This document shows, piece by piece, positions 1-64,000 of a stretch of 64,000 bases of DNA. The notes beneath the pieces are model-generated. The model had not been told where the DNA came from. It saw only the letters and a list, made by a program, of their open reading frames with translations, and ran no database searches. Made by a program: the position numbers and the translations under genes. The stretch is taken from IMG/VR virus record IMGVR_UViG_3300026538_000054, positions 64,285-128,284 of that record; one strand, written 5' to 3'. This DNA comes from a virus. Position 1 is the first letter of the stretch. Every line of letters begins with the position of its first letter.

Positions 1-41
1 TCCAGGGATAATCAGGCAGCCCGCCCTCGGGAGACAAGCCA

Positions 42-1349
42 ATGCCGGCTGACCCGATTCTTCTTGATAGCGTGGCCTCGGCCACGCAGCCTTTCACCGG
101 AAGACGAGTCCTAGAGGACCTGCTCCGTGCCAAGGCCGAGTCCGACCGAAAGAACTACCCCGCCAAGCACGCCATTCTTCGCAGGCTCATCAGGCAGTCA
201 CCGGATGATTTCGCCACCGACAGCGAGGATGCGAACTTCTACGGCCTGACTCATCTTCCTACGCGCTTCCGGGTCCATATGCCCAAGGGGGCCATCCCGG
301 ACAACGTGGTCCTCAAGAAGGCCGAGAGCGCTGTTACCAATGAGCTCGAGGTACTGGACCGTCTCGACGAGCTGCTGGACGACCACGGAGACAAAGTTCT
401 CGCCCTGAAAGACGCCGCCTGGTCCCTGCCCGCCCTGGCCCATAACGAGCACGATCTCAACTACGACCTCAAGACCGGCAAGTTGCTCGTCCATGCCCCT
501 GGCCTCTCTCGCACGGAGCTGGCTCCCCTGGCCAAGATCGCTTCCTTGCAGTTCTTGCAGGGGCCCTGCGTTCGTGCCGGTAAGGACGAAGTGGCCCACA
601 TCAAGCGCTCGTATAGCCCGACGGCCAGGGCGGTAACGGACCTGCTCCATTTCACCGACGGGCCTGTGAACACCTTCACCGGCGGTGCCAACCCGATGGC
701 CGCCTCTCTTCTCGGCGGACTGGCCGGAGCTGGGATGGGTTACGCCGGCGGCGCCGCCGTTGAACAATTAGGTGGCGGCCACCTGCAGAAGAAGCGATTG
801 CGCAGGGCCCTGGCTGCCCTGGGAGGAGCGGTCGGTGCCTCTCCCGGCGCTTACTGGGGCTGGCACTCGCTTGCGCAACAAGGCCCGCCGGGTTGGTTGC
901 CGCCGGATGACTCGCTCGTCAAGCTCGCCCAGGCCCTGCGCGAGCTTCTTCCCGACGTCAGGCCGAGAGAGGCCTTCTGCAAGAAGTCCGACACCGGCGC
1001 CCTCTTCGAGGGACAGGGCCTCCAGGCCGCCATTCCGGTGGACGGTTTCAACAACGTGGTCTGGTCGGCGCAGGACCCGTTCACGCCGCCATCTCTTCGC
1101 TCGGCCGCCGCCGGCCTGATACAAACAGCCTCCTTGTCCAGGGGAGGCAGCCCCGTGGTGACGCCCTACGACATCGCCCGTCTAGGCGTGGGGATGGGCT
1201 CCGGTCTTGCTTCGGGCTGGGTGGCGGGCCGTGTGCTCGGCGCTCTGGCAGGACTAAGCCCTGAGGCGCAACAAGGCCTGCAACGCGCCGGTATGTGGGC
1301 CGGCGTTCTTCGCGCCGTGGTGCCGCCCGTCTACGGTCAGGATCGTTAA
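42..1349 (+). CDS. putative virion-associated protein (Gly-rich hydrophobic segments, K-x-A/S motifs)
   Basis: 435-aa ORF with RBS-like GGAG upstream; GGLAGAGMGYAGG-type segments; KKAES/KIAS/KLAQ motifs as in the structural block. Confidence 0.6.
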   Translation: MPADPILLDSVASATQPFTGRRVLEDLLRAKAESDRKNYPAKHAILRRLIRQSPDDFATDSEDANFYGLTHLPTRFRVHMPKGAIPDNVVLKKAESAVTNELEVLDRLDELLDDHGDKVLALKDAAWSLPALAHNEHDLNYDLKTGKLLVHAPGLSRTELAPLAKIASLQFLQGPCVRAGKDEVAHIKRSYSPTARAVTDLLHFTDGPVNTFTGGANPMAASLLGGLAGAGMGYAGGAAVEQLGGGHLQKKRLRRALAALGGAVGASPGAYWGWHSLAQQGPPGWLPPDDSLVKLAQALRELLPDVRPREAFCKKSDTGALFEGQGLQAAIPVDGFNNVVWSAQDPFTPPSLRSAAAGLIQTASLSRGGSPVVTPYDIARLGVGMGSGLASGWVAGRVLGALAGLSPEAQQGLQRAGMWAGVLRAVVPPVYGQDR

Positions 1350-1377
1350 CTGACCTACCACGAGTTACCATGTTCGG

Positions 1378-1414
1378 CTGTACAAGCCCTCTGCGGCGGG
1401 CTGAAAGCTGCGAA
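1378..1414 (+). repeat. 37-bp pseudoknot/CRISPR-repeat-like element, solitary copy
   Basis: CTGTACAAGCCCTCTGCGGCGGGCTGAAAGCTGCGAA, intergenic. Confidence 0.85.
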
Positions 1415-1436
1415 TACCGGTAGATGAGCCTGACAC

Positions 1437-1817
1437 GTGGCCGGCAAACTTTCTCACAAGGTTGGCAAGCGCTACAAGTTCCGCCAGACGGAGTTCTGGG
1501 CGGAGAACGGCAGCATCAAGCAGTTGGACCACCGCAAGGGACCTGAGCCTGATTACACGGTGGTCAGCGTCAGGGACATGCTCTTGCGCGCTCGGGCCCT
1601 CAACGAACAGGCCAAGCGCATGACCTATGCCGACGAGCGGATGGCGCACATCAAGCTCGTCGAGGACATCATCGCCTGCTGCAAGGAGGCCAGGGCGCAG
1701 GGAGACCCGTTTGTCGAGAGCACGTTCCAGGACATCCGGAACATGCGCGACAAGCACCTGCTTCTTCCCGGCCAAAACATCCAGGCCAGCAACTTTGTCA
1801 TCCAGAGGCCCAAATGA
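1437..1817 (+). CDS. hypothetical protein
   Basis: 126-aa ORF, high-GC3 codons, stop overlaps next start (ATGA). Confidence 0.7.
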   Translation: MAGKLSHKVGKRYKFRQTEFWAENGSIKQLDHRKGPEPDYTVVSVRDMLLRARALNEQAKRMTYADERMAHIKLVEDIIACCKEARAQGDPFVESTFQDIRNMRDKHLLLPGQNIQASNFVIQRPK

Positions 1818-2236
1818 CGGACCGAGAGGCCTTCCGGCTCGGCTTTTATCTGCGCTGCGCGGAAGAGGGCCTCTCTCCCTTTGAGGCCGACCGTGTGGCT
1901 GCGGCCCCGCGCGTGATGGAGAAAGCGGCCCTGCTACCACTGCTTGGCGCGGGCGCTTTGGCCACGGCGGCTGCGGTGCCTGCCTTTGCCCCGGCCATCG
2001 GGACGGGCGCTGGCCTTCTGGGAGGGGCCGCTCTGGCTGTTCCTCCTGCTCTGGGCTATGCGGGCGGTGTCCTGGGCGCCAAGGCGATGGATGGTACTTT
2101 GTTCAGCACTTATGACAGCGAAGACCCTGTGATCGAGTCGGCCAAGAAGCGCGAGCTGGCCGACGAGTACCGTCGGCTGGCCGACAGGATCAAGAGGACC
2201 ACGCGCAGGAGGCGGCTGCGCGCCGGCGAGCCATGA
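1814..2236 (+). CDS. putative virion protein with hydrophobic Ala/Gly segment
   Basis: AFRLGFYLRCAEEG...MEKAA then a long hydrophobic stretch; coupled ORF. Confidence 0.65.
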   Translation: MTDREAFRLGFYLRCAEEGLSPFEADRVAAAPRVMEKAALLPLLGAGALATAAAVPAFAPAIGTGAGLLGGAALAVPPALGYAGGVLGAKAMDGTLFSTYDSEDPVIESAKKRELADEYRRLADRIKRTTRRRRLRAGEP

Positions 2237-2613
2237 CCACGCTCTGGGACCACTTCAAGGTCGGCAAGGACAAGGAACAGCACGGCGGCGAGCTTTTCTT
2301 CAACGAGAGGCTTTTCGGCCCCGTCCCGTACCGCGGGACCAAGCTGTCACCGGCCATCACGCAGGATGATGTAGACCTCCTGGAGACCCGGCCGTCCGGC
2401 AAGGTCAAGAAGTTTGATCTCTCGGACCCGGCGCAGCTCGAGGAATACGAGCTCATCATCCATCGGGCTTGCATCGGCTGGTACAAGGTGCTTTTCCGCG
2501 AGCGGCAGTTCGACCCCGAGAAGAAGGACTGGCTGGTCCTTTGCGAGTGGTGCCAGCTCTACCAAGAAGCGCCGCCGCACCTGAGAGATGCGCTGGAGGG
2601 CGTTCATGGTTAG
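2233..2613 (+). CDS. hypothetical protein
   Basis: 126-aa ORF, coupled on both sides. Confidence 0.7.
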   Translation: MTTLWDHFKVGKDKEQHGGELFFNERLFGPVPYRGTKLSPAITQDDVDLLETRPSGKVKKFDLSDPAQLEEYELIIHRACIGWYKVLFRERQFDPEKKDWLVLCEWCQLYQEAPPHLRDALEGVHG

Positions 2614-3586
2614 CTCCCTGATGTCCCACTTCGCCAAGAGGGCCAACGGCAACCCTGCGACGCCGGCCACGCCGACCGGCGTCAGGGCCATTGATCCCGG
2701 CACGGAGCCCTACCCGACCAACAACCCGGTCGAGGACCACTACGGCAGGCAGGAAGTAGCCGACGCTCTCAAGGGCATCGGCCTGCTGGGGGCCGTCGGG
2801 CTGGGGACCGGCGCGATGGCCGGCGGCGTGAAGGGCCTGTCTCGCTGGATGGCGCTCCCCTACGATCAGCCGTCCTACGCCGCCCTTGACCGGGAGATGG
2901 AGCTGCCCGTGAAGAGAAGGAAGCGCGCTCCTCGTTCTTTCTCCAAGTACGCCGGCGAAGCGAGCACCTCTCTGCTTGACGCCCTCAAGAGACCAGGTCC
3001 TTCGTACCCGGGGCCAGGCGCCTGGGCGAAGGGATGGCACCTGGTCAACAAGTACCCCTGGGTCGGCCCGGCGGGCGTCATGGCCGGCCTCGGTGGGACC
3101 GCCGCTGGTTATCTCGGGGCCAACAAGCTGGTGGGCCAGCGAGCCACCGAGGACGATGACCAGGAAGTCGAAGATGCGCGAGCTGAGTATGAGAAGGCCC
3201 TGTTAGCGCAACAAGGTGCGAAGAAACAGGCGGGGTCGGCTTCCACCATCGACGAGCTTTACGAGGGGTGGGCCGCCAAGGAGGCTGGCCTTTCTGACTT
3301 ACCAGAACTGGGGCGCGGGTTACGCGACACGGCCAGGTTCCTGTCCAGTGCCTCGCCTCTTTCCCTGGCGGCCACCTACGCCATCCCTGCTGCGGCTGGC
3401 TTCGGTCTTCTTGGCTACCTGGGTACGCGCAAGCACAACCAGCACATCGTCAACACCGCCCTGAAGAGACGAGCCGCTATGAGGGCGATGGCCTCTCCGC
3501 CCGAGATCCACCTCACCCCTGTCGACGTCGGCGATGAGGAGGACGAAGAAGGGCCTCCCGCTTCCCCCAGGGCCCTGAGGCGCTGA
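2606..3586 (+). CDS. putative virion/ejection protein with Gly-rich hydrophobic segments
   Basis: ATG 2606 after GGAGG; KRA/KYA/KQA/KEA motifs each followed by Gly-rich helices. Confidence 0.6.
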   Translation: MVSSLMSHFAKRANGNPATPATPTGVRAIDPGTEPYPTNNPVEDHYGRQEVADALKGIGLLGAVGLGTGAMAGGVKGLSRWMALPYDQPSYAALDREMELPVKRRKRAPRSFSKYAGEASTSLLDALKRPGPSYPGPGAWAKGWHLVNKYPWVGPAGVMAGLGGTAAGYLGANKLVGQRATEDDDQEVEDARAEYEKALLAQQGAKKQAGSASTIDELYEGWAAKEAGLSDLPELGRGLRDTARFLSSASPLSLAATYAIPAAAGFGLLGYLGTRKHNQHIVNTALKRRAAMRAMASPPEIHLTPVDVGDEEDEEGPPASPRALRR

Positions 3587-3592
3587 CAACGC

Positions 3593-6500
3593 ATGGCTAA
3601 CCTACCGCCGCTTCAAGGCCCCGTCTCCGCGACGCCGTCAGGCCATGGCGCCCCTGTGACCATGCGGGCCTTTGACGATCACGCCGCGACCAGGGAGGCC
3701 ATTTATTCCAAGACCCTGAAGGCCCTGGAGAAACTGCCGCCTGTCGAGAACGCGCGACACTCCTTGCGCGTCGAGAGGCCCGCCTACGCAGGCCCCGGCA
3801 TGGTCTCCCTGGCCGAGCAAAACAGGGCCATTCTTGAAGGGCGGTCGCTTTTTCGCCGGCTCAAAGGCGACGTGGTCCTCACGGACAAGGCCACGGGCAA
3901 GGAGCTCGACCGAAAGAACGTGACCATCGCCCAGGTGCCCATGTACACCCAACGCGGCACGTTCATCTTTAACGGTTCTGAAAATGGATTGTCACACCAA
4001 TTGAGGCTGCAGTCAGGCATCTACGCCCGAATACGCAGCACGGGCGAGGCGGAGTCGCACGTCAATGTACGGCCAGGCAAAGGCCTCTCTCACCGCTACT
4101 TCCTGGACCCGGAGACCGGCCTCTTCAAGCTCCAGGCTGGACAGGCCTCTGTGCCCCTGGTCACCGTGCTGCGCGCGATGGGTGCGACAGACAGGGAGCT
4201 GCAAGAGGCCTGGGGCCGAGAGCTCTTCTCCGTTAACGCCAAGAAGGACGACCCGCGCTCCATCGAGAAGCTCTACGAGAAGCTGGAGCGACGCCCTGAC
4301 AAGCAAGCCCCTGCCGAGGGCAAGCGCCTCAGGGTGGCCGAGCTCATGGCGAAGATGGAGCTTGACCCCGAGGTCACGAAGCGGACGCTGGGCCATCCCC
4401 ATGCCACCCTGAGCAAGGAGACCATCCTGGCCGCCACCAGGAAGTTGCTCCGAGTGGCCAGGGACGAAGAAGAGCCGGACGACCGAGATCACCTGGCCTA
4501 TCAGACCTTCCACGGCCCGGAGGACATGATCGCGGAGAGGGCTGAGCGGTCATCGCCCCTGTTCCACCAGCTTTTGTGGAAGGCGACGCGCACGGGCAAG
4601 CTGGACCATGTTCAGCCCAACTTCCTGTCCAAACATGTTCAAGGGGCCATCCTTGACTCAGGCATTGGTAACAACCTGGAAGAAATTAACCCATTAGAGT
4701 TCCTTAACAACGCGCACAAGATAACTCGTATGGGCCGAGGCGGCATCGCCTCAATTGACAGTATACCTTCGTCCAGTAGAGCGGTTCACTCGAGTCACGT
4801 CGGTTTCATTGACCTGGTCTCGACCCCGGAAAGTCAACGTGCCGGCGTAGACACTCGCGCCGGGTTCAAGGCCCTGAAGGGCGACGACGGCCGGCTCTAC
4901 ACGCCGGTACACAACGCCAGGACTGGCAAGGAAGAGCTCAAAAGCCCGCAGGACCTGGCGGACGCCGTCCTCGCCTTCCCAGGGCAAATGCAAACCGGCA
5001 AGAAGCGCGTGACCGCCCTGGTCAAGGGCAGGGCGACCAGTGTGCCTCGCGAAGAGGTGGATTATGCCCTGCCCCACATGGAGCACGCCTTCACACCTAC
5101 GTCCAACCTGGTCCCGCTCAAGGCCATGAGCAAGGGCCAGCGGGTGAGCATGGGTGGTCGGTTCCTGGTTCAGTCCGTGGCGCTCAAGGACGGTGAAGCG
5201 CCCCTGGTCCAGGGCCTTGTTCCCGGCACCAACAAGTCCTTTGAAGAGCTCTACGGACGCCACGTCGGCGCTGTCCATGCCAGAGATGATCAAGGCGGTC
5301 GCGTGGTGAAAGTTACGCCCGACGGCATCACGGTCAAGTACGACGACGGCAAGACCGAAGAACACGAACTGTACAATCACTTCGTACTGAACAGGAAATC
5401 GCTTCTGCACAATACGCCAGTGGTGCGAGAAGGTGACAGGATTGAAGCGGGCCGTCCGCTGGCGAAGTCCAACTATACCGATGCCCAGGGCCGCGTGGCT
5501 GTCGGTAAGAACCTGCGCACGGCGTACATCGCACATGGTGGAGGTTCTTCCGCGAACTACGAGGATGCCTGGGTCATCAGCGAGTCGGCGGCCAAGAAGT
5601 TCACCAGCGACCACGCCTACCAGCACGCGATCGAGTGGGAAGACAACCACAAGCGCGGCAAGCGCACCTACCAGGCGCTCTTCCCTACGAAGTACGACCG
5701 AAAGACGTTGGAGCTCCTGGACGAAGATGGCGTGATCAAGCCAGGGACCAAGGTTGAGTCCGGTACGCCCCTGGTCCTGGCCGCCAGTCAGAAAGACCCT
5801 GATCGCAAGACCGTTCACCAGAGTAGAGGCGGTGGCTTCTCAGACGCTTCTCTTGTCTGGGACCACCACGCTCCTGGAGAGGTGGTCAGCGTCGCCAAGA
5901 CGGACAAGGGCGTCAACGTTGTAGTTAGGTCATTTAATACGACTGAGATAGCGGACAAACTTTGTTACGACCCTGAGACGGAGGTGCTGACCAGCCGCGG
6001 CTGGGCGCGCGTAGCTGAGCTAACCACCGCCGACGAGGTCGCCACGTTGGGGCCAGAGGACCGGATCGAGTACCTCCAGCCTGTCGGTATCCACCGCTAC
6101 CACCACATCGGCCGGATGTATCGGCTGGAGACGACGCAGATCGATCTACTGGTCACCGAGAACCATCACCTGTACGCCTGCCGCAGGAATCGGTCTGAGT
6201 ACTCTCTCCAGACTGCGTCCGAGCTATTCGGGAAGACGTTTCGGCTGAAACGAGACGGCGTGTGGACTGGCGCCTCGCCGGACTTCGTCAAGATGCCGGA
6301 CCTCGTTGTTAAGGCTGGGCAGTTCGGCCACGGTGAGCGCGCCCTGGATGGGCCGAGCTTGCCGACCGACGTGTTTGTCATGCTACTCGGGATGTACCTG
6401 TCGGAGGGCTGTACGTTCAACCAGCCGAGCTACGGGTCGTACGGCATCGATATTACGCAGATCAATCCTGGCGGGCGCGCCAAGCTGTTTCCGGCGCTGG

Positions 6501-9097
6501 ATGCCGCTGGTCTGAAGTACAACGCCACGTCGAACGGCGCGCGAATCTATAGCAAGTCGTTGATGGCCTATTTCAACCAGTTTGGGCGCGCCAAGGACAA
6601 GTTCATCCCTGAAGAGGTGTTTTTCTGGGCCACGGAGCACCTCAAGTCTCTTTACTACTGGCTCATGTGGGGCGATGGCTGTGAGGGTGGTACGGGCCAC
6701 TCTTACTGCACCACGTCGCCTCGACTGGCCGACGACTTTCAACGGCTCCTGCTCCACATCGGGATGTCAGGCAACATCAAGAGGGTCGAAGCCAGGCGCG
6801 GCGTGATCAAGGGCAAGGAGTACGACTTCGCCCCTCGCTACGACGTTTCTGTCTTCCGGTCGAAAAACAGGCCAGAGATCAATCACGGTCACTGGAAGAC
6901 CCAAAACGGGCAGAGAGAGGCCTGGGAGGAGTACTCAGGCGAGGTCTTCTGTCCGCAAATGCCGAAGAACCACGTCATCTATGTCCGCCGAAACGGCAAG
7001 CCGGTCTGGTGCGGCAACAGCGGGCTTTACGGAGACAAAGGTGTTATATCGGGAATCATGAAAGATGATGAGATGCCTCATGATGAGAATGGCAAACCAT
7101 TTGAGATGCTAGCTAATCCTTTAGGAGTTATATCAAGAATTAACGCTAGCCAGGTGGCAGCGGCTGTCCTGGGCAAGATCGCCCAGAAGACGGGCCAGCC
7201 GTACAAGGTGGAGGACTTCCCTCACGACAAAGAGGACATCACGGGCTGGGTGCAGCAAGAAGCCAAGAAGCACGGCGTCAAGGACCTGGAGACGGTGATC
7301 GATCCTGTGACAGGGAAGCGCATTCCCAACGTGTTGACAGGCGTTCGCTACTATATGAAACTACACCACTCGGCTGAGGGAAAGGCTTCTGCGAGGGGCC
7401 TTGGCGCCTACGACGCTGAAGGAACGCCTGCGCGAGGCCCTGGCGAGGCGGCTCAGGCCAAGCGACTGGCGCTCATGGAGACGAACGCGCTGCTCAGCCA
7501 TTCCGCGCTTGACGTCCTCAAGGACGCCAGATTGGTTCGCGGTAACCAGAACGTCGAGCTCTGGGCGAGCTACATGGGCGGTGACCACCCGTCGACGCCG
7601 CCGGTGCCTTTTGTCTTTCAGAAGTTCGTGAATCAGCTCAAGGCCGCGGGCGTGAACGTGACGCGCAAGGGTGCGCAGACCAGGATCACCGCCCTGACCG
7701 ACAAGGACATTGATGAGCTGGCGGGCGACAGGGAGCTGGGAAACGCCGAGACAGTCCACTGGGGCGAGGACATGCGGCCTGTCAAGGGCGGCCTGTTCGA
7801 CGAGCAACTCACGGGTGGTCACACGGGCCAGAAGTGGGTGAAATTGGTTCTTGCCGAGCCGATGCTGAACCCGGTGATGGAAGAGCCAGCCCGTCGCCTC
7901 CTAGGCCTGACCCAGGCGCAGCTCGAGAGCGTGATCAAAGGAGAGCGAGAGCTTCAGGGCAAGAAGGGCCCGGAGGCCATCTCGCACGCGCTTGCGTCTA
8001 TCAACCTGGAGAAGGGCATCTCGCGCGCCAGGGCGGATATCGCTTCGGGCAGGAAGACCTTGCGAGACGACGCCGTCAAGCGGCTGAGCTACCTGAAAGC
8101 GGCGCAGTCTACTGGCGTTCACCCTGGCGACTGGGTACTGAAGGCCGCCCCTGTTCTTCCTCCTATCTTCAGGCCGGTCTCCGTGATGCAGGGCACGGGC
8201 GGCACTCTGATTGCTGACGCCAACGTGCTCTATCGCGACTTGTTCGAGTCGAACCAGGTCCTCAAGGGCCTGAAGGGGCAGGTTGACGACACCGGTGCCG
8301 AGATGTTGTCGGTCTACAACGCGCTCAAGGCCGTTCAGGGGCTGGGTGATCCCGTCAACGCCAAGACGCAAGAGAAGAAGGTCAAGGGCCTTCTGGACAC
8401 GGTCTTCGGCTCTTCCAGCAAGCACTCCGTGGTGCAGTCGAGGCTCATTGGTACGCCTGTCAACAACGTGGGTAGGGGCGTGGTGATCCCTGACGCCGAT
8501 CTGGACATGGATGAGGTAGGCATACCGGAGGCCCACGCCTGGAAGGTCTACGAGCCTTCGCTCATCAGGTCGCTTGTCCGTCGCGGCATGGGCCGTGTTG
8601 ACGCCCTGGCCCACGTCAGGGACAAGAGCGATGTCGCTAGGCAGGCCCTTCTGGCCGAGACGGAGAAGGGGCCGATTCTGATGACCAGGGCCCCTGTGCT
8701 TCATCGCTTTGGCATCTTGGCCTTGCTGCCGCGGCTGGTAAAGGGTGACGCTGTTAAGGTTAATCCTTACATAGTGGCAGGCCAGGGCATGGACTTTGAC
8801 GGTGATGCTGTCAACTATCATCTCCCTTTAACGCAAGAAGCTAAGCAAGAGGCTATGGAGAAGATGCTGCCCAGCAAGAGCCTTCTCGCCGTGAGCGACC
8901 TACACACACCGATGTTCAACGTCCGCCAGGAGTTCCAGGCCGGTCTCTACCGCATGACCCACGCCGAGAACAAAGAGAAGCGAGCGCGCACCTTCGCGAC
9001 CATGAAGGACCTTCACAAGGCCTACCTGCGCGGCGAGATCGAGGCGGACGATCCGGTGACGGTCATGGACCATGGCGGCCAGAGCGGTGCGAAGTAG
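3593..9097 (+). CDS. phage multisubunit DNA-directed RNA polymerase, fused beta + N-terminal beta' chain, intein-containing
   Basis: beta motifs GTFIFNGSE, HSSHVGFIDLVSTPES, NYEDAWVISES, DKL/SGLYGDKGVI, NPLGVISRIN, YYMKLHH; beta' motifs GGLFD, PVLPPIFRP, RAPVLHR and catalytic DFDGD at 8792-8806. Confidence 0.95.
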   Translation: MANLPPLQGPVSATPSGHGAPVTMRAFDDHAATREAIYSKTLKALEKLPPVENARHSLRVERPAYAGPGMVSLAEQNRAILEGRSLFRRLKGDVVLTDKATGKELDRKNVTIAQVPMYTQRGTFIFNGSENGLSHQLRLQSGIYARIRSTGEAESHVNVRPGKGLSHRYFLDPETGLFKLQAGQASVPLVTVLRAMGATDRELQEAWGRELFSVNAKKDDPRSIEKLYEKLERRPDKQAPAEGKRLRVAELMAKMELDPEVTKRTLGHPHATLSKETILAATRKLLRVARDEEEPDDRDHLAYQTFHGPEDMIAERAERSSPLFHQLLWKATRTGKLDHVQPNFLSKHVQGAILDSGIGNNLEEINPLEFLNNAHKITRMGRGGIASIDSIPSSSRAVHSSHVGFIDLVSTPESQRAGVDTRAGFKALKGDDGRLYTPVHNARTGKEELKSPQDLADAVLAFPGQMQTGKKRVTALVKGRATSVPREEVDYALPHMEHAFTPTSNLVPLKAMSKGQRVSMGGRFLVQSVALKDGEAPLVQGLVPGTNKSFEELYGRHVGAVHARDDQGGRVVKVTPDGITVKYDDGKTEEHELYNHFVLNRKSLLHNTPVVREGDRIEAGRPLAKSNYTDAQGRVAVGKNLRTAYIAHGGGSSANYEDAWVISESAAKKFTSDHAYQHAIEWEDNHKRGKRTYQALFPTKYDRKTLELLDEDGVIKPGTKVESGTPLVLAASQKDPDRKTVHQSRGGGFSDASLVWDHHAPGEVVSVAKTDKGVNVVVRSFNTTEIADKLCYDPETEVLTSRGWARVAELTTADEVATLGPEDRIEYLQPVGIHRYHHIGRMYRLETTQIDLLVTENHHLYACRRNRSEYSLQTASELFGKTFRLKRDGVWTGASPDFVKMPDLVVKAGQFGHGERALDGPSLPTDVFVMLLGMYLSEGCTFNQPSYGSYGIDITQINPGGRAKLFPALDAAGLKYNATSNGARIYSKSLMAYFNQFGRAKDKFIPEEVFFWATEHLKSLYYWLMWGDGCEGGTGHSYCTTSPRLADDFQRLLLHIGMSGNIKRVEARRGVIKGKEYDFAPRYDVSVFRSKNRPEINHGHWKTQNGQREAWEEYSGEVFCPQMPKNHVIYVRRNGKPVWCGNSGLYGDKGVISGIMKDDEMPHDENGKPFEMLANPLGVISRINASQVAAAVLGKIAQKTGQPYKVEDFPHDKEDITGWVQQEAKKHGVKDLETVIDPVTGKRIPNVLTGVRYYMKLHHSAEGKASARGLGAYDAEGTPARGPGEAAQAKRLALMETNALLSHSALDVLKDARLVRGNQNVELWASYMGGDHPSTPPVPFVFQKFVNQLKAAGVNVTRKGAQTRITALTDKDIDELAGDRELGNAETVHWGEDMRPVKGGLFDEQLTGGHTGQKWVKLVLAEPMLNPVMEEPARRLLGLTQAQLESVIKGERELQGKKGPEAISHALASINLEKGISRARADIASGRKTLRDDAVKRLSYLKAAQSTGVHPGDWVLKAAPVLPPIFRPVSVMQGTGGTLIADANVLYRDLFESNQVLKGLKGQVDDTGAEMLSVYNALKAVQGLGDPVNAKTQEKKVKGLLDTVFGSSSKHSVVQSRLIGTPVNNVGRGVVIPDADLDMDEVGIPEAHAWKVYEPSLIRSLVRRGMGRVDALAHVRDKSDVARQALLAETEKGPILMTRAPVLHRFGILALLPRLVKGDAVKVNPYIVAGQGMDFDGDAVNYHLPLTQEAKQEAMEKMLPSKSLLAVSDLHTPMFNVRQEFQAGLYRMTHAENKEKRARTFATMKDLHKAYLRGEIEADDPVTVMDHGGQSGAK
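5963..7018 (+). mobile_element. intein with LAGLIDADG homing endonuclease (352 aa) in RNAP beta
   Basis: starts CYDPETEVLT, block B VTENH, LLGMYLSEG and WLMWGDG motifs, ends WCGN|S; removal restores DKL-SGLYGDKGVI. Confidence 0.93.
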
Positions 9098-9132
9098 CTG
9101 CTGCGTGTTGACGCTGTCTGGCAGTCTTTTCT

Positions 9133-9144
9133 TTTTCCGGAAAA
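9133..9144. repeat. palindrome TTTTCCGGAAAA
   Basis: exact 12-bp palindrome, also at 23456, 44488, 60862. Confidence 0.75.
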
Positions 9145-9156
9145 CATATTCAAGCG

Positions 9157-9225
9157 GCCAATAGCTAAAAGAAAACGGCGGGATGGCGCTTGCGCGCCAC
9201 CTCCCGACCGTCTTCATCCTGCGCT
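9157..9225 (-). terminator. intrinsic terminator, duplicated unit copy 1
   Basis: minus strand GC stem with GCAA loop followed by TTTTCTTTT, right after the Csx15-like stop; 67/69 identical to 9777-9845. Confidence 0.8.
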
Positions 9226-9574
9226 ACCAGGCCCCACCCATTTTCCTCATCGAGGGCGCTGCGGCGTAGGCCCTGGCCTTGAGCCGCAGAGACCTAGGGA
9301 AGTAGCCGGACCGGCCGTCGATCTCGGCCAGGATCGCGTCGGCGAGGGAGGAGCAGACGGGAAGCACCAGGGCGAAGCGATTGGCCTGCCACTGACTGCC
9401 GCTCCACCCGACCTGATCCACCATCGCCTTCGCCTGCGGCCCGAAAGGCGCAGTGACGTCGGCCTGACATTCGATGTTTTTCACTTCCTGGTCGCGCGCG
9501 ACCAGGTGGGGGCTTTCGGTGATCGCCTTCAGGGAGGCGGCGGTCAACGGGTGACGGAAATTGAGAATGATCAT
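9224..9574 (-). CDS. csx15: Csx15-like protein (CRISPR-associated ring-nuclease family)
   Basis: MIILNFRHPLT...F..Q...MVD.VG....WQ...LVLP...LAEIDGRSGYFP..LRL matches the Csx15 pattern as I recall it (NFSHPLT...WQ...LAELHGR.GYFP); RBS AAAGGAG. Confidence 0.75.
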   Translation of the reverse strand: MIILNFRHPLTAASLKAITESPHLVARDQEVKNIECQADVTAPFGPQAKAMVDQVGWSGSQWQANRFALVLPVCSSLADAILAEIDGRSGYFPRSLRLKARAYAAAPSMRKMGGAW

Positions 9575-9586
9575 AAAAGCTCCTTT

Positions 9587-9681
9587 ATCGGCGCGGGCAC
9601 GCGAAAGTTCGCATGGCTACCCGCTCCTCACTACATATTGACGCAATTTATGTCATAATTAAGTTCTTATGCGCGGCGGCA
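9587..9681 (-). promoter_or_regulatory. duplicated AT-rich promoter-like element plus leader hairpin, copy 1
   Basis: 91/95 identical to 10773-10867; directly upstream of a minus-strand gene; AT-rich core CATAAGAACTTAATTA...AAATTGCGTCAATAT. Confidence 0.7.
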
Positions 9682-9776
9682 GCCGTCGACTTGGAGTCGC
9701 CGACCAGAACAGACTGACGCTACCTGACAGGCGTTCCTTTCTAGACTACTGGGCGGCGCAGTGCCGGAACCGAGAA

Positions 9777-9845
9777 GCCAATAGCTAAAAGAAAACGGCG
9801 GGATGGCGCTTGCGCGCCACTTCCCGACCGTCTTCGTCCTGCGCT
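9777..9845 (-). terminator. intrinsic terminator, duplicated unit copy 2
   Basis: near-identical to 9157-9225. Confidence 0.8.
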
Positions 9846-9849
9846 GTCT

Positions 9850-9886
9850 GGCGCAGCATTCAGCCCGCTGCGCAGGGCTGCTTCAC
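9850..9886 (-). repeat. 37-bp pseudoknot/CRISPR-repeat-like element
   Basis: GTGAAGCAGCCCTGCGCAGCGGGCTGAATGCTGCGCC; contains the stop codon of the 9883..10353 gene. Confidence 0.85.
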
Positions 9887-10353
9887 TCGACGCGGCCCCA
9901 CCGCCTGATAGCGGCGCCCCAGCGAGACGTGGAGCCGCAACAGGACGTGGGCGGATCATCCACCAGTCTAGGGCCTACCGTCGGCCCAACGCCTTGGGCA
10001 TAGACAGATATCCATTTCTGCTTCATGAACAACTCGGCCTCCGGTCCCTGGTCGTTGACCTGGGACCGGCGATCCACGATCTCAGGCCGGCGAGTCGGGC
10101 CTTCGTCCGCTTCCTGCTCCGAGTGAGCCTCGGCGTCGAGCACGCTGATCCTGGACTGCACACGGTCGTTGTGCAGGCAACTCGCCGCCTTCAGAGCCGC
10201 CAGCCGGACGAACTCCTCGCGCTGAGCCCGACACTTGGCCTTGTCGAGCTGGTCGCAGAGGCCCTCGAACACGCCGATGACGATCAACGCCAGCGCGGCG
10301 ATGACCAACAGAGAGCCGATGATCTCCACGAAGATGGCGGATTTCTTGTTCAT
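9883..10353 (-). CDS. hypothetical membrane-anchored protein
   Basis: start MNKKSAIF after GAAAGGGAG; N-terminal TM helix IIGSLLVIAALALIVIGVF. Confidence 0.65.
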   Translation of the reverse strand: MNKKSAIFVEIIGSLLVIAALALIVIGVFEGLCDQLDKAKCRAQREEFVRLAALKAASCLHNDRVQSRISVLDAEAHSEQEADEGPTRRPEIVDRRSQVNDQGPEAELFMKQKWISVYAQGVGPTVGPRLVDDPPTSCCGSTSRWGAAIRRWGRVE

Positions 10354-10374
10354 TTTTCTCCCTTTCAGAAAACG

Positions 10375-10403
10375 AAAAAGGGAGGCCTGAAAACAGGCCT
10401 CCC
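10375..10403 (-). terminator. intrinsic terminator-like hairpin
   Basis: GGGAGGCCTG-AAAA-CAGGCCTCCC with T-tract on the minus strand. Confidence 0.65.
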
Positions 10404-10467
10404 GGCACCGGAAATCGAGAAGATCAGAAGACAGGAGAGGGCGGCCCTCTCCTGGCAACGCGTGTAA

Positions 10468-10752
10468 TCAGCTCGCGATGGCCGCGAGCCTGGAAGGGGA
10501 GCGCAGCCCGCGCCTCTCGCGCAGTCGCGCGCGTAAGCAGTGCAGGGCCGCCTCGTAGCGGCCCGTGCCGTCCAGGGGCTGGTTCAGTCGGTAGGACTCG
10601 ACGACCGCCAGCGCGGCGGTGGCGGCAGCGTCGGCCATGTCGGCCGCATCGAAGTCGACGTCACGGCAGCACGCGGTCGCCGTCTTCTTGATTTTCTCGG
10701 CCGCGATCTCCGCCGACCGCCGACACAGGAACAGGATCTGTTCGCCGAGCAT
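10468..10752 (-). CDS. hypothetical protein (putative early gene)
   Basis: 94-aa ORF downstream of duplicated promoter copy 2, GGAG RBS. Confidence 0.6.
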   Translation of the reverse strand: MLGEQILFLCRRSAEIAAEKIKKTATACCRDVDFDAADMADAAATAALAVVESYRLNQPLDGTGRYEAALHCLRARLRERRGLRSPSRLAAIAS

Positions 10753-10772
10753 GACAAGGCTCCGTCAACGAG

Positions 10773-10867
10773 ATCGGCGCGGGCACGCGAAAGTTCGCAT
10801 GGCTACCCGCGCCTCACTAAATATTGACGCAATTTATGGCCTAATTAAGTTCTTATGCGCGGCGGCA
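10773..10867 (-). promoter_or_regulatory. duplicated AT-rich promoter-like element plus leader hairpin, copy 2
   Basis: 91/95 identical to 9587-9681. Confidence 0.7.
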
Positions 10868-11090
10868 CAAGAGAGGCCACGTCCTTGTTGGTGAGCACCA
10901 CGGTCCGGTCCAGGCCCAGCGACTCCAGGTGCCTCTCGAAGTCCGGCTCGCCGGCGGAGATGAACCGTACGTGCTCCTGGCTCACCTGGAAGAAGACGGC
11001 CAGCGGGCGGCCCTGATTATCCTTGATCACGAGCCGGGTGGCGTTTATCCGGACCGGCGACTCCATCCTGTTGTGCGATTCCAGGATCAT
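10845..11090 (-). CDS. hypothetical protein
   Basis: 81-aa ORF starting MILESHNR, 4 bp downstream of the preceding stop. Confidence 0.6.
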   Translation of the reverse strand: MILESHNRMESPVRINATRLVIKDNQGRPLAVFFQVSQEHVRFISAGEPDFERHLESLGLDRTVVLTNKDVASLVPPRIRT

Positions 11091-11094
11091 GCTC

Positions 11095-11820
11095 TCACCA
11101 CCCTTCCACGGGCTGTTCGCCCACGGCCGCTTCTCTCTCCTTGAGTCGCTTCTGGAACCGCCAGGCGGCCACGCGGGCGTGTTCGACCGTGGACAGTTCG
11201 GCCCTGGGCAGGCCCCTGCCGTGCGAGGCTTGCTTGCCGCCTGCCTGCGGGAAGGCGCTTTGCATCGGCTCCATGGGCTGGATGGTGCTTTGCGGCGGCT
11301 GTCCACCCGCCTGCCCCTGTTCTTGTCCTCCCTGGACCACCGAGCCACCGTCGGCCGCTTGCGCCGGCATGCCGGTGACAGGGTCGCGGTTCGGGCCGTC
11401 CAGGATGTCGGGCGGCGGCTCCTTGCCTCTGGAGCGCATGTCGTGCATGACCAGCTTCTTGAGCTGAAACATGTCCGTGGCCATGGCGGCAGGGTCCGGT
11501 TTGTTGGTCTTGGGCTGTCCCTTGCCCGCTCCCACCCCTGACTGAGCCAGGGCGTTGTTCACGGCCGTCTGCACGGTCGTGGCCAGGTCGCCCCCTCCTT
11601 CCGTCGGAGTGGGCGCAGGGATGGGAGGGGCCGTAGGCGGCGGCATGGCCCCGCCACCGCCAGCAGGGCCTTGAGCCGGTGGCGGCGGGGACATCGCACC
11701 ACCCTCCGACGCGGGTGGCCCGCCGCCACCAGCGGCGGCAGCGGCCGCGTCGGAGGGGACGGCAGCCTTTTTCGCGATGGCGGCCCGAGCGTAGAAGAGA
11801 GCGGCCTTGTCCAGGGGCAT
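11095..11820 (-). CDS. Pro/Gly-rich putative virion protein with K-x-A motifs
   Basis: AGGAG RBS; DKAA, KKAA, KQAS; low-complexity PGA segments resembling 50810..52129. Confidence 0.65.
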   Translation of the reverse strand: MPLDKAALFYARAAIAKKAAVPSDAAAAAAGGGGPPASEGGAMSPPPPAQGPAGGGGAMPPPTAPPIPAPTPTEGGGDLATTVQTAVNNALAQSGVGAGKGQPKTNKPDPAAMATDMFQLKKLVMHDMRSRGKEPPPDILDGPNRDPVTGMPAQAADGGSVVQGGQEQGQAGGQPPQSTIQPMEPMQSAFPQAGGKQASHGRGLPRAELSTVEHARVAAWRFQKRLKEREAAVGEQPVEGW

Positions 11821-11985
11821 AGCGGTTGTCTCCTGTTCTTGAAGCCATCAAAAATACCGCGTGGACTGCACCTGCGTCCGCCTGCTTAATAGGTCTCCAT
11901 TCCGTGTCAATATTTCTTGCCACCGCCTAGATCGTGCTGATACGACCGGTAGCGCGCTCTTGCTATCTTGAACATCCAGCCAGTG

Positions 11986-12022
11986 TTTGCAGCAATAAGC
12001 CCGCTGCAGAGGGCTTTGGTAC
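11986..12022 (-). repeat. 37-bp pseudoknot/CRISPR-repeat-like element
   Basis: GTACCAAAGCCCTCTGCAGCGGGCTTATTGCTGCAAA. Confidence 0.85.
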
Positions 12023-12039
12023 GTCGGTCATCTTAGCAG

Positions 12040-12279
12040 GTACGGTGAAACGGTCGCTCGAGAGGCCTTCACCTGCGACCACTGCAACTGGGACGAGGTC
12101 CAGGCCTGGCAGGGCGGGCTGATCAGACAACTGGCCAGGCTGGCCTACGAAGGCCGTCAACCGGTTGACGGCGCTCTTGACCCGGCTGCGAGGAGCAAGC
12201 CATCCTTGAGTACCTTCGCAGCGCAGGCCCCCACGTCAGGGGCTGCTGGGCCCTTGACCTCGTTCTCGGTAAGGACTGA
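12040..12279 (+). pseudogene. truncated, frameshifted remnant of the Gemmata-type paralogous family
   Basis: ...AWQGGLIRQLARLAYEGRQPVDGALDP, frameshift, GCEEQAILEYLRSAGPHVRGCWALDLVLGKD*; the LADALEEA segment and N-terminus are missing; start approximate. Confidence 0.75.
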
Positions 12280-12284
12280 CGAAG

Positions 12285-13187
12285 ATGACTTTGAGACAAT
12301 GGCTTGATGGCCAGGCCCTGTGGTCGATGTTCACGACGGCCGAGATCAGTGAGCGAAAACAGCGACTTCTGGTCTGTGTGCTGGCCCAAAAAGCGCTGCG
12401 AAAATATAAGGCTAATGCGAGCAGAAAGGCCATCGAGACGTCTCTGCGTTACGCCGACGGCCTGGCTGACTCGGCAGAACTGTACCGAGCCTTTGTCGAG
12501 GCCAGGTCCCTTTGCAACTCGACTTCGCTGCCGCTGTCTAGCTGCAAACTGCTCGCTATGCGCATAGCGGGCTGCTGCGCCAGCTTGTCCCTGACCCACT
12601 TTTTCAGTGACAACTGGTTGCCGGCTCAGGGCGACGTGGGCTGGGAGGCCCTGCGATGTGCCATGCGCGAGGTTGTCGAGGCGCCTTTCGCCCTGAGGCG
12701 ACTGTGCATCTTCAAGCCGTCCAGGAGGCGCGCCGACAGGTTCCTGGCCTCGCTGGTGGAGAGGAATGAAACGACCCAGACGGCAGAGAAGCGCAAGAAA
12801 GGCGTGGCATCTTCCACCCTGGTGGAAGAGAGGTGGAAGAAGGTCGACTGGCTCTCCAGGGCCGCGCTTGACATCGCCAGGTTGATCTACGAAGAAGACC
12901 GCTTCGAGGACCTGCCCATCCTTGCCGACGCCCTGGAAGACGCCGGCTGTACAGAGGAGCACCTGCTCATGCACCTGAGAGGCAAGTCGCAATGCCCCGC
13001 CTGTCTGGAGAGCCGCCAGGCCCTGGCGGCCATCGAGCAAGTGGCTGCGCAGGCACGGTCGAAAGGCGTCAGGACCAGTGGCGCCGGTCAGGTCTCTTGC
13101 AGCGAGTGCAACCAGGGCTGGCGGCCTCTTCAAGGCCCGCACTTCAAGGGCTGCTGGGCCCTTGATCTCATCCTCGGAAAGGAGTGA
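12285..13187 (+). CDS. Gemmata-type paralogous family protein
   Basis: MT..QWL, SERKQRLL..V, IYEEDRFEDLPILADALEDAGC, HLR, HFKGCWALDLILGKE. Confidence 0.85.
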   Translation: MTLRQWLDGQALWSMFTTAEISERKQRLLVCVLAQKALRKYKANASRKAIETSLRYADGLADSAELYRAFVEARSLCNSTSLPLSSCKLLAMRIAGCCASLSLTHFFSDNWLPAQGDVGWEALRCAMREVVEAPFALRRLCIFKPSRRRADRFLASLVERNETTQTAEKRKKGVASSTLVEERWKKVDWLSRAALDIARLIYEEDRFEDLPILADALEDAGCTEEHLLMHLRGKSQCPACLESRQALAAIEQVAAQARSKGVRTSGAGQVSCSECNQGWRPLQGPHFKGCWALDLILGKE

Positions 13188-13441
13188 AACCGGTGGACAA
13201 CACCAACCAGTCTGGATCGCGGGAGCCCGCGGACGTGCTGCTCGAGGCGCTGAAGACGCCCGGTAAGACGAAGGTACGTTTCACGTTCGAGGCAGGCATA
13301 TCTCGCGAGGCCATCACCGAGCGGCTCGACGCGCTCAGAAAACTAGTCGAAAGCGTCGGCGGGACGATGACCGTGGAGAGCGTGGACTTTCCCGACGCCG
13401 AATGGGACGACGAATCGGCCGCTATGGAGGAGCACCCGTGA
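13184..13441 (+). CDS. hypothetical protein
   Basis: coupled 85-aa ORF. Confidence 0.55.
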   Translation: MKPVDNTNQSGSREPADVLLEALKTPGKTKVRFTFEAGISREAITERLDALRKLVESVGGTMTVESVDFPDAEWDDESAAMEEHP

Positions 13442-14055
13442 CGACGTTGCAAACCATCATTGATCTCCAGGCCGCTCACCGCGCCGTCCTGGAAGAGCCG
13501 TTCCGTGATGAGTGGCGACTCGCCTACGCCGACGCGCGAGAGGACATGGGCCTGGGCCTCGACGCCGAGTTTCTTCGCGACAGGGTGGCCGGCAAGCCCG
13601 ATGATACCGAGGGCTACTGGTTCGGGCCGGCCCTGCCCAACGAAGTGAAGGCGCACCAGATCTACAAGGGCTTCGTCTCTGGCGTGTCGCTGGCCTGCGG
13701 GGGCTTTCAGCGACACGCCAGGGAGCTATTCTCCTCTCACCCGATCATCGGGGTCATCCTCACGGACAGACACGCCGGCCTAGTTGGCCTGGATGGCCAT
13801 GACGATTTGTCCTACTTCTTAGACGAGGCCCGCTGGCCCACTTTGACTAGCAAGACCGACCGGTTGCCTCACGCCGTTTACGAGCTACTTGAGCCGGACC
13901 TGCTGACTCGCATCGGCAACAAGGGCTTTACGAGCCCGGAGAGGGCCAACAGGGCACTGAGCCAGGCCCTGGTACGCTACGGGCGAGGCCTGGTGCAACC
14001 GCCCCTGCCCGAGCTGGTGTTTCCCAAGCCCGAAGAAGAGGAGAAGGACCGATGA
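13438..14055 (+). CDS. TIGR02996-like domain protein
   Basis: RAVLEEPFRDEWRLAYADARED; later KGFV...LFSSHPI..V.LTDR and ALSQALV, paralleling 25033..25746. Confidence 0.7.
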   Translation: MTTLQTIIDLQAAHRAVLEEPFRDEWRLAYADAREDMGLGLDAEFLRDRVAGKPDDTEGYWFGPALPNEVKAHQIYKGFVSGVSLACGGFQRHARELFSSHPIIGVILTDRHAGLVGLDGHDDLSYFLDEARWPTLTSKTDRLPHAVYELLEPDLLTRIGNKGFTSPERANRALSQALVRYGRGLVQPPLPELVFPKPEEEEKDR

Positions 14056-14558
14056 ACTGCCGCGTGAGGCTCACTGATGTCCAGGGTGATCGAGCTGGTT
14101 TCGCCGACCTGATCGGCAAGGAGGGGGCGCTTACCACCGTCGCCGAGGGCGTGTACTTGTCGCTCGACGGCGTGATCGGTTCCATGACTCTGCCGGCCCG
14201 GAGCATCGAGAAGGACGACGAGAAAATCGTGGTCAAGACCCGACGGGACAACACCTTCGTCTTCGCCGTCGGCAAGGGCTTGCTCGCCGCGGCCCAGGCT
14301 GACAAGGCGCACAAAGAAGAGCACAAGGATAAGGCCGCGCCGGCCATGCCCGAGGAGAAGAAACCGCATCACGAAGAGATCAGGCCCTCCGAGCCAGAGA
14401 AGAAGGACGTGCCGGAGAGCATCACCCAGCCGATCGTCGAGCTGCCTCCTCCCGAGGAGAAGAAGGCGCAGCCGGAAGAGAGCAAGCCCGCGCAGGCGCC
14501 CAAGAAGGATGCCTCTACGCCGCCGGCTACCGGCAAGCACGAGAGAAAAGGGAAGTGA
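14052..14558 (+). CDS. hypothetical protein with charged Pro-rich tail
   Basis: coupled ORF, GGA RBS. Confidence 0.65.
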   Translation: MNCRVRLTDVQGDRAGFADLIGKEGALTTVAEGVYLSLDGVIGSMTLPARSIEKDDEKIVVKTRRDNTFVFAVGKGLLAAAQADKAHKEEHKDKAAPAMPEEKKPHHEEIRPSEPEKKDVPESITQPIVELPPPEEKKAQPEESKPAQAPKKDASTPPATGKHERKGK

Positions 14559-14977
14559 TGGCGAGCGAGGAGCGGGCGAACAAGCCGTTCTATCTGAGCG
14601 TGTTCCTGCGACCAGGGAAGTCACCCGAGGCCCCACAGCGATTGCATGTGCGTGTCGGCCTCACCTCCTGGGCCGGGGTAGATGATGCGGCGGGACGCGA
14701 GAACAGACTTCATGAATGGACTTTCAGCCACGCTCATGCTCCCGCCCCCGATGCCCGAACCGTTGATGTTGTCGTGATCGCCCCGCAGTGCCGCGTCGAG
14801 CCTCTGTCCGCCCGGCTGCCCTGGCCTCCGGGGGAGGAGCAGTTCCGCGAGTTCTTCCTCACCCTCTTCCCCGAAGAGGTCGGCAAGCGGGACAGCCTCT
14901 GGGTTCGGGTGGAGCTGCTGACCCGGAATCGGGAGGTCGAGTCGGTGCAGGAAGAGTTCGCTCTGTCCGTAGGGTAG
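14555..14977 (+). CDS. hypothetical protein
   Basis: coupled 140-aa ORF. Confidence 0.6.
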   Translation: MMASEERANKPFYLSVFLRPGKSPEAPQRLHVRVGLTSWAGVDDAAGRENRLHEWTFSHAHAPAPDARTVDVVVIAPQCRVEPLSARLPWPPGEEQFREFFLTLFPEEVGKRDSLWVRVELLTRNREVESVQEEFALSVG

Positions 14978-15040
14978 TGGCCGCAAAATGGATGACTAAC
15001 GCCCGGCCTAGACAAGAAGAGAGGCCACGACCATGAGCGA

Positions 15041-15077
15041 TTCGCAGCTTTTAGCCCGCTGCGTAGGGCTTGATCAC
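15041..15077 (-). repeat. 37-bp pseudoknot/CRISPR-repeat-like element
   Basis: GTGATCAAGCCCTACGCAGCGGGCTAAAAGCTGCGAA. Confidence 0.85.
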
Positions 15078-15131
15078 GTCTGCTAGCCCAGTGAAGCGCG
15101 CCGATTGGTCAAGTAGCGAGGGACAAGCACC

Positions 15132-15344
15132 ATGAGCGACAAAGCCTGGATCGTGTTGCGCTGTGAGATTTGTGATCGTGAAGAGGGCCCGATGACCAAG
15201 GCAGAGATGGTGACCTGCCGGAACGAAGGCTGGTCGGGCCTCGAGAGGGGATACTTCCCCGGCTGGTGGCCAAGACACATACCCATCACCTGGACGCATA
15301 TGGGTGACTGCCCCGCGTGCGTCAAAGAGGCGAAAATAGCATGA
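15132..15344 (+). CDS. small Zn-finger-like protein
   Basis: CEIC...CPAC. Confidence 0.6.
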   Translation: MSDKAWIVLRCEICDREEGPMTKAEMVTCRNEGWSGLERGYFPGWWPRHIPITWTHMGDCPACVKEAKIA

Positions 15345-15550
15345 CGATAGAAGAACGAGAGGCGTTTCTGGGCTGGCGAGCCAACGAGGCGCCGACGGAA
15401 GAGCAACTGCGCTACCTGGCCCGCAGGCTCTTAAACCATCTACCCATGAGCAGGGTCATGTCCTGCGACGTCGATGAGGCCGTCACGTTGCTCAAGGCCC
15501 TTCACGAACACGGTCGTTTGTGCGGCGCTGCTGAGTTCATGCGGCTGTGA
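15341..15550 (+). CDS. hypothetical protein
   Basis: ATGA-coupled ORF. Confidence 0.55.
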   Translation: MTIEEREAFLGWRANEAPTEEQLRYLARRLLNHLPMSRVMSCDVDEAVTLLKALHEHGRLCGAAEFMRL

Positions 15551-15628
15551 AGACGGGCGCAGTTTGATCCGGAAAAGAAACCAGGGGCCGGCTGCCGTGT
15601 AGCCTGGCCCTCTCACCAGGATGAGGAG

Positions 15629-15940
15629 ATGAAACGACGACCTGTGGTGACGAGAGAGATCCTAGAGGGCTTGTGTCAAGCCTACGGCCGCATGGAGGCG
15701 GACGACCTGTCTGACCTGACCGATGAGCAGCAGGCCGCGTTCGAGGCGGCTGGGCGGTGGGTCAGTAAGATGTGGGAATTCATGCCACCTTCGGAACGGC
15801 GGGAGGAAGAAGCCGAGGCGCTGCTTGACCAGCAGCGCGCCAGCGGCCCCATCCAGGAAGCTCAGGAGCGGATGGCTAACCGTATCAAGGAGATACAGGC
15901 GGAGAAGAACCGGCAAGGGCCGTACCACTGGGAGGCGTGA
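15629..15940 (+). CDS. hypothetical protein
   Basis: GAGGAG RBS, 103 aa. Confidence 0.6.
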   Translation: MKRRPVVTREILEGLCQAYGRMEADDLSDLTDEQQAAFEAAGRWVSKMWEFMPPSERREEEAEALLDQQRASGPIQEAQERMANRIKEIQAEKNRQGPYHWEA

Positions 15941-15998
15941 CTGACCCGCGACACCTGAGCGGCCCTCGCCCGGCCGCTCGTCTCTGAAAGATGATTGG

Positions 15999-16196
15999 AT
16001 GACGCCGGAACACCGTGACAATATTCGCGCCGCCAACAAGCGGCGCAGCAAGCACCTCTGTCAAAGCTGCGGCCAGCTCGTGACCGTTCGAGATGGATCG
16101 GAAGTTGGCGGCTTGCCTGGAGTCAAGTACCGCCAGTGCAACGGCTGTGGTGCGACCGTCGCCATTACCAGGCGGCCTCCTCGTCGCCTGCCGTAA
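15999..16196 (+). CDS. small Zn-ribbon protein
   Basis: CQSCG...CNGCG. Confidence 0.55.
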   Translation: MTPEHRDNIRAANKRRSKHLCQSCGQLVTVRDGSEVGGLPGVKYRQCNGCGATVAITRRPPRRLP

Positions 16197-16237
16197 ACCG
16201 GCCCGGTTCGCCAGACGGGCCATATAGAGGAGTGAGA

Positions 16238-16666
16238 ATGTCCGAGATGAAGCACACGGAAGAGCCTTGGGAATTGGTGTTGATGGAGGAGGGGCCGGTA
16301 CTGATGGGTGGAGACGGCCAGCCAGTGCTGTACTCCATGCCGCAAAAGGCGCCGTACCGTCGCCCTCCAGAGGAGCGAGCCGCCAACATGCGTCGCATGG
16401 GCGTGTGCGTCAACGCCATGGTTGGTGTGCCCAACGAGGCGGTGGAAGAGGTGACGTGCAGACTGGGCGCCTTGATCCGACAGCGGGACGCGTTTTTGGC
16501 GATCGTAGCGGCCTACGAGCAATGGGAGGCCGACCTGATCCAGTCGCAAGAAGCGTGGGCGGGAGGGCTGGCTCCGTTGCCGACCCTGACGCAGGAGTTG
16601 TTCGACCGCTTGCTGGAGATTCAGGCGTTGCGCAACGCCGCCATCGCCAGCGCGAACGGCAAGTAA
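16238..16666 (+). CDS. phage protein with KHT..PW / AN.RR...CVNA motif
   Basis: MSEMKHTEEPW...AANMRRMGVCVNA; GAGGAG RBS. Confidence 0.65.
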   Translation: MSEMKHTEEPWELVLMEEGPVLMGGDGQPVLYSMPQKAPYRRPPEERAANMRRMGVCVNAMVGVPNEAVEEVTCRLGALIRQRDAFLAIVAAYEQWEADLIQSQEAWAGGLAPLPTLTQELFDRLLEIQALRNAAIASANGK

Positions 16667-16702
16667 CCAAGACAGAAGCACGGCCCTGGAGGGACCACGA
16701 AG

Positions 16703-17227
16703 ATGAACAACTGGGCCACCATCGACGACCCTTTGGACGAGGAAGAGCGCCGCGCCTTGCTAGCCGCCAAGGACCGCGGTCGTAAGCGCCTGAAGAGCGG
16801 CGTCATGGACATCCGTCCAGACCTGCACGCGGTCGCTCGCGGGGGCCTGGAGGCCGAGGTCCGCCGGCTGCAGCTCCTCGTCTTCCGTCTGCTCAGGGAC
16901 AGGCCGCCCAGCCTTTCTCAGCCCGACGACGCACCCGAGCTGAAAACGCCATGCGCCCAGATGGAGCGGGCCTTGCTTGACGCCATGGCGTTTCTTTCCC
17001 GCTTGTCTGATGCCGACGAGCTGTGCGACCGGATCATCGGTCTCCTGGAGCCGGGGGCGTGCGGTATCGACGGTTGTAAAGACCCAGCGGACCATCTGGT
17101 ATGGGACCGGGTCAAGGAACAGGTAGTTCGTTGCTGCGACAGCCACTCCAACGAGATCCTCGACCAGGAAGGCCCGGAGTACTCCAGTTTCTGCCCCAAC
17201 TGTGGTTGCGACATCCCTATCAACTGA
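16703..17227 (+). CDS. hypothetical protein with C-terminal Cys clusters
   Basis: GGAGG RBS; CGIDGC, CCDSH, CPNCGC. Confidence 0.65.
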   Translation: MNNWATIDDPLDEEERRALLAAKDRGRKRLKSGVMDIRPDLHAVARGGLEAEVRRLQLLVFRLLRDRPPSLSQPDDAPELKTPCAQMERALLDAMAFLSRLSDADELCDRIIGLLEPGACGIDGCKDPADHLVWDRVKEQVVRCCDSHSNEILDQEGPEYSSFCPNCGCDIPIN

Positions 17228-17245
17228 CTCCTGCTAACATCACGG

Positions 17246-17282
17246 GTTGTCAAGCCCGCCGCGGCGGGCCTGTTGCCGCGAC
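17246..17282 (+). repeat. 37-bp pseudoknot/CRISPR-repeat-like element upstream of RNAP beta'-C gene
   Basis: GTTGTCAAGCCCGCCGCGGCGGGCCTGTTGCCGCGAC. Confidence 0.8.
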
Positions 17283-17310
17283 CACCCGATGTGCCACGCG
17301 TGAGAACTTC

Positions 17311-20133
17311 ATGCCCCTTAACAGCACCGCCGGCCAGGCCCTCGTGAACGCCGTCCTCCCTGAGGAACTGCGCAACCACGAGCGCGCCCTGGACAAGAAG
17401 GGCATGGCCTCGCTCATGAAGGAGGTGGCCAGGAAGCACCCTGAGCAGTACCGAGAGGTCCTCTTTCGCCTGGGGAAGCTAGGCCATCTCACCGCCTACC
17501 ACACAGGGTCTCTCTCCTTTGGCCTGGAACACATGCGCACCGCGGTCAGCGCCAGAGACATGAAGAGAAAGCTGCGCCAGGAGATCGATCAGATCTATGA
17601 CCACCGTTCTCTATCTCAAAAAGAGAAAGAACAGAAGATCGTTGAGCTGGTGAGCTCCTATCAAGCTCCTCTCGAGAAGGCCGTCTACGACGAGTCCCTT
17701 GCCGAGGGAAACCCTCTTGCTCTGCAAGTTCTCTCAGGGGCCAGGGGCAACAAGACCAACCTGCGCTCCCTGAGAGGCGCTGATCTTCTCTACGTAGACC
17801 ACAAGGACCAGCCCGTCCCCATCCCTATCTTGCGATCCTACTCCGAGGGCCTGACCCCGGCTGACTACTATGCCGGCAGTTTCGGAGCGCGAAAGGGCGT
17901 CATTGACGTCAAGCAGGGCGTGGCTGATTCGGGCTTCGCCTCCAAGTTGCTCGTCCAGATGTCTCATCGCCTGGTGACCACCTCTCTGGATCATCCCGAG
18001 CCACCCTCTCGTATCAGGGGCCTGCCTGTTGACCTTGACGACCCTGACAACGAAGGTGCTCTCCTCGCCCATGACATAGGGCCGTTCAAGAGAAACACCG
18101 TCCTCACCCCTGACGTGCTTCACCGGCTCAAGCAAGAAGGCCACAAACACCTCCTTGTGAGATCGCCTACCGTCGGCGGCCCGCCTGACGGAGGAGTGTA
18201 CGCCCGTGACGTTGGTATCAGAGAGAAGGGCGTGATATCTCCCGTAGGAGATTTCGTCGGCATCGCCGCCGCACAGGCTCTCTGCCTAGCTGAAGGCACG
18301 TTGGTCACCCTGGCTGATCTCACTTTCAAGCGCATCGAAGAGGTCGCTCCGGGAGACCTTATTCTGGCGGCCAACAGCAAGGGTGAGACCGCTTCGGCCA
18401 AGGTGAACAGACGTTTCCTTAACGGCCCCCGTGCGTGTTTACGTTACTTCTGGTCGAATCAGGAGCATTCTGTTCTTGCCACGAGCGAACACAAAGTGCT
18501 CAGGCCTGACAAGACCGTCAGGCCCTTCGACCAGACCTCCGTGGTCTTGCTTCATACGCCTCAAGGGCCTACTCCAGCCGCCCTGGATGAGCCTCTTCAT
18601 CAAGAGCCAATCATCCTGCCCACCTATGACCTGGAGATCGACCACCCCGAGCATCTCTACGTGCTCAAGGGCGGCTTGATCGTGGCCAACTCTGAGCCTC
18701 TTACCCAGAGCACGCTGGGCAGCAAGCACTCGGGGGGCGTAGCTGGGGCCAAGAAATCAGGGCCTACGGGCTTCAAATTGCTCTCTTGCTTGGGAGAAGG
18801 CACGTTGGTGCGCATGGCCGACGTGCCTTCCAAGGAGATTGAGAAGATCAAGCCGGGTGACAGGGTCATCGGTGCGAACTTGGAGGGGGGATGGTTCCCC
18901 GTCCAGGTCAAGAACGTCTTTGACAACGGCCAGCGCCCTTGTCGCACGTTCACCTTTGAGTCGATGCTTGGTGAGGAGAGCCTCACTGCCACGGACGACC
19001 ATCTCGTACTGGCTCAGGCGCCCTGCTACAAGATCGACAAGACCCTGGCTGACAAGGGCCTGAAACGGTTTGATGAGTGGGAAGGCGGCCTCAAGGTCTC
19101 GCTGGGAGAGATACGCACGGCGCATAACTTGCCTCACCCGTTGGCGCCTGTGGGCTACAGGCCTGTGAAGGCCGCCAAGGAGCCTGGTTCTCCAGGCGTT
19201 CGTGTCGAGCTCCTCTACGCCACCCCTGAGGTGCTTCTCCCTACCTACGACCTGGAGGTGGATCACCCTGACCACCTCTTCGTCCTGGCCAACGGCCTGG
19301 TGGTGAGCAACTCGCAGATTCAGGTTCCCAAGGCCTTCCCATCTGGAGCTTCTCACTCTCAAGAAGATGGCCGCGTGCAAGCCGTCTTCCCTGCGCCCCA
19401 GGGCGGTAACTACGTGCAGGTCAACGGCCACAAGCACTACGTGGCCCCTGGCTTCGACGTCCTGGTCAAGCCAGGCGATGAGGTTGAATCTGGCGATGTT
19501 CTCAGCGAGGGAGTACCGAACCCTGCGGAAGTGGTGGCTCACAAGGGCGTTGGAGAAGGCAGGGCCTACTTCGTCCAGGCGTTCAGAGACTCGTTCAAGC
19601 GCTCAGGCCTGCAGGCGCATCGCCGGAACATCGAGCTGGTCGCCAGGGGCCTGATTGACCATGTCAGGCTTACCGAGGAGCATGGGCACTACTCCCCGGA
19701 TGACGTAGTGCAGTACTCCCGTCTGGAGAGGGACTGGCAGCCAAGAGACGGTGCCAAGGAAAAGGCCCCCAACGAGGCCATGGGGCACTACCTGGAAGCG
19801 CCGGTGCTGCACTACTCCATCGGGACGAAGATCAGGCCCAGCGTGGTGAAGCGCCTGTCTCAGTTCGGCGTCAAGAGCGTGTTGGTGCATCAGCAACCAC
19901 CGCCTTTTGAGCCTGAAATGGTCAGGGGGATGGAGAACCTGACCCATGACCCCGACTGGATGACGAGATTTCTGGGGCCTTATGTGAAAAAGAACTTCCT
20001 GAAGGGCGTTGCCAGGGGTGACATCTCCGACGAGGCCGGAAGCAGCTACGTCCCTTCTCTGGCCAGGGGAGCGGACTTCAACCGTCTGCCGCCTGTCAAG
20101 GGCTTTGACCCCAGGTCTCTGGGCCAGCTCTAA
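17311..20133 (+). CDS. phage RNA polymerase beta' C-terminal chain with two mini-inteins
   Basis: SGARGN, SYSEGLT..DYY...GARKG.ID.K...ADSG (bridge helix), VRSP, VGIAAAQAL|SEPLTQSTLGSKHSGG (trigger loop), HRRNIELVAR; ATG 17311 preferred over 17101. Confidence 0.93.
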   Translation: MPLNSTAGQALVNAVLPEELRNHERALDKKGMASLMKEVARKHPEQYREVLFRLGKLGHLTAYHTGSLSFGLEHMRTAVSARDMKRKLRQEIDQIYDHRSLSQKEKEQKIVELVSSYQAPLEKAVYDESLAEGNPLALQVLSGARGNKTNLRSLRGADLLYVDHKDQPVPIPILRSYSEGLTPADYYAGSFGARKGVIDVKQGVADSGFASKLLVQMSHRLVTTSLDHPEPPSRIRGLPVDLDDPDNEGALLAHDIGPFKRNTVLTPDVLHRLKQEGHKHLLVRSPTVGGPPDGGVYARDVGIREKGVISPVGDFVGIAAAQALCLAEGTLVTLADLTFKRIEEVAPGDLILAANSKGETASAKVNRRFLNGPRACLRYFWSNQEHSVLATSEHKVLRPDKTVRPFDQTSVVLLHTPQGPTPAALDEPLHQEPIILPTYDLEIDHPEHLYVLKGGLIVANSEPLTQSTLGSKHSGGVAGAKKSGPTGFKLLSCLGEGTLVRMADVPSKEIEKIKPGDRVIGANLEGGWFPVQVKNVFDNGQRPCRTFTFESMLGEESLTATDDHLVLAQAPCYKIDKTLADKGLKRFDEWEGGLKVSLGEIRTAHNLPHPLAPVGYRPVKAAKEPGSPGVRVELLYATPEVLLPTYDLEVDHPDHLFVLANGLVVSNSQIQVPKAFPSGASHSQEDGRVQAVFPAPQGGNYVQVNGHKHYVAPGFDVLVKPGDEVESGDVLSEGVPNPAEVVAHKGVGEGRAYFVQAFRDSFKRSGLQAHRRNIELVARGLIDHVRLTEEHGHYSPDDVVQYSRLERDWQPRDGAKEKAPNEAMGHYLEAPVLHYSIGTKIRPSVVKRLSQFGVKSVLVHQQPPPFEPEMVRGMENLTHDPDWMTRFLGPYVKKNFLKGVARGDISDEAGSSYVPSLARGADFNRLPPVKGFDPRSLGQL
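18283..18690 (+). mobile_element. mini-intein (136 aa, no endonuclease)
   Basis: CLAEGTLV...ATSEHKV...TYDLEIDHPEHLYVLKGGLIVAN|S. Confidence 0.9.
18787..19311 (+). mobile_element. mini-intein (175 aa, no endonuclease)
   Basis: CLGEGTLV...ATDDHLV...TYDLEVDHPDHLFVLANGLVVSN|S. Confidence 0.9.
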
Positions 20134-20162
20134 GCCCTGCGCAGCGGGCTAAATGCTGCGAC
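20126..20162 (+). repeat. 37-bp pseudoknot/CRISPR-repeat-like element overlapping RNAP beta'-C stop codon
   Basis: AGCTCTAAGCCCTGCGCAGCGGGCTAAATGCTGCGAC. Confidence 0.85.
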
Positions 20163-20219
20163 TTTCCGATGTGCCGTGTCTACCCTTGTCTGTTGCGCTA
20201 CAGCGCGGAGGAAATTGCG

Positions 20220-20576
20220 ATGGATGGCTTTGGCCTGGTTCTCGGGCATCTGCTGGGCGACTACATTTTTCAAAACGACTGGATGGCCGCCAACAAGACC
20301 TCCCGTTCGTTCCCGTGCGCCGTTCACTGCACGGCGTACACGCTGGCCGTATGGCTCTGCTCCTTCTGGTGGCTACCTATCTGGGCGCTTGCGGTCATCT
20401 GGCTAGCCCACTTCCCGCTCGACCGCTGGCGGCTGGCAAAGCTCTGGATGGAACGAGTTTCCGGGCAGACCAAGTTCGCTTCGGCACCAGGTCTGGCTCC
20501 CTGGTCCGTCATCGTGGTGGACAACACCATGCACCTGACCGTGCTGTTCTTGCTGGGCGTGTTCGTCCAGGGGTGA
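20220..20576 (+). CDS. DUF3307-like membrane protein
   Basis: GHLLGDYIFQNDWMA..K, HC..Y, HFPLD, VDNTMHL; GGAGG RBS. Confidence 0.8.
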   Translation: MDGFGLVLGHLLGDYIFQNDWMAANKTSRSFPCAVHCTAYTLAVWLCSFWWLPIWALAVIWLAHFPLDRWRLAKLWMERVSGQTKFASAPGLAPWSVIVVDNTMHLTVLFLLGVFVQG

Positions 20577-20577
20577 T

Positions 20578-20667
20578 TCGTCTGAGCCCTGCGCGGCGGG
20601 CTAAATGCCGCGACTAGCCGAGCTGCCGCCCTGTACCAGGCCTCCGCAGCGGCCTTATTGCTGCGGC
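20578..20667 (+). repeat. two tandem 37-bp pseudoknot elements separated by 16 bp
   Basis: 20578-20614 TCGTCTGAGCCCTGCGCGGCGGGCTAAATGCCGCGAC; 20631-20667 CTGTACCAGGCCTCCGCAGCGGCCTTATTGCTGCGGC (compensatory stem change). Confidence 0.8.
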
Positions 20668-20729
20668 AGGATGTTGTGCAGGCAGTCGATGTGTCACGTC
20701 TCGCTCATCTTTCGCACAAGGACACGACC

Positions 20730-21143
20730 ATGGACGATTTCCAGCAGTAACTCCGTCTGCAGGAGCAGCACTACCGACTGCTCCTGAACGGTGAGGAGCC
20801 CAGCACCGGGCCGGTTGAGGACCTCGAGGACCGGATGGATGCGTTGTGGGACAAGTTCACCGAGGAACAACGGAAGGCGGTCATGGCCCTGGATGGTAAC
20901 GAGGGCCTTCCCGAGGTCATCCAGCAAGCGATCAACGCCTACAAGGCCTTGTACGACGCTGGCGGTGGTAGGGGCAACGACACGCCGAGGCCCAAGGTGC
21001 AGCAGGACTTCAGCCCTGCTCAGCTCGGCGATCTTGCCGAGCTGAGTTTGGCCTTTGACGACGCCCGCTGGGGCCTGGAGATGGCCCTTCTCGACAGGAG
21101 GCTCGCCAGCCTCAGTCTCAGCGACAGGAGCGAGGCCCAATGA
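20730..21143 (+). pseudogene. hypothetical protein with premature TAA at codon 7 (or a shorter CDS from 20835)
   Basis: RBS AAGGA plus ATG 20730, MDDFQQ*LRLQEQHY... in frame with ORF 20835..21143. Confidence 0.5.
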
Positions 21144-21508
21144 AAGAGATAGAAGACCTGATCTTCGACTGGATCGACACCGACCTGGCCTACCAGGCAG
21201 CCAGGTCGCGTGGTTACACGAGAAGCCGGGACGACAAGAACTACGTGGCAATGCATCAGGCCCGCGCAGTTTGGGGGCGCGCCTGGCGTGCTCTTGCAAT
21301 TCTTACGAAACCGCTCTACCCGAAGAGCCCTTTGGAGGAGTTGTTTGCGGACTACCAGGCCTTCAGGGAGCGCCACGGCTGCCAGATTGACCCGAAGGAC
21401 ATACCCGCCCCTTTCAGCCAGGAGCTGGCCGAGCTCAGGGAGCGCTGCAGCGTGGCGCTCCTAGCGCTTCGCGGGGCGTACCACAAGCAGTTCGACGAGA
21501 AGCGCTGA
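21140..21508 (+). CDS. hypothetical protein, tandem paralog 1
   Basis: MKEIEDLIFD...DDKNY...ELF.DY.AF.ERHG...DPKDIP..FSQELA...QFDE. Confidence 0.75.
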   Translation: MKEIEDLIFDWIDTDLAYQAARSRGYTRSRDDKNYVAMHQARAVWGRAWRALAILTKPLYPKSPLEELFADYQAFRERHGCQIDPKDIPAPFSQELAELRERCSVALLALRGAYHKQFDEKR

Positions 21509-21553
21509 AGACGCCCGTGGCGTACTCGAGGCTGCGTGCAGGAGCGAGGCCCA

Positions 21554-21979
21554 ATGAAAGAGATAGAAGACCTGATCTTCGACTGTATCGACAACGAACT
21601 GGCCTCCCAGGTAGCCGTGGCGCGTGGCTGTATGAGAGCCCCGGACGACAAGAACTACACAGTACGCGAGGCCTACGCGCGCGCACGCCAGGCTTACGAG
21701 CGCTCACGGCGAGTGCTTGTAAATCTCATGAAGACGGCTGCGCCGAAGCTCGCGATACAAGAGTTGTTCGATGACTACGCGGCCTTCAAGGAGCGCCACG
21801 GCCCACTGGGTGACCCGAAGGACATACCAACCCTTTTCAGCCAGGAGCTTGCTAATCTCAGGTGCCACCACGCCGTGGCGCATCTGGCGCTTCAAGAGGC
21901 GTACGCCAGACAGTTCGACGAGACAGCTAGCGCCAGGTGCGCGACCAGTAGTGGACCAGGTAGCTCTCCGGATGGATGA
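21554..21979 (+). CDS. hypothetical protein, tandem paralog 2
   Basis: same motifs; about 46 bp identical around RBS and start. Confidence 0.75.
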   Translation: MKEIEDLIFDCIDNELASQVAVARGCMRAPDDKNYTVREAYARARQAYERSRRVLVNLMKTAAPKLAIQELFDDYAAFKERHGPLGDPKDIPTLFSQELANLRCHHAVAHLALQEAYARQFDETASARCATSSGPGSSPDG

Positions 21980-22481
21980 CCGGCTCCTCGTCCCAGAGAA
22001 ACGGGTAGAAGAAGTGCCGGGGGTGAATGGTCACTCCCGTCATGTCCTCGCTGAAGAGATCAGGCCCCCAGGGCGGGTATCTATCCACGTAGAAGGGCAG
22101 CCGCGCTACCTGCCGCTTGATCCAGTTATGGCCGGCTTCTGCGCCGAAGACTGCGCTGCAGTAGGTGTGCATGGTCAGGTCACCGGCGAACGCGCGGGCC
22201 TCCAACAAAGGATCAAGTGGCCTCAGGCACTCAATGTCTGCGTCCAGGTACACGCCGCCAAAGGTGTTGACCACGTCCAGGCGCACTACATTGGACCTGG
22301 AAGACGGCTTTACGCAGCGTGGCAGAAAGCGGTAGGTGGCCAATCTCTTGACTGCTGCGTCGTCCCAGAGGACGTACTTCCAGCTCGGGTGCTTGGCCTT
22401 GACCGTCTCCATCCAGGCGCGTTGCTGCTCTGGGACAGGCCCGCCCAACCAGACCTGATGAATGATCTTGGGGATGCTCAT
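21927..22481 (-). CDS. glycosyltransferase, GT32/OCH1-like (DxD)
   Basis: MSIPKIIHQVWLG, HPSWKYVLWDD, SNVVRL...GGVYLDADIECLRPLD, GP, HYWSRTW. Confidence 0.88.
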   Translation of the reverse strand: MSIPKIIHQVWLGGPVPEQQRAWMETVKAKHPSWKYVLWDDAAVKRLATYRFLPRCVKPSSRSNVVRLDVVNTFGGVYLDADIECLRPLDPLLEARAFAGDLTMHTYCSAVFGAEAGHNWIKRQVARLPFYVDRYPPWGPDLFSEDMTGVTIHPRHFFYPFLWDEEPVIHPESYLVHYWSRTWR

Positions 22482-22509
22482 GATTTTGACTCTAACCTGG
22501 GGGAAGAGC

Positions 22510-22683
22510 ATGCGAGTTGTAAGGTGCAGTAGCTGCGGCAAGGACTTGTGCCTGAAGTGTGACGGTGATGGGTGGTTGTACACCGACGCTGCCGAAGGGG
22601 CAGAGTTTTGCCCGGACTGCGCCGGCCCGCACCAGTGCCCCAACGAGGAAACGCATGAAGCTCAAGGACAAGACGGCGGCTGA
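22510..22683 (+). CDS. small Cys-rich protein
   Basis: CSSC..CLKCDGDG..CPDC..H.C. Confidence 0.5.
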   Translation: MRVVRCSSCGKDLCLKCDGDGWLYTDAAEGAEFCPDCAGPHQCPNEETHEAQGQDGG

Positions 22684-22957
22684 CATCGTCGCTACCTGGT
22701 ACAGGCTCAGGGCCCAGGGATGGCGTCGCCATCCCGTCGCTTTGGATAACCTCAGAAGCGCGATGTTGGCTCTCGAAGGGCCTGACCTGCCTGAGGAGCT
22801 TATCGCGTGGCAGGCGGCCGTTGAGGCGGAGCGGCAGATGACCGCTGAGCTGGACGCGGACAACATGGTCCCCATGTTGTCCGCGTTTCGCTTCGTCAGG
22901 GCCAACCAGGCCCTTATCGAGGCCTGTGCAGAAGGAGTAACTGTTGATGGCGACTGA
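22655..22957 (+). CDS. hypothetical protein
   Basis: GAGGA RBS, MKLKDK. Confidence 0.55.
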   Translation: MKLKDKTAADIVATWYRLRAQGWRRHPVALDNLRSAMLALEGPDLPEELIAWQAAVEAERQMTAELDADNMVPMLSAFRFVRANQALIEACAEGVTVDGD

Positions 22958-23267
22958 AAAGCAGAAGAAACTGGCGGCCTCTTTTCCCTACGCCGTTCCA
23001 CAATGCTTCGTCCGGTTCCTCGACAACAACCACGAAGGCATCGCGGTCTACACCAAACGTGGCGGCGCGGTCAGCTTCACGCGCCATCTCGGCACGCCCA
23101 TGAACGCTAAGCTCTGGGAGGACCTGGTGGAGCGGCTGGGCTGCCTGGGGCTGCGTATCTACGGCCCGGGCTTCGACGGTGCGTGGACCATGGGCTTTTT
23201 CGGGCCGGGCGCGTTCATATACCTGGACGAGAACTTCCTCGTCCGGGACATCGAGTTTCAACCGTGA
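22947..23267 (+). CDS. hypothetical protein
   Basis: AAGGAG RBS. Confidence 0.6.
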   Translation: MATEKQKKLAASFPYAVPQCFVRFLDNNHEGIAVYTKRGGAVSFTRHLGTPMNAKLWEDLVERLGCLGLRIYGPGFDGAWTMGFFGPGAFIYLDENFLVRDIEFQP

Positions 23268-23287
23268 GGTGAGCCATACAAGACGAG

Positions 23288-23776
23288 GTGCTTCAGAAGG
23301 CCCTTGAGACCATCAGGGCCGTCGGCGTCAATCTGCCCGACCCTGCTCCCGGTCTCTGTACCGCCGTCGTGCGACCCTACTACCTGACGGCCGACCAGAA
23401 CTGGCTCTGCATCGCGACCCAGATACACGGGCAGGTCGTCTTCGTGCTCAATTTGTTTTCCGGAAAAGCACACGAGAATGAGCAATGCGTGGCCGATTGG
23501 CGGCCTGGTGATGCCCTGGATGACCAACTGCTTGAGCGATTGCGGCTCTTCGTCCGCGTTGACCATGAGGCCCTTCTCGCCCAGGCCAGGGCCCTGCTTC
23601 AGGGCTGGGTGGACAAACAAGCCCATGACCGCTGCTGGTACTACCCTGATGTCTTCCGTGAGTTGGCTGCCTTGCTAGGCGTGAAGACGACCGTCCCTGG
23701 AGGCTTGCCGCCCAGGCCTGAGTTCGAGGACGGCTGCAGGAGATACCAGGACGAGGAGTACAACCGCACGGTTTGA
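23288..23776 (+). CDS. hypothetical protein
   Basis: 162-aa ORF; C-terminal KQAHDRCWYYPD...PPRPEFEDGCRRY. Confidence 0.6.
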   Translation: MLQKALETIRAVGVNLPDPAPGLCTAVVRPYYLTADQNWLCIATQIHGQVVFVLNLFSGKAHENEQCVADWRPGDALDDQLLERLRLFVRVDHEALLAQARALLQGWVDKQAHDRCWYYPDVFRELAALLGVKTTVPGGLPPRPEFEDGCRRYQDEEYNRTV

Positions 23777-23788
23777 CAGCTCACCTGT

Positions 23789-23824
23789 TTACCATTACGC
23801 TGGAGAGCTCCAGCGTAATGGTAA
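23789..23824. repeat. perfect inverted repeat preceding the repeat cluster
   Basis: TTACCATTACGCTGGAG-AG-CTCCAGCGTAATGGTAA. Confidence 0.8.
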
Positions 23825-23828
23825 GGTT

Positions 23829-23865
23829 CTCAGCAAGGCCTTCTCGGCGGCCTCGATGCCGTGAA
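23829..23865 (+). repeat. divergent 37-bp pseudoknot element
   Basis: CTCAGCAAGGCCTTCTCGGCGGCCTCGATGCCGTGAA; a partial copy ends at 23896. Confidence 0.6.
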
Positions 23866-24067
23866 ATGCCGTCGGCGCTGCGCTAAATGCCGCAACTCGA
23901 CCTTGCACACTCGCTCGCGGGCCAGTAGCATGATGGTGCTCGGAGTGCGTGTTGAGCAGGACAGAGGAAGAAGCCTAGTAGTGTAAGCCGTTCCCCGCGC
24001 GGACAGAGCGCCGCCAATAGTGGGCCGCGTCGAACAGCTACCCGACGACCTGACCGACGAGCAGAAC

Positions 24068-24308
24068 GAGCAAAAGCCCTGTGCAGCGGGCTGGATGCTG
24101 CAACTCTAGCAGTTGGGGCCAGGACAGGCCTTGCTACACGTACTGAAGCCCTATACAGCGGGCTGATAGCTGTAGCACGGCGAGCGCGTCGACGCCGAGT
24201 GGTCAACGCACTGAAGCCCTCTGCGGCGGGCTGAATGCTGCAACTGGAAGTAGTTGTTCGACAAGGTGGTCGCACCGAAGCCCTCTATAGTGGGCTGAAA
24301 GCTGCAGC
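24068..24308 (+). CRISPR. degenerate CRISPR-like mini-array: four 37-bp repeats with 35, 31 and 27 bp spacers
   Basis: repeats at 24068, 24140, 24208, 24272; consensus G(C/T)AC(C/T)GAAGCCCTCTGCAGCGGGCTGAA(A/T)GCTGCAAC; unique spacers; no adjacent cas gene. Confidence 0.6.
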
Positions 24309-24342
24309 AGGAGACCGAGAGCTTGGCGGCCCGGCCCATACC

Positions 24343-24597
24343 ATGTCTACACGCACCATCACCGTCCACGATCGATGTACAAAATGCAACCGCACGCTCC
24401 ACTTCATATCCGAAGGCGAGCGAGGCGTGTGCGGTCCTTGCTGGGTGGCCTCTCTCGCGCCCGAGACCAAGAAGGCCATAAATCGCGTGATCGCCAGCGC
24501 CTTCAACGGCAGCGGCGAAGAAGAGAAGAGCCAGGCCGTTGATGGGGCCATGAAGGCCCTCCAGCAAGAAGACAAGAAGCCCTCTGCAGCGGGCTGA
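24343..24597 (+). CDS. small Zn-finger protein embedded between repeats
   Basis: CTKCNRTL...RGVCGPCW; stop codon supplied by repeat copy 24571-24607. Confidence 0.65.
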   Translation: MSTRTITVHDRCTKCNRTLHFISEGERGVCGPCWVASLAPETKKAINRVIASAFNGSGEEEKSQAVDGAMKALQQEDKKPSAAG

Positions 24598-24665
24598 AAG
24601 CTGCAACTGGAAATACTCAAGCATGGGAGTGCCAAAGCCCTCTGTAGCGGGCTAAAAGCTGCGAC
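24571..24665 (+). CRISPR. two further 37-bp repeats with a 21-bp spacer
   Basis: GACAAGAAGCCCTCTGCAGCGGGCTGAAAGCTGCAAC and GTGCCAAAGCCCTCTGTAGCGGGCTAAAAGCTGCGAC. Confidence 0.55.
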
Positions 24666-24679
24666 TGGCGACCGGAGCG

Positions 24680-24871
24680 ATGACGCGCATGTCCGTCGAG
24701 GACGACAAGTTCTGGAACGAGGTAGTAGGCGATCTCCGCAAGAAGCGAGGCTTTGGCCCGCTCACGCCAGAAGAGGCCCAGGCGGCCTATGACGCCGCGC
24801 CGGAAGAGCCTCTCTCCGAGGACAGGATCAAGGAGATCGTCAAATACGCCGTTTCAGGCGGCCAGGGCTAA
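24680..24871 (+). CDS. hypothetical protein
   Basis: GGAG RBS, 63 aa. Confidence 0.55.
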   Translation: MTRMSVEDDKFWNEVVGDLRKKRGFGPLTPEEAQAAYDAAPEEPLSEDRIKEIVKYAVSGGQG

Positions 24872-24909
24872 CCCGACTGAAACGGCGTAGGTAGCACCTC
24901 GTCAGGCCT

Positions 24910-24946
24910 AGAAGCGCCTACTGGAAAACCAGTAGGCGCTTCTTTT
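24910..24946 (+). terminator. intrinsic terminator
   Basis: AGAAGCGCCTACTGG-AAAA-CCAGTAGGCGCTTCT then TTT. Confidence 0.8.
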
Positions 24947-25032
24947 GTCTGTATCATCCCGATAAGCCAGGTGGCCAGGGCGGAGCAGAGGCCACCTGGC
25001 ACCGTACACGCCTTCAACGAGAAGTAGGCTTG

Positions 25033-25746
25033 ATGCCCGTAGCAGTTCAATCCCTGGGCGACGTTCTTATTCAAGAGGTGCTTGAGCACCCCGAGGACGA
25101 CGTCCCCCGCCTGATCTACGCCGACTGGCTCGCCGAGAACGATCAGCCCGTCAGGGCCGAGTTCATCCAGCTCCAGTGCCGGCTGGCCAAAGAGCAGCCC
25201 GACTACGCCCTTGACACTGGAACTTCACCCAGGGCCTACACGTCCTCGGGCGACCCTCGTATCAGGCGGGCCTACGCGCTCTTCCAGGAACTGGCCTTTC
25301 CTACCGTCAGCAAGGGCCCGATTACCTTGACTTCCTTTCAATGGACCGCGGCCACCTGGCGACGAGGCTTCGTGGAGGGCCTCTCCTTGAGCTGCTCGGA
25401 ATTCACGAGGCTAGCGCGGCTAGTGTTCAAGCTGCACCCGGTCACGCGCGTGCAGCTCAAAGACAGGCAACCGACCTGGTGCCCGGGATGGAACGGTTAC
25501 TGGAGTTGGCGCGTTACGGGTGACGAGGTCCCGTTTTTTAGCGACGGCTTCTTACTGCCTCACGAAATCTTCAATCTCCTCGGCCCTGGGCACAGGGAGT
25601 CGCAACACGGTCAGTGGCGGCACTTTGACAGCAAGGAGAGGGCCGTACAAGAGCTCTCTCAGGCCTGTGTCGCCTTTGGCATCACCAAGAGGAAGGAGGG
25701 CCTCTCTGAGGCCCTGTCGGCAGAAAGCGAGAAAGATACCTCATGA
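25033..25746 (+). CDS. TIGR02996 domain protein
   Basis: VLEHPEDDVPRLIYADWLAENDQPVRAEFIQLQCRLA...WRRGFVE. Confidence 0.9.
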   Translation: MPVAVQSLGDVLIQEVLEHPEDDVPRLIYADWLAENDQPVRAEFIQLQCRLAKEQPDYALDTGTSPRAYTSSGDPRIRRAYALFQELAFPTVSKGPITLTSFQWTAATWRRGFVEGLSLSCSEFTRLARLVFKLHPVTRVQLKDRQPTWCPGWNGYWSWRVTGDEVPFFSDGFLLPHEIFNLLGPGHRESQHGQWRHFDSKERAVQELSQACVAFGITKRKEGLSEALSAESEKDTS

Positions 25747-26048
25747 CCGATTACGAACAGTGGCGCTTCCGGACCACCTTGCTTAGCGATCTGGCCACCG
25801 TGATCGCCGGCAGCGAACGTGACTACTCTCCCGAGGAGATCGTCGCCAGGGCCAAGGTCATCACCGAGGCCGTGATCAGAGAGGCGGGCAAGGCCCCGGA
25901 GAGACAGGAAAAGCCCGTCTCTCCGGGGCCTGCCCCCGACGACTACGCGGCCCTGGTGTTTTCGGGCGTCGCCAAGAAACTCGGCGACACGCTGCATGAG
26001 TCGGCCGCTTGTTTGAACGAAGCGGCCAGAAAGGCCGGGCCGTCGTGA
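25743..26048 (+). CDS. hypothetical protein
   Basis: coupled ORF. Confidence 0.55.
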   Translation: MTDYEQWRFRTTLLSDLATVIAGSERDYSPEEIVARAKVITEAVIREAGKAPERQEKPVSPGPAPDDYAALVFSGVAKKLGDTLHESAACLNEAARKAGPS

Positions 26049-26611
26049 ACGAACACCAACGGCTGGAGAGAGACCTTGAGTCTCTCCAGCGTGATCACCT
26101 TCTGGTCCTCGCCGACGCCGCTCTTGAAGCCGGCGAGGAGCTTCTTGCCGTTGGTTACCGTCGCCTGGCCGAGTGCGGGGCCTGGCCCTTGCAGGTGCTT
26201 GAAGACGGCCTGTCTCGCTGGGAGTGGTGGACGGAGAAGGAAGAAGGCCGCTCCTTTGAGTGCTCCTTGCCGCACCGGTGGATCAAGCGCGTCCGCCAGC
26301 TCACCAGGAGCCCTCATGGCCAGACGTGCAGGGCCCCTACCAGACAGGCAGCGCTGCGGGCGGCCGCCCAGGCCTGGGGCGAGTTGGCCTTGTCCGTTCA
26401 CCTGGCTGGGCCGGGCACGTCTCTGGGCGATTGGCGCAAGCCCGGGAAGAAGGAAGAAGAAGCGCCAGCTCCCACGGCCTTGCTTGAGGAAATTCAGCAG
26501 GAGATGGAGCGCATGCAGTCGATCAAGGAGCACGTTGACCACATGCGGGCCGCCAGCCCAGCCGGTTGGCGGTCCTGGCGCACGTTCAACCAAGGAGATC
26601 AAGGATCATGA
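26045..26611 (+). CDS. hypothetical protein with TIGR02996-like N-terminal motif
   Basis: LLVLADAALEAGEELLAVGYR; GTGA coupling. Confidence 0.55.
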   Translation: MNEHQRLERDLESLQRDHLLVLADAALEAGEELLAVGYRRLAECGAWPLQVLEDGLSRWEWWTEKEEGRSFECSLPHRWIKRVRQLTRSPHGQTCRAPTRQAALRAAAQAWGELALSVHLAGPGTSLGDWRKPGKKEEEAPAPTALLEEIQQEMERMQSIKEHVDHMRAASPAGWRSWRTFNQGDQGS

Positions 26612-27396
26612 GCCCACCGTTCGATCGCTGTGACAACTGCGGCGGCCAGCTCGGCCACTTCAAACGAGAGGCCTACCTGGAAAAGGCTGTTTGCCTTGCC
26701 TGCGGGCTCAAGCACTTCCGCGACCTGGATGACCATAGGATGTTCAACGCGCCGTATCGCTCGACCCACCCTGTGGACCTGGTCATGTCCCTGCCGGCTG
26801 ACGACACGAGAGCGCAGGTGTCGTCTTTCCACCAGCGAGTGGCTGACTCTGGAGTGCCGGTCCTCTTACCGCCGGCGATGTTCGCCAGGCCGTTGGAAGC
26901 GGATGCTGAGAGAGGCCCATCGGCGCCGGCTGGTGTCTGTCAGGGCGACTACGCGGAGATGTTCACCCTTGCCTTCCTGCTCATTCCCGGTCAGGCCCCG
27001 CGGATGATCGCTGCGCCAGGGTTCTCCAGGCCTATCTCCGAGCACATCGGTGACGAACGCGCCTTCCTGGCCCCGTTGGTTCAAGCGGCCGTGCTGCAAG
27101 GCGCGCAGCGCATCGCCAGGGAGGTCCTGGGTCAGGGGCCTTTGCCCCTTCGGGACCTGGACCGCGGCTTGCTCGAGGACATGGGCTTCAAGCGCTACGA
27201 CAGCCCGTCCCGGGGGGACTACGAGACCTGGGCCTACGATGGCGGCACCCCGCACGTGCAGTTCTTCGATGGCGAGATAGACCTGCCGCACTGGGCGATC
27301 AACGGTCGCGGTCTCTCTCGCAAGGACTTCTTCGCCTGGTTCCTCAGGGAGCTCAAGACCCAGGTGGTGGATGACGCGCGGGAGAACATGACATGA
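26608..27396 (+). CDS. hypothetical protein with N-terminal Zn ribbon
   Basis: CDNCG...CLACG; ATGA coupling. Confidence 0.6.
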   Translation: MSPPFDRCDNCGGQLGHFKREAYLEKAVCLACGLKHFRDLDDHRMFNAPYRSTHPVDLVMSLPADDTRAQVSSFHQRVADSGVPVLLPPAMFARPLEADAERGPSAPAGVCQGDYAEMFTLAFLLIPGQAPRMIAAPGFSRPISEHIGDERAFLAPLVQAAVLQGAQRIAREVLGQGPLPLRDLDRGLLEDMGFKRYDSPSRGDYETWAYDGGTPHVQFFDGEIDLPHWAINGRGLSRKDFFAWFLRELKTQVVDDARENMT

Positions 27397-27803
27397 ACGT
27401 TTACATCTACTGCGGCGAGCTCTACTGCGAGGCGTGCGGCAACGTCATGCGCGACGCCTTGAAGAGGATCGGCCGCGCCCCTGCCAACCCTGACGACGAG
27501 ACGAGCTACGATTCTGACTTCTACCCCAAGGGCCCCTACGCCGATGCGGGGGGCGAATCAGACGTCGTTCACCACTGCGGCAGCGACCACAAGTGTCGCG
27601 AGCCTGTCGAGATCGGTGGTAGCCGCTACGGAAAGTTCCTCGAAAACGCCTTGACGACGGCCGGCGTCGCGGAGCTCGAGAGGATGCTTGCGGAAGACCT
27701 GGCCAGTCAGGCCGACCCGGTCCTACAGTTCTGGGCGGACTACTACCGGAAGGCCGGATACGACATTCGGCAATACGAGAAAGGGAAGCAGGAAGAGAGA
27801 TGA
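27393..27803 (+). CDS. hypothetical protein
   Basis: YCEACG, YDSDFYPKGP, GGESD..HCG; coupled. Confidence 0.7.
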   Translation: MNVYIYCGELYCEACGNVMRDALKRIGRAPANPDDETSYDSDFYPKGPYADAGGESDVVHHCGSDHKCREPVEIGGSRYGKFLENALTTAGVAELERMLAEDLASQADPVLQFWADYYRKAGYDIRQYEKGKQEER

Positions 27804-28606
27804 CAGAGGCCCAGTGGCTTGAGAGCAAAGACCCTTTCGACCTGTTTATGGTGGCGTCCAGCGACGCGCCGGCAAGAAGAAGCGATAGAGAACTGCGTCT
27901 TTTCGCCTGCGCCTGCTGCCGTAGCGTTTGGCACTTGCTTGGCGACGAGAGAAGCAGGCGCGTGGTCGAGGTCGCCGAGAGGTTTGCCGACGGCGAGGTG
28001 AGCAGAGAGGAACTGGGCAGGGCACTCGTCTGCGGCCCTGGTGGTTTCGTTAGCCACTCTCAGCGCACGGACGAACTGGTGCGGCTGTTCTACGCCACGG
28101 CCGAGCCCGGCTTCTTCGTCTTCGCCGGACAACTGCGCAACCTTGGCCGCGGCTGGGAGGGCGAGATGCCGGACAGTGACTGGCACGAGCGCTGGCTGCC
28201 CGTGTGGGCCAACTTGCTCAGGGACGTGGTCGGCAACCCCTTCAGCCCACTCCCTGTCAAGGTGGGCCTTTATCAACCATCCGAAGAGATCACCCGCCTG
28301 GCCACGACGGCCTACGAAGAGCGCTGCCCTGTGTCGGGCGCACTGGAGCCTGCGCGACTCGCCATCCTCGCTGATGCCGTTGAAGAAGCAGGCTGCACGG
28401 AAGAGTTATTGCTTCATCACCTTCGCGACATGGAGCCGTGCCAGGAGAGGACCAGCCAGGGCTACGAGTGCAAGAACGGGCAGCTCTTCTACCTCAACTC
28501 AGGCGGCGCGACTTACCATCGCTGTAAAGGGACAGGCTGGATGCGTCATCGCGGTGCTCACGTTCGTGGCTGCTGGGCCCTGGATCTCATCCTGGGAAAG
28601 GAGTGA
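27800..28606 (+). CDS. Gemmata-type paralogous family protein
   Basis: MTEAQWLESKDP, SDRELRLFACACCR, AVEVAERFADG-like, LLRDVVGNPF, LAILADAVEEAGC, HVRGCWALDLILGKE. Confidence 0.9.
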   Translation: MTEAQWLESKDPFDLFMVASSDAPARRSDRELRLFACACCRSVWHLLGDERSRRVVEVAERFADGEVSREELGRALVCGPGGFVSHSQRTDELVRLFYATAEPGFFVFAGQLRNLGRGWEGEMPDSDWHERWLPVWANLLRDVVGNPFSPLPVKVGLYQPSEEITRLATTAYEERCPVSGALEPARLAILADAVEEAGCTEELLLHHLRDMEPCQERTSQGYECKNGQLFYLNSGGATYHRCKGTGWMRHRGAHVRGCWALDLILGKE

Positions 28607-28610
28607 CCAC

Positions 28611-29507
28611 TTGACCGAGCGAGAGTGGCTGGGGAGCACGCGGCCCGAGAAGTTACTACGGTGGCTTGACAGTACGACCAGAGCGGACCGCAAGCCCACT
28701 CACAGGGGCATGCGTCTTTTCGTATGCGCCTGTTGCCGCAGCCTGTGGGACAAGTTGAAAGACCAACGACTTCGCGACTCGGTGGAGACCGCCGAGCTTT
28801 TCGCCGATGGCGAGGCTACGGAAAGGCAGTTGGAGCTTGCACACAAAATGGCCTGCCCGGCGGTTAGCAAAACGCATAGTAGCGCGCCTAACGAGTATTT
28901 TTGCGTCTGGGCCGCCCTGATGACGTCGAAGCCTGGTGACCGGTTCCATGACTTCCTAACCGAGCTTGAGCGCTGCCCCTCTGATGATCACCCCCTGCCA
29001 AAGGCGACGCAGCTTGAGTTGATCCGAGAGATCTTCGGCAATCCTTTCCGGCCGGCCATTGCGGACTGCAACGAGGCCCTGGACGGCTCGTGCGAGGCTC
29101 ACGGCTGCGACTTCCAGAAGACAGGCGAGGCCACGTCCATATGCCCTGGCGGCAGAGGATGGTTTCGTACACGAATCGCCTGTACACCTACTGTTCGTGA
29201 TCTTGCGTTAGCCAGCTACATGGATCGGTCCAGCCAGGATCGTGCTGAGCTCGACCCTTCCAGGCTCCTGGTCCTCGCAGACGCCCTGGAGGAAGCGGGC
29301 ATGCGGCCCGTTACCGGCCGTACCGTCTCTCAGGTCGTCCAAGCAAGACAACAAGCCGTCATGGGCGGCTGCTGTGAGCGCTTCGCTGATCACTCGGCTT
29401 GTGACTGCCTGGAGCTGGCCGTTCCTGACGGCGTGCTTGAGCACCTGCGCTCGCCTGGTCCCCACTACCGCGGGTGCTGGGCGCTTGACTTCGTCCTGGG
29501 CAGGTAG
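28611..29507 (+). CDS. Gemmata-type paralogous family protein
   Basis: TTG start LTEREWL; RLFVCACCR, IREIFGNPFRP, LADALEEAG, HYRGCWALDFVLGR. Confidence 0.88.
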   Translation: MTEREWLGSTRPEKLLRWLDSTTRADRKPTHRGMRLFVCACCRSLWDKLKDQRLRDSVETAELFADGEATERQLELAHKMACPAVSKTHSSAPNEYFCVWAALMTSKPGDRFHDFLTELERCPSDDHPLPKATQLELIREIFGNPFRPAIADCNEALDGSCEAHGCDFQKTGEATSICPGGRGWFRTRIACTPTVRDLALASYMDRSSQDRAELDPSRLLVLADALEEAGMRPVTGRTVSQVVQARQQAVMGGCCERFADHSACDCLELAVPDGVLEHLRSPGPHYRGCWALDFVLGR

Positions 29508-29615
29508 CGACGGCCCGCCTCATGGTCGTTGGTGCGACGGACGAGCAGTCGGGTGAGGCCTGGTACAATTCTCCGCCGTGGCTGCTTCGAGTTGCTGGCC
29601 GTAGGGAGGCGGAGC

Positions 29616-29951
29616 ATGTCAGACCAGGCCGTGATGGGCTTGATCACTGCCGTGGTGAGCTTGCTCGGGACGATGTTTACAGGCATCCTCACGTACCTCA
29701 TGGCCAGGCTCAACGCTCGCGCCGCCGTCGCCGCGACGGCCGTTGAGCAGGTCAAGAAGGACCTGTCCACCAGCCAGGGCGTGGTCAACGAGAAGCTCGA
29801 CAAGGCCGAGAAGATAGCCGAGAAGACGCACACTTTAGTTAACAGTAATATGGGTGTGCAGCTCGAGATGCACGCGCTGCTTGCCAGGCGAATGGCGGAC
29901 AAGACCCACGAGCCGGATGACATCGCGGCGTTCCTGGTCGGCAAGCTGTAA
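29616..29951 (+). CDS. small membrane protein (holin-like)
   Basis: N-terminal TM helix then coiled coil with HTLVNS motif; first gene of the protease module. Confidence 0.55.
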   Translation: MSDQAVMGLITAVVSLLGTMFTGILTYLMARLNARAAVAATAVEQVKKDLSTSQGVVNEKLDKAEKIAEKTHTLVNSNMGVQLEMHALLARRMADKTHEPDDIAAFLVGKL

Positions 29952-29964
29952 GGGAGCCAGCGGT

Positions 29965-30783
29965 ATGAGGATCTTTGCGTGCGTTCTCCTGCTACCATTC
30001 CTGCTTCTCGGCCCTGCCGAGACCAGGAGGGCAGGACAAGCTCCCACGGCCGAGAAGCGACCGCGTGGCGCATTGAGTTTGAAGCTCGACGGCAACGTGC
30101 TGCTCATCGTGCAGTCGATGCCTTGTACGGTGACGGCCCCCGCCGGCGCAGACTTCTACATGTGGAACTACCCTGAGACCGTGAAGGCCTCAGCCGACGA
30201 CAACGTCCTGGTGGTGAAAGACGCCCCCAAGGGCGCTTCGACGATCTCGGTCCTCTCCGTTACCATTGACTTTCAGCTCGACAAGGACGGGAAGGTCAAG
30301 AAAGAGATCAAGAAGGAGACCGGGTCGATCGTCTTGACCTACGGGAGTGGCCCTGAGCCGAAGCCGCCCGTTCCGCCAGGACCGCTTCCGCCCGATCCTC
30401 CAGGCCCTGATGACGCGCCGATCAAGGAGCCAGGCTTTCGCGTCTTGATCGTCTACGAGTCAGCCGAGTTGACCAAGATGCCGTCTGCGCAGCAGTCCGT
30501 CCTCTACGCCAAGAGCGTCAGGGACTACCTGAACGCCAAGTGCGTCGTCGGCCCGGATGGGAAGACGCGTGAGTGGCGCATCTGGGATGCCGACGTGGAT
30601 ACCTCTGCCGAGTCCAAAATCTGGCAGGGCGCGATGAAGCGGCCCAGGAAGTCCTTGCCCTGGATCTTGATCTCCAACGGCAAGACGGGCTTTGAAGGCG
30701 CGCTTCCTGCCGACACGACCAAGGCGCTCGAGCTCCTGAAGAAGTACGCCGAGACGTCGACGACGAAAGGTGGCCAGAGATGA
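29965..30783 (+). CDS. secreted protein with Pro-rich linker, coupled to the peptidase
   Basis: signal peptide MRIFACVLLLPFLLLG; PEPKPPVPPGP linker; RVLIVYES...LPWILIS domain. Confidence 0.7.
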   Translation: MRIFACVLLLPFLLLGPAETRRAGQAPTAEKRPRGALSLKLDGNVLLIVQSMPCTVTAPAGADFYMWNYPETVKASADDNVLVVKDAPKGASTISVLSVTIDFQLDKDGKVKKEIKKETGSIVLTYGSGPEPKPPVPPGPLPPDPPGPDDAPIKEPGFRVLIVYESAELTKMPSAQQSVLYAKSVRDYLNAKCVVGPDGKTREWRIWDADVDTSAESKIWQGAMKRPRKSLPWILISNGKTGFEGALPADTTKALELLKKYAETSTTKGGQR

Positions 30784-31700
30784 TGCTACGGCCCAACGAG
30801 TTGCTGATCGGCGACCACAACTACGCTGAGCACGTCGTCTCCGTGGTGGACGGGGAGCAGAAGGCCAGGGGCCTCGTCCCGCGGGACTTCAAGCTTCACC
30901 CTCAAGGGTGCTACGGCAGCGTCCAGGCCGTGGACATCCCGCTTATCCCCAGGGGCGAATGGAGCGAGCGGATCAAGGACAAGGTCGCGCAGCAGTCGCA
31001 ACTCTCGGACATCAGGCTGGTCGGCAACAACGGACAAATAATACCCTCCCTCGACCAGGGAAATAAGGGTTATTGCTGGGCGCACAGCACGACGCAGGGA
31101 GTTATCATCGCCCGTGCGGTCAGCAATCAGCCTTATGTTCCGTTAAGTGCCTATGCCGTGGCTTGTGTTTTGAAAAACTTTCGGGATGAGGGCGGTTGGG
31201 GCGCTCTCTCTTGCGACTTCATCTCGACGCGTGGCGTGCCCAGCCAGGAGAAGTGGCCGCAGCAGTCGATGAGCCGCAGCAATGACAACCCCGACACCTG
31301 GGCCAACGCGGCGCTGCACAAGATCCAGGAGGGCTGGGTCGACCTGGGGTCCTCGGTCTACGAACGCAACCTCTCCTTCGACCAGACGATCAGCCTGCTG
31401 CTCTCGGATGTTCCGGTGGTGATCGATCTGAACTGGTGGGGGCACAGTATTTTGGGCTTGGACGCGGTGGACGGCTTGTCGATGCGCAAACAGACGAGGG
31501 CGAGGTCTGGCAAGCGCGCTACGCTGCAGGAGTTCGAGTTAGCCTGGGGCGTGAACGAGGTGACAGGCGGCTACGGCGTACGCATACTGAACAGTTGGTC
31601 AGATGCGTGGTCCGATCGTGGCATGGGAACGCTCTCCGGCAGCAAGGCGATCCCGGACGGTGCGGTCGCTCCGCGAGCCATCACGGCCGCGGCAGCGTAG
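30780..31700 (+). CDS. papain-like (C1) cysteine peptidase
   Basis: DQGNKGYCWAHS (Q/C), WWGHSI (H), ILNSWSDAWSDRG (N). Confidence 0.88.
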   Translation: MMLRPNELLIGDHNYAEHVVSVVDGEQKARGLVPRDFKLHPQGCYGSVQAVDIPLIPRGEWSERIKDKVAQQSQLSDIRLVGNNGQIIPSLDQGNKGYCWAHSTTQGVIIARAVSNQPYVPLSAYAVACVLKNFRDEGGWGALSCDFISTRGVPSQEKWPQQSMSRSNDNPDTWANAALHKIQEGWVDLGSSVYERNLSFDQTISLLLSDVPVVIDLNWWGHSILGLDAVDGLSMRKQTRARSGKRATLQEFELAWGVNEVTGGYGVRILNSWSDAWSDRGMGTLSGSKAIPDGAVAPRAITAAAA

Positions 31701-32577
31701 GGGACTTGCGACGAGGCGGCTGGGGAGTGGTCAGAATGCGTTCGACCGACCACCCGCTACGGAGACGGCCCTCAATCGTGTTTCGCTTGAGCCCGAGGAG
31801 CAGACACCATTCGCGGACCGTGAGGGACTTACCGTCGTGGGTCAGCCGGCGGTTGGTTCTCCTGTTGCAGGACTGCTGAAAACGCGTGGCCCAGCGGCAG
31901 TTAGCCGGCTGACCACGCTCTCGGCACTCTTCGCACTTGCCGCAGGTGTAGTTGCCGTTATTGTCGATGCGATCGATGCTGTGGTCGTCGTCGGGGATCG
32001 GCCCCATGTCTTCGAGGAAGTTCGCGGCCGAGGCCAGCCAGCGCTTGCAGACGCGAATACCTCGCCCGCCGTAGTTCTCCCAGGCCGGGCTTTTCGGGTT
32101 GGTGCATCGGCTGACCATGCCGGCCCAGGAGTGGTACTGGACGGTATTGGACTGACCGTGCTTTCGGTTGGCGGCGGATGATCTCTCGCGATGAAAGCAG
32201 CCGCAACTCGTGGATTCGCCCTTGCGGAGTTTATAGGCTTCGATGTCCTTGACGGCCCCGCAGTCGCAGCGGCAAACCCAAAACACCTTCTTGCCGACTC
32301 GGCTGGAGCGTTCGATCACCGTTAACCTGCCAAACCGCTTGCCGACGTGATCGATACCGCGGAACCGGCAGCCGCAACTCGTGGAGGTGCCGTTACGGAG
32401 GTTCTGCCCTTTAACGGTTCGCTCCTTGCCGCAGTCGCAACGGCACAGCCAGAAACTTACACGGCACGTAGCGGTGTACTTTCGCATCGGATCGATGCCG
32501 ATAACTTGCCAGGAGCCGAAACGACGCCCGGTAAGGTCGATAAGCGAAGGTACGTTCGTAGAATGGTCCGTAGCCAT
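31681..32577 (-). CDS. free-standing HNH homing endonuclease
   Basis: two IDLTGRRFG...CRCDCG...STSCGC repeats, YGGRGIRVCKRW, SIDRIDNNGNY...NCRWAT..QSCNRR. Confidence 0.9.
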   Translation of the reverse strand: MATDHSTNVPSLIDLTGRRFGSWQVIGIDPMRKYTATCRVSFWLCRCDCGKERTVKGQNLRNGTSTSCGCRFRGIDHVGKRFGRLTVIERSSRVGKKVFWVCRCDCGAVKDIEAYKLRKGESTSCGCFHRERSSAANRKHGQSNTVQYHSWAGMVSRCTNPKSPAWENYGGRGIRVCKRWLASAANFLEDMGPIPDDDHSIDRIDNNGNYTCGKCEECRERGQPANCRWATRFQQSCNRRTNRRLTHDGKSLTVREWCLLLGLKRNTIEGRLRSGWSVERILTTPQPPRRKSPTLPRP

Positions 32578-32701
32578 GACGTGCAGCTCCGTGAGGCTGT
32601 TACGGGTGGTTAGGGCCGCCGCGGCGTTACCAGCGCCTTGGCGGTCCACATTATTATATGGATGCGAAGCGCTTGGCCTGATCTTCGCGTGGGAGACATC
32701 C

Positions 32702-33589
32702 ATGATCCGCGTTATGACCGTCCTGGCCGTTCTGGTCCTCTTGACGGGCACTCTCTGTGCCGGCCCTCCGCAAGCGCCCTTGCCGCCCCAGGGCCCGTCA
32801 CCACCGCAGTGCCCACTGCCCGCCAGTGACAACGCAGTTCGGCGAGCTGCCTCGCTCAAGCAAACGGTCTGCGGCGTCTGGTGCAACGGCGGCTGGGGCA
32901 CCGGCACTCTGATCGCCGGTGCGCGCAAGGATGGCAAGCAAGAAGTGCTGACCGCCGCTCATGTCGCGAGCCCGCCTGGCGCCTACTGCATGATCGTCCT
33001 GGAAGACGGGCGCAAGCTCGATGCCTCCGTCGCCTCCTGCGATACGATCGCCGATGTCGCCTGGCTGCTGACCAAGACCGCCGTCAAGTTGGATGGCGCT
33101 ACCCTGGCGGCCCGCGGGCCTCGTGTAGGCGACATTGTCAGGCACTTCGGTCGTGGCAGCGACCGAAGGAGCGGCTGTGCGGGGAAGGTTGTTAGCGCGT
33201 CGAATGAACGGATCTGGGCGGACTACCCGCGTGCCTCCGGAGACTCCGGGGCCGGGCTGTTCAGCCCCGTCGGCGAGCTGGTCGCCCTTCACGTCGCGTA
33301 CCAGGGCGCCCTTCGCTACGGTCCGACGTGCGAGGTCGCCGCTCGTATCAGGCCAGGTGATAGCAAACAGAGGCCGGCCCTTGCGCTCTCCCAACAGACC
33401 GTCCCCGTCTACCAGGCCCTGGCGGCGTACTTGCAGCCTGCGCCCCAGCCCACGTATCAGCCCCTGTATCAACCGACGTACCAACCGCTCTACCAGTCGG
33501 CTCCAAGCACGATGCGTTACACCACGTCAGGGCCGCAGTTCTTCGCCCAGCCAAGGCAAGCTGCGTTGAACTGCGGCCCAGGTGGTTGA
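32702..33589 (+). CDS. secreted trypsin-like serine protease
   Basis: signal peptide; LTAAHV, ADVAWL, GDSGAGL; YQP repeats in tail. Confidence 0.88.
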   Translation: MIRVMTVLAVLVLLTGTLCAGPPQAPLPPQGPSPPQCPLPASDNAVRRAASLKQTVCGVWCNGGWGTGTLIAGARKDGKQEVLTAAHVASPPGAYCMIVLEDGRKLDASVASCDTIADVAWLLTKTAVKLDGATLAARGPRVGDIVRHFGRGSDRRSGCAGKVVSASNERIWADYPRASGDSGAGLFSPVGELVALHVAYQGALRYGPTCEVAARIRPGDSKQRPALALSQQTVPVYQALAAYLQPAPQPTYQPLYQPTYQPLYQSAPSTMRYTTSGPQFFAQPRQAALNCGPGG

Positions 33590-33668
33590 CGTTGACCCTG
33601 TGCGCCCGGTCGGGCGCAGCGCGTGTCCGCGGTATGCTGTGAAGGCCCACACCCAACCCGAGAAAACC

Positions 33669-33908
33669 ATGCACGAAGAACAGGTCGCTGAACAACCAGA
33701 GAAAACCACGCAGAAAGAACAGGGCGCCGAACACCACTTGACCACCGCCGGCGTGTCCCAGGCGTTGCTCGAGGCTGGCAAGGCCCAGGGCCTCGACCCG
33801 GCCGCCGTCCTGGCCTTGTTAACGCAGTTCGCCCCGCTCGTCTTGCAGATAATAACGGCGCTTCAGGAGATCCTGAAGAGTAGGCAGCAGTCGCCTCCGG
33901 CACCGTGA
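33669..33908 (+). CDS. small hydrophobic protein, paralog A
   Basis: EHHLTTAGVSQA...LALLTQFAPLVLQIITALQEILK. Confidence 0.7.
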   Translation: MHEEQVAEQPEKTTQKEQGAEHHLTTAGVSQALLEAGKAQGLDPAAVLALLTQFAPLVLQIITALQEILKSRQQSPPAP

Positions 33909-33970
33909 GGTGCCAGGCATACCGTGAAGCAGCGAAGAGCACAGAGAGCTACGGCGATCCGAGTCGAGAT

Positions 33971-34007
33971 CAGCAAGGCCCTGGAGGTTCTCTCCAGGGC
34001 CTTGCTG
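33971..34007. repeat. 16-bp-stem hairpin, copy 1
   Basis: CAGCAAGGCCCTGGAG-GTTCT-CTCCAGGGCCTTGCTG. Confidence 0.85.
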
Positions 34008-34088
34008 ATATCCGGACAGACCGCTGAACATAGTTCAGCGGTCTGTCCGGGGCGCTTCCCTTTCGCCTTTTTCGAGAGAAAGTGACTT

Positions 34089-34592
34089 ATGAGGCGATTT
34101 GCAGTCTGCTTACCGCTCCTGTTTACGCAGTTGGCTGTTTTGTGGTCCGCTCCCGTCCCTCCGCCTCGAAAATCGCCTGTACGACCTGGCTCGCCGGTTG
34201 GTCGCTGGCGTATCGTTCGTACGGACGCCAAGAGGCCTCCGGGGACGATGGAGTTGCTGGCGGATGGGCGGGCCGGTTATTGTGGTGTCCAGGGCGGGTC
34301 TTCGGTGGCTGCTCGCTGGGTCCTTAACGAGACGGAGGACGGGACGGACTTCCTTCTAACCCAGGGGCGGGGCGACGATGCCGTCGTGCTTGAGAGCGGA
34401 AGGTGGGAGGACGGGCGGCTGAAGATGCCGGGAGGATGGACGCTCCGATTCGATTCGAGAGGTTGCCGTAAGGTATGCTGGAGAAGAGAACCACGTGTTG
34501 CGGCCGTTCTTCGGGCCGGCTGTGGGTTGAAACAAACAAACAAACAAACCAGGAGAAGGTCATGCACGAAGAGATTAAGGAACACCATCTGA
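34089..34592 (+). CDS. putative secreted planctomycete-type protein (APVP motif), 3' end uncertain
   Basis: signal peptide, APVPPP, then VGRW...MELLADG as in planctomycete beta-barrel-like secreted families. Confidence 0.45.
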   Translation: MRRFAVCLPLLFTQLAVLWSAPVPPPRKSPVRPGSPVGRWRIVRTDAKRPPGTMELLADGRAGYCGVQGGSSVAARWVLNETEDGTDFLLTQGRGDDAVVLESGRWEDGRLKMPGGWTLRFDSRGCRKVCWRREPRVAAVLRAGCGLKQTNKQTRRRSCTKRLRNTI

Positions 34593-34756
34593 TGGCCGCC
34601 GGCGTGTCCCAGGCGGGGATGTCTGCGGCCAAGGCCATGGGCCTTGGCCCGGCCGAGATCCTGGCCCTACTGGCCCAGTTCGGTCCTCTCGCCCTGCAGT
34701 TCCTGACGGCGCTTCAGGAGATCCTGAAGAAGAAGCAGCAGTCTGCGGCGCCGTGA
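34562..34756 (+). CDS. small hydrophobic protein, paralog B
   Basis: MHEE...EHHLMAAGVSQA...LALLAQFGPLALQFLTALQEILK. Confidence 0.7.
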   Translation: MHEEIKEHHLMAAGVSQAGMSAAKAMGLGPAEILALLAQFGPLALQFLTALQEILKKKQQSAAP

Positions 34757-34777
34757 ACGGGCTGCCGTGCGCGAACT

Positions 34778-34814
34778 CAGCAAGGCCCTGGAGAGAACCT
34801 CCAGGGCCTTGCTG
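34778..34814. repeat. 16-bp-stem hairpin, copy 2 (loop inverted)
   Basis: CAGCAAGGCCCTGGAG-AGAAC-CTCCAGGGCCTTGCTG. Confidence 0.85.
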
Positions 34815-34874
34815 TTTGACCGCTTGTGTCTGGTACAAAGAGGTTGAGAGAGAACGAGAGCTGGAGAGAGCCTA

Positions 34875-35294
34875 ATGGTCACGAAGAGAGAGCTGCAAGA
34901 AGACGACGTGCGGCGGGCCAAGCTGGCCGAGGAAGCGGCTCGGCGGGCAGAGGAGTGGCGCAAGGGGCAAGGCGACAGGGACCTCAAACGCGCGAAGGGC
35001 CTGCTGGACGGCGAGCTGGGAGCGGCCCTAAAGCGGTTGAATGCTGCGGGCCAAAAGATAGTGAAGTTGAGCGAGAGTATTGTCTGGGAGGCTGACGACA
35101 CCGCTAGCTTCGATCTCAGCGACGATAAGTTCATGCTCGGCTTCGAGCCTCGTCCGAACTACGAGCCGACCCTGGTCTTGATCGAGCACCTTCAAGAGGC
35201 CGGCTTCGCGGTCTTCGTCGAGGCCGTCGAAGAACAGGACGACTACGGACCGGGCACGCAGTTGCTGTACTACCTGGTGATTGACTGGAGGTGA
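34875..35294 (+). CDS. hypothetical protein, tandem paralog 1
   Basis: MVTKRELQEDD...KRAKGL..GELG...HLQEAGF...YYLVIDW. Confidence 0.75.
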   Translation: MVTKRELQEDDVRRAKLAEEAARRAEEWRKGQGDRDLKRAKGLLDGELGAALKRLNAAGQKIVKLSESIVWEADDTASFDLSDDKFMLGFEPRPNYEPTLVLIEHLQEAGFAVFVEAVEEQDDYGPGTQLLYYLVIDWR

Positions 35295-35301
35295 TCTGAC
35301 C

Positions 35302-35760
35302 ATGGTCACGAAGAGAGAGCTTCAAGAAGACGACGCCCTGCGCGCCAGACTGGCCCGTCAGCAGTCCCTGGAGCAGGCCCAGATCTCCGAGGAGTGGAAC
35401 AAGGAGCGAGAGGCAAGGGACCGCAAGCGCGCCAAAGGGCTGGTGAACGGCGAGCTGGGAGAGGCCATCAAGAGGTGGAACGCCGCGGGGCACAAACGGG
35501 TGAAGCTGGAAGAGAACCGCGCCTGGAAGGCCGACGGCGGCGAGATCTACAGCGAGCCGTTCAAGCTCGACTTCGAGCCGCGCTTGCAATACGCGCCGGC
35601 TTCCATCCTGTGCAAGCACCTTCAAGAGGCCGGCTTCGTGACCTTCGTCGAGAAAGTGGCGGAACGGAATTGGGCCACCGTCACTACGGCGGACGGGTAC
35701 GAGTTCGTGGACGCGCCGGGCTGGCATGACCGCTACTACCTGGTCATTGACTGGAGCTGA
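35302..35760 (+). CDS. hypothetical protein, tandem paralog 2
   Basis: same motifs; GGAGG RBS. Confidence 0.75.
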   Translation: MVTKRELQEDDALRARLARQQSLEQAQISEEWNKEREARDRKRAKGLVNGELGEAIKRWNAAGHKRVKLEENRAWKADGGEIYSEPFKLDFEPRLQYAPASILCKHLQEAGFVTFVEKVAERNWATVTTADGYEFVDAPGWHDRYYLVIDWS

Positions 35761-35762
35761 TC

Positions 35763-36335
35763 ATGATCAATGAACTTGCGGAGAAAGAGCTTCTCGAGGT
35801 CATCAGGAGGCGCTGCGTCCTCAGGGGAGACTTCACCCTGGCCTCAGGCGCGAAGAGCAACACCTACCTGGACCTGAGACGGGCCTCCTGCTCCTGGGAG
35901 GCCGCCGAGCTGATCGGCGACGTGCTGTTCGATCGCCTGTCTGAGCCCCCGCCTGACGCCGTGGCCGGAATGGCCTCCGGCGCCATCCCCCTGGTCACCT
36001 CCACGGTACTGGCGGCCAGGCACTTCGCGGCCGGCTACTACGACCAGCCCCTCGAGGGGCTGTGGGTGCGAGAAGCGCCCAAGGACCACGGCTCGTTGTC
36101 GGTGGTGGAGGGCATGTTCACGCCGGGCGACACCGTGGTCCTCCTGGAAGACGTCGCCACCTCGGGCGGCTCCTTGCTCAAGGCCGCCACCGTGCTGAGA
36201 GACATGGGCCTCAAGGTCCTCGCCGCCATCGCCCTGGTGGACAGACAGCAAGGGGCCAACGAGCTGCTCAAGGAGCACGACATCGACTTTCAGGCCGTCT
36301 TCACCCTGGCCCAGGTCCTCGAAGAGGAGAAGTAG
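35763..36335 (+). CDS. pyrE: orotate phosphoribosyltransferase
   Basis: GDFTLASGAKSNTYLDLR, VR..PKDHG, PRPP motif VLLEDVATSGGS, LVDRQQG. Confidence 0.9.
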   Translation: MINELAEKELLEVIRRRCVLRGDFTLASGAKSNTYLDLRRASCSWEAAELIGDVLFDRLSEPPPDAVAGMASGAIPLVTSTVLAARHFAAGYYDQPLEGLWVREAPKDHGSLSVVEGMFTPGDTVVLLEDVATSGGSLLKAATVLRDMGLKVLAAIALVDRQQGANELLKEHDIDFQAVFTLAQVLEEEK

Positions 36336-36338
36336 CCG

Positions 36339-36485
36339 ATGAGCCTTTTCAAGCAGCTTCTGCTCATGGGCGTTGCCATCTCCGTGGTGTTTGTTTTCCT
36401 CGTCGTGATCTCGGCGTTGACCGGGGCCGACCTGACCTTGCTCGCCATGTGCTTGATCGTCGGGCTGCTGATCAGCCGCAGGTGA
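36339..36485 (+). CDS. small two-TM membrane protein (48 aa)
   Basis: MSLFKQLLLMGVAISVVFVFLVVISALTG...LLISRR; below ORF-track cutoff. Confidence 0.5.
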   Translation: MSLFKQLLLMGVAISVVFVFLVVISALTGADLTLLAMCLIVGLLISRR

Positions 36486-36505
36486 GCTGGCACAAAGGGG
36501 TGATC

Positions 36506-36898
36506 TTGAAGACAACGCAGTTCACGCTCAACATCGGCGTAAACGCCGGCTACGGCCATGAGAACCAGGCCGTCGACCCGATGAAGCTGGTGGCGCAGAT
36601 CTGGCAGCGCCACGCGCGCAACCAGTACTTCAATGAGCGCGGCCCGCTGGTAGCGGGGATCGTCTCGCCTGCCAAGACGGTCTATCTTGAAAGCCACGGC
36701 TGCCCGCCCGGTGGTGAGGACACCGTGCTGGTCACCGGGCTTCGCAACCCGGCGTTTAACTCCGACGACAAGTCCTGGCGAGAGGCCGTCAAGGCCATCG
36801 CCTTGGCCGTTGGGAAGGAGCTGAACCAGACGACGGCCTACCTCTCCTTCTCGGAGATCGACTTCCTGTACCTCAAACCATCGGCGCAAGAGGGCTGA
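36506..36898 (+). CDS. hypothetical protein
   Basis: 3' part of ORF 36062..36898 with coding-like composition (YLESHGCPPGGE); start uncertain. Confidence 0.6.
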   Translation: MKTTQFTLNIGVNAGYGHENQAVDPMKLVAQIWQRHARNQYFNERGPLVAGIVSPAKTVYLESHGCPPGGEDTVLVTGLRNPAFNSDDKSWREAVKAIALAVGKELNQTTAYLSFSEIDFLYLKPSAQEG

Positions 36899-36900
36899 TC

Positions 36901-37386
36901 GTGGCAGAGATCAAAGACCAACCACCACCTGTGCCCAACACACGCGAGGCGAGCTGGGACCTGGTCCTCCAGGACATCAAGGACCGCGACAAGATCGGCC
37001 AGGAGCGCTACGGCACTCGGTTACAACCGCTCAACGGCAGAGACACCCTGGTTGACCTGTACCAGGAGCTATTAGACGCGGTTGTTTACGCACGGACGCT
37101 CATCGCGGAAGGTTGGCGAGAAAGGGCCATGGCCGCCGAGCAGAAGTTGGCTGCCAGGTCTTACGTCGGCCCTGTGGCGTTCAGCTCCGACGGCCTCAGG
37201 CAACAACGCATCGCCGCCAAGATGAGCCAGGGCGCCCTGGCTGATCACCTTGAGGTGAGCCGCAATACCGTGATCGCCTGGGAGAGCGGCAAGAGCGAAC
37301 CGTCGGCCTCGAAGCTGGCCATGGCGGCGACCCTGTTTGTCTGTCACATCGCGGACTTCTTCGAGCCGCTCAAGAACGCGCCGTGA
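36901..37386 (+). CDS. fusion of a small all-alpha phage domain and an XRE/Cro-type HTH
   Basis: RDKIGQERYGTRLQPLNGRDTLVDLYQELLDAVVY plus MSQGALADHLEVSRNTVIAWESGKSEP. Confidence 0.8.
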   Translation: MAEIKDQPPPVPNTREASWDLVLQDIKDRDKIGQERYGTRLQPLNGRDTLVDLYQELLDAVVYARTLIAEGWRERAMAAEQKLAARSYVGPVAFSSDGLRQQRIAAKMSQGALADHLEVSRNTVIAWESGKSEPSASKLAMAATLFVCHIADFFEPLKNAP

Positions 37387-37483
37387 CGGTCCTCAACGAC
37401 CCCTGGCTGACTCGTGCCGGCCAAGGGTCGCTTTTCTCTTCGTCTATGCGACCTGACCATTCACTTTCTTCTGGAGAGACCTG

Positions 37484-38422
37484 ATGCTTAACAGGCCGTT
37501 GGTGCTTTATCACGCGGGTTGCTACGACGGCTTTACCGCTGCCTGGTGCGCGTGGAAAAAGCACGGCGATCAGGCCGACTATCTGCCCGTGCAGTACGGG
37601 CAACCGCCGCCTGATGTCACGGACAGGAACGTTGAAGTCCTGGACTTCTGCTACCCGCACGATGTGCTTCAAGAGATGGCCCGGAAGGCCAGGTACATCA
37701 GGGTGCTGGATCACCACAAGAGCCGGGCCAGGGACATGGCCGGTCGGTACTGGGAGGAAGGCGACGAAGAGAAGGACTTCAGCGCCGGGTTCGGCAACCT
37801 GATCTGTTTCTACCACCCGAAGAAGTCCGGCGCCCGGCTCGCCTGGGAGCACTACCAGACCAACAAGGAAGCGCCGTTCCTGGTGGACTTGATCCAGGAC
37901 CGAGATCTCTGGCTCCACGAGCAGCCCTACTCCAAGGAGCTCAACGCCTGGATACGCACGTATGACTTCGACTTCAAGACCTGGAGCTGGATGGCCGACG
38001 GCCTGGTGAGGCCCTGGCCAAGCGCTCACCTGGATGAGAAAGGCACCTCTAGGGCTGGCTGGGCCTGCGCCGGCTTAGCAGTCCAAGCGCGTCAGCAAGG
38101 CCAGGCCGTCCTGCGCGCTCAAGCCCAGTTGGTGGCCAACATCTGCAAGACGGCGAGAGAGGTCTGCATCGGCGGGCATCAAGTGCTCGCCGCCAACACC
38201 TCCTGTCTCTTCTCCGAGGTGGCCGAGAAGCTGGCTGAAGGAATGCCCTTCGGTGCCGCCTGGTTTCAGCGCTCGGACGGCAAGTTTCAGTGGTCGCTGC
38301 GCTCCAGGGAAGGTGGCGTGGACGTATCAGAGGTGGCCAGGGCCTACGGTGGTGGTGGACACGCCGCCGCGGCCGGCTTTGAGACGATAGCGCTTCACCC
38401 TGAGTTGAGGAAGACCTTGTGA
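37484..38422 (+). CDS. DHH/DHHA1 phosphoesterase (NrnB-like)
   Basis: YHAGCYDG, LDF, LDHH, SGARLAW, DRDLW, SLRS, GGGGHAAAAGF. Confidence 0.92.
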   Translation: MLNRPLVLYHAGCYDGFTAAWCAWKKHGDQADYLPVQYGQPPPDVTDRNVEVLDFCYPHDVLQEMARKARYIRVLDHHKSRARDMAGRYWEEGDEEKDFSAGFGNLICFYHPKKSGARLAWEHYQTNKEAPFLVDLIQDRDLWLHEQPYSKELNAWIRTYDFDFKTWSWMADGLVRPWPSAHLDEKGTSRAGWACAGLAVQARQQGQAVLRAQAQLVANICKTAREVCIGGHQVLAANTSCLFSEVAEKLAEGMPFGAAWFQRSDGKFQWSLRSREGGVDVSEVARAYGGGGHAAAAGFETIALHPELRKTL

Positions 38423-39474
38423 CAGAGAAGGAATGGCTGACAACCAAAGACCCGGTCGCGATGCTGACCTGGGCCCGAATCGAGCGCCCGACCTACAGCA
38501 GTTACCGCAGCTACCCGGACAACTGGCGACCGATGAGCGACCGCCAGGTCCGTCTCCTCGGTGTCGCTTGTTGCCGGCAGGTCTGGCAATCCTTGATTGA
38601 CGGGCGCAGTCGCAAGGCTGTACAGGTGGCTGAGCGCTTCGCCGACGGCCTGGCTACGCCGGACCAGGTGAGGATCGCCGGGGCAGGTGCGAAGCGAGCC
38701 TTATACCAGGCCAATCCATTATTCGAGGTCGACCTGCCCATGAGGTGCCTCGGCCCGGTTGGCCAGTTGACGGATAACAACGGCCTGCCTCGCTGGTTCA
38801 GTGTTTCCAACAGCCTAGCCGCGGCCCAGGCTGACCTGATCAGGGACATCGGCGGCAACCCGTTCCAGCCGGTAGAGCTTGAGCCGACCTTCCTTGCCGG
38901 TCGTCGCGGATGCCGTAGGGCCGGCAGTTATTACACGCAGCCGCCGGGCGGTGTGCTTGTTTGTCCGACCTGCGGTGACGAGGCAGTGCTGCACTGGCAT
39001 CCCTGGCTTACCCCTGACGTACGGTCTCTGGCGCAGGCGGCCTACGACGAGCGACCAGGGAGAGAATGCGACAAGTGCCAAGGTTGCGGCAGTTACAAGC
39101 GCATTAGGGGGTTGCCGGCCGCCTGCAACGTCTGCGATGGCGAGAAGTACATTCCTGACGGCCCGCTTAACCCGCACCGACTTGCCATCCTTGCCGACGC
39201 CCTGGAAGAAGCGGGGTGTCCCTCCGTTTGCGAGTCGCCTTGCCCGAGGTGCTCGCCGTACCACGACGATGAGAAAAACCCTTTTCACGAGCCTGGTTAT
39301 CACCCGGAGCGCGACCCGGCCAGCGGCCGCCATGAGGGCGGCTGGACCAATTGCAAGACCTGCAAAGGCGGCGGCGTGGTTCGTGCGGACAACCCTTTGC
39401 TGCAGCACCTCCGCTCACTAGGCCCTCATGTCCGTGGTTGCTGGGTGCTTGATCTTCTCCTTGGAAAGGAGTGA
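38419..39474 (+). CDS. Gemmata-type paralogous family protein with Zn-finger insertions
   Basis: MTEKEWL..KDP, RLLGVACCR, GNPF, LADALEEAGC, HVRGCWVLDLLLGKE; CxxCxGxG inserts. Confidence 0.9.
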   Translation: MTEKEWLTTKDPVAMLTWARIERPTYSSYRSYPDNWRPMSDRQVRLLGVACCRQVWQSLIDGRSRKAVQVAERFADGLATPDQVRIAGAGAKRALYQANPLFEVDLPMRCLGPVGQLTDNNGLPRWFSVSNSLAAAQADLIRDIGGNPFQPVELEPTFLAGRRGCRRAGSYYTQPPGGVLVCPTCGDEAVLHWHPWLTPDVRSLAQAAYDERPGRECDKCQGCGSYKRIRGLPAACNVCDGEKYIPDGPLNPHRLAILADALEEAGCPSVCESPCPRCSPYHDDEKNPFHEPGYHPERDPASGRHEGGWTNCKTCKGGGVVRADNPLLQHLRSLGPHVRGCWVLDLLLGKE

Positions 39475-39480
39475 CTTCTC

Positions 39481-40338
39481 ATGGACGCACGCCTCTGGGA
39501 CGGGACCACGGACCACGTCGCCATGCTCAAGTCGCTCACCATGCCCCTGGCCCCTCGTGAGTCACTTGGCGCGGCAACCAACAGGAAGCTCAGGCTCTTC
39601 GCCGTCGCCTGTCACAGGTCTCTGCCCGGCTTTCTGTCCTGGGCGGACGGGATTGACCCCAAGCAGATCGTCCTGGATGCCGAGCGTCACGCCGAGGGCC
39701 CTTCTCCCGAGGAGAACGCGACGGACGACCTGAACAGCAGAGCGACGGCCACGAGCACCTGGTGCGGTGTCTGGTTTGCCGGCGACTCAGCCTGGGGGAC
39801 GGTGAACTCTCTTGTCCGCTCCACAGGGCTGTTCAAGGGGCCGTTGTCGCCTGTCCGTGCGGCGAGCTTGCTCAGGGAGATATTCGGCAACCCCTTCAGG
39901 CCTTGCGAGGCCTTCAGGGCCGAGTGCAAGCTCTGTGTCGGCCTTGGCCGCATCACCGATGGTTTTTGGCTCGATGTTGAGTGCCCTACCTGCGGCGGGG
40001 TCGGCCTTGTTCGTCGTACGCCTGCCTGGCTTGGCCCCTGTGTGATGGACCTGGCTCGCGCCGTCGGCGAGGAGCGACTTCCCGACGGCGCCTTCGTGAC
40101 GGACCGGCTTTTCGTTCTTGCCGACGCCCTGGAGGAGGCGGGATGCACGGAGTCGGAGTTGCTTTCTCACCTGCGCTGCACGGTCCTCTGTGCCAATTGC
40201 GGCCATGGCGTTTCTCACCTGCTAGACGAGGAACGGAGACTGTACGGCGGCTGCCTGTGGTGCCAGTCCCTGGAGACCATGCCCCACCGGCACTTCCCAG
40301 GCTGCTGGGTGCTTGACCTTCTCCTGGGAAAGGAGTGA
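39481..40338 (+). CDS. Gemmata-type paralogous family protein with Zn-finger insertions
   Basis: RKLRLFAVAC, LLREIFGNPFRP, LADALEEAGC, GCWVLDLLLGKE. Confidence 0.9.
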   Translation: MDARLWDGTTDHVAMLKSLTMPLAPRESLGAATNRKLRLFAVACHRSLPGFLSWADGIDPKQIVLDAERHAEGPSPEENATDDLNSRATATSTWCGVWFAGDSAWGTVNSLVRSTGLFKGPLSPVRAASLLREIFGNPFRPCEAFRAECKLCVGLGRITDGFWLDVECPTCGGVGLVRRTPAWLGPCVMDLARAVGEERLPDGAFVTDRLFVLADALEEAGCTESELLSHLRCTVLCANCGHGVSHLLDEERRLYGGCLWCQSLETMPHRHFPGCWVLDLLLGKE

Positions 40339-41174
40339 CGACCATGGACTCGTCAGCCTGGGAAGACTGCAGCGACTCAGGGGCGATGCTCGATGCCCTG
40401 CTGAGCGCCCATGACCCAAGCGAGAGAAAACTGCGTCTTTTCGCCCTCGCGTCTGCCTACTGGCGCGCGCCTGGCTTCTTCCCCTACGAACAGGCCGAGC
40501 AACTCGCTGAGGGCCGGTTGTCGTACAAGGTTGCCGTTCTCCGCGCACAGGAGTGGCAAGACGGGCGCGACCATACCGTCGTGTGGCGGGAGTCGTACAT
40601 CTTTCGCGTTCGAGCGAAGGACGCCGCCAGTGAGGCCATTCGTTACTGGCGGCGGATATACGGCACCGACGGCCCTCTCGCCGACCTTCTCCGAGATGTC
40701 TTCGGCGACCCCTGTCGGAAAGATCACGTTCACCTGCCCTACCATCGTCGTGTCGAGCTGGTAACGCCGACGGTCCTGTCTCTGGCGCAAGCGGCCTACG
40801 AGAGCAGGCTTCTTGCGCCCTGTCCAGTCTGCAAGGGCACGGGCGGCAGCGAGTACCGGGACTGCGATCGCTGCAAAGCCAGTGGTCAGGTGGACAAGCA
40901 TCATCTGGACCCGGTTCGCCTCCAGGTCCTTGCCGACGCCCTGGAAGACGCCGGTTGCGAAAACGCCATCATTCTGGAGCACATGCGAGGTGCTCCTTGT
41001 CCCTTCTGCAAGGACGCGCTCTTCGACGTTGGTGACAGCGGTAACGCCTTCGGTTTCCCACAGTTGAGGGCCCATGTGGCCAAGCAGTGCGCCTGCAGGG
41101 GGACCAGAAAAGCGCCGCTGTTGCCGCATGCCAGAGGGTGTTGGGCCCTGGACCTGGTACTGGGGAGATCATGA
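40335..41174 (+). CDS. Gemmata-type paralogous family protein with Zn-finger insertions
   Basis: SERKLRLFA, LLRDVFGDP, LADALEDAGC, HARGCWALDLVLGRS. Confidence 0.88.
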   Translation: MTTMDSSAWEDCSDSGAMLDALLSAHDPSERKLRLFALASAYWRAPGFFPYEQAEQLAEGRLSYKVAVLRAQEWQDGRDHTVVWRESYIFRVRAKDAASEAIRYWRRIYGTDGPLADLLRDVFGDPCRKDHVHLPYHRRVELVTPTVLSLAQAAYESRLLAPCPVCKGTGGSEYRDCDRCKASGQVDKHHLDPVRLQVLADALEDAGCENAIILEHMRGAPCPFCKDALFDVGDSGNAFGFPQLRAHVAKQCACRGTRKAPLLPHARGCWALDLVLGRS

Positions 41175-41929
41175 CCGAGCACGAATGGCTGACATGCAAG
41201 CGGCCCAGGAGGATGCTCTATCACCTGGGCTGCGACGAGCGCCACGACCTGTTAGAAGCGCAGACTAACGGGAGGCAACTCAGGCTTTGGTGCGCCGCAC
41301 TGGCCGTGCGCGCGTACGGGCGGGACCGCGCCCTTGGTCCTCAAGGTGGCTACGCCAGTTGGGCCGAAGGCGAGCCCGCGCTGGCTGACCTGGAGGACGA
41401 TGCGGCTGCGCCTCTTCGCATCGCGATTAGTTGGGCGAAGAAGTACAATGGTCACACGAACGTCAGCGACGAAGTCAAGGCCGACCTTCTCAGAGAGATC
41501 GTCGGCAACCCTTTCAGGCCATTCAAGTGGTGTCATCCCAGTACGGGCTGGTCGACCGATGACTTCGACGACGCTCTGCCCGGTTTCGTCCTGTTGGACT
41601 ACCGCTGGCGGACCGAGACCGTGCGAGACCTTGCCAAGGCGGCCTGGGACCATCTTTCTCCTGCCGGCGAGCTGGACACTACCCGACTCGCCGTTCTTGC
41701 AGATGCCCTGGAAGAGGCCGGGTGCGTCGGCAAGAGGTGCCGAACGTGCGTTGGCACAGGCGTCATCTCACAAGAACACCCGTTCGGCGACACCTGGGCC
41801 GTGGAGAGGCTAACGTGTTACGATTGTGCGGGCATCGGGCGTTGGCCACACCCTTTGCTTGAGCACCTTCGGTCCCCTGGCCCTCACGTCAGAGGGTGCT
41901 GGGCGCTTGATCTCGTTCTTCTCTCGTAA
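41171..41929 (+). CDS. Gemmata-type paralogous family protein with Zn-finger insertion
   Basis: MTEHEWL, RQLRLW, LLREIVGNPFRP, LADALEEAGC, HVRGCWALDLVLLS. Confidence 0.88.
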   Translation: MTEHEWLTCKRPRRMLYHLGCDERHDLLEAQTNGRQLRLWCAALAVRAYGRDRALGPQGGYASWAEGEPALADLEDDAAAPLRIAISWAKKYNGHTNVSDEVKADLLREIVGNPFRPFKWCHPSTGWSTDDFDDALPGFVLLDYRWRTETVRDLAKAAWDHLSPAGELDTTRLAVLADALEEAGCVGKRCRTCVGTGVISQEHPFGDTWAVERLTCYDCAGIGRWPHPLLEHLRSPGPHVRGCWALDLVLLS

Positions 41930-41991
41930 GTGACTTCTCCCTTCTCAGGGCATAATCGGGCGTTTGGTGGGTGCCTGGGAGGGAGAAGTCC

Positions 41992-44466
41992 ATGCCGATC
42001 CTGAGTAAGAAGGCCCGTGTTCGCCAGAGCGCTCTGGCCCGCCTCCTGGCCGAGCCGAGGCAGGCCCGTATCAAGCAGGCCGAGGCCGGCGGCTCGCAAG
42101 AAGCAGGCTTCGAGCAGGCCTTCGCCTCTCTGGCTCACACGTATCTCGCCGACAAGGCGCCCAAGCTCCTCGCGTTTGAGCTGGGCTTTCAGCTCATCGA
42201 CAAGAACGATGACGGCACGCGCGCCGCGGGAGCGTTTGGTTTCAAGATCGGCAACCGCTGGGCGCTCGCGCCTGTTTTCTTCCTGGGCGGGGAGCTCAAG
42301 GGCCACGAGCTCCTCTACCTCAAGGACCAGGACCTGTTCGTCCCGCTCAAGGAGCCCTGGGTCAACTACCTGCTCGGCAAGGACGACTCGGCCAAGCTGG
42401 GAGAGGGAGTTCACCGAAACACCTCTCTCATGGGCCTGACGGGCAGCAACATCGCTCAGCTCGTGCGGTCGCCCTACAAGTACGCCAGTGAGTGGCGAAA
42501 GACCGCCGCGCTCGTCATGGCCAGGTCTCTGGGTCGCTCCCCCGCGGAGGCCCTGGAGGGCCGCGGCGATCTCGTCGACTTCATGAAGTCGGCAGGGGAA
42601 GCGGCCGTCAAGCCGCTCCTGGCCATCTGCAAGGCCGTGCCCGCGGCTATCACCGCCCTGGACAAGCACTACGGCCCGCAAGGGCTGGAGCGCCTTGTTT
42701 CTTTAGCTATCGGCAGTGAGAAGAAGGCCCTCTACGAGGGCCATCCCGCGGTCAAGCTCGACGGGCCGGCGATCTACGGGCGAGAGGCGGCGGAGAGCTA
42801 CAAGTACAAGGGCAAGAAGAAGCCGAAAGAGAAGGAGCCTGCGCAAGAAGAGAAACCGCGAAACGTCCTGGACATCATGGCCGAGGGCCGCGGCAAGCAG
42901 GCGGCTGCCCAGGCGAAACCCACCGTCAAACTCAAGGTCTATAGGCCGGGAGGGGCCGCCGTCAGAGACCTGAACTCGGAAGAGAAGGAGAAGCTCCTCC
43001 GGGCCAGGTATCTCATCAAGGATGACCGCGATGACGACGAAGTGGCGACGGCCTTCAACGTCAGTACGCCTCTGAGCCTCGTCAACCCTGATCGGACGGG
43101 CCTTTACGAGGTGCTCATCAAGCCCGACTCCTGGAAGAAGTGCCTGGTGGTGATGTCGCCGCAGAGCTCTTACAGGAGAGAGAACTTCTGCACGGTCGTG
43201 GACCTCGAGAACAAGCGCTGGGTAAGCACGCACCCGTCGCGCGTCTGGACCATTGCCTCCACCACGCTGGAGAGCTTCGAGAAGTGGTGGGAGGGCCTCC
43301 CTGAGATCAAGGACGAGCCGCCCGACGGCGTGACCATGCTGCTCACCAGGGGCGGTCAGGGCACGGTCCCCTTCACCGTTGACGAGAAAACCAGCGACAC
43401 CTGGGAGGTCTGGTGGAGGGACCAAGCCGACCTTCGACGGCCCTATCGACTCAACGACCTGGACCGCTGGGCGTTCAGCAGGCGTCGGGAGATCTCAGGC
43501 CCGACGCCCAACCACGACTGCTGCTGCACCCGCATCCGCCTGACCAGGCGGCCCGGCTCGAAGCTCGGCATTCACGCCGGCGGCGAGCTCTGGGCCCCGC
43601 CCGAGACCAGGGTGCTATCTCTGGCGGACGAGAAGGAAGAGGGCGATGACACGGGCAGCTCGCATCCTCGCCCGCTCGAGCCCGGCGAGCTTGATGAAGT
43701 GCAGGTGCTCCTTCGCGCGCAGACCGAGAAGGTCAAGGTCTCCGAGAAGCAAGGGGCCTACCTGGTCGAGTGGCAGGACAACAAGCCCGTGCGGCTCGCG
43801 AGGGAGGAAGCGATTTGCTACCTGGTGCAGGAGACGGGCGTTCGAGAGAAGGTCGCCTGCGCTCTGCTGGACCAGGTGACCACGGCCGTGGCGGCCACGG
43901 CCTTGATCAAGAAGGCCCGGCCCGACGACTTCGTGGATGGAGCGCCGAGCGCTCCCGGCTTCCCGGACCCGTCCTACGGCTCCGAGCCCGTGATCGGCGG
44001 CACGGTGCCTTCCATCGAGAGACAGGACTGGCGCATCCCGGTCCAGGACGTGCTCGCCACGAAGGGCTCGCCGTCCGACTACGACCCGACCGTCCTGCCC
44101 GACCACTCCGCGCTGCGATCCGTCGCCACGGCGGTGCAGTCGGGCGACAAGGAGATCTTCGACACGGCGGTCATTGGAGGGCTGCTCAAGGCGACGAGGG
44201 AGGACACCCTCATCGATCGCCACCTGCCCGACGTCATGAAGGGGATGAACGCCCTGGGGCGACTCATCCTCTGCTTCTACTGGCATGGAGACCAGTTCGG
44301 CGACCGCTACGGCAAGGGCGACCTGCCCGAGATTGAAGACGGCCTCAGGAACGCCTTCGAGGCGGCCGGGCAGGTGTTCCTGGACCTGAAGAGCAAGAAG
44401 GTGATCTCGGGGCCGGGCGACGCCGGCGGGCCGGGCGACGACCTGGATTACGTCGCCTCGGTGTAG
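41992..44466 (+). CDS. large virion structural protein
   Basis: first gene of the morphogenesis block; many K-x-A motifs; GGGAGGGAG RBS. Confidence 0.7.
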   Translation: MPILSKKARVRQSALARLLAEPRQARIKQAEAGGSQEAGFEQAFASLAHTYLADKAPKLLAFELGFQLIDKNDDGTRAAGAFGFKIGNRWALAPVFFLGGELKGHELLYLKDQDLFVPLKEPWVNYLLGKDDSAKLGEGVHRNTSLMGLTGSNIAQLVRSPYKYASEWRKTAALVMARSLGRSPAEALEGRGDLVDFMKSAGEAAVKPLLAICKAVPAAITALDKHYGPQGLERLVSLAIGSEKKALYEGHPAVKLDGPAIYGREAAESYKYKGKKKPKEKEPAQEEKPRNVLDIMAEGRGKQAAAQAKPTVKLKVYRPGGAAVRDLNSEEKEKLLRARYLIKDDRDDDEVATAFNVSTPLSLVNPDRTGLYEVLIKPDSWKKCLVVMSPQSSYRRENFCTVVDLENKRWVSTHPSRVWTIASTTLESFEKWWEGLPEIKDEPPDGVTMLLTRGGQGTVPFTVDEKTSDTWEVWWRDQADLRRPYRLNDLDRWAFSRRREISGPTPNHDCCCTRIRLTRRPGSKLGIHAGGELWAPPETRVLSLADEKEEGDDTGSSHPRPLEPGELDEVQVLLRAQTEKVKVSEKQGAYLVEWQDNKPVRLAREEAICYLVQETGVREKVACALLDQVTTAVAATALIKKARPDDFVDGAPSAPGFPDPSYGSEPVIGGTVPSIERQDWRIPVQDVLATKGSPSDYDPTVLPDHSALRSVATAVQSGDKEIFDTAVIGGLLKATREDTLIDRHLPDVMKGMNALGRLILCFYWHGDQFGDRYGKGDLPEIEDGLRNAFEAAGQVFLDLKSKKVISGPGDAGGPGDDLDYVASV

Positions 44467-44504
44467 CCCATAGCAGATCGAGTTTTGTTTTCCGGAAAAC
44501 AATC

Positions 44505-45395
44505 ATGCTTTTAAGCCCTCATGACCCCTTTCGACCTGCTGACTGGCGGTGGCTCAGGGCCTGCTGGCTCCTGGGCCCTGACGCCAGGTCGTGTCGCAAG
44601 AAGGGCGAGGACGAGCACGTCAAGGTGGCGAAGACCTTTCTCACCAAGTGGCAGAAGGCCACCACGGACGTGGGGCGCTACTCCCTGGCCGACAAGTACC
44701 CGGGCGTCTACTTCGCTCGGTCTCTGAAAGAGGCCTCGGGGCCTGACGACCGCTTTGTCCTCGAGGCGCGCGTCCTGGCGAATCAACCGGCCGAGGTTAT
44801 TGCGGGGAAGATGCACACGACCCCCGAGGTGGTCTTCTGGTACGAGAAGCTTTTTTTCGACGTGCGAAGCAACCTGCACCGAAGGGACTGGCTCGTCAAC
44901 CGGGTCCTGGGCCCGAGTTTCCACCGAGGCGTCAAGGCGAGGGAGTTTGATCTTCTCTTGAAGCTCTACGCCCTGACCGGCGGCCCGGCGGTCATTGACG
45001 CTCTGGTTGAAGGCTCGGCCCTGGTCATCAACCAGCCCGTTCAGAAGAAGGACGTCCAGGCCTTCTTCATCGCCGACAAGATGGACACGCTCGCGCGACA
45101 GGGAGCGCTTGCCGCCCGGTGCATGCCGGTCCTCTCCGAGACGCAAGCGCTGGTCCTCGATGCGCACCACAAGGCGATGTCCCTCGAGGCCGAGCTGAAA
45201 AGCTCAAACCAGGGGCCGCAGTCGGCCTGGCACGCCGGCGCCGACATGGTGCTCAAGGCCCTGGTCTTCCGTTCTCCTGAGGAACAGGCGGCCGCCCCGA
45301 CAAGGGAAAAGAAGCCGGCAGGCCGCCACGACGAGCTCTTCAAGGACTTCAAGATCACGGAGTCACTCAATGGCAAATCAGGCGAGAAGGCTTGA
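44505..45395 (+). CDS. hypothetical protein
   Basis: 296-aa ORF; TTGTTTTCCGGAAAACAA palindrome directly upstream. Confidence 0.7.
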   Translation: MLLSPHDPFRPADWRWLRACWLLGPDARSCRKKGEDEHVKVAKTFLTKWQKATTDVGRYSLADKYPGVYFARSLKEASGPDDRFVLEARVLANQPAEVIAGKMHTTPEVVFWYEKLFFDVRSNLHRRDWLVNRVLGPSFHRGVKAREFDLLLKLYALTGGPAVIDALVEGSALVINQPVQKKDVQAFFIADKMDTLARQGALAARCMPVLSETQALVLDAHHKAMSLEAELKSSNQGPQSAWHAGADMVLKALVFRSPEEQAAAPTREKKPAGRHDELFKDFKITESLNGKSGEKA

Positions 45396-46893
45396 CAGGG
45401 ACGACGAGTCAAGGCTCTTGCGTTTCATCGACAGGGTTAACGACCTGGTGGAAGAGGGCGAGCTCCCCACCGACGCCGTGGTGAAGGTTGCTTCCACGGT
45501 GAAGCTCCCTCCCGGTCATGTACGGCTGGCCTGCCAGGGCTTCAACATCGGCCGGGCCAACTTCCTGAGAAAGACCGCGGAGAGCCTGCTCGAAAGAGCG
45601 CAGCCCGTGCCCCTCGCTGACGCCGAGGAAGCGTTGCGCAGGCTGTACCCGGACCATGTGGTCTCCGCGGCCGCCCTGGTCCGTTCGCATGGTCTCTCAG
45701 GCGATTACACGAGCGGCGAGAACGAGCTCAAGAAGGCCGCGCGCGCCATGAAGCGCTCCGCCCGGCAGGAGATGGAGAAGACGGCCTCTTGTGACGCGCC
45801 CCCGGGACCAGTGAGGCGCGTTCACCGAGAGCTGGAGAGAAAGGCCGCCTCGGCCGTCAGACAGTGGCGCAGGCTGCTTGCCCAGCTCGATGCCAACGTC
45901 GTCCACGCCGAAGACGGGGTGAAGAGCGCGTGTGAAGAGGCCGTGCTCTGTGTTCGGCGAGGAGAGGTCGCCAACCTCGATCAGGCCGAGAAGGACTTCG
46001 TCGCCCTGAGAGGCGGCCCGGCGGCTGAGCTGTTCTCGTACCTCAAAGAGAAGTGCGCGTCTTTCCGCTACGTCAAGGAGGCGAGGCAGTTTACGGGCCC
46101 TTGCGTGATCGACCAGGGCAAAAGGCCCTGGTCGGTCTTCCTGGTCGCCTGTGACGCGATAGAGCTCGCCAAGCAGGCGGTCGCGGAGAAAGAGGCTGCT
46201 CAAAAGGAGGAGTCGCCGAGGCTGCTCCAGGAGGCGCTGTTTCCTTTCCTCGAGCAAGAGAAACAGGCCGCGGCCGCGCAGAAAGATTCCCTGCCGGGCG
46301 CCAAAGGCGGGCCGGCTGACTTCTTGAACCGCGCGGGAGAGGGGGTGATCAGCATGATGCGCCCTTTCGGCAGTACGGCCCTTGACACGTTCGGGGCCCT
46401 GACTGCGCCTCTGCGCGACCACGATCAGTCCAGCGCCAACTGGAAGGGCAAGGATGACAAGGCCCTGGCTCACCTCACGAGCGTCTCTCACGAGGGCGCC
46501 ATGGAACACGCGCGCCTCAAGGCCGTACTTTCCGACCTGTCCGCCAATGACCCGGTGATCTCGGGCTACCACCCTGACGACGTGTCCGAGGCCTTCAACG
46601 AGCTCCAGCAACTGGCGCCGCGGGCGACCCGGCAGCCCGCGCTGCTCAAGGCGCTTCTTCGTCGCCACCTGGCCCAGGGCTCGCTGGACACCCACGAGCT
46701 CAAGCAGCTCCTGGACGCCGAGAAGCAACTCCGTGATGTGCGCACGGTCCCCGGCGCCGACAAGAGCTTGCCCGAGGACCTCAGGCCCGTCGGGCCGATC
46801 GGCGGCGGGCGCGGCTACGGACGAGAGGGCGGTTCGCCCAAATCGCCCTTGGCCTCCATCATTTCCCGCATCGGAGAGAGGGCGACGACGTGA
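45370..46893 (+). CDS. virion protein, K-x-A rich
   Basis: KVAS, KTAE, KKAA, EKTAS, RKAAS, KSAC, KEAR, EKQAA. Confidence 0.7.
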   Translation: MANQARRLDRDDESRLLRFIDRVNDLVEEGELPTDAVVKVASTVKLPPGHVRLACQGFNIGRANFLRKTAESLLERAQPVPLADAEEALRRLYPDHVVSAAALVRSHGLSGDYTSGENELKKAARAMKRSARQEMEKTASCDAPPGPVRRVHRELERKAASAVRQWRRLLAQLDANVVHAEDGVKSACEEAVLCVRRGEVANLDQAEKDFVALRGGPAAELFSYLKEKCASFRYVKEARQFTGPCVIDQGKRPWSVFLVACDAIELAKQAVAEKEAAQKEESPRLLQEALFPFLEQEKQAAAAQKDSLPGAKGGPADFLNRAGEGVISMMRPFGSTALDTFGALTAPLRDHDQSSANWKGKDDKALAHLTSVSHEGAMEHARLKAVLSDLSANDPVISGYHPDDVSEAFNELQQLAPRATRQPALLKALLRRHLAQGSLDTHELKQLLDAEKQLRDVRTVPGADKSLPEDLRPVGPIGGGRGYGREGGSPKSPLASIISRIGERATT

Positions 46894-48245
46894 CCGATCG
46901 CTTCGACTTCCTGAAGAAGGGCTACGAGGAGGCCCTGGAAGAGATCGCGCTTGGCGCCGAGCTGGTGCGAGCCTTGCGTCACGGCCCCTCGCTCGAGAAG
47001 AAAGCAGACGGCGAAGAGAGCACCTCTCAGCTGGGAGATCTCGCCAACCAGGCCCGCTCCTACAACGCCGTGAACTACGGCCTCCTGGGCGCTGGCGCCG
47101 GGGCGGGCGTCGGCCTCCTGCGAGGCCTCATGAGCAAGAAGAAGCGCCAGCTCCTGAGAGACGCCCTCACGGGCGCTCTGGCCGGCGGGGCCATAGGGGC
47201 TGGCGCCGGCGGCCTGACGGACGCGTTGGGCCAGAGCAAGAAAGACGACAAGCCTGCCACTCCCCAGCCGCCAGGGACCAGGCCGTTAAGCGGCCCTCCG
47301 GAGGCTGGCCGTATGCAGAGGCTAACCACGGACTTTCTCCACCGAAGCGGCAGTAACCCTGAGGACGTGCAGCAAGCCGTACGGCGTCACACGGAGGCCT
47401 GGCACGACGCCAGCGCCAGGGCCACGGCCCTGGAGAGATCTGGTCGGCAGGACGAAGCCAGGGCCCTGAGAGAGCAGGCCGGCGCTGCTTACACGACCGG
47501 CCTTGCGTCCGTAAGCGCCGCCGTGGATCGCAACCGCTCTGACACCAACATGTTTGGGCGGGCCTACAGAGCGTTTACGTCACCAGGGCTTGGGTACGTC
47601 GAGAACGCGCAAGAGGGGCTGGCGGAACTGGACCCAGGGCTCAAACACGCTCTGCCATGGACGGACGCCTTCGAGCGATCTCACCAGACGCACGCGGCCA
47701 GGGGCGGCTACGGCCTTGCAGGCGCCCTCGCTGCGGCCTCTGGTGTCGGCGCTTATGGCTTGATGCAACGTCGGCAGAACACCTCTCTCCTGCGAGAGGC
47801 CCTGCAGGGTCAGCTCCGGACGCAAGGCCCTGTCAAGGACCAGCTGAGCGCCCTGGGCGCGGCCGACCCCACGCTTCAGCCTTTGCTCACCGGCCTGGCG
47901 GGCCACACCGGACAGATAGATCGCTCGTTGCTGGGTGGCCGCGTCGGCTCGACAGCCCTCCCGAACGGGCCGACCCTGTCAAGACCACAGACCAGCGCCC
48001 TGTTAGGCGTGGCCAGGACCGCGAACAATCAACTGGGCCGACCCGTGGGGCCGAGCCGCAAGGCGACAACTGCCGTCGTCGGTGCCGGGGCTACCCTGCC
48101 TCTTCTCGGGTACGGTCTCTACCGGCGGTTTACCTCTCCTGTCAGCAACTGGAACACGGGCCAGCCGGCGGTGGCAGACCAGGCGTCAGTTACGAACCGG
48201 ATCGTCGCTGAAGAGCGCGCGAGAAGAGGGGAGACGTCGCCGTGA
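46890..48245 (+). CDS. putative virion/ejection protein with Gly-rich hydrophobic segments
   Basis: EKKAD then GLLGAGAGAGVGLL / GALAGGAIGAGAGG. Confidence 0.65.
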   Translation: MTDRFDFLKKGYEEALEEIALGAELVRALRHGPSLEKKADGEESTSQLGDLANQARSYNAVNYGLLGAGAGAGVGLLRGLMSKKKRQLLRDALTGALAGGAIGAGAGGLTDALGQSKKDDKPATPQPPGTRPLSGPPEAGRMQRLTTDFLHRSGSNPEDVQQAVRRHTEAWHDASARATALERSGRQDEARALREQAGAAYTTGLASVSAAVDRNRSDTNMFGRAYRAFTSPGLGYVENAQEGLAELDPGLKHALPWTDAFERSHQTHAARGGYGLAGALAAASGVGAYGLMQRRQNTSLLREALQGQLRTQGPVKDQLSALGAADPTLQPLLTGLAGHTGQIDRSLLGGRVGSTALPNGPTLSRPQTSALLGVARTANNQLGRPVGPSRKATTAVVGAGATLPLLGYGLYRRFTSPVSNWNTGQPAVADQASVTNRIVAEERARRGETSP

Positions 48246-50761
48246 GCATGACCAAGACCTTCGGGCCCGACGGTTGGGCCTTCGGTGATGAAGCTCCCTG
48301 TGCCAGGCTGGTGAAGGTTGGCAGAGAGGGGCTTCGCGGAAATGACCTCAGGGACTTCATCAAGCGAGCCGGGCACTACCTGGCCGATGTGGTGCGAGGT
48401 CTAGAGTTCAAGCCTGGAGAGGTCCCCGTTCATGTTCTTGCCGTCGGCGCGACCGAGTTCTGGGCGCCGAACAAGAACTTTGACGGCTTCATGGAGAAGG
48501 CGTGTCGTAAACACCACCACACGTTTGAGAAGTACGCGAAGTGGTTCTATGACCATAAAAATTCGAGCGGCTCTCCGCACTACGGGCTGGTCAAGAAATC
48601 CGTTTACAACCCGGAGATGCACCGAGTCGAGTTAGTCGTGGCCCTCAACGGCAACGAGGAAATCGCTCGCTCCAATGCCGGGTATGTGGCCGAGAGGACC
48701 CTGAAGAAGATGGCCGAAGGGAGACCGGCCGGGGCTAGTATGAGCTGCGTGCTGGACCCGCTCACGCCGGTACTGACAGCGACCGGCTACAAGGCGATCA
48801 CCGACGTCACCATCGGGGACCTGGTCTACACCCACATGGGGCGATGGCGGCGTGTCAAGGAGCTAAACCGACGCACCTATACGGGCGATGTCGTATCCGC
48901 GAAAGTCAACGGCCTGCCTTACACGCTGGAGCTAACGGCTGACCACCCGATGAGGGCCAAGGTCCTTCAGGACTACCCTGCGCTCAGGCAGCGACAGCGG
49001 CCAGTGGCCCAGTGGGCGCAGGAAGTCGAGGCGGGGGCGGAGGCGTTTGAGTGGATACACGCCGGCCATCTGCAGAAGGACGATCGCATCGAGGTCGTCC
49101 CTGTGTCGCATTTCCCCGACCAGCCGGTGCTCGACGACCCTCGCTTCGCGGCTCTTCTGGGGACCTACGTCGCTGAGGGCAGTCTCGAGTTCAACAAGGA
49201 CAAGCCCGCGCTCGTGAACTTCACCGTCCACGTCGACGACTGGTCGATGAGCGGCGTGCCATCGATCGTGCGTGAGCTGTGGCCTGCCACCTACGTTGCC
49301 ATACGGCCGAAATCCAACAGCGCGGTCTCGTTCACACTGGCCGTTAGCAACAGGGAGCTGGCCGACTGGATGCTCGCGCTGGTAGGCGAGGGAGCGACCA
49401 CGAAACGAGTCCCGCCTGGGCTGTTTGCTGCGCCGGAGGAGTGCAAGCGAGTCTTCATGGGGCGGTGGCTGGACGGGGACGGCTTCTGCGATATCAAGGG
49501 CGCGCACTGGTCGAGCGCCAGTTTGTCGCTGATCCTTCAGGGACGCGATCTGCTCCTGTCGATGGGGGTGGCTTCGTCCATCTACCGGATCGTCCACAAC
49601 AACGGCTACAAGATAGGCGCGGTCGAGTTCACCCTGAACATCTCCCCTTTCGACGCCGATTTCCTCGTTGGCCGCTCGCTCAAAGTCTCGCAAAACGCCA
49701 GGTACTTCTCGCTCTTCAAGCGGACGAAGCCGCCTTGCCTCTATGAGGTTGGCACCAGCTACGCCTATCGCGTGAAAGAGGTCTCTGTCAGGAGGGTGGA
49801 GAACGCGCCGACCTGGAACCTGGAGGTGGAAGAGGACGAGTCTTATTCGCTCCTCGGGATGGTTAGTCACAACTGCAAAGTGGCCTTTGATTCCTGCAGT
49901 TTTTGCGGCAACAGGGCGAGAAACCGCGACGAATACTGCACCGAGAAGACGTGCAGTGCCGGCGGGCTGAAGGGAAACATGGGCACTGTTCTCAAGTGCG
50001 GTCATGTGCTTCACGCCGACAACCCGGAGCCCGTCTTCTTCGATATCTCGGACGTCGAAAGCCCCGCGGAGCGCACCGCCTACGTCCTGGGCCGTCTCGA
50101 CAAGATGGCGGCCGAAGCGCCGCCCCCTGTTTTCGCCCCTCGCGACGAAGACGGTCCTTCGTGTCTCGATGCTCTCTTTCTGACCGATGCCGAACGGCTG
50201 GTGAAAGAGCTCATCACCCTCGAGAAGATCGCCGACTTCAGAGCGGTGGCCCCGGCTCTCCCGCAAGGGGCCTCTCCCTGCGTCTTCAGGGGGACGGTCT
50301 CTCAGGCGCTTTCCTCTCTCGCCCACAGGGGACAGGTGCTGCCTCCCTGCGAGTGGTTATCTCTGATCGTTGGTGATCACGCCAAGGCCGCCTCTGTCGC
50401 GCCTTTGCTTGCTCCCCTGGCCTCTCTGGGCCTGGCGCGACTTTTGCGCTACCCCTCCTATCTCGAGAAGGCCTCGCGTTTTCTCTCTGCGGGGCCGGGC
50501 GATCAGAGTGCGGAACGGTTTTCCCTATTGGCGCCCGACCTCCGGAAAAGACTTCTTCTGGCCTCTTTACACGATGAATCGGGGCCGGCGCTGTCCAATC
50601 AGTCGCTTCTGGTCAAATCAGGTGCTGACTTGCTCGACCTGGCTGCGCACTACTCGGCCTATGGCGTATGCTCCTTGCTTCTTGCCGAGAGAAACCATTC
50701 AGTATCTCGTTTGACGCGATGCGCACTGCTGGCCCAGAATCGCCTAGTCCCCGATGCGTGA
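48242..50761 (+). CDS. prohead (capsid maturation) protease with intein
   Basis: N.NFDGF, YDHKN (His), VELVV, GASMS|CKVAFDSCSFCGN (Ser motif and Zn ribbon), FFDISDV; upstream of scaffold and capsid genes. Confidence 0.75.
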   Translation: MSMTKTFGPDGWAFGDEAPCARLVKVGREGLRGNDLRDFIKRAGHYLADVVRGLEFKPGEVPVHVLAVGATEFWAPNKNFDGFMEKACRKHHHTFEKYAKWFYDHKNSSGSPHYGLVKKSVYNPEMHRVELVVALNGNEEIARSNAGYVAERTLKKMAEGRPAGASMSCVLDPLTPVLTATGYKAITDVTIGDLVYTHMGRWRRVKELNRRTYTGDVVSAKVNGLPYTLELTADHPMRAKVLQDYPALRQRQRPVAQWAQEVEAGAEAFEWIHAGHLQKDDRIEVVPVSHFPDQPVLDDPRFAALLGTYVAEGSLEFNKDKPALVNFTVHVDDWSMSGVPSIVRELWPATYVAIRPKSNSAVSFTLAVSNRELADWMLALVGEGATTKRVPPGLFAAPEECKRVFMGRWLDGDGFCDIKGAHWSSASLSLILQGRDLLLSMGVASSIYRIVHNNGYKIGAVEFTLNISPFDADFLVGRSLKVSQNARYFSLFKRTKPPCLYEVGTSYAYRVKEVSVRRVENAPTWNLEVEEDESYSLLGMVSHNCKVAFDSCSFCGNRARNRDEYCTEKTCSAGGLKGNMGTVLKCGHVLHADNPEPVFFDISDVESPAERTAYVLGRLDKMAAEAPPPVFAPRDEDGPSCLDALFLTDAERLVKELITLEKIADFRAVAPALPQGASPCVFRGTVSQALSSLAHRGQVLPPCEWLSLIVGDHAKAASVAPLLAPLASLGLARLLRYPSYLEKASRFLSAGPGDQSAERFSLLAPDLRKRLLLASLHDESGPALSNQSLLVKSGADLLDLAAHYSAYGVCSLLLAERNHSVSRLTRCALLAQNRLVPDA
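48746..49873 (+). mobile_element. intein with LAGLIDADG endonuclease (376 aa)
   Basis: CVLDPLTPV, LTADHP, LLGTYVAEGS, FMGRWLDGDG, TWNLEVEEDESY...VSHN|C. Confidence 0.93.
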
Positions 50762-50809
50762 AGAAGGCCTCTCGCCTTCTTCACCTAAGGGAGAAGAGGG
50801 CGAGTGGAC

Positions 50810-52129
50810 ATGCCCGCGGTCATCGACAAGAACAGCACACTGGGTCGGATCAACGACATCCTGAAGCAGATCCAGGGCGAGAAGCAGGCCGCGGCCAAGA
50901 AGGCCACGGAGATGGGCCTGTCAGGCTCGGCTGCGGACGACCCGGGTAGTGTGGGCGGCACGTCCAGTCACCCGACGGCCGACGCCGACTCAGGCGCAGG
51001 CAAAGCACCCCTGGGTGAGCGGGGCAAGGAGAACGAAGAGGACGTCAAGGAGGTGTTCCCGGCGGCCGTGGACGCCACCACGCCGGGAGAGGGCGGCTCG
51101 CAAGAGGACCACACGCAGGACATTGGGATGCGCCCGTCCGCCACGGGCGAGGACCCGTCCGTAGAAGACAACTACGACCACACCCAGCCGGACCCCGGCA
51201 CCACCCACCCCGCTCGCGCCGACGCCGAGAAGACCGCCGCCGACTACCAGAAAATGGCTTTCGATCCTCTGGTCAAGCTGGCCTTCGACAAGATGAACGG
51301 CGTTTTGAAAGAGATCGGCGACGGCGCCGACGTGGAGAAGAAGGCCTCGCCCGCCAAGCCAGCCAAGCCCGGAGCGCCCGCCACTCAAGCCCCGCCAACC
51401 TCGGCGCAGACTCGCAAGGCCGCCGAGGCCGGCTATCAGACCGCCGGCACGGGCCTGGACAAGAAGGCCGCTGCTCAGGCGATGATCGAGCGGGCCCTCT
51501 TGGAGGCCGAGGCCGACGCGGACAGGGTAGGGCGCTTCCTCGTGCAGCACCAGGCCGCCAGGGCCAAGCAGGCCGCCTTCTTGAAGAAGCAGGCCGAGGG
51601 CGAACCGATGCCCATGCCGCCTCCCCCGCCGGGAGGCGGTGGCATGCCTCCTCCGGGCATGGATGGCGGGCAACTGCCTCCGGAGGCCTACGCCGGCGGC
51701 GGTGGAGCGCCTCCCCCCGATGCCGGCGGAGCCCCCCCGCCAGGCGAGGCTCCGCCCGGAGGTGGCGAAGACCACCAGGCTGCCCTGGAGGAGCTGGGGA
51801 ACGCCTTGCAAGAGGCGAACATCGACCCGCAGGAAATCATCGAGTTGGTCAAGAGCATGGGCCAGGGCGGCGGCGCCAACGGCGCGCCTCCTCCCGCCGG
51901 CGGCGAGAGGCCCCCTGCCTCCCCTGCCGAGAAGGAGGCCCGAACGAAGATGGCCGCCTCCCTGAAGTCCTTCCCCAAAGAGGCCTCTCACCTGGCCGGG
52001 CTGTGCAAACAGGTGGTTGACCTACGGGACAAGGGCAAGCTCCGTCTCAAGGCTGCTCGCTCGCCCGAGGGCCGTTCCCAGCGAGACGAGATCAAGCACT
52101 GGGTGCGGAACATCTGCGGCGTGCGATAA
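50810..52129 (+). CDS. scaffold-like/internal head protein
   Basis: acidic, Pro/Gly-rich, more than 10 K-x-A motifs; between protease and capsid. Confidence 0.6.
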   Translation: MPAVIDKNSTLGRINDILKQIQGEKQAAAKKATEMGLSGSAADDPGSVGGTSSHPTADADSGAGKAPLGERGKENEEDVKEVFPAAVDATTPGEGGSQEDHTQDIGMRPSATGEDPSVEDNYDHTQPDPGTTHPARADAEKTAADYQKMAFDPLVKLAFDKMNGVLKEIGDGADVEKKASPAKPAKPGAPATQAPPTSAQTRKAAEAGYQTAGTGLDKKAAAQAMIERALLEAEADADRVGRFLVQHQAARAKQAAFLKKQAEGEPMPMPPPPPGGGGMPPPGMDGGQLPPEAYAGGGGAPPPDAGGAPPPGEAPPGGGEDHQAALEELGNALQEANIDPQEIIELVKSMGQGGGANGAPPPAGGERPPASPAEKEARTKMAASLKSFPKEASHLAGLCKQVVDLRDKGKLRLKAARSPEGRSQRDEIKHWVRNICGVR

Positions 52130-52147
52130 GGCCGGAGCGACGAGGAC

Positions 52148-52573
52148 ATGGCGATGACCCAAACGTTGACCGAGAAAGCCATCGACGCTCTGGCCTGCGC
52201 TGGCGCCGCGCTCGAGAAGGCCGAGGCGATGCAGAAGCAGGCCGAGAACACCAGGGTCAAGGCGGCCGCCGCCCTTACCCCTGCTGTTTCCGCGCTGATC
52301 AAGGCGGGCCTCTACGACGAGACCATGCGCCAGGACCTGATCCGGGCGCTGGCCGATCCGGCCACGGCGCTTGAGGCCCTGAAGAAGGTGGCCGAGTATC
52401 ACGCCGCCAGCGTGACCACCACGAAACAGGCCATGGGCCGTGGTTATTCGCAGGCAGATAGCAACGGCGAAAAACGGCCGCGCGTCCTCTCCGACGTCCC
52501 GGGCGGAAAGTTGCGGCCGTCGGACCGGGTGTACTACGGCCTCCTTGGCGTGGAAGTGCCGCCGGACGCTTGA
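52148..52573 (+). CDS. head-associated protein
   Basis: helical, K-x-A motifs, position. Confidence 0.6.
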   Translation: MAMTQTLTEKAIDALACAGAALEKAEAMQKQAENTRVKAAAALTPAVSALIKAGLYDETMRQDLIRALADPATALEALKKVAEYHAASVTTTKQAMGRGYSQADSNGEKRPRVLSDVPGGKLRPSDRVYYGLLGVEVPPDA

Positions 52574-52575
52574 CG

Positions 52576-52612
52576 GCCCTACGGCCCTCTGCGGCGGGCT
52601 CGATGCCGTAAC
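52576..52612 (+). repeat. 37-bp pseudoknot/CRISPR-repeat-like element
   Basis: GCCCTACGGCCCTCTGCGGCGGGCTCGATGCCGTAAC, 2 bp after a stop codon. Confidence 0.75.
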
Positions 52613-52646
52613 AATGCCGCAATCAGACCAACGGGAGTGATCAGCG

Positions 52647-53219
52647 ATGCCGACCGTGCCCGACCAGCCTTACCTGTTCTCGCTCAACCCGATCAAGGGC
52701 TGGCCGAACGTGGCCGCCTGCGACTTCGTTGCCAAGCCCAGCGCGAACGTGCTCTACGATCTGCGCGCCGGCCAGTGCTGCCACTTGAACGCCTCAGGGG
52801 AGCTTGAGCCGGGCGTGGGCACCAGCAACATGGCCGTCTGGATCTTCCAGGGCGTCAACGCCTACGACGTCAGCACCGCCAGGCCCGCGGACTATCTCTG
52901 GGAGCCGATCACGCCGGGCGGCAACATCATGTGCATCCCGGCCAAGGCCTCCATGGAGCTGGAGACCACGGAGTACGTGTTCAGCCAGACCTTTGCGCCC
53001 AACAACTTGCTGAAGTCGCCCATTGGCAACACCGCCAACGACGAAGGGCTGTCCGCCACCAGGCGGCCGACCACCACTTCGTCGGGCGTCCTGCGCAACG
53101 ACGCGATCACCCTCTTCACGACGGCCGTCGTCGGCGTGGTCTCGAGGGGCGTTCGGACCAATTACAACAAGCGATCCATGCTCGGCTTCTGGCCGGTCTG
53201 GGGCCCTGGCACGGCGTGA
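52647..53219 (+). CDS. putative capsid decoration protein
   Basis: beta-rich 190 aa directly upstream of the capsid gene. Confidence 0.5.
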   Translation: MPTVPDQPYLFSLNPIKGWPNVAACDFVAKPSANVLYDLRAGQCCHLNASGELEPGVGTSNMAVWIFQGVNAYDVSTARPADYLWEPITPGGNIMCIPAKASMELETTEYVFSQTFAPNNLLKSPIGNTANDEGLSATRRPTTTSSGVLRNDAITLFTTAVVGVVSRGVRTNYNKRSMLGFWPVWGPGTA

Positions 53220-53265
53220 TCGCGCCCTTTGACCTACACGAGCAAGAGCCAGCGCGGAGGACAAG

Positions 53266-54201
53266 ATGGCCAGCTACGCCTTCGAGAAGGTCGCCAACGA
53301 GACCATGTTTGAGTGGTTGACGTCGCCCTCGGACGGACAGTTCAAGAAGGCGGAAGACGCCATCAACGGCTACACGCGCTACCGAGTGCGTGAAGACGGC
53401 ATTCATCGACGGGTGATGCCGTTCGTGGACCTGCCGAACGACGAGCTCGACAGGGACCACCAGGAGAAGCCGATCAAGTGGGTCGATCGCGAGCCTGATT
53501 CCCCCGCGGCCATCAGTGTGCCCTTCGCGACCTTGCCCGAGAACGTCTACATCCTGGGCATTCGCTACCCCGTAAAGTTCCACCGCGTTCAGACGGTGAA
53601 CTTCACGAAGGACGTGGACGAACTGCGCACCTACCACATGGACATTCGGCAGGTGCTCAGCGACAACTCGATCAAGGACATGCTCTACGAAGAGGACGTC
53701 AAGTTCTTCGGCACCGTCAACCGGGCCATGGGCGGCACGGTGGACACGTTGGCGCCCTGGTCGGGTGTCTATCAGTGGCGGAGCGTCCAGGGAGGCACCA
53801 CCAGGGACGGCACCCGCGAAGCGTTCAAGATCCTGCCTTCGGGGCCCACTCACCTCGAGGTCAAGACCGTGGTGATCAACAACGTCACCATGCAGGAGAT
53901 CATGAAGTGGGGCCGCGATGAGGTCGGTGGCGACTTCAGCCAGGACATGATGAAGAACGGCTACGAGGAGACCACCTTCCAGAAGGCCCAGTTGATCATC
54001 ACGATCAAGACGGACCTGGTGCCCAACGACACCATGTACATGTTCCCCGACGAGAAGTTCATCGGGCGGGCCTACACCCTTGACGACACCACCATGGCCG
54101 TCAAGCGGGAGTTCTTCATGATCAACTGGTTCTGCTACGAGACCATCGGGAGCTCCATCGGCAACGCGGCCTCCCCGACCAGGGCCGACCTGGCCGCGTG
54201 A
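53266..54201 (+). CDS. major capsid protein (putative HK97 fold)
   Basis: 311 aa, strongly biased codons, GGAGG RBS; RVREDG..RRVMP, DRE.DSPAA.SVPF, ELRTY.MDIR......IKDM..EED.KF; position. Confidence 0.75.
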   Translation: MASYAFEKVANETMFEWLTSPSDGQFKKAEDAINGYTRYRVREDGIHRRVMPFVDLPNDELDRDHQEKPIKWVDREPDSPAAISVPFATLPENVYILGIRYPVKFHRVQTVNFTKDVDELRTYHMDIRQVLSDNSIKDMLYEEDVKFFGTVNRAMGGTVDTLAPWSGVYQWRSVQGGTTRDGTREAFKILPSGPTHLEVKTVVINNVTMQEIMKWGRDEVGGDFSQDMMKNGYEETTFQKAQLIITIKTDLVPNDTMYMFPDEKFIGRAYTLDDTTMAVKREFFMINWFCYETIGSSIGNAASPTRADLAA

Positions 54202-54224
54202 TCGACCCAGAACGGAGCACGACC

Positions 54225-54602
54225 ATGAGCGAACAAAACTTCCCGCAGGCCGAATACGACCTCCTGATCGAGCAGGTCCACGCCCCGGTGTTCTTCGAGA
54301 AGCTGGCTCGGGACTACGGCGTCGTCCCGGCCTCCGAAGAAGAGAAGCTGAGCCTTCTGGAGCTGGCCGGCGTCCTTCAGACCGAGGAGGCCAGGGAGCT
54401 GGAGAAGAAGGCCTCCTCGCCCGACAGCCCGATCATCAGGGCCCTGGACGATCTCAAGAAGATCGTCGCCGCGGAGGGTCGGCCCCATTGGCCTACCAGT
54501 CACCAGAGGATGCTCAAGGCCGCTGCAAGCGAGCTGGCCCAGAGAGAGGACCTGGCTGAGGCCGCTGCGCGTTTCGGGGCCTGGCTCGCCCGCGGCGCCT
54601 GA
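54225..54602 (+). CDS. virion protein, K-x-A motifs
   Basis: FFEKLA, EKKAS, LKAAA. Confidence 0.65.
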   Translation: MSEQNFPQAEYDLLIEQVHAPVFFEKLARDYGVVPASEEEKLSLLELAGVLQTEEARELEKKASSPDSPIIRALDDLKKIVAAEGRPHWPTSHQRMLKAAASELAQREDLAEAAARFGAWLARGA

Positions 54603-54604
54603 TA

Positions 54605-54641
54605 GCACCAAAGCCCTCTGCAGCGGGCTGAAAGCTGCAAC
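54605..54641 (+). repeat. 37-bp pseudoknot/CRISPR-repeat-like element (consensus-like copy)
   Basis: GCACCAAAGCCCTCTGCAGCGGGCTGAAAGCTGCAAC, 2 bp after a stop codon. Confidence 0.9.
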
Positions 54642-54683
54642 ATCGGCTGCGGTAGCAGCCAGCAAAGAACGGAAGACCTGATC

Positions 54684-55397
54684 ATGGCGACGACCGTTGA
54701 CCTCTACACGACCGTGATCAACACCAGCGGGAAGGAGATGATCTTCTCGTATCTGGGCAAGCACGGCAAGAAACTGGCCGCCGGCGCTTCGTTCACGGTC
54801 TTCGGTGACATCCAGCACAGCTTCCCCGACGGGACGACCAAGCAGACCAGGCGCAGGGCGCTGGAGCGCGATCTCCTGGCCGGCAGGCTGGCCATCGTCA
54901 GCACGCCCAGGACGATCGTGCTGGACACCAACCCCGACGCCATCGTGGCCAATCCGACCGTCGCCGCCACCGTGGCCGTTACGGGCGGCGGCGCTTCGGG
55001 TGGCTTGATGGTCGCCGGCCATTACAAGGTGGCCTACACCTTTGTGAACTCCTGGGGCAGCACGACGATCGGCACGAGCACGAGCGCGGACTTCACGGTC
55101 GCCACCGCGAACATCCCGCGGGTCACCGTGCCTGCGCTGCCTACCAACGCGACGAGCATCTCGCTTTACGTCACGGACATGCACGCCACCCTGGGCGACG
55201 CGACCACCCTGCACCGGTATGCCACGGGCATCACGGGCACGACCACGGACATGGCCACGGCCGTGGTCGCGGTGGACGCCACGCACCCCGTGCCTCCGAC
55301 CACCAACACTACGCAGGCTCATGCGGCCAGGGCCCTGGGCGCGACCGACAACGTCCTGGGGTTTGTGGACCCGTCCTGGGGCAGCTACACGACGTAA
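54684..55397 (+). CDS. structural protein with inserted Thr-rich beta (Ig/FN3-like) domain
   Basis: ANPT..ATVAVTGGG.SGG...Y...YTF...NIPRVTVPALP domain shared with 62145..64000. Confidence 0.7.
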   Translation: MATTVDLYTTVINTSGKEMIFSYLGKHGKKLAAGASFTVFGDIQHSFPDGTTKQTRRRALERDLLAGRLAIVSTPRTIVLDTNPDAIVANPTVAATVAVTGGGASGGLMVAGHYKVAYTFVNSWGSTTIGTSTSADFTVATANIPRVTVPALPTNATSISLYVTDMHATLGDATTLHRYATGITGTTTDMATAVVAVDATHPVPPTTNTTQAHAARALGATDNVLGFVDPSWGSYTT

Positions 55398-55424
55398 ATC
55401 TGACGCAGAGAGTGGAGCCAGCTC

Positions 55425-55892
55425 GTGCCCAAGGTCTTCGAGCAAATACGGCGCGGCACGACCGCTATCACCATCGCCGCGGCCAGCTACCGCCTGGTCA
55501 AAGTGCCCATGGCCACGGAGGCCCGGCTCGCCCGCGTGGTGGTAAGGCAGCTTGACGCGACCAGAGAAGCCGGCGGCGCGGCCGTGGCCTTCACGGTGGA
55601 CGTGCTTTCTTCAGCCGTTGGCATGGTCGCGGACACGGACATCCCCAACGCCACGCTCCTGCCCGACGACATTGATCTCTTCAAGGTGCTGGACGTCACC
55701 CTGGCCGGCACTTCGGGCAACGCCGCCAAGTCGGTCACGGCCAATGACGGCTTCGTGTACAAGAACGCCGACAGCCCGTCCCAGACCGTCAGGGAGTACT
55801 TCCTCTACTTGCTCATCCGCCCGACGGCGGCCGCCACCGCCACCCTGTGGAAGTACTGTCTCACCTGCTTCCAGGACGTCGGCTCCGGTTAA
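55425..55892 (+). CDS. putative structural protein
   Basis: 155-aa beta-rich ORF in the operon. Confidence 0.6.
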   Translation: MPKVFEQIRRGTTAITIAAASYRLVKVPMATEARLARVVVRQLDATREAGGAAVAFTVDVLSSAVGMVADTDIPNATLLPDDIDLFKVLDVTLAGTSGNAAKSVTANDGFVYKNADSPSQTVREYFLYLLIRPTAAATATLWKYCLTCFQDVGSG

Positions 55893-55901
55893 GGGCCTGA
55901 C

Positions 55902-56933
55902 ATGCCTACCAAGTCTCCCGTCACTACCAGGCTCTATGAAGTACCGGTCCCGGCCAAGCGTCGCTCCGTGGCGCTTCCTGCCGGTGACCGTTCTTCACTG
56001 AGCCTGCAGCTTCTTGACCCAAACGGCGACCCGGTGGATCTCACGGCCTACACGGACACCGCTCGCTACACGCCCTGCGGCGCCTACGGTGAAGCAGTAA
56101 GCGACATCTCTACTACGCGCTTTGAAACAGGCTCTCTGGGTTCTCCCCTTGACGAGGGCTGGGTGGACCTGCCCGTCCCTGCCAAGTTCGCCATCAGGCC
56201 GGGCGTTTATCTCCTCCAGGCCGTCATCACGGACGACCTCCTGTATCCCAGGGCCTCTTCCGACGGCGAAGTGGTTACCGCCTCGGCCAGGCTGAATCCG
56301 ACCACGTATCGCATCAGCACGTTGACGACCCTGAGCGTGGCCATCGACTACGACTTCCCCGTGGACGTCACCCCGGCCGTGGGCGTAGGTGAGACCGTCG
56401 TCGCCAAACAACAACTGGTACGAGACGTCAGCCTGGTCTGCTCGAACATCCTCTACCTGGTGGTGGAGCGCGCGCTTTTCGGCGCTGCCTCGCCAAGACA
56501 GGGCCCGCCGACCATCGCCGAGGTTCGCCTCGCTCTTCGGGACTACCCGGAGACGAACTTGTTGCTAGACGAGTACGAGTTCGACGAGGCCGAGATCGCG
56601 TTGGCCGCCTCTCGAATCGTGGACTACTTCAACGAGCTGGCGCCGCCGTTGGGCAGGTACTTCACCACCGATGACTTCCCCTGGCGGTTCCACTGGCTGG
56701 AAGGGATCGCCTGGCAGCTCTTCATGACGGCGGCGCACTGGCATCGCAGGGGCGAGTTGCCGTACTCCGCCGGCGGCGTGCAAATCAACGACATCGGCAA
56801 GGAAAAGCAGTACCTTCAGGCGGCCATGCAGCAGATGCAGCTCTTCAAGGAGTGGGCGTCGAAGAAGAAGGTCCAGCTCAACATGGAAGATGGCTTCGGC
56901 GGCGTGGGCTCTGAATACGGCTGGTACTGGTGA
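55902..56933 (+). CDS. putative head-tail adaptor/neck protein
   Basis: C-terminal helical domain EVRLALRD...EFDEAEI...YFNE...YSAGGVQIND; position after capsid genes. Confidence 0.55.
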   Translation: MPTKSPVTTRLYEVPVPAKRRSVALPAGDRSSLSLQLLDPNGDPVDLTAYTDTARYTPCGAYGEAVSDISTTRFETGSLGSPLDEGWVDLPVPAKFAIRPGVYLLQAVITDDLLYPRASSDGEVVTASARLNPTTYRISTLTTLSVAIDYDFPVDVTPAVGVGETVVAKQQLVRDVSLVCSNILYLVVERALFGAASPRQGPPTIAEVRLALRDYPETNLLLDEYEFDEAEIALAASRIVDYFNELAPPLGRYFTTDDFPWRFHWLEGIAWQLFMTAAHWHRRGELPYSAGGVQINDIGKEKQYLQAAMQQMQLFKEWASKKKVQLNMEDGFGGVGSEYGWYW

Positions 56934-56952
56934 TTAGCCGCAGGAGGCCGCC

Positions 56953-57186
56953 GTGTCGAAAGAGAAGCCAAACTGCGTCACCTACGACGACAGGCGTAAG
57001 GCAAAGCCCAGGCGGCCCATACCTGGCGACGTCGGCCACGAAGAAGACGGGTCGGAGTACACCGCACTAGAGGCCCTCTACCTTGCCGCTTGCGAGAAGT
57101 ACCGATCAGCCAAGGGGCTGCTTTTCCTGAGAGCAACAGATTATCTGAAGGTGCTGCTATCTCTGGGCTATCGCCGTGTAGAGTAG
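56953..57186 (+). CDS. hypothetical protein
   Basis: AGGAGG RBS; CEKYRS...LKVLLSLGYRR. Confidence 0.55.
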   Translation: MSKEKPNCVTYDDRRKAKPRRPIPGDVGHEEDGSEYTALEALYLAACEKYRSAKGLLFLRATDYLKVLLSLGYRRVE

Positions 57187-57231
57187 CGGGCTGCGCCTTC
57201 GCCAGCTTCCTAAGCGTGTCGGAGCCCACGT

Positions 57232-57651
57232 ATGCCATCCTTCCAGAAGTTCAACAGTTTCGTGGAGGCCGCCCCCGAGAAGGTCCACAACCTCGGCGCC
57301 GACACGCTGAAGGTGATGTTGACCCTGACGGCCCCGGTTGCGACCAACGCCGTCAAGGCCGACTTGACCGAGATCGCCGCCGGCAACGGCTATACCGCAG
57401 GCGGTACGCAGTCCGCGCAGTCCTCTAGTGCTCAGACTTCAGGGGTTTACAAGCTGGTCATTGCAGACGTGGTCTTTACCGCGTCGGGCTCACCGATGGC
57501 TGCTTTCAGATACGCTGTGCTCTACAACGACACGGCCACGAACAAGGAGCTGATCGGCTTCTGGGATTATGGCAGCTCCCTTACCCTCGGCGTCGCCGAA
57601 ACGCTTACCGTGGACTTCGACGGCACCAACGGCGTGCTGACTATCACGTGA
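57232..57651 (+). CDS. phage structural (tail-associated) protein
   Basis: FQKFNSFVE...HNLGADTLKVML...GNGYTAGG...FRYAVLYNDT...LIGFWDYGS, a common virion protein pattern. Confidence 0.7.
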   Translation: MPSFQKFNSFVEAAPEKVHNLGADTLKVMLTLTAPVATNAVKADLTEIAAGNGYTAGGTQSAQSSSAQTSGVYKLVIADVVFTASGSPMAAFRYAVLYNDTATNKELIGFWDYGSSLTLGVAETLTVDFDGTNGVLTIT

Positions 57652-57658
57652 GGTAGCT

Positions 57659-58096
57659 ATGCGGAACATCCTTGTAGTTCGAGGCGAATGGGAGAAGGCG
57701 CAGGCGGACTACGCTGCCGCGGTCAAGCTGCAGCCCGAGAGCGCGTGGCGGCCCTTGCACAAGCGCGTCGTCGCGCTTGCCAAGGAACTGTCCAAAACCA
57801 TTGCCGCCGACGCGGTCCCGTGTTCTCGCTGCGGCGGGGAGCCGATCGGCCTGCGCCACGTACGTGGCGATTTACCACGGCTCGGCAAGCCGACCTATCG
57901 GCACGTCTATGAGATCGGTTGCGTGTCGTGCCATGACACGGACAAGGACGACCGCCGCGGCATGGCCGAGACGCCGAGGATGGGTAGCGGCGCGGAACTG
58001 GACAAGCTGGCGGAAAAGACCGCCAAGGAAGCCGTCGCCGACTGGAATGCGAAGAACGCACCGCCCGTAGGAAAAGACGCCCCTCGGGAGAGTTGA
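57659..58096 (+). CDS. hypothetical protein with Zn ribbon
   Basis: PCSRCG...CVSC...EAVADWN. Confidence 0.6.
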   Translation: MRNILVVRGEWEKAQADYAAAVKLQPESAWRPLHKRVVALAKELSKTIAADAVPCSRCGGEPIGLRHVRGDLPRLGKPTYRHVYEIGCVSCHDTDKDDRRGMAETPRMGSGAELDKLAEKTAKEAVADWNAKNAPPVGKDAPRES

Positions 58097-58100
58097 ACTT

Positions 58101-58418
58101 ATGGCTCTGAATCACATCACTCTGGACGCCACGAAGGCCGCCGGCAATCGCGTCCGCGCCGTGAGGGCGCAGGGGTCGTCCTTCCTCGCGGAACTACGGC
58201 TCATCCAGGGCGAGTTGGCGCAGTTCATCAACGGCGACGGCAGTGCGGACGCGCATTATGCGCCGATGCAGTTGGCCGGCGTGGGCGCCACGAACGCCGA
58301 GGCCCATAGCGCCTTCGTGCAGATCGACACCCTGTTTCAGGCGCTGAACACGAACAGCTCGCAGTCGGCCGTGCTGGACAAGTTCAACCAGTTCGTCAAC
58401 TTCCTGGGCTGCAACTGA
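58101..58418 (+). CDS. hypothetical protein
   Basis: GGGAG RBS, 105 aa. Confidence 0.6.
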   Translation: MALNHITLDATKAAGNRVRAVRAQGSSFLAELRLIQGELAQFINGDGSADAHYAPMQLAGVGATNAEAHSAFVQIDTLFQALNTNSSQSAVLDKFNQFVNFLGCN

Positions 58419-58451
58419 GCGGTCAAAAGAGCAAGGCGCGAGGCTTGAGCG

Positions 58452-61271
58452 ATGCCGCTCACGACCGCTCTCGAAGCGGGTTATCGCTGTGACGAGGCGT
58501 CCGGCACGCGCTTCGACGCGACGGCCAACGGCCGCAACCTGGCGGAGTCAGGGAGCGTTACGAGCACGACGGGAGTGCTCAATAGCGCGGCGGTCGTAAC
58601 CTCTTCAGGCGACGTGCTGGAGTTGCTTTCGCCTCCGACCGTGATGCGGGGCGGGGATTATGACTTCACGGTATGCGGCTGGGTGCGACTGACGACGGAC
58701 ACGACGTCGGAGCGCGTCCCGATCGCCTGCGCCGACTACTCGGCCAGCTCGGGCGGCTGGGCGCTGGCCCGCACCTCCAGCAACAAGTACGGCCGTTTCA
58801 GCGTCTGGGTCGGAGGCTTGCGGGTCAACGTCACCGGGACGGCGTTCGGCGCGTTGGCGGCCAATACCTGGTACTTCGTTCTCGGTTGGCACGATAGCGT
58901 CAACAACGAGATCGGCTTGCGCATCAACGGCTCGGAGTTTACCGCCAGTCATTCGGGCGGCGTTGACCCGGCCCCGAGCGGCTGTCCTTTTTGGTTGGGG
59001 ACGGACTCGGCCGGAATCTACGGGCCGGCCGGCTGGAACGGCTCGATCGACGGCGTTTATTTCTGGTCGCGCGTGCTCGACTCCGGCGAGCGCGCCTCGA
59101 TGTACAACTCGGGCTACGGGCGGGACTACCCGTTCATCATGTCCCTGCTAACCAATCTCGTCTCTTATTGGAAGATGGACGAGGCCTCCGGCAACGCGCT
59201 GGACGCTCACGGCTCAAACGACCTGACCGACAACAACGGCGTCGGCTCCGCGACAGGCAAGATCGGCAACGCCCGAGACCTCGAGCAGTCATCCAGCCAG
59301 TACTTCTCCCATGCCGACAACGCCGACCTGAGCACGGGCGACATCGACTTCACCTTTGCGATGTGGGTGAAGGCCGAATCGTTTCCCAGCTTTCCGGTCT
59401 TGCTCAACAAGGGCGTGACCAGCGGGACGCGCGAGTACCTGCTCTACTACGACACCTCCGCCAGCCGGTTCGTCTGGCTCGTCCAGGACGCGAGCACCGC
59501 CGAGACGAACGTCGTGGCCAACAACTTTGGCGCGGCCTCCACTTCAACCTGGTATCACGTCGTCGTCTGGCACGATGCAGGCAACAACCAGATCGGTATC
59601 TCTGTCAACGCCGGTACGCCCAACACGAGCAGCACCTCCGGCGGGGTGGTGGATGGTGCGGGGACGTTCTCGGTCGGCGCGTCTCCCTCGCAGTCTCTGT
59701 ACTGGGACGGGCTGATCGACGAGGTTGGCTTCTGGAAGAGGGTGCTCACCAGTCAGGAGCGCGCGGACCTCTACGCCGGCGGCGCAGGCCTTGCCTACCC
59801 CTTCAGCGCCAGCTCCTTCACTCTGACCGCCTCGACCGGCTCCTTCGCCCTGGCTGGCCAGGCCGTAACCCTCAAGGCCGCCCGGCAGCTTACGTCATCT
59901 ACTGGTGCTTTCTCCCTCGCCGGTCAGCCCGCTGCGCTTCGGAGCACACGCCAACTCACGTCATCTACTGGTGCTTTCTCCCTCGCCGGTCAGGCTGCTT
60001 CGCTCAGGGCCGCTAGGCAGCTCACGTCATCTGCTGGTGCTTTCTCTCTTGTTGGTCAGGCAGCAGGGCTCAGGGCCACTCGGCAACTCACGTCATCCAC
60101 GGGCGTGTTCAGTCTTACTGGTCAGCCCGCTGCGCTTCGGAGCACACGCCAACTCACGGCCTCTACCGGCGTGCTCGGCCTGACGGGCCAGTCGGCCAAT
60201 CTGGTACACGGCTCTGTCGGCGCGTTCACCCTGTCCTCGAACGTGGGCACGTTCACCCTGGCAGGGCAGGCGGCCTTGCTGTCCAGGGGCCGCAGCCTGG
60301 CTTGCTCGAGCAGGTCCTTCATCCTGGCGGGGCAGGCGGCCTCATTTTTCAGGGGACGTAAACTCACGTCCTCCAGGGGCGTTTTCATCCTGACAGGCTA
60401 CTCCACGGCGCCGTTGACGGCGCTGGCGGCCCTGCCAGGGCCGGCCTTCCAGCGCGTCAACGTCGACTACATGATCCTGGGCGAGACGCGCGTTACCTGG
60501 GTGTTCGAGCGGCACTTCAAGGACCCTGACCCCGATACCTGGGTCTATCAACTCCAGGCCGGCGCGCACGGCAGGATGCCCAGCTACAAGACGGCGGGGT
60601 CGCCCGAGCGCATTGACGACTGGGTTGATGTCGGTGCGCCCGTCATCAACGCGGCTGCTCTTTTCGACACGGCGCACCGAGCCTTTGGAAAGACCCTGAC
60701 CATCGCCTACAGGGTCAAGCTCACGACCCCGAAGGGTTACTACCTATCGCCGCCCGGTACTTCTCTGGGCCTTCTTGACAAGCACGACTGGCTCAAGGCG
60801 CGCGAGATCGTGAGGCGAGAGCTTCTTCTTCATCGAAAATACGCCTCTCAATCCGGATTTCTTTTCCGGAAAAGACGAGATGGTGACCCCTGCACCAAGT
60901 GCCTGGACCCCGCCACCGGGGACGTCACCCTCTCGCAGTGCGATATCTGCAAGGGCACGCGATTCGTTGACGGCTACTTCGCTCCCGTGCCCATGACCTT
61001 CGCCTCGCTGAGCAACAAGTCAACAAGAGAGATGCGCGAACAGACGATGCGCGGGCCGATCAAGGAGGACGTGGTCGAAGGCCGGGTGGTGGCCGTGCCG
61101 GGCATGGAGAGCCAGGACGTCTGGGCCGACGGAGCGAGCGACTTGCGCTACCGAGTGCAAAAGGTAACGCAGGCCGCCCACGTCAAGAACGTCCCTGTGA
61201 TCCTGTCTCTGGAGCTGCGGCAGGAGCCCTTGAGCGATGTGATCTACACCCTGGCTCTTACGGGCGGTTGA
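58452..61271 (+). CDS. virion protein: two LamG/ConA-like domains, 22-aa repeats and a C-terminal Zn-binding neck-like domain
   Basis: two (Y)W.MDEASG...DFT...WV...TWY.V..WHD...G.IDEV.FW.RVL domains; CTKC...CDICKGT.F.DGYF. Confidence 0.8.
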   Translation: MPLTTALEAGYRCDEASGTRFDATANGRNLAESGSVTSTTGVLNSAAVVTSSGDVLELLSPPTVMRGGDYDFTVCGWVRLTTDTTSERVPIACADYSASSGGWALARTSSNKYGRFSVWVGGLRVNVTGTAFGALAANTWYFVLGWHDSVNNEIGLRINGSEFTASHSGGVDPAPSGCPFWLGTDSAGIYGPAGWNGSIDGVYFWSRVLDSGERASMYNSGYGRDYPFIMSLLTNLVSYWKMDEASGNALDAHGSNDLTDNNGVGSATGKIGNARDLEQSSSQYFSHADNADLSTGDIDFTFAMWVKAESFPSFPVLLNKGVTSGTREYLLYYDTSASRFVWLVQDASTAETNVVANNFGAASTSTWYHVVVWHDAGNNQIGISVNAGTPNTSSTSGGVVDGAGTFSVGASPSQSLYWDGLIDEVGFWKRVLTSQERADLYAGGAGLAYPFSASSFTLTASTGSFALAGQAVTLKAARQLTSSTGAFSLAGQPAALRSTRQLTSSTGAFSLAGQAASLRAARQLTSSAGAFSLVGQAAGLRATRQLTSSTGVFSLTGQPAALRSTRQLTASTGVLGLTGQSANLVHGSVGAFTLSSNVGTFTLAGQAALLSRGRSLACSSRSFILAGQAASFFRGRKLTSSRGVFILTGYSTAPLTALAALPGPAFQRVNVDYMILGETRVTWVFERHFKDPDPDTWVYQLQAGAHGRMPSYKTAGSPERIDDWVDVGAPVINAAALFDTAHRAFGKTLTIAYRVKLTTPKGYYLSPPGTSLGLLDKHDWLKAREIVRRELLLHRKYASQSGFLFRKRRDGDPCTKCLDPATGDVTLSQCDICKGTRFVDGYFAPVPMTFASLSNKSTREMREQTMRGPIKEDVVEGRVVAVPGMESQDVWADGASDLRYRVQKVTQAAHVKNVPVILSLELRQEPLSDVIYTLALTGG
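59823..60397 (+). repeat. 66-bp intragenic tandem repeat (22-aa unit LTSSTGAFSLAGQPAALRSTRQ), about 8-9 units
   Basis: visible in DNA and protein. Confidence 0.85.
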
Positions 61272-61496
61272 CGTCTCGAGCTTATAATCGGCTCGCCGTG
61301 GCACGGGGAGAGCGACATGGACGAGAAGGACGAGGAAGAAACGCGACCGGAGAGTGGGTCGCCAGGGGAGAGCGATCCTGAAAAGGAGCGTGAGGGCCTT
61401 CTCTCGCCGGTCGCGTTTCTCCCTCGTATCTCGTTGGCGACCTGGCTGCCTGACCCCGGCCTGATCCAGCGGTCCCTATACGGCAAGGAGCGCTGA

Positions 61497-62120
61497 GTGG
61501 CCCAACTCTCCACCCCGCATGTGTCCAGTTATCCGGGGCCTTCGCGGCTGCGGATAACGGGCGCCCTGGTGCAGTGGCTCAGGGCCCACTTCCAGGACCC
61601 CAACAACCTGGAGGACCAGGACCTGGCGAAGGCCGGCACCGAGATGGTCTGGTCGCCGGACCGGGCGACCAAGCTCGTGATCGAGAGCATCACCCGCTAC
61701 GACCCGAAGCAGATCGAGCAACGGCCCGCCCTGATCGCGAAGCCCAACGCCTGGATGACGTCGCGCCTCTCCATAGGTAACAGGCTTCAAGGCTTTACCT
61801 CGTCATCGGGGACGGTCTATCGCGTGCGCATGGTGGAGGGCTCTCACACGGTCTTCTGCCTGGCGGGAGAGGGCGGCGAGTGTGAGAAGCTGGCGGACGA
61901 AACGCATCGAGAGCTCGAGCAGTTCGCCGACGTGGTACGAGAACACCTGGGGCTTGTTCGCCTCGAGGCCCCGGAGCTGGGCGACATGGCCCTTATCGAG
62001 GAAGCGAGCCAGCGGTACGTGATACCGATCCCGCTGGTCTATGCGTTCGAGAGGGCCTGGAAGGTCACGCCGCGGTCGGCGGTCAGGCTGCAAACGATCA
62101 ACTGGGAATGGAAGGCCTGA
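61497..62120 (+). CDS. putative tail completion/terminator protein
   Basis: 207 aa immediately before the sheath-like gene; EQRPALI.K motif. Confidence 0.5.
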   Translation: MAQLSTPHVSSYPGPSRLRITGALVQWLRAHFQDPNNLEDQDLAKAGTEMVWSPDRATKLVIESITRYDPKQIEQRPALIAKPNAWMTSRLSIGNRLQGFTSSSGTVYRVRMVEGSHTVFCLAGEGGECEKLADETHRELEQFADVVREHLGLVRLEAPELGDMALIEEASQRYVIPIPLVYAFERAWKVTPRSAVRLQTINWEWKA

Positions 62121-62144
62121 GGACCAAGGGGGAGATCCACAGTC

Positions 62145-64000
62145 ATGTCCGACGCCTTCGACCAGGCCCAGGCTCAGGCCGGCGCGACCGCCATGAGCTC
62201 CACGGAGACCATGGACGCGCTCAGGCCCGTGATCGTAGGGCCGCAAGCCGCTCTCTTCCGGAGAAACAACGCCACGGAGAAGGCCCTAAGCGCGCTGGGG
62301 CCTTATGTCTCCGGCTCCGACACCAACTACGACTGGCCCAACAAGCCTGCTGGCGCGGTAGTCGACCTGGCCACTGCGCGGCTCCACGTGGACAACGCGC
62401 TACTGCGATACTTCTCCGACTCCATCGGCGCAGGGGACACCATCGCGCCCGTGGCCAGCCAGGTCTCGCGGGTCAGGGCCGTCGCCACCAGGTGGAAGAC
62501 CGCCAACGGCTTCACGCGCACGGCCTCCCTGCTGGACCGTGACGTCAAGGTCGGCGACGCCGTCTATCTCTCTGACGGCTCGAACTCGCTATCTACCAGG
62601 GTGCATGACTTCGTGCCGGAAGTGATCGCCGCGAGCATCGCCGCCGCCACGGCCGACGCGGGCAACTCCGGTACGCAGGGCTCAAGCTCTTCCATCTCGC
62701 AGACCTCCGGGACGGTCAACGACGTTGTCGCTACGCGGTCCATCGCCGCCTACTCGGGGCTCAAGGACGGCGCGATCAACGAGACGTACACCATCATCGT
62801 CATCCAGGCCCCGACCACGCCGGGCGACGCCACGACGGCCCGTCTCTCCGTCACCAGCTCTTCCGGCCTTGATAATCAGGCGAGCGTCACGCCGGCCCTC
62901 TACGGCCGGCCCACGCCGATCGGCACCCGAGGCGCCACGGTCACCTTCTCGCACACGTCCAGCGACTTCGTGCTCGGGCAGACGTGGTCCTTCGTCATCG
63001 CCCAGGCCTTCACGGCGGTGACCGGCGCCTCGTCCGGGACGTATACGGGCGAGCAAAGTCTCTCGTACATCATCACGGTGACGCGCGGCGGTTACACCAA
63101 CGCCGCCAGCTCTCCCATCGCCAACCCGACCACGCAGGCGACCGTTGCCGTCACGGGCGGCGGCTCTTCGGGAGGCACGCTGCCTGCCGGGGCCTACTTC
63201 GTCAGCTACACCTTCAAGACCACGGAAGGAGAGACCACGGCGGGCACGTCGGAATCGGCGACGTTCACCGTTGCCAGCGGGAACATCCCGCGGGTCACCG
63301 TCCCTGCGCTGCCCAACGGCGCGGTGTCGATCAATATCTACCTCACCAACACCGCCGGCGGCACGGGCACGGAGAAGCTATACCGCCGGGACATCACCTC
63401 TACCACGGTCGACCTGACGGACAACGCCTGGGACGGCGGTACGTTCGCCAACAGCACGGCCCCGCCCGGCGCCAGCACCGCTCTGGTCGTGGCTCCGCAG
63501 GTGACGGCCGTGGACAGTACGGGCGTGGACGCCTCCGGCCCGACCGTGGTGCCCCTTTCAGGGGCGGTCTCCATCGGCTCCTTTGGCGTCGTGCTCACCT
63601 TCGCCCAGACCAAGATGCGCAAGGGCGACATCTTCCACGCCAACGCCACGGCGCAGACGCAAGGGGCCGTGCAGACCCTGGTGCTCGAGGACGCCTTGAG
63701 CACGGCCATGCAGGGCGCTTCGGACCTGACGATCAAGCTCTACATCAAGAAGGACTTCTTCGTCCCCGAGCAAAGGGCTGAGGCCGCGCCGGCCGTCAAC
63801 TGGTCGGTAAGCGCCACGCAAGTCACCGCCAAGGGCGTCATGACGGCCTTCGACTCCTCCTGGACGTCGGGCGGCTCGCAGGCGGCCTTGCCGGTCGAGA
63901 GCGGCGACCTTTTCGTGCAGTACCGGGCCTGGGTGGCTGACAACGCGGGTCAGGTGACGACGGTCAGCACTTCCACGGACCTTCTGGCCAAGCTCGGGAC
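62145..64000 (+). CDS. large Thr/Ala-rich structural protein, probable tail sheath (runs off the window end; absent from ORF track)
   Basis: AAGGGGGAG RBS; reads MSDAFDQ...LRPVIVGPQAALFR...YDWPNKPAGAVVD...; no stop seen; position after neck genes. Confidence 0.6.
   Translation, partial: MSDAFDQAQAQAGATAMSSTETMDALRPVIVGPQAALFRRNNATEKALSALGPYVSGSDTNYDWPNKPAGAVVDLATARLHVDNALLRYFSDSIGAGDTIAPVASQVSRVRAVATRWKTANGFTRTASLLDRDVKVGDAVYLSDGSNSLSTRVHDFVPEVIAASIAAATADAGNSGTQGSSSSISQTSGTVNDVVATRSIAAYSGLKDGAINETYTIIVIQAPTTPGDATTARLSVTSSSGLDNQASVTPALYGRPTPIGTRGATVTFSHTSSDFVLGQTWSFVIAQAFTAVTGASSGTYTGEQSLSYIITVTRGGYTNAASSPIANPTTQATVAVTGGGSSGGTLPAGAYFVSYTFKTTEGETTAGTSESATFTVASGNIPRVTVPALPNGAVSINIYLTNTAGGTGTEKLYRRDITSTTVDLTDNAWDGGTFANSTAPPGASTALVVAPQVTAVDSTGVDASGPTVVPLSGAVSIGSFGVVLTFAQTKMRKGDIFHANATAQTQGAVQTLVLEDALSTAMQGASDLTIKLYIKKDFFVPEQRAEAAPAVNWSVSATQVTAKGVMTAFDSSWTSGGSQAALPVESGDLFVQYRAWVADNAGQVTTVSTSTDLLAKLG

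Follow-up and report, generated by a model that had tools for sequence, protein, structure and literature searches.

A beta-beta' fusion chain and a separate beta' C-terminal chain encoded by a 199-kb tailed phage

The DNA analysed here, a stretch of 64,000 nucleotides of a viral genome (hereafter the window), carries between positions 3593 and 20133 two genes with RNA polymerase motifs, one of which appears to join beta to the catalytic part of beta' while the other holds the remainder of beta'. The original prediction took them for a distinct two-chain phage polymerase, possibly packaged in the virion. The locus thus raises the question of whether these genes encode an intact enzyme, to which class such an enzyme belongs, and where in the phage life cycle it acts. 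Our answer, which we consider probable as a whole, is that the two genes encode a stripped-down, two-chain, bacterial-type enzyme, the sole RNA polymerase of a complete tailed phage of 199 kb, and that this enzyme is packaged and directed by a sigma factor.

Domain content of the two chains

The gene for chain 1 (3593..9097, plus strand, as are all features of the two polymerase genes given below) encodes a precursor of 1834 amino acids, or 1482 without its intein, in which beta continues in frame into the N-terminal part of beta', through to the catalytic Asp triad. The proposed fusion was confirmed by the open reading frame and its translation, by alignment, by NCBIfam models of rpoB, rpoC and gamma, and by the order of Pfam domains, in which Rpb2_2, Rpb2_3 and Rpb2_6 of beta (Rpb2_6, 1e-39) are followed by Rpb1_1 (weak) and Rpb1_2 (9e-19) of beta'. 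The beta N-terminal extein (aa 1-790, 3593..5962) ends with ADKL of the active-site GDK...GxKG motif, the beta C-terminal extein (aa 1143-1362, 7019..7678) stops at the beta/beta' joint, and the N-terminal part of beta' (aa 1363-1834, 7679..9094) was delimited by alignment, an AlphaFold model and Foldseek. At the joint, a complete beta runs directly into beta' residue ~20. The chain ends ~96 residues past the Asp triad, at a point equivalent to E. coli beta' ~566, and its beta' part retains the clamp helices, the lid and the rudder. When the AlphaFold model of the C-terminal 692 residues was used for Foldseek, plastid RpoC1 and the gamma subunit of cyanobacteria came out best, and E. coli beta' was also among the matches.

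The three-Asp DFDGD motif of beta' is present in the context GMDFDGD (aa 1732-1738, 8786..8806 by alignment), in agreement with the original reading; Asn458 of the usual NADFDGD is replaced by Gly, and GADFDGD is the commonest context across relatives (66/120). After removal of intein 1, the beta segments NYEDA and GDKG align to E. coli 813-814 and 1065, indicating the presence of both the ED motif and the GxKG lysine.

The gene for chain 2 (17311..20133), recognised by Pfam, NCBIfam, the family alignment and metagenome gene calls, encodes the C-terminal part of beta' as a precursor of 940 amino acids, or 629 without inteins. It carries Pfam Rpb1_5, and the bridge helix (17884..17967) and trigger loop expected from the first inspection were both found in the alignment, the trigger-loop His being retained and the trigger-loop Arg933 lost. 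Like chain 1, it matches the bacterial subunits strongly in Pfam, NCBIfam and PDB sequence comparisons. The longest open reading frame extends from 17101 to 20133, but the true start is almost certainly M71 at 17311, since the family alignments and the metagenome gene calls both begin there; the upstream frame (17101..17310), whose 70 codons overlap the preceding open reading frame 16703-17227, is probably not translated. From this start, chain 2 begins at the residue next to the end of chain 1 (beta' 566/567 in the E. coli alignment). As a side observation, the 83-nt gap before chain 2 contains a 37-nt element (17246..17282, plus strand) that looks like a divergent version of a dispersed CRISPR-like repeat of this phage when set by eye against over-represented 10-mers; the palindrome TTTTCCGGAAAA occurs in 13 copies.

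In E. coli beta', two zinc sites are formed by Cys70/72/85/88 and Cys814/888/895/898. The predicted absence of the N-terminal cluster was borne out: at GGLFDEQLTGGHTGQKW (7787..7837) the alignment shows a 32-residue deletion that removes the zinc ribbon, E. coli beta' 66-97, and that is common to every family member examined. With the inteins removed, neither mature chain contains a single Cys, and therefore both beta' zinc sites are gone. The lineage-specific inserts of E. coli are likewise all absent from both chains.

Three inteins interrupt the genes. Intein 1 (aa 791-1142 of chain 1, 352 aa, 5963..7018), which contains a LAGLIDADG homing-endonuclease domain, lies within the beta active-site motif, at a recurrent insertion point among relatives, and starts with Cys and ends with Asn followed by Ser. 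Inteins 2 and 3 are mini-inteins of 136 aa (aa 395-530 of the 17101 frame, 18283..18690) and 175 aa (aa 563-737 of the same frame, 18787..19311); the former splits the trigger loop within its first half (AAQAL | SEPLTQ), and the latter, 35% identical to it, lies in the same loop 32 extein residues further on. The inteins match Pfam Hint, LAGLIDADG_3 and TIGR01443, and all three show class 1 features, namely Cys1, a TENH, TSEH or TDDH block, and Asn at the end with Ser as the next residue; they lack the usual His at the penultimate position. At least 11 insertion sites are used across the family of fused-and-split polymerases, an enzyme that is thus a hot spot for inteins. Because of their positions in active-site motifs, all three inteins would have to splice out before the polymerase could work. 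The two related mini-inteins of the trigger loop, 32 residues apart, offer a natural test case both for intein spread and for splicing that gates enzyme activity.

Three inteins in catalytic motifs, the loss of zinc sites and of every Cys, GMDFDGD in place of NADFDGD and a divergent trigger loop might also be taken as signs of genes that are decaying or inactive. We consider this very improbable. The frames are open over 1834 and 940 codons, and the Asp triad, the ED and GDKG motifs of beta, the bridge helix and the trigger-loop His are all retained. The same changes, including loss of the catalytic-motif Asn, are conserved across hundreds of relatives, while the inteins keep Cys1, TxxH and the terminal Asn and Ser and occupy sites that are recurrently filled in relatives.

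Family and origin of the layout

A search for relatives yielded more than 1400 of chain 1 and more than 1200 of chain 2, the best 120 of each sharing the layout, and the beta/beta' junction is carried by 708 protein clusters at 50% identity (E <= 1e-30). The layout, thought at first to be unusual, therefore belongs to a very large family that includes cultured phages. In the literature searched, which consisted of papers outside subscription journals, no description of the fused-and-split layout was found. The prominence of Dojkabacteria in the genome scan was an effect of the search pattern, from which NADFDGD was excluded; ordinary separate rpoB and rpoC genes are present there.

More than 100 independent contigs have the split, as do cultured phages, and its column is identical in the alignment of the window chains, two relatives (L007 and L012), Salmonella phage Arash and Vibrio phage D69; the order of the polymerase genes is the same in L007, L008 and D69. 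This recurrence excludes an assembly artefact, one of the two outcomes named at the outset as fatal to the proposal. That the two chains come from a misassembled or frameshifted cellular rpoB-rpoC, or are halves rejoined by a split intein, is hardly credible also on other grounds. This reading was prompted only by the 107 contigs of the assembly and its wealth of inteins, and nothing was found in its favour. The bin from which the phage contig was taken has normal, separate rpoB and rpoC genes of its own on contig C37, whose products share only 24-28% identity with the phage chains, and between the two phage genes lie 8.2 kb with about a dozen open reading frames, some on the opposite strand. 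Since the chain ends are adjacent at beta' 566/567, there is no room for split-intein halves, and joining of the chains by split intein or frameshift was ruled out.

The 8.2-kb gap, close to the 8 kb first noted, is real and specific to the window phage, the chain 1 and chain 2 genes of relatives being 1-2 kb apart. Within it, comparison with L007 revealed two small conserved genes on the minus strand (10848..11820, about 241 and 84 aa), whose homologues in L007 stand between the polymerase genes on the same strand and which are inverted in the window phage. Neither these genes nor the ten neighbours of the polymerase genes gave a Pfam or PHROG match, so no candidate small subunit can be named.

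Trees were calculated with LG+G4 on all 2069 columns and with a mixture model on 839 dense columns, using few cellular taxa and an assumed root. The fused clade had support of 99-100 and stood apart from the 9-12 sampled cellular polymerases; the chains thus do not nest within the sampled cellular RpoB and RpoC, and the proposal of a distinct two-chain phage polymerase, neither phiKZ-like nor crAss-like, is supported. Support for grouping the split forms was only 90-92. Single-chain beta-beta' forms are basal in the fused clade, which suggests that fusion came first and the split later; the ancestor would have been a single-chain beta-beta' that was subsequently cut after the beta' barrel. The polymerase would also be a useful marker gene for phages of 120-235 kb, a group that is large, widespread and almost without cultured members.

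Phage genome, sigma-70-family gene and proposed packaging

The phage contig (C51) is 199 kb long with ends that overlap by 100 bp, in agreement with a circular assembly, and contains one set of polymerase domains. A further 5-7 contigs, up to 199.8 kb long, encode the proteins of this phage as well. The source assembly is probably a metagenome bin, whose RpoB groups with metagenome-derived proteins of Xanthobacteraceae. The host cannot be read from this bin, since further metagenome contigs carry the same phage and its relatives occur in bins that span many phyla. No match to a T7-type polymerase was found on C51 in a search with uninformative controls, nor to the T4 gp23-like major capsid protein (PF07068), for which control genomes also could not give a signal. 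The SNF2 helicase (PF00176), which in relatives is encoded nearby or fused, was not found on C51.

The first inspection had seen neither an alpha nor a sigma gene. The part concerning alpha holds for the whole phage contig, on which neither alpha nor omega was detected (PF01000, PF01193, PF01192), matches being confined to host contigs of the assembly; divergent analogues of alpha or omega could still be encoded on C51. The part concerning sigma does not hold, as one sigma-70-family gene, the only one on the contig, lies outside the window at C51:25167-25892. Its product of 242 aa matches Pfam Sigma70_r3 with 38.5 bits (cut-off 25.3), and NCBIfam SigF/SigB/RpoD models cover residues ~54-224; region 2 is weak (12 bits) and region 4 gives generic helix-turn-helix matches only. 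It is 26% identical to Arash gp10 (1e-18), and the top-ranked Foldseek matches of its AlphaFold model are all sigma factors, with E from 2e-7. In relative L025 a homologue is encoded directly after the single-chain polymerase gene, and in L016 one lies at a distance of 9 kb from the fused gene.

Prediction of a complex between sigma and the N-terminal part of beta' gave a score of 0.58 (best control, 0.01), with runs agreeing in at least 43% of contacts and a partner pLDDT of at least 66. The model lends weak support to this pairing, and its pass may reflect likeness to solved holoenzymes, sigma and beta' being a textbook pair. In bacterial polymerases, the beta flap-tip helix is the binding site of sigma region 4. 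This helix is missing from the fused-and-split family in the alignment, so that sigma must dock in another way, or may not dock at all. Alternatively, the phage sigma could redirect the polymerase of the host.

The argument first offered for packaging, that the genes lie among those with K-x-A motifs, failed. The motif is not enriched in chain 1 (8 seen, 11 expected) or in chain 2 (1 seen, 4.2 expected), no site exists near the N-terminus of either, and only a few neighbouring genes show an excess, which does not go beyond about twofold. K-x-A was accordingly rejected as a packaging signal of the chains, and packaging is inferred only from virion mass spectrometry of Arash. Purified particles of that phage contain gp206, gp216 and sigma gp10 at some of the highest abundances, the fused chain gp206 being the most detected virion protein of all (3516 spectra, 100% coverage) (PMC10585845).

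The enzyme might be real and yet unpackaged, made after infection for middle or late genes only while the host polymerase, which the phage sigma perhaps redirects, reads the early genes. We regard this as unlikely, though it carries some weight. It would agree with the lack of K-x-A signals in the chains, with the position of the polymerase genes, which, unlike those of Arash, lie away from portal and head genes (portal gene at C51:144.5-146.6 kb), and with the single polymerase set, unlike the phiKZ-type phages with their distinct virion and non-virion sets (PMC7598289). The Arash authors themselves allow that abundant enzymes may simply co-purify with virions (PMC10585845). The abundance of all three Arash proteins in particles argues against it, as does, weakly, the absence of sigma-70-consensus promoters from window positions 1-20000, where none was found and 2.5 were expected.

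For the packaged, sigma-directed enzyme that we prefer, the following course may be envisaged. The covalent beta-beta' link would replace the alpha dimer in its assembly job, the phage sigma would steer the two-chain enzyme to phage promoters, and the holoenzyme would, by analogy with Arash, be carried in the virion, which would make phage transcription independent of the host polymerase. Going further, we tentatively suggest that the family might represent a class of its own, the third and so far undescribed, among the multisubunit RNA polymerases of phages: a two-chain minimal enzyme with no zinc, Cys, alpha or omega, using a sigma-70 factor, injected with the DNA and derived from a single-chain enzyme, in which, as part of the same joint reading, the fusion replaces the alpha scaffold and the cut falls near the cyanobacterial and phiKZ-type positions.

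If the inferred parts hold, this would be the smallest among the known bacterial-type RNA polymerases that have kept the use of sigma, with ~2110 residues in two chains; beta and beta' of the host bin comprise ~2780 residues and need two alpha and omega in addition. Tethering of beta to beta' would then make the alpha platform dispensable, the enzyme could do without either structural zinc site, and beta' would have been cut in the same linker three times, in cyanobacteria, in phiKZ-type phages and in the fused-and-split family. Such a two-chain enzyme would be a compact subject for structural and synthetic-biology work.

Comparison with known polymerases

The closest known polymerase layouts are those of phage Arash (OQ632216), with gp206 of 1525 aa, gp216 of 606 aa and sigma gp10 (PMC10585845), and of Vibrio phages D69, D148 and D181, which are grouped with it. 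As in the window phage, Arash and D69 have beta fused to the N-terminal part of beta', a separate C-terminal part of beta' beginning at the same alignment column, a deleted zinc ribbon and a gp10-type sigma. In contrast, identity between the chains of the window phage and Arash is only ~31%, Arash and D69 keep the four Cys of the second beta' zinc site whereas the window clade has lost every Cys, D69 is without inteins while the window chains carry three, and the Arash polymerase genes adjoin the portal gene. Synteny with Arash is limited to the polymerase, sigma, portal, terminase and one structural gene, and no homologues of Arash gp217 and gp196 were found on the window phage. In the published record of Arash, the chains are named 'beta' and "beta'" and the fusion is unmentioned (PMC10585845); both D69 chains are annotated 'hypothetical'.

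The phiKZ/AR9-type enzymes consist of 4-5 chains, with beta also split, in two paralogous sets (virion and non-virion), and have no sigma-70 homologue but a phage-specific fifth subunit (PMC7598289, PMC7824862). They share with the window enzyme phage-encoded relatives of beta and beta', the lack of alpha and omega, and a beta' split after the catalytic barrel. Unlike them, C51 has a single set, a whole beta fused to beta' and a sigma-70-family gene, and its chains score far better with the top cellular Pfam models (1e-39 and 9e-19) than with phiKZ-type PHROGs (4e-17 to 7e-7).

In cyanobacteria and plastids, beta' is cut into gamma/RpoC1 and RpoC2 in the same linker after the catalytic barrel, the phage cut lying ~12-57 residues upstream of the cyanobacterial one. 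Unlike the window phage, cyanobacteria have a separate beta and keep alpha, omega and the zinc sites. Cellular beta-beta' fusions of the Helicobacter/Wolbachia type (NF007172, NF011417) also join beta in frame to beta', but they hold the entire beta' in one chain and cluster with ordinary cellular polymerases in trees. Full fusions of this cellular type are also present in an Omnitrophota bin (L090) and an uncultured bacterium (L024); chain 1 of the window scored 247 bits with the cellular fusion model, against a cut-off of 5372.

Among phage enzymes, the single-chain relatives L025 (2028 aa) and P0252-P0260 (~1990-2560 aa) belong to the same clade and have the same beta/beta' joint, with an unsplit beta' and 25-32% identity to the window chains. 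Cobetia phage Carin-5 encodes whole, separate subunits in the order sigma, beta' (1083 aa) and beta (927 aa), and Rhizobium phage RHph_Y65 an unfused beta' of 1127 aa; these unfused phage polymerases are, like that of the window, recognisably of bacterial type, and branch outside the fused clade. The mReC lineage is defined by NADxDGD, T4-like capsid proteins and matches to separate beta and beta' of at least 800 aa (PMC7481178), whereas the window protein is fused, contains GMDFDGD and has a C-terminal chain of 629 aa. The single-chain two-barrel enzymes of the crAss- and YonO-like type elude the cellular beta and beta' profiles, which the window chains match strongly.

Fused and split subunit genes in the window

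Both RNA polymerase genes lie on the plus strand, as called from open reading frames and their translation: P0001 (chain 1; 1834 aa) at 3593-9097 and P0002 (chain 2; 1010 aa as an open frame) at 17101-20133. Pfam assigns Rpb2_2, Rpb2_3 and Rpb2_6 to the beta part of chain 1, followed by a LAGLIDADG domain and by Rpb1_1 (weak) and Rpb1_2 of beta', while chain 2 carries Rpb1_5 and Hint modules; the NCBIfam models for rpoB, rpoC, cyanobacterial gamma and beta' follow the same order. On the NCBIfam rpoC profile, chain 1 stops at position ~534 and chain 2 enters at ~546 with its residue 71. The original prediction of a beta subunit fused to part of beta', with the remainder of beta' encoded separately, was confirmed. 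The most likely start of chain 2 is M71 (window 17311), because this residue is the first in family alignments and in the gene calls from metagenomes (a 940-aa form) and because the 70 upstream codons overlap an ORF at 16703-17227 with good codon-position GC. The 83-nt gap before chain 2 includes a 37-nt element (17246-17282), which resembles, in comparison by eye, a diverged copy of a dispersed repeat of this phage.

Three inteins interrupt the two chains, all on the plus strand: a LAGLIDADG intein of 352 aa (P0001 residues 791-1142) within the beta motif ADKL|SGLYGDKG, and two of 136 and 175 aa (P0002 residues 395-530 and 563-737) within the trigger loop, separated by 32 extein residues and sharing 35% identity (E = 1e-27). 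All three begin with Cys, contain a TxxH block and end with Asn followed by Ser. After intein removal the mature chains are 1482 and 629 aa in length, and neither contains a single cysteine. The polymerase family is a hot spot for inteins: about 8 positions in chain 1 and 3 in chain 2 carry insertions of 100 aa or more, and those occupied by the three window inteins recur in 6, 19 and 2 of the relatives listed.

The residues were mapped on E. coli numbering via the Salmonella sequences of the same lengths. By alignment, the beta part lacks residues 227-347 and 938-1049, which we take to be the lineage-specific inserts SI1 and SI2, and also 1127-1180, and its end is joined directly to beta' residue ~20. 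The beta' part lacks 66-97 (zinc ribbon), 146-176, 946-1132 (presumably SI3) and the last 30 residues, and is split between ~566, the end of chain 1, and ~567, the start of chain 2. The ED and GDKG motifs of beta are retained, as are NRAPxLHR, the Asp triad (as GMDFDGD), lid, clamp helices, rudder, bridge helix and trigger-loop His, while the flap-tip helix, most residues of the rifampicin pocket and all four cysteines at the second zinc site are lost. An AlphaFold model of chain 1 residues 1143-1834 (mean pLDDT 72) gave plastid RpoC1, cyanobacterial gamma and E. coli beta' as the best structural matches (E ~1e-27). By sequence, the nearest solved structures are bacterial beta and beta' from C. 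difficile, cyanobacteria, E. coli, Thermus and mycobacteria, with no phage enzyme among the best 60 matches to P0001 and P0002.

Distribution and origin of the layout

In word-indexed searches the relatives detected exceeded 1400 for chain 1 and 1200 for chain 2, and the best 120 of each share the same domain content, with intein-free lengths of ~1440-1510 and 620-645 aa, respectively. A full scan with a 311-residue junction query yielded 708 clusters at 50% identity (E <= 1e-30); the 150 matches listed are all far too strong for cellular enzymes, and nearly all span the whole junction in one stretch. Among 120 family members the catalytic context is GADFDGD in 66, NADFDGD in 21 and GMDFDGD in 18. 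The counterparts in Salmonella phage Arash are gp206 and gp216, and those in Vibrio phage D69 (1527 and 609 aa) are both annotated 'hypothetical'. In two related contigs, L007 and L008, only two or three small genes separate the fused gene from the gene for the C-terminal part of beta' that follows it. In the window phage the gap is 8.2 kb and contains extra genes, and the two small conserved genes that lie between the polymerase genes in L007 are inverted (10848-11820, minus strand); neither has a Pfam match. In the chain 2 relatives P0247, P0133 and P0136, the beta' part is fused to NUDIX (~920 aa) or to NUDIX and SNF2 helicase (1774 aa), hinting that these enzymes work together with the polymerase; the window phage has no detected SNF2 gene.

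A genome scan and a search for longer proteins identified single-chain beta-beta' proteins of ~2000 aa (L025 and P0252-P0260). Three trees were constructed, two under LG+G4 (1984 and 1959 columns) and one under LG+C20+F+G4 (839 dense columns); their 9-12 cellular taxa comprise Proteobacteria (the host bin among them), Enterococcus, Patescibacteria and two cellular full fusions. The cellular enzymes group together at 100 in all three trees. The fused phage enzymes all fall into a single clade, supported at 97 in the first tree and at 99-100 in the two trees with single-chain proteins; the single-chain forms are basal in this clade, and the split forms group with one single-chain protein at 90-92. 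The window clade shares with Arash and D69 the alignment column at which the split occurs. With thin cellular sampling and an assumed root, we infer that fusion came first and that one later cut would have given the split form. Cobetia phage Carin-5, placed outside this clade, differs in having whole and separate beta' and beta genes adjoining a sigma gene; its order of sigma, beta' and beta (L010:4541-11366) is the reverse of bacterial rpoB-rpoC, and its record labels the two polymerase genes alike as 'subunit beta'.

In one family member, on a 2.9-kb contig (L020:3-2877), beta and beta' lie in separate overlapping frames, broken exactly at the fusion joint; the break reflects either a separation that arose secondarily or a frameshift from sequencing. 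The cellular full beta-beta' fusions, of ~2670-2690 aa, are in an Omnitrophota bin (L090:3688-11760) and an uncultured bacterium (L024:5354-13354), both outside the groups usually cited for such fusions.

Sigma gene and phage genome

The phage contig C51 (199,122 bp) belongs to a 5.39-Mb assembly of 107 contigs, and its first 100 bp recur at its end; it is therefore a complete, circularly assembling genome. Portal and terminase genes are present together with one set of polymerase domains, and no match on C51 was found for alpha, omega, SNF2 or T7-type polymerase. The large terminase gene (C51:187408-190431, outside the window) matches Arash TerL in two pieces with ~1.4 kb between. The assembly also has rpoB and rpoC genes of its own, which lie on contig C37 and are only 24-28% identical to the phage chains. 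This RpoB groups with Xanthobacteraceae proteins from metagenome bins, and proteins identical or nearly so to those of the phage were also present on 5-7 further contigs measuring up to 199.8 kb; on these grounds the assembly is probably a bin and does not fix the host.

The sole sigma-70-family gene on C51 (242 aa; C51:25167-25892, outside the window) shares 26% identity with Arash gp10, with Sigma70_r3 above the Pfam cut-off and SigF, SigB and RpoD models matching residues ~54-224. The top PDB matches of its structural model (pLDDT 68) are sigma factors. Sigma homologues are located directly after the single-chain gene in L025 and 9 kb from the fused gene in another genome, L016. The predicted complex of sigma with the N-terminal part of beta' scored 0.58 versus 0.01 for the best control, with at least 43% of contacts agreeing between runs and a pLDDT of 66 or more for the partner. 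The result weakly supports the pairing, and the score may reflect likeness to solved holoenzymes, this being a textbook pair.

A perfect AT-rich palindrome, TTTTCCGGAAAA (often tcTTTTCCGGAAAAga), occurs in 13 copies on C51, a phage of 63% GC, including 9133-9144, 23456-23467, 44488-44499 and 60862-60873 in the window. The copies are apparently intergenic, one being 36 nt past the chain 1 stop codon, and may be binding sites of a dimeric regulator or boundaries of transcription units.

Possible virion association and comparison with described polymerases

The interpretation in the original prediction was supported in part. Its argument for virion packaging, from K-x-A motifs in neighbour genes, failed: neither chain is enriched in the motif, and in neighbour genes the enrichment is at most about twofold and limited to a few of them. 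In purified Arash particles, gp206 was the most detected protein (3516 spectra), with 1210 spectra for gp216 and 467 for sigma gp10, and the authors noted that abundant enzymes might co-purify with particles (PMC10585845). These proteomics are the only direct evidence for packaging, which the window enzyme may share by analogy.

The layout is not described in the Arash paper (PMC10585845), the jumbo-phage polymerase reviews, the 2026 jumbo-phage review or the mReC paper, and literature searches, with subscription journals outside their coverage, gave no other description. The window enzyme adds a new member to a large variant group of bacterial-type phage RNA polymerases, which is real and apparently undescribed. 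In Arash and D69 the second zinc site keeps its four cysteines, whereas the window copy stands out by its three inteins and the loss of every cysteine.

Follow-up and report, generated by a model that had tools for sequence, protein, structure and literature searches.

A truncated Csx15-like protein encoded by a large tailed phage as a possible non-cutting binder of cyclic oligonucleotide signals

Does a Csx15-like protein encoded as a stand-alone gene on a phage genome cleave the cyclic oligoadenylate (cOA) signal of host immunity, does it only bind this signal, or is it a remnant of a once complete protein? The question is raised by a csx15-like open reading frame of 116 aa, located on the minus strand at positions 9224–9574 of the analyzed window, a stretch of 64,000 nucleotides (positions 64,285–128,284 of the IMG/VR virus record IMGVR_UViG_3300026538_000054). 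In the initial annotation, the product was regarded as a candidate co-opted anti-defense protein, namely, a ring nuclease or a sponge.

According to the consulted parts of the literature, the Csx15 family includes fast ring nucleases of broad specificity. Both Csx15 and SAVED proteins work via head-to-tail filaments that sandwich the ligand, the Csx15 dimer being the structural equivalent of a SAVED monomer. In the crystal structure of HaCsx15, one cA4 molecule per dimer is located in the head pocket and makes no contact with the tail. The substitutions R125A and H8A in HaCsx15 abolish catalysis with retention of cA4 binding, the substitution R118A leads to the loss of cA4 binding, catalysis and cA4-induced assembly, and CliCsx15 H90A has very low ring-nuclease activity and no cA4-induced oligomerization. 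A stacking aromatic residue and an arginine triad are needed for ligand-driven assembly and catalysis in the Csx15 proteins studied. PfCsx15 (PDB 9tet) was described as an orphan, non-enzymatic cA4 sponge by Chi et al. (bioRxiv 10.64898/2026.01.21.700848); in the consulted part of this preprint, sponging is considered ill matched to the large amounts of cOA that type III systems produce, and Csx15 is considered absent from phages and ill suited as an anti-CRISPR. An anti-CRISPR role of viral Csx15 has thus far been put forward in general terms: in October 2026, on the basis of metagenomic sequences, Klimavicius et al. (bioRxiv 10.64898/2026.10.26.761840) proposed viral Csx15 (vCsx15, tentatively AcrIII-3) as a third family of ring-nuclease anti-CRISPRs, the inhibition of type III immunity having the status of a proposal in the consulted part of that preprint.

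Family membership and conserved core

The reading frame starts with an ATG codon at position 9574, is open throughout its 116 aa and encodes a member of the Csx15 family. The NCBIfam profile NF040560 (CAS_Csx15) matched the product with 72.9 bits (E 2.5e-20), above the cut-off of 35, residues 2–102 being aligned with positions 1–99 of the 125 positions of the profile; the six-frame search of the genome with the same profile gave 71.6 bits at this open reading frame, and an in-house profile of the Csx15 family gave 117 bits for the protein. The Csx15-like assignment of the initial annotation, for which an HMM comparison had been suggested as a check, is thus corroborated. No significant matches to the protein were found in Pfam and PHROGs. 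Among the solved chains in the PDB, the best sequence match was 9ylu (CbCash, E 1.1e-6), and 9teu (csx15) was matched with E 2.8e-4. The ESM Atlas model of the exact protein (pTM 0.62, pLDDT 0.67) was superimposed on Csx15 clusters with TM scores of 0.75–0.77 over residues 1–104, predictions being compared on both sides.

An exhaustive search of representative proteins revealed 295 matches, the best of them with 47% identity. The word-based protein search returned only the phage protein itself, tblastn against INPHARED phages was without a match, as was megablast with the first 20 kb, and IMG/VR yielded no close relative of the protein or of the C-terminus of the neighboring RNA polymerase; records of the phage genome itself are possibly excluded from these collections. 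The phage copy is 33–37% identical to the nearest proteins of IMG/VR, has Asp86 at the second His site and lacks strand beta5 and helix alpha5.

The family alignment comprised 115 stand-alone homologues of 95–150 aa, the phage protein included, among 151 proteins. In the conserved core (residues 1–100), 19 of the 21 family-conserved sites are present in the phage protein, compared to a family mean of 18.1. The GC3 value of the gene, 0.84, lies in the phage range of 0.71–0.91. The first conserved histidine, that of the head face, was found in 106 of the 115 sequences and is represented by His8 of the motif NFRHPLT, which aligns with residue 20 of the 9teu chain, corresponding to H13 of CliCsx15 and also to H8 of HaCsx15 and CsCsx15 and H11 of PfCsx15. 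The preceding Arg7 is unique among the 115 sequences, this head-face position being otherwise occupied by Ser, Ala or Gly, and Cys74 stands at the position of Ha L71 and Cb F241. The motif NFxHPLT with the catalytic histidine and the motif AE-x-x-GR-x-GYFP are shared with the cellular cA4 ring nucleases CliCsx15 (PDB 9teu), HaCsx15 and CsCsx15, and the fold core probably is as well.

Replacement of the second histidine and the missing C-terminus

Residues 82–88 of the phage protein read LAEIDGR, where the family motif is LAELHGR with the histidine of the tail face (Cli H90, Pf H82). The family alignment and the alignment with 9teu, in which Asp86 is opposite Cli H90, confirm the His-to-Asp replacement noted in the initial annotation. 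His occupies this position in 90 of the 115 aligned sequences, while 7 have Glu, 4 have Ala and 3, the phage protein among them, have Asp; in the complete metagenomic homologues it is His without exception (76 of 76).

A larger defect than this replacement, and one unnoticed in the initial annotation, is the truncation of the protein, which ends approximately 20–25 residues early; the last fifth is absent, and strand beta5 and helix alpha5 of the family alignment have no counterpart. In the homologues, this point is followed by an aromatic residue, then by beta5 and by the motif R-D-x-A-R-x-R-R. Column 109 of the family alignment is occupied by Phe, Tyr or Trp in 102 of 115 sequences, while the phage protein has Met109, before which the profile alignment stops. 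Unlike CliCsx15 and HaCsx15, the phage protein has no equivalents of the adenine-stacking aromatic residue that follows the beta4–beta5 loop (Cli Y113, Ha/Pf F106, Cb F275) and of the arginine triad (Ha R118/R122/R125; Pf R116/R120/R123), has Asp in place of Cli H90 and is encoded with no type III locus adjoining. The same truncation was found in none of the 76 complete metagenomic homologues, and among the IMG/VR homologues the full length with both histidines, the aromatic residue and the Arg motif is present in 11 of 12 loci (9 of 10 distinct proteins). The truncation of the phage csx15 is real.

Other explanations for the early end of the protein were considered and rejected. The −1 frame past position ~9265, running through the repeat at the 3′ end of the gene, resembled the Arg helix by eye, but scored −1.7 bits with the family profile; joining of the two frames with X at the break, at 25 junctions, gave a gain of at most 1.3 bits, which was equaled by 32 of 300 shuffled tails. 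The two differences between the copies of this repeat are synonymous in this frame. The peptide resulting from read-through of the TAG codon is unrelated to the C-terminus of Csx15. A profile of the C-terminus alone, used to look for a separately encoded piece on the rest of the phage genome, had as its best match (E 0.059, spurious) an Arg-rich wrong frame within csx15 itself. An assembly error is not supported by Logan unitigs, which are identical over positions 9171–9616 in the runs of two studies (X3, X4), no indel being listed in the gene. In the run of a third study (X5), the unitigs, which are contigs and not reads, are identical over positions 9292–9616; X3 and X4 are possibly source samples, and X5 is the only one of these three runs not so flagged. 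In run X6, the gene csx15 itself is uncovered.

Expression signals and the carrier phage

The gene is framed by its own expression signals, all on the minus strand. A Shine–Dalgarno-like sequence AAAGGAG was read at positions 9580–9586, 5 nt upstream of the ATG codon, followed upstream by the promoter-leader module A1 of 95 nt (9587–9681), containing the bipartite motif CTTAA-N15-CGTCAATAT at positions 9635–9663. The G+C content of the A1 core (9630–9665) is 25%, compared to 63% in the genome. Of the generalized motif CTWAA-N15-YGTCAATAT, the phage contig carries 9 copies and the remaining 5.2 Mb of the assembly none; within the 64-kb window, 3 copies were observed and 0.02 expected. Although a scan with the sigma-70 consensus found no promoter for csx15, this phage-specific motif confirms the promoter-like element reported in the initial annotation, and the terminator reported there was also found, as module B1 (9158–9225), a long hairpin (fold −50.1 kcal/mol, z −5.3) followed by a U-run. 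The stop codon TAG of csx15 straddles the edge of B1, with T belonging to unique sequence and AG being the first two bases of the repeat.

Second copies of both modules frame a neighboring, sister cassette on the same strand. It is driven by module A2 (10,773–10,867), 96% identical to A1 in the repeat comparison, and contains a gene for a protein of 94 aa (10,468–10,752) and a gene for a protein of 156 aa (9883–10,353), translated from the ATG codon at 10,353 and carrying a hydrophobic N-terminal helix; module B2 (9778–9845) was identified as a copy of B1 by repeat comparison and folding. Neither protein had a family match, nor did the neighbors of csx15 in general; for the 94-aa product, the look-alikes by language model and by structure belong to the sigma-70 region 2 proteins, a similarity that gives no more than a lead. 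One copy of a dispersed hairpin repeat of the phage, approximately 30 nt long, lies in this cassette at positions ~9850–9886, just upstream of B2. Modules A and B occur in just two copies each in the whole assembly and are at least 96% identical, so their rearrangement was evidently recent.

The carrier of csx15 is a tailed phage with a complete circular genome of ~199 kb. The ends of the contig overlap by 100 b, which indicates a circular molecule of approximately 199,022 bp, and PHROG matches include the major head protein, a virion protein and the baseplate wedge (E 4.8e-20). Genes of a multisubunit RNA polymerase with inteins are also located on this contig. Most structural open reading frames had no match in Pfam or PHROGs, and matches to Terminase_6N were found on other contigs, with none on that of the phage. 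The phage is present in soil metagenomes of several studies, with 7 runs matched, none of them listed as RNA.

No Cas10 (Csm1, Cmr2), Cas1 or CD-NTase was found in searches of the 5.39-Mb assembly, and neither a type III system nor CBASS was identified in the bin holding the phage; a SAVED search gave no match either, its control having matched nothing anywhere. The only cas-like signal of the phage is a weak match of the Cas12 type ~47 kb from csx15. The initial annotation was therefore right that no cas operon surrounds the gene. Association with a type III locus is typical of the family but not obligatory, since about 20–25% of Csx15-bearing genomes, as given in the consulted literature, have no Cas10 or type III CRISPR. 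The RpoB protein of the bin is 93–95% identical to that of Bradyrhizobium; the bin is no proven host, since the phage contig is circular and both the promoter motif and a large paralogous family of the phage are, within the assembly, confined to that contig. Among 151 sampled genomes of the bacterial family of the bin, Csm1 was found in 2 (0 over the cut-off), Cmr2 in 4 (1 over) and SMODS, the CD-NTase family, in 19 (17 over), while Csx15 was found in none besides the assembly of the phage itself.

Possible roles of the phage Csx15

The explanation favored here, and only tentatively, is that the phage Csx15 is a virus-borne, expressed accessory protein that neither polymerizes nor cuts and binds a cyclic oligonucleotide signal. 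The small accessory cassette would be expressed from the phage-specific promoter, and its product appears to retain the Rossmann-like core and His8 of the head face. Of the composite active site, the whole half on the tail face is lost: Asp86 replaces the second His, and beta5, the stacking aromatic residue and the Arg-triad helix alpha5 are gone. Filament-dependent ring-nuclease action is unlikely because of the loss of this half. If functional, the protein would most likely act stoichiometrically during infection: its dimer would bind cA4, or possibly signals of the cA3 or cAAG type, in the head pocket, with no polymerizing and no cutting, and the effectors that cOA activates in type III CRISPR or CBASS would be blunted. 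Judging from the residues present and missing, the protein may be at best a non-cutting decoy, and perhaps a relic. Of the alternatives in the initial annotation, the stand-alone phage Csx15 stands, on a phage contig and with its own signals, whereas an active ring nuclease comparable to AcrIII-1 is unlikely, in view of the His-to-Asp change and the absence of the aromatic residue and the Arg triad; by analogy with Cli H90A, binding rather than cleaving is supported as the better half of that proposal.

Even ligand binding by the phage Csx15 is uncertain. The head pocket itself is incomplete, with Met109 or nothing at the position of the stacking aromatic residue and Cys74 at that of Ha L71/Cb F241; by analogy, the single substitution R118A in HaCsx15 already leads to the loss of assembly, and here the whole helix is absent; in addition, the loss of beta5 may destabilize the fold, the pLDDT of the Atlas model being only 0.67. 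A possible, though somewhat less likely, second explanation is that a full-length phage csx15 recently lost its 3′ end when module B recombined onto it and the product is expressed and inactive. The position of the TAG codon across the start of the repeat, the two nearly identical copies of each module, the completeness of the metagenomic and nearly all IMG/VR homologues in the C-terminus or key residues, the absence of residues proven essential and the lack of a target system in the bin point to such a relic. The frame, however, has no internal stop or frameshift and keeps 19 of the 21 conserved sites, a promoter, a Shine–Dalgarno site and a terminator belong to the gene itself, the unique Arg7 and Asp86 could mean adaptation instead of decay, and the same sequence is found in soil metagenomes of several studies. 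Since the framing modules were recently duplicated (96%), the truncation could be of recent date, and the core could be intact only because there has been too little time for decay.

It is improbable, on the other hand, that the protein is a dominant negative, a one-faced subunit that joins the head-to-tail assemblies formed in response to cOA by Csx15-domain or SAVED-type effectors, stops their growth and blocks activation. The ligand-sandwiching filaments of both families, together with a head face that kept His8 and gained Arg7 and a tail face with all ligand contacts absent, are consistent with such a cap. Heterotypic stacking with unrelated host effectors is, however, hypothetical and this role purely inferential, cA4 in CbCash filaments contacts its own dimer only (PMC13462974, consulted part), the head-face aromatic residue is absent too, and blocking of a host Csx15 ring nuclease would favor the signal of the host, not the phage. 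Similarly improbable is the related suggestion that this tail-less subunit, with a basic head (His8 and Arg7) and an acidic deleted tail (Asp86, no Arg helix), could serve as a chain terminator or a non-polymerizing trap. A true AcrIII-3, degrading cA4 like HaCsx15 and CsCsx15, would agree with the presence of the catalytic His8, with the fast and broad ring nucleases of the family and with the viral homologues proposed as anti-CRISPRs; it is very unlikely here, since R125A and R118A in HaCsx15 and H90A in CliCsx15 abolish or nearly abolish catalysis, the equivalent residues are absent or changed, and the missing part is restored neither by read-through nor by the −1 frame, nor by a separate C-terminal piece on the phage. 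Least likely of all is a role outside host cOA signaling, for example as a partner of a Cas12m-type system of the phage itself or as a binder of another nucleotide. The weak Cas12-type match, the dispersed repeat in the sister cassette and the published share of about 25% of Csx15-bearing genomes without type III CRISPR would fit such a role, but the Cas12-like gene is ~47 kb distant, and the passages on Csx15 consulted for comparison contain nothing that connects this family with type V systems.

The favored non-cutting binder differs from each of the known systems with which it was compared. As in the case of vCsx15/AcrIII-3 (10.64898/2026.10.26.761840), the gene is stand-alone, located on a virus genome without adjoining cas genes and proposed to counter cOA; unlike the published cases, which according to the consulted part of the preprint lie mostly in prophage regions of IMG/VR, it is carried by a circular phage of 199 kb that encodes an RNA polymerase of its own. 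Like PfCsx15 (9tet), the phage protein is expected to bind and not to cleave. PfCsx15, in contrast, has H82, F106 and R116/R120/R123 and traps cA4 in filaments (10.64898/2026.01.21.700848); the phage protein has no equivalents of these residues and therefore could not act as a sponge through sandwiching of the ligand in this way. The sensor domain of CbCash (9ylu; PMC13462974) is likewise non-catalytic, with a residue other than His (Gln) at the second His site, but has no first His, has the aromatic residue F275 and a C-terminal helix and is fused to a Schlafen nuclease. The removal of a cyclic-nucleotide alarm signal by a phage protein, as proposed here, is shared with AcrIII-1 (Crn2/DUF1874), Acb2 and Tad1/Tad2, to which no similarity in sequence was seen (no match in Pfam or PHROGs). 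AcrIII-1 is a fast enzyme.

The phage copy of Csx15 naturally lacks precisely the face defined as catalytic and filament-forming by published mutagenesis, and its carrier contrasts with the view of Chi et al. that Csx15 is absent from phages. If inactive, the gene would be a dated case of an accessory gene cut down by the shuffling of promoter and terminator modules. If active, it would separate ligand capture from filament assembly in the Csx15 family and show the use of a disarmed host regulator by a phage. Should the reading as a cap or trap prove true, it would represent a new mechanism of anti-signaling, in which assembly is poisoned and the signal is neither degraded nor simply sequestered.

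Csx15 family membership and the phage genome

The csx15-like ORF is an open frame of 116 residues on the minus strand of the window (9224-9574), with AAAGGAG located 5 nt before the start ATG. The initial annotation of a Csx15-like gene at this site was borne out by NF040560, the curated Csx15 model of NCBIfam, which gave 72.9 bits (E 2.5e-20; cut-off 35 bits), ORF residues 2-102 being aligned with profile positions 1-99 of 125. Searches of Pfam and PHROGs with the 116-aa protein gave no significant match. Among solved Csx15-type chains, the sequence matched 9ylu (the Csx15 domain of CbCash) and 9teu (CliCsx15); a profile built from its homologues matched PDB chains 9teu (E 5e-31), 9ylu (E 6e-31) and 9tet (PfCsx15; E 2e-6). 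The ESM Atlas model of the identical protein (pTM 0.62, pLDDT 0.67) shows a predicted similarity to Csx15 clusters, with TM 0.75-0.77 and residues 1-104 aligned. At 0.84, the GC3 of the ORF falls among the values of other genes on the phage. Therefore, the profile, PDB-chain and Atlas matches, together with GC3, make the Csx15 observation real and far beyond chance. A weaker look-alike in the ESM Atlas is the viral family Pam3_gp32 (PF23992; feature score 0.86, TM 0.53). The Atlas also contains a Csx15 cluster of 86 members with a 95-aa representative (TM 0.90), which hints that short Csx15 forms may occur elsewhere.

The window lies within contig C51 of the searched assembly (5.39 Mb, 107 contigs). 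C51 comprises 199,122 bp and its first 100 bases are repeated at its very end; it is therefore circular, with about 199,022 bp. Judged by its intein-containing, split genes for a multisubunit RNA polymerase, weak major-head match and virion-protein matches to PHROGs, and encoded baseplate wedge protein (E 4.8e-20), C51 is a large tailed phage. Three large plus-strand ORFs of the window contain intein-type inserts: 3593-9097 encodes 1834 aa in which RNA polymerase beta- and beta'-like parts are fused, and has a LAGLIDADG region; 17101-20133 is another beta'-like ORF and holds a Hint module; and 48242-50761 (839 aa) matches both Hint and LAGLIDADG. ORF 58452-61271 (plus strand) encodes 939 aa, with a domain of the concanavalin A-like lectin/glucanase type (Laminin_G_3, E 2.5e-35) and, at 59823-60196, four tandem repeats of 66 nt (22 aa); a role as a fibre or in receptor binding is probable. 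Two perfect inverted copies of 38 nt (33971-34008 and 34777-34814, spacing 768 nt) adjoin a 164-nt direct repeat of 76% identity (33729-33892 and 34580-34743). Intergenic positions are dotted with an approximately 30-nt hairpin repeat, in 14 plus-strand copies (family D2) and several minus-strand ones, located in the window at 1386-1414, 9850-9886 (-), 11987-12022 (-), 15037-15072 (-), 17254-17282, 20134-20667, 23868-24665, 52584-52612 and 54613-54641.

A multi-copy paralogous family of proteins of about 270-350 aa, sharing blocks of conserved DNA and the C-terminal end, is encoded on the plus strand at 12285-13187, 27800-28606, 28041-29507, 38419-39474, 39481-40338, 40335-41174 and 41087-41929; no family match was found in Pfam, PHROG or NCBIfam. 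In tblastn, four members gave 7-14 matches each on the phage contig and 0 on other contigs. The stretch is contained in soil-metagenome runs of four studies, and no phages related to C51 were found. The remaining contigs of the bin are Bradyrhizobium-like (RpoB 93-95% identical). A search for a tie between these and the phage found nothing, and within the assembly the paralogous family and the promoter motif are confined to C51; the bin is therefore no proven host.

Conserved residues and the truncated C-terminus

The family alignment comprised 115 stand-alone homologues of 95-150 aa, taken from 151 proteins, and the published functional residues were mapped via alignments to 9teu, whose chain numbering minus 7 gives the paper's H13, H90 and Y113. 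Within residues 1-100, the ORF keeps 19 of 21 conserved sites, defined as the same in at least 70% of homologues (family mean 18.1). Asn5, Phe6, His8, Pro9, Leu10, Thr11, Asp39, Gln47, Trp62-Gln63, Pro72, Ala83-Glu84, Gly87-Arg88, Gly90, Phe92-Pro93 and Arg97 are kept, and Gln14 is changed to Ser. By alignment, His8 corresponds to H8 of HaCsx15 and CsCsx15, H13 of CliCsx15 and H11 of PfCsx15. Asp86 stands in place of the second conserved His (Cli H90, Pf H82), so that the reading of the usual LAELHGR as LAEIDGR holds; of the 114 other homologues, 90 have His at this position, seven Glu and two Asp, and all 76 complete metagenomic homologues have His. Arg7, unique among the 115 sequences, replaces the small residue preceding His8 (Pf S9), and Cys74 occupies the position of Ha L71 and Cb F241.

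In homologues, Ala-Ala-Pro-Ser is followed by an aromatic residue (Phe, Tyr or Trp in 102/115; Ha and Pf F106, Cli Y113, Cb F275), strand beta5 and helix alpha5, which carries R-D-x-A-R-x-R-R (Ha R118/R122/R125). The ORF ends instead with nine unrelated residues, without the aromatic, beta5 or alpha5. A similarity search with residues 1-107 supplied 80 metagenomic loci; 76 are complete at the 3' end, and each of these extends at least to position 125 of the 136-position profile. Both His, the aromatic and the Arg motif are present in 11 of 12 IMG/VR loci (10 distinct proteins). At one of the IMG/VR loci, L002, csx15 lies among RusA-like, helicase, methyltransferase and primase genes, the roles being judged by eye from translations.

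A frameshift or read-through restoring the C-terminus was rejected, as neither recovers the missing part, and a search of the phage found the missing piece encoded nowhere else. Logan unitigs across the whole gene and its stop agree exactly between two runs of separate studies, and a third study's run is identical over 9292-9616; two of these three runs may be source samples of the sequence. The TAG stop straddles the border of the downstream repeat, module B, with T in unique sequence and AG in the repeat. This arrangement would fit a 3' truncation by the recombination that brought the terminator module, and the two shared bases may be due to chance.

Expression signals of the two cassettes

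The gene is framed by modules A and B, each present in exactly two copies in the whole assembly. Module A is located upstream (9587-9681, minus strand; second copy at 10773-10867, 96% identical) and contains CTTAA-N15-CGTCAATAT; module B is located downstream (9158-9225; second copy at about 9778-9845) and is predicted to fold into an extended hairpin (-50.1 kcal/mol, z -5.3) with a U-run after it. C51 carries nine copies of the bipartite motif CTWAA-N15-YGTCAATAT, and each of its nine second halves (YGTCAATAT) is paired with a first half at the set spacing; the remaining 5.2 Mb of the assembly has 14 second halves alone and no full motif. The window contains three sites, compared with 0.02 expected, at 9635-9663 (-), 10821-10849 (-) and 11885-11913 (+), and six more are found elsewhere on C51; five copies are extended by TCTCTTGCCGC. 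In layout the motif corresponds to a -35 box and an extended -10 box separated by a 17-nt spacer. A simple sigma-70 consensus scan found no promoter, because the motif hexamers are too distant from that consensus. The motif probably marks one temporal promoter class of the phage, a small phage-specific class of which csx15, on sequence grounds, is part. The module A motif and module B hairpin therefore uphold the proposal that the gene has its own promoter-like element and terminator. Two adjacent minus-strand cassettes have promoter-leader and terminator modules in common (96% identity or more) and carry unrelated cargo. The sister cassette encodes two proteins: one of 94 aa, for which the sole look-alikes, sigma-70 region 2 proteins, are a lead, and one of 156 aa, hydrophobic at its N-terminus and predicted to be membrane-anchored.

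Possible function and target

Csx15 dimers are described as stacking head-to-tail with cA4 sandwiched between them; the head face contributes H8 and F106, and the tail face R118, R122 and R125, with H90/H82 in addition in Cli and Pf (10.64898/2026.10.26.761840; 10.64898/2026.01.21.700848). Catalysis but not binding is reported as abolished in the H8A and R125A mutants and both in R118A (10.64898/2026.10.26.761840); in Cli H90A, activity is nearly abolished and oligomerisation abolished (10.64898/2026.01.21.700848). The ORF keeps part of the head pocket, His8 with Arg7 added, but lacks the aromatic lid; of the Ha, Cli and Pf tail-face residues it has none, and filament-dependent catalysis by the 116-aa protein should therefore be impossible.

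The initial annotation had named a candidate ring nuclease or sponge. An active ring nuclease, with the tail-face residues absent, is unlikely, and the non-cutting alternative is tentatively favoured: the truncated Csx15 would bind a cyclic oligonucleotide, neither cutting it nor polymerising, and would serve the phage as a counter-defence accessory. In the HaCsx15 crystal, one cA4 per dimer is reported in the head pocket without tail contact (10.64898/2026.10.26.761840), and PfCsx15 is described as a sponge (10.64898/2026.01.21.700848). A close rival of the binder, itself quite possible, is a recently truncated relic, whose core would be intact because it has had too little time to decay. On a bolder and improbable reading, the protein, with a single stacking face, would act as a chain terminator on filaments of the Csx15 or SAVED type.

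Csm1, Cmr2, Cas1 and SMODS (CD-NTase family) had no match in the 5.39-Mb assembly, in agreement with the earlier view that no cas operon surrounds the gene; on the phage itself, the one sign of a cas gene is a Cas12-type TNB match below threshold, in a 628-aa ORF about 47 kb off (C51:139311-141197). The anti-type III target proposed at the outset would be the default, because Cas10 is reported in about 80% of Csx15-bearing genomes; CBASS signals are also described as cut by Csx15 enzymes (10.64898/2026.10.26.761840). Within the bin's bacterial family, CD-NTases (19/151 genomes) are commoner than Cas10 (2/151 and 4/151, with 0 and 1 over cut-offs); the host being unproven, these frequencies cannot name the target.

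Klimavicius et al. report one viral Csx15 homologue in NCBI and more than 20 in metagenomes, mostly in prophage regions, and propose the name AcrIII-3; according to the preprint, none of these viral homologues has been assayed (10.64898/2026.10.26.761840). No literature on 'AcrIII-3' or 'vCsx15' was found beyond this preprint. The surveyed part of the Csx15 literature contains no description of a tail-less form. As encoded, the protein is a distinct Csx15 architecture, with the first His kept and the tail face deleted, and viral Csx15 itself being known, this form is set in a complete large phage with a phage-specific promoter.
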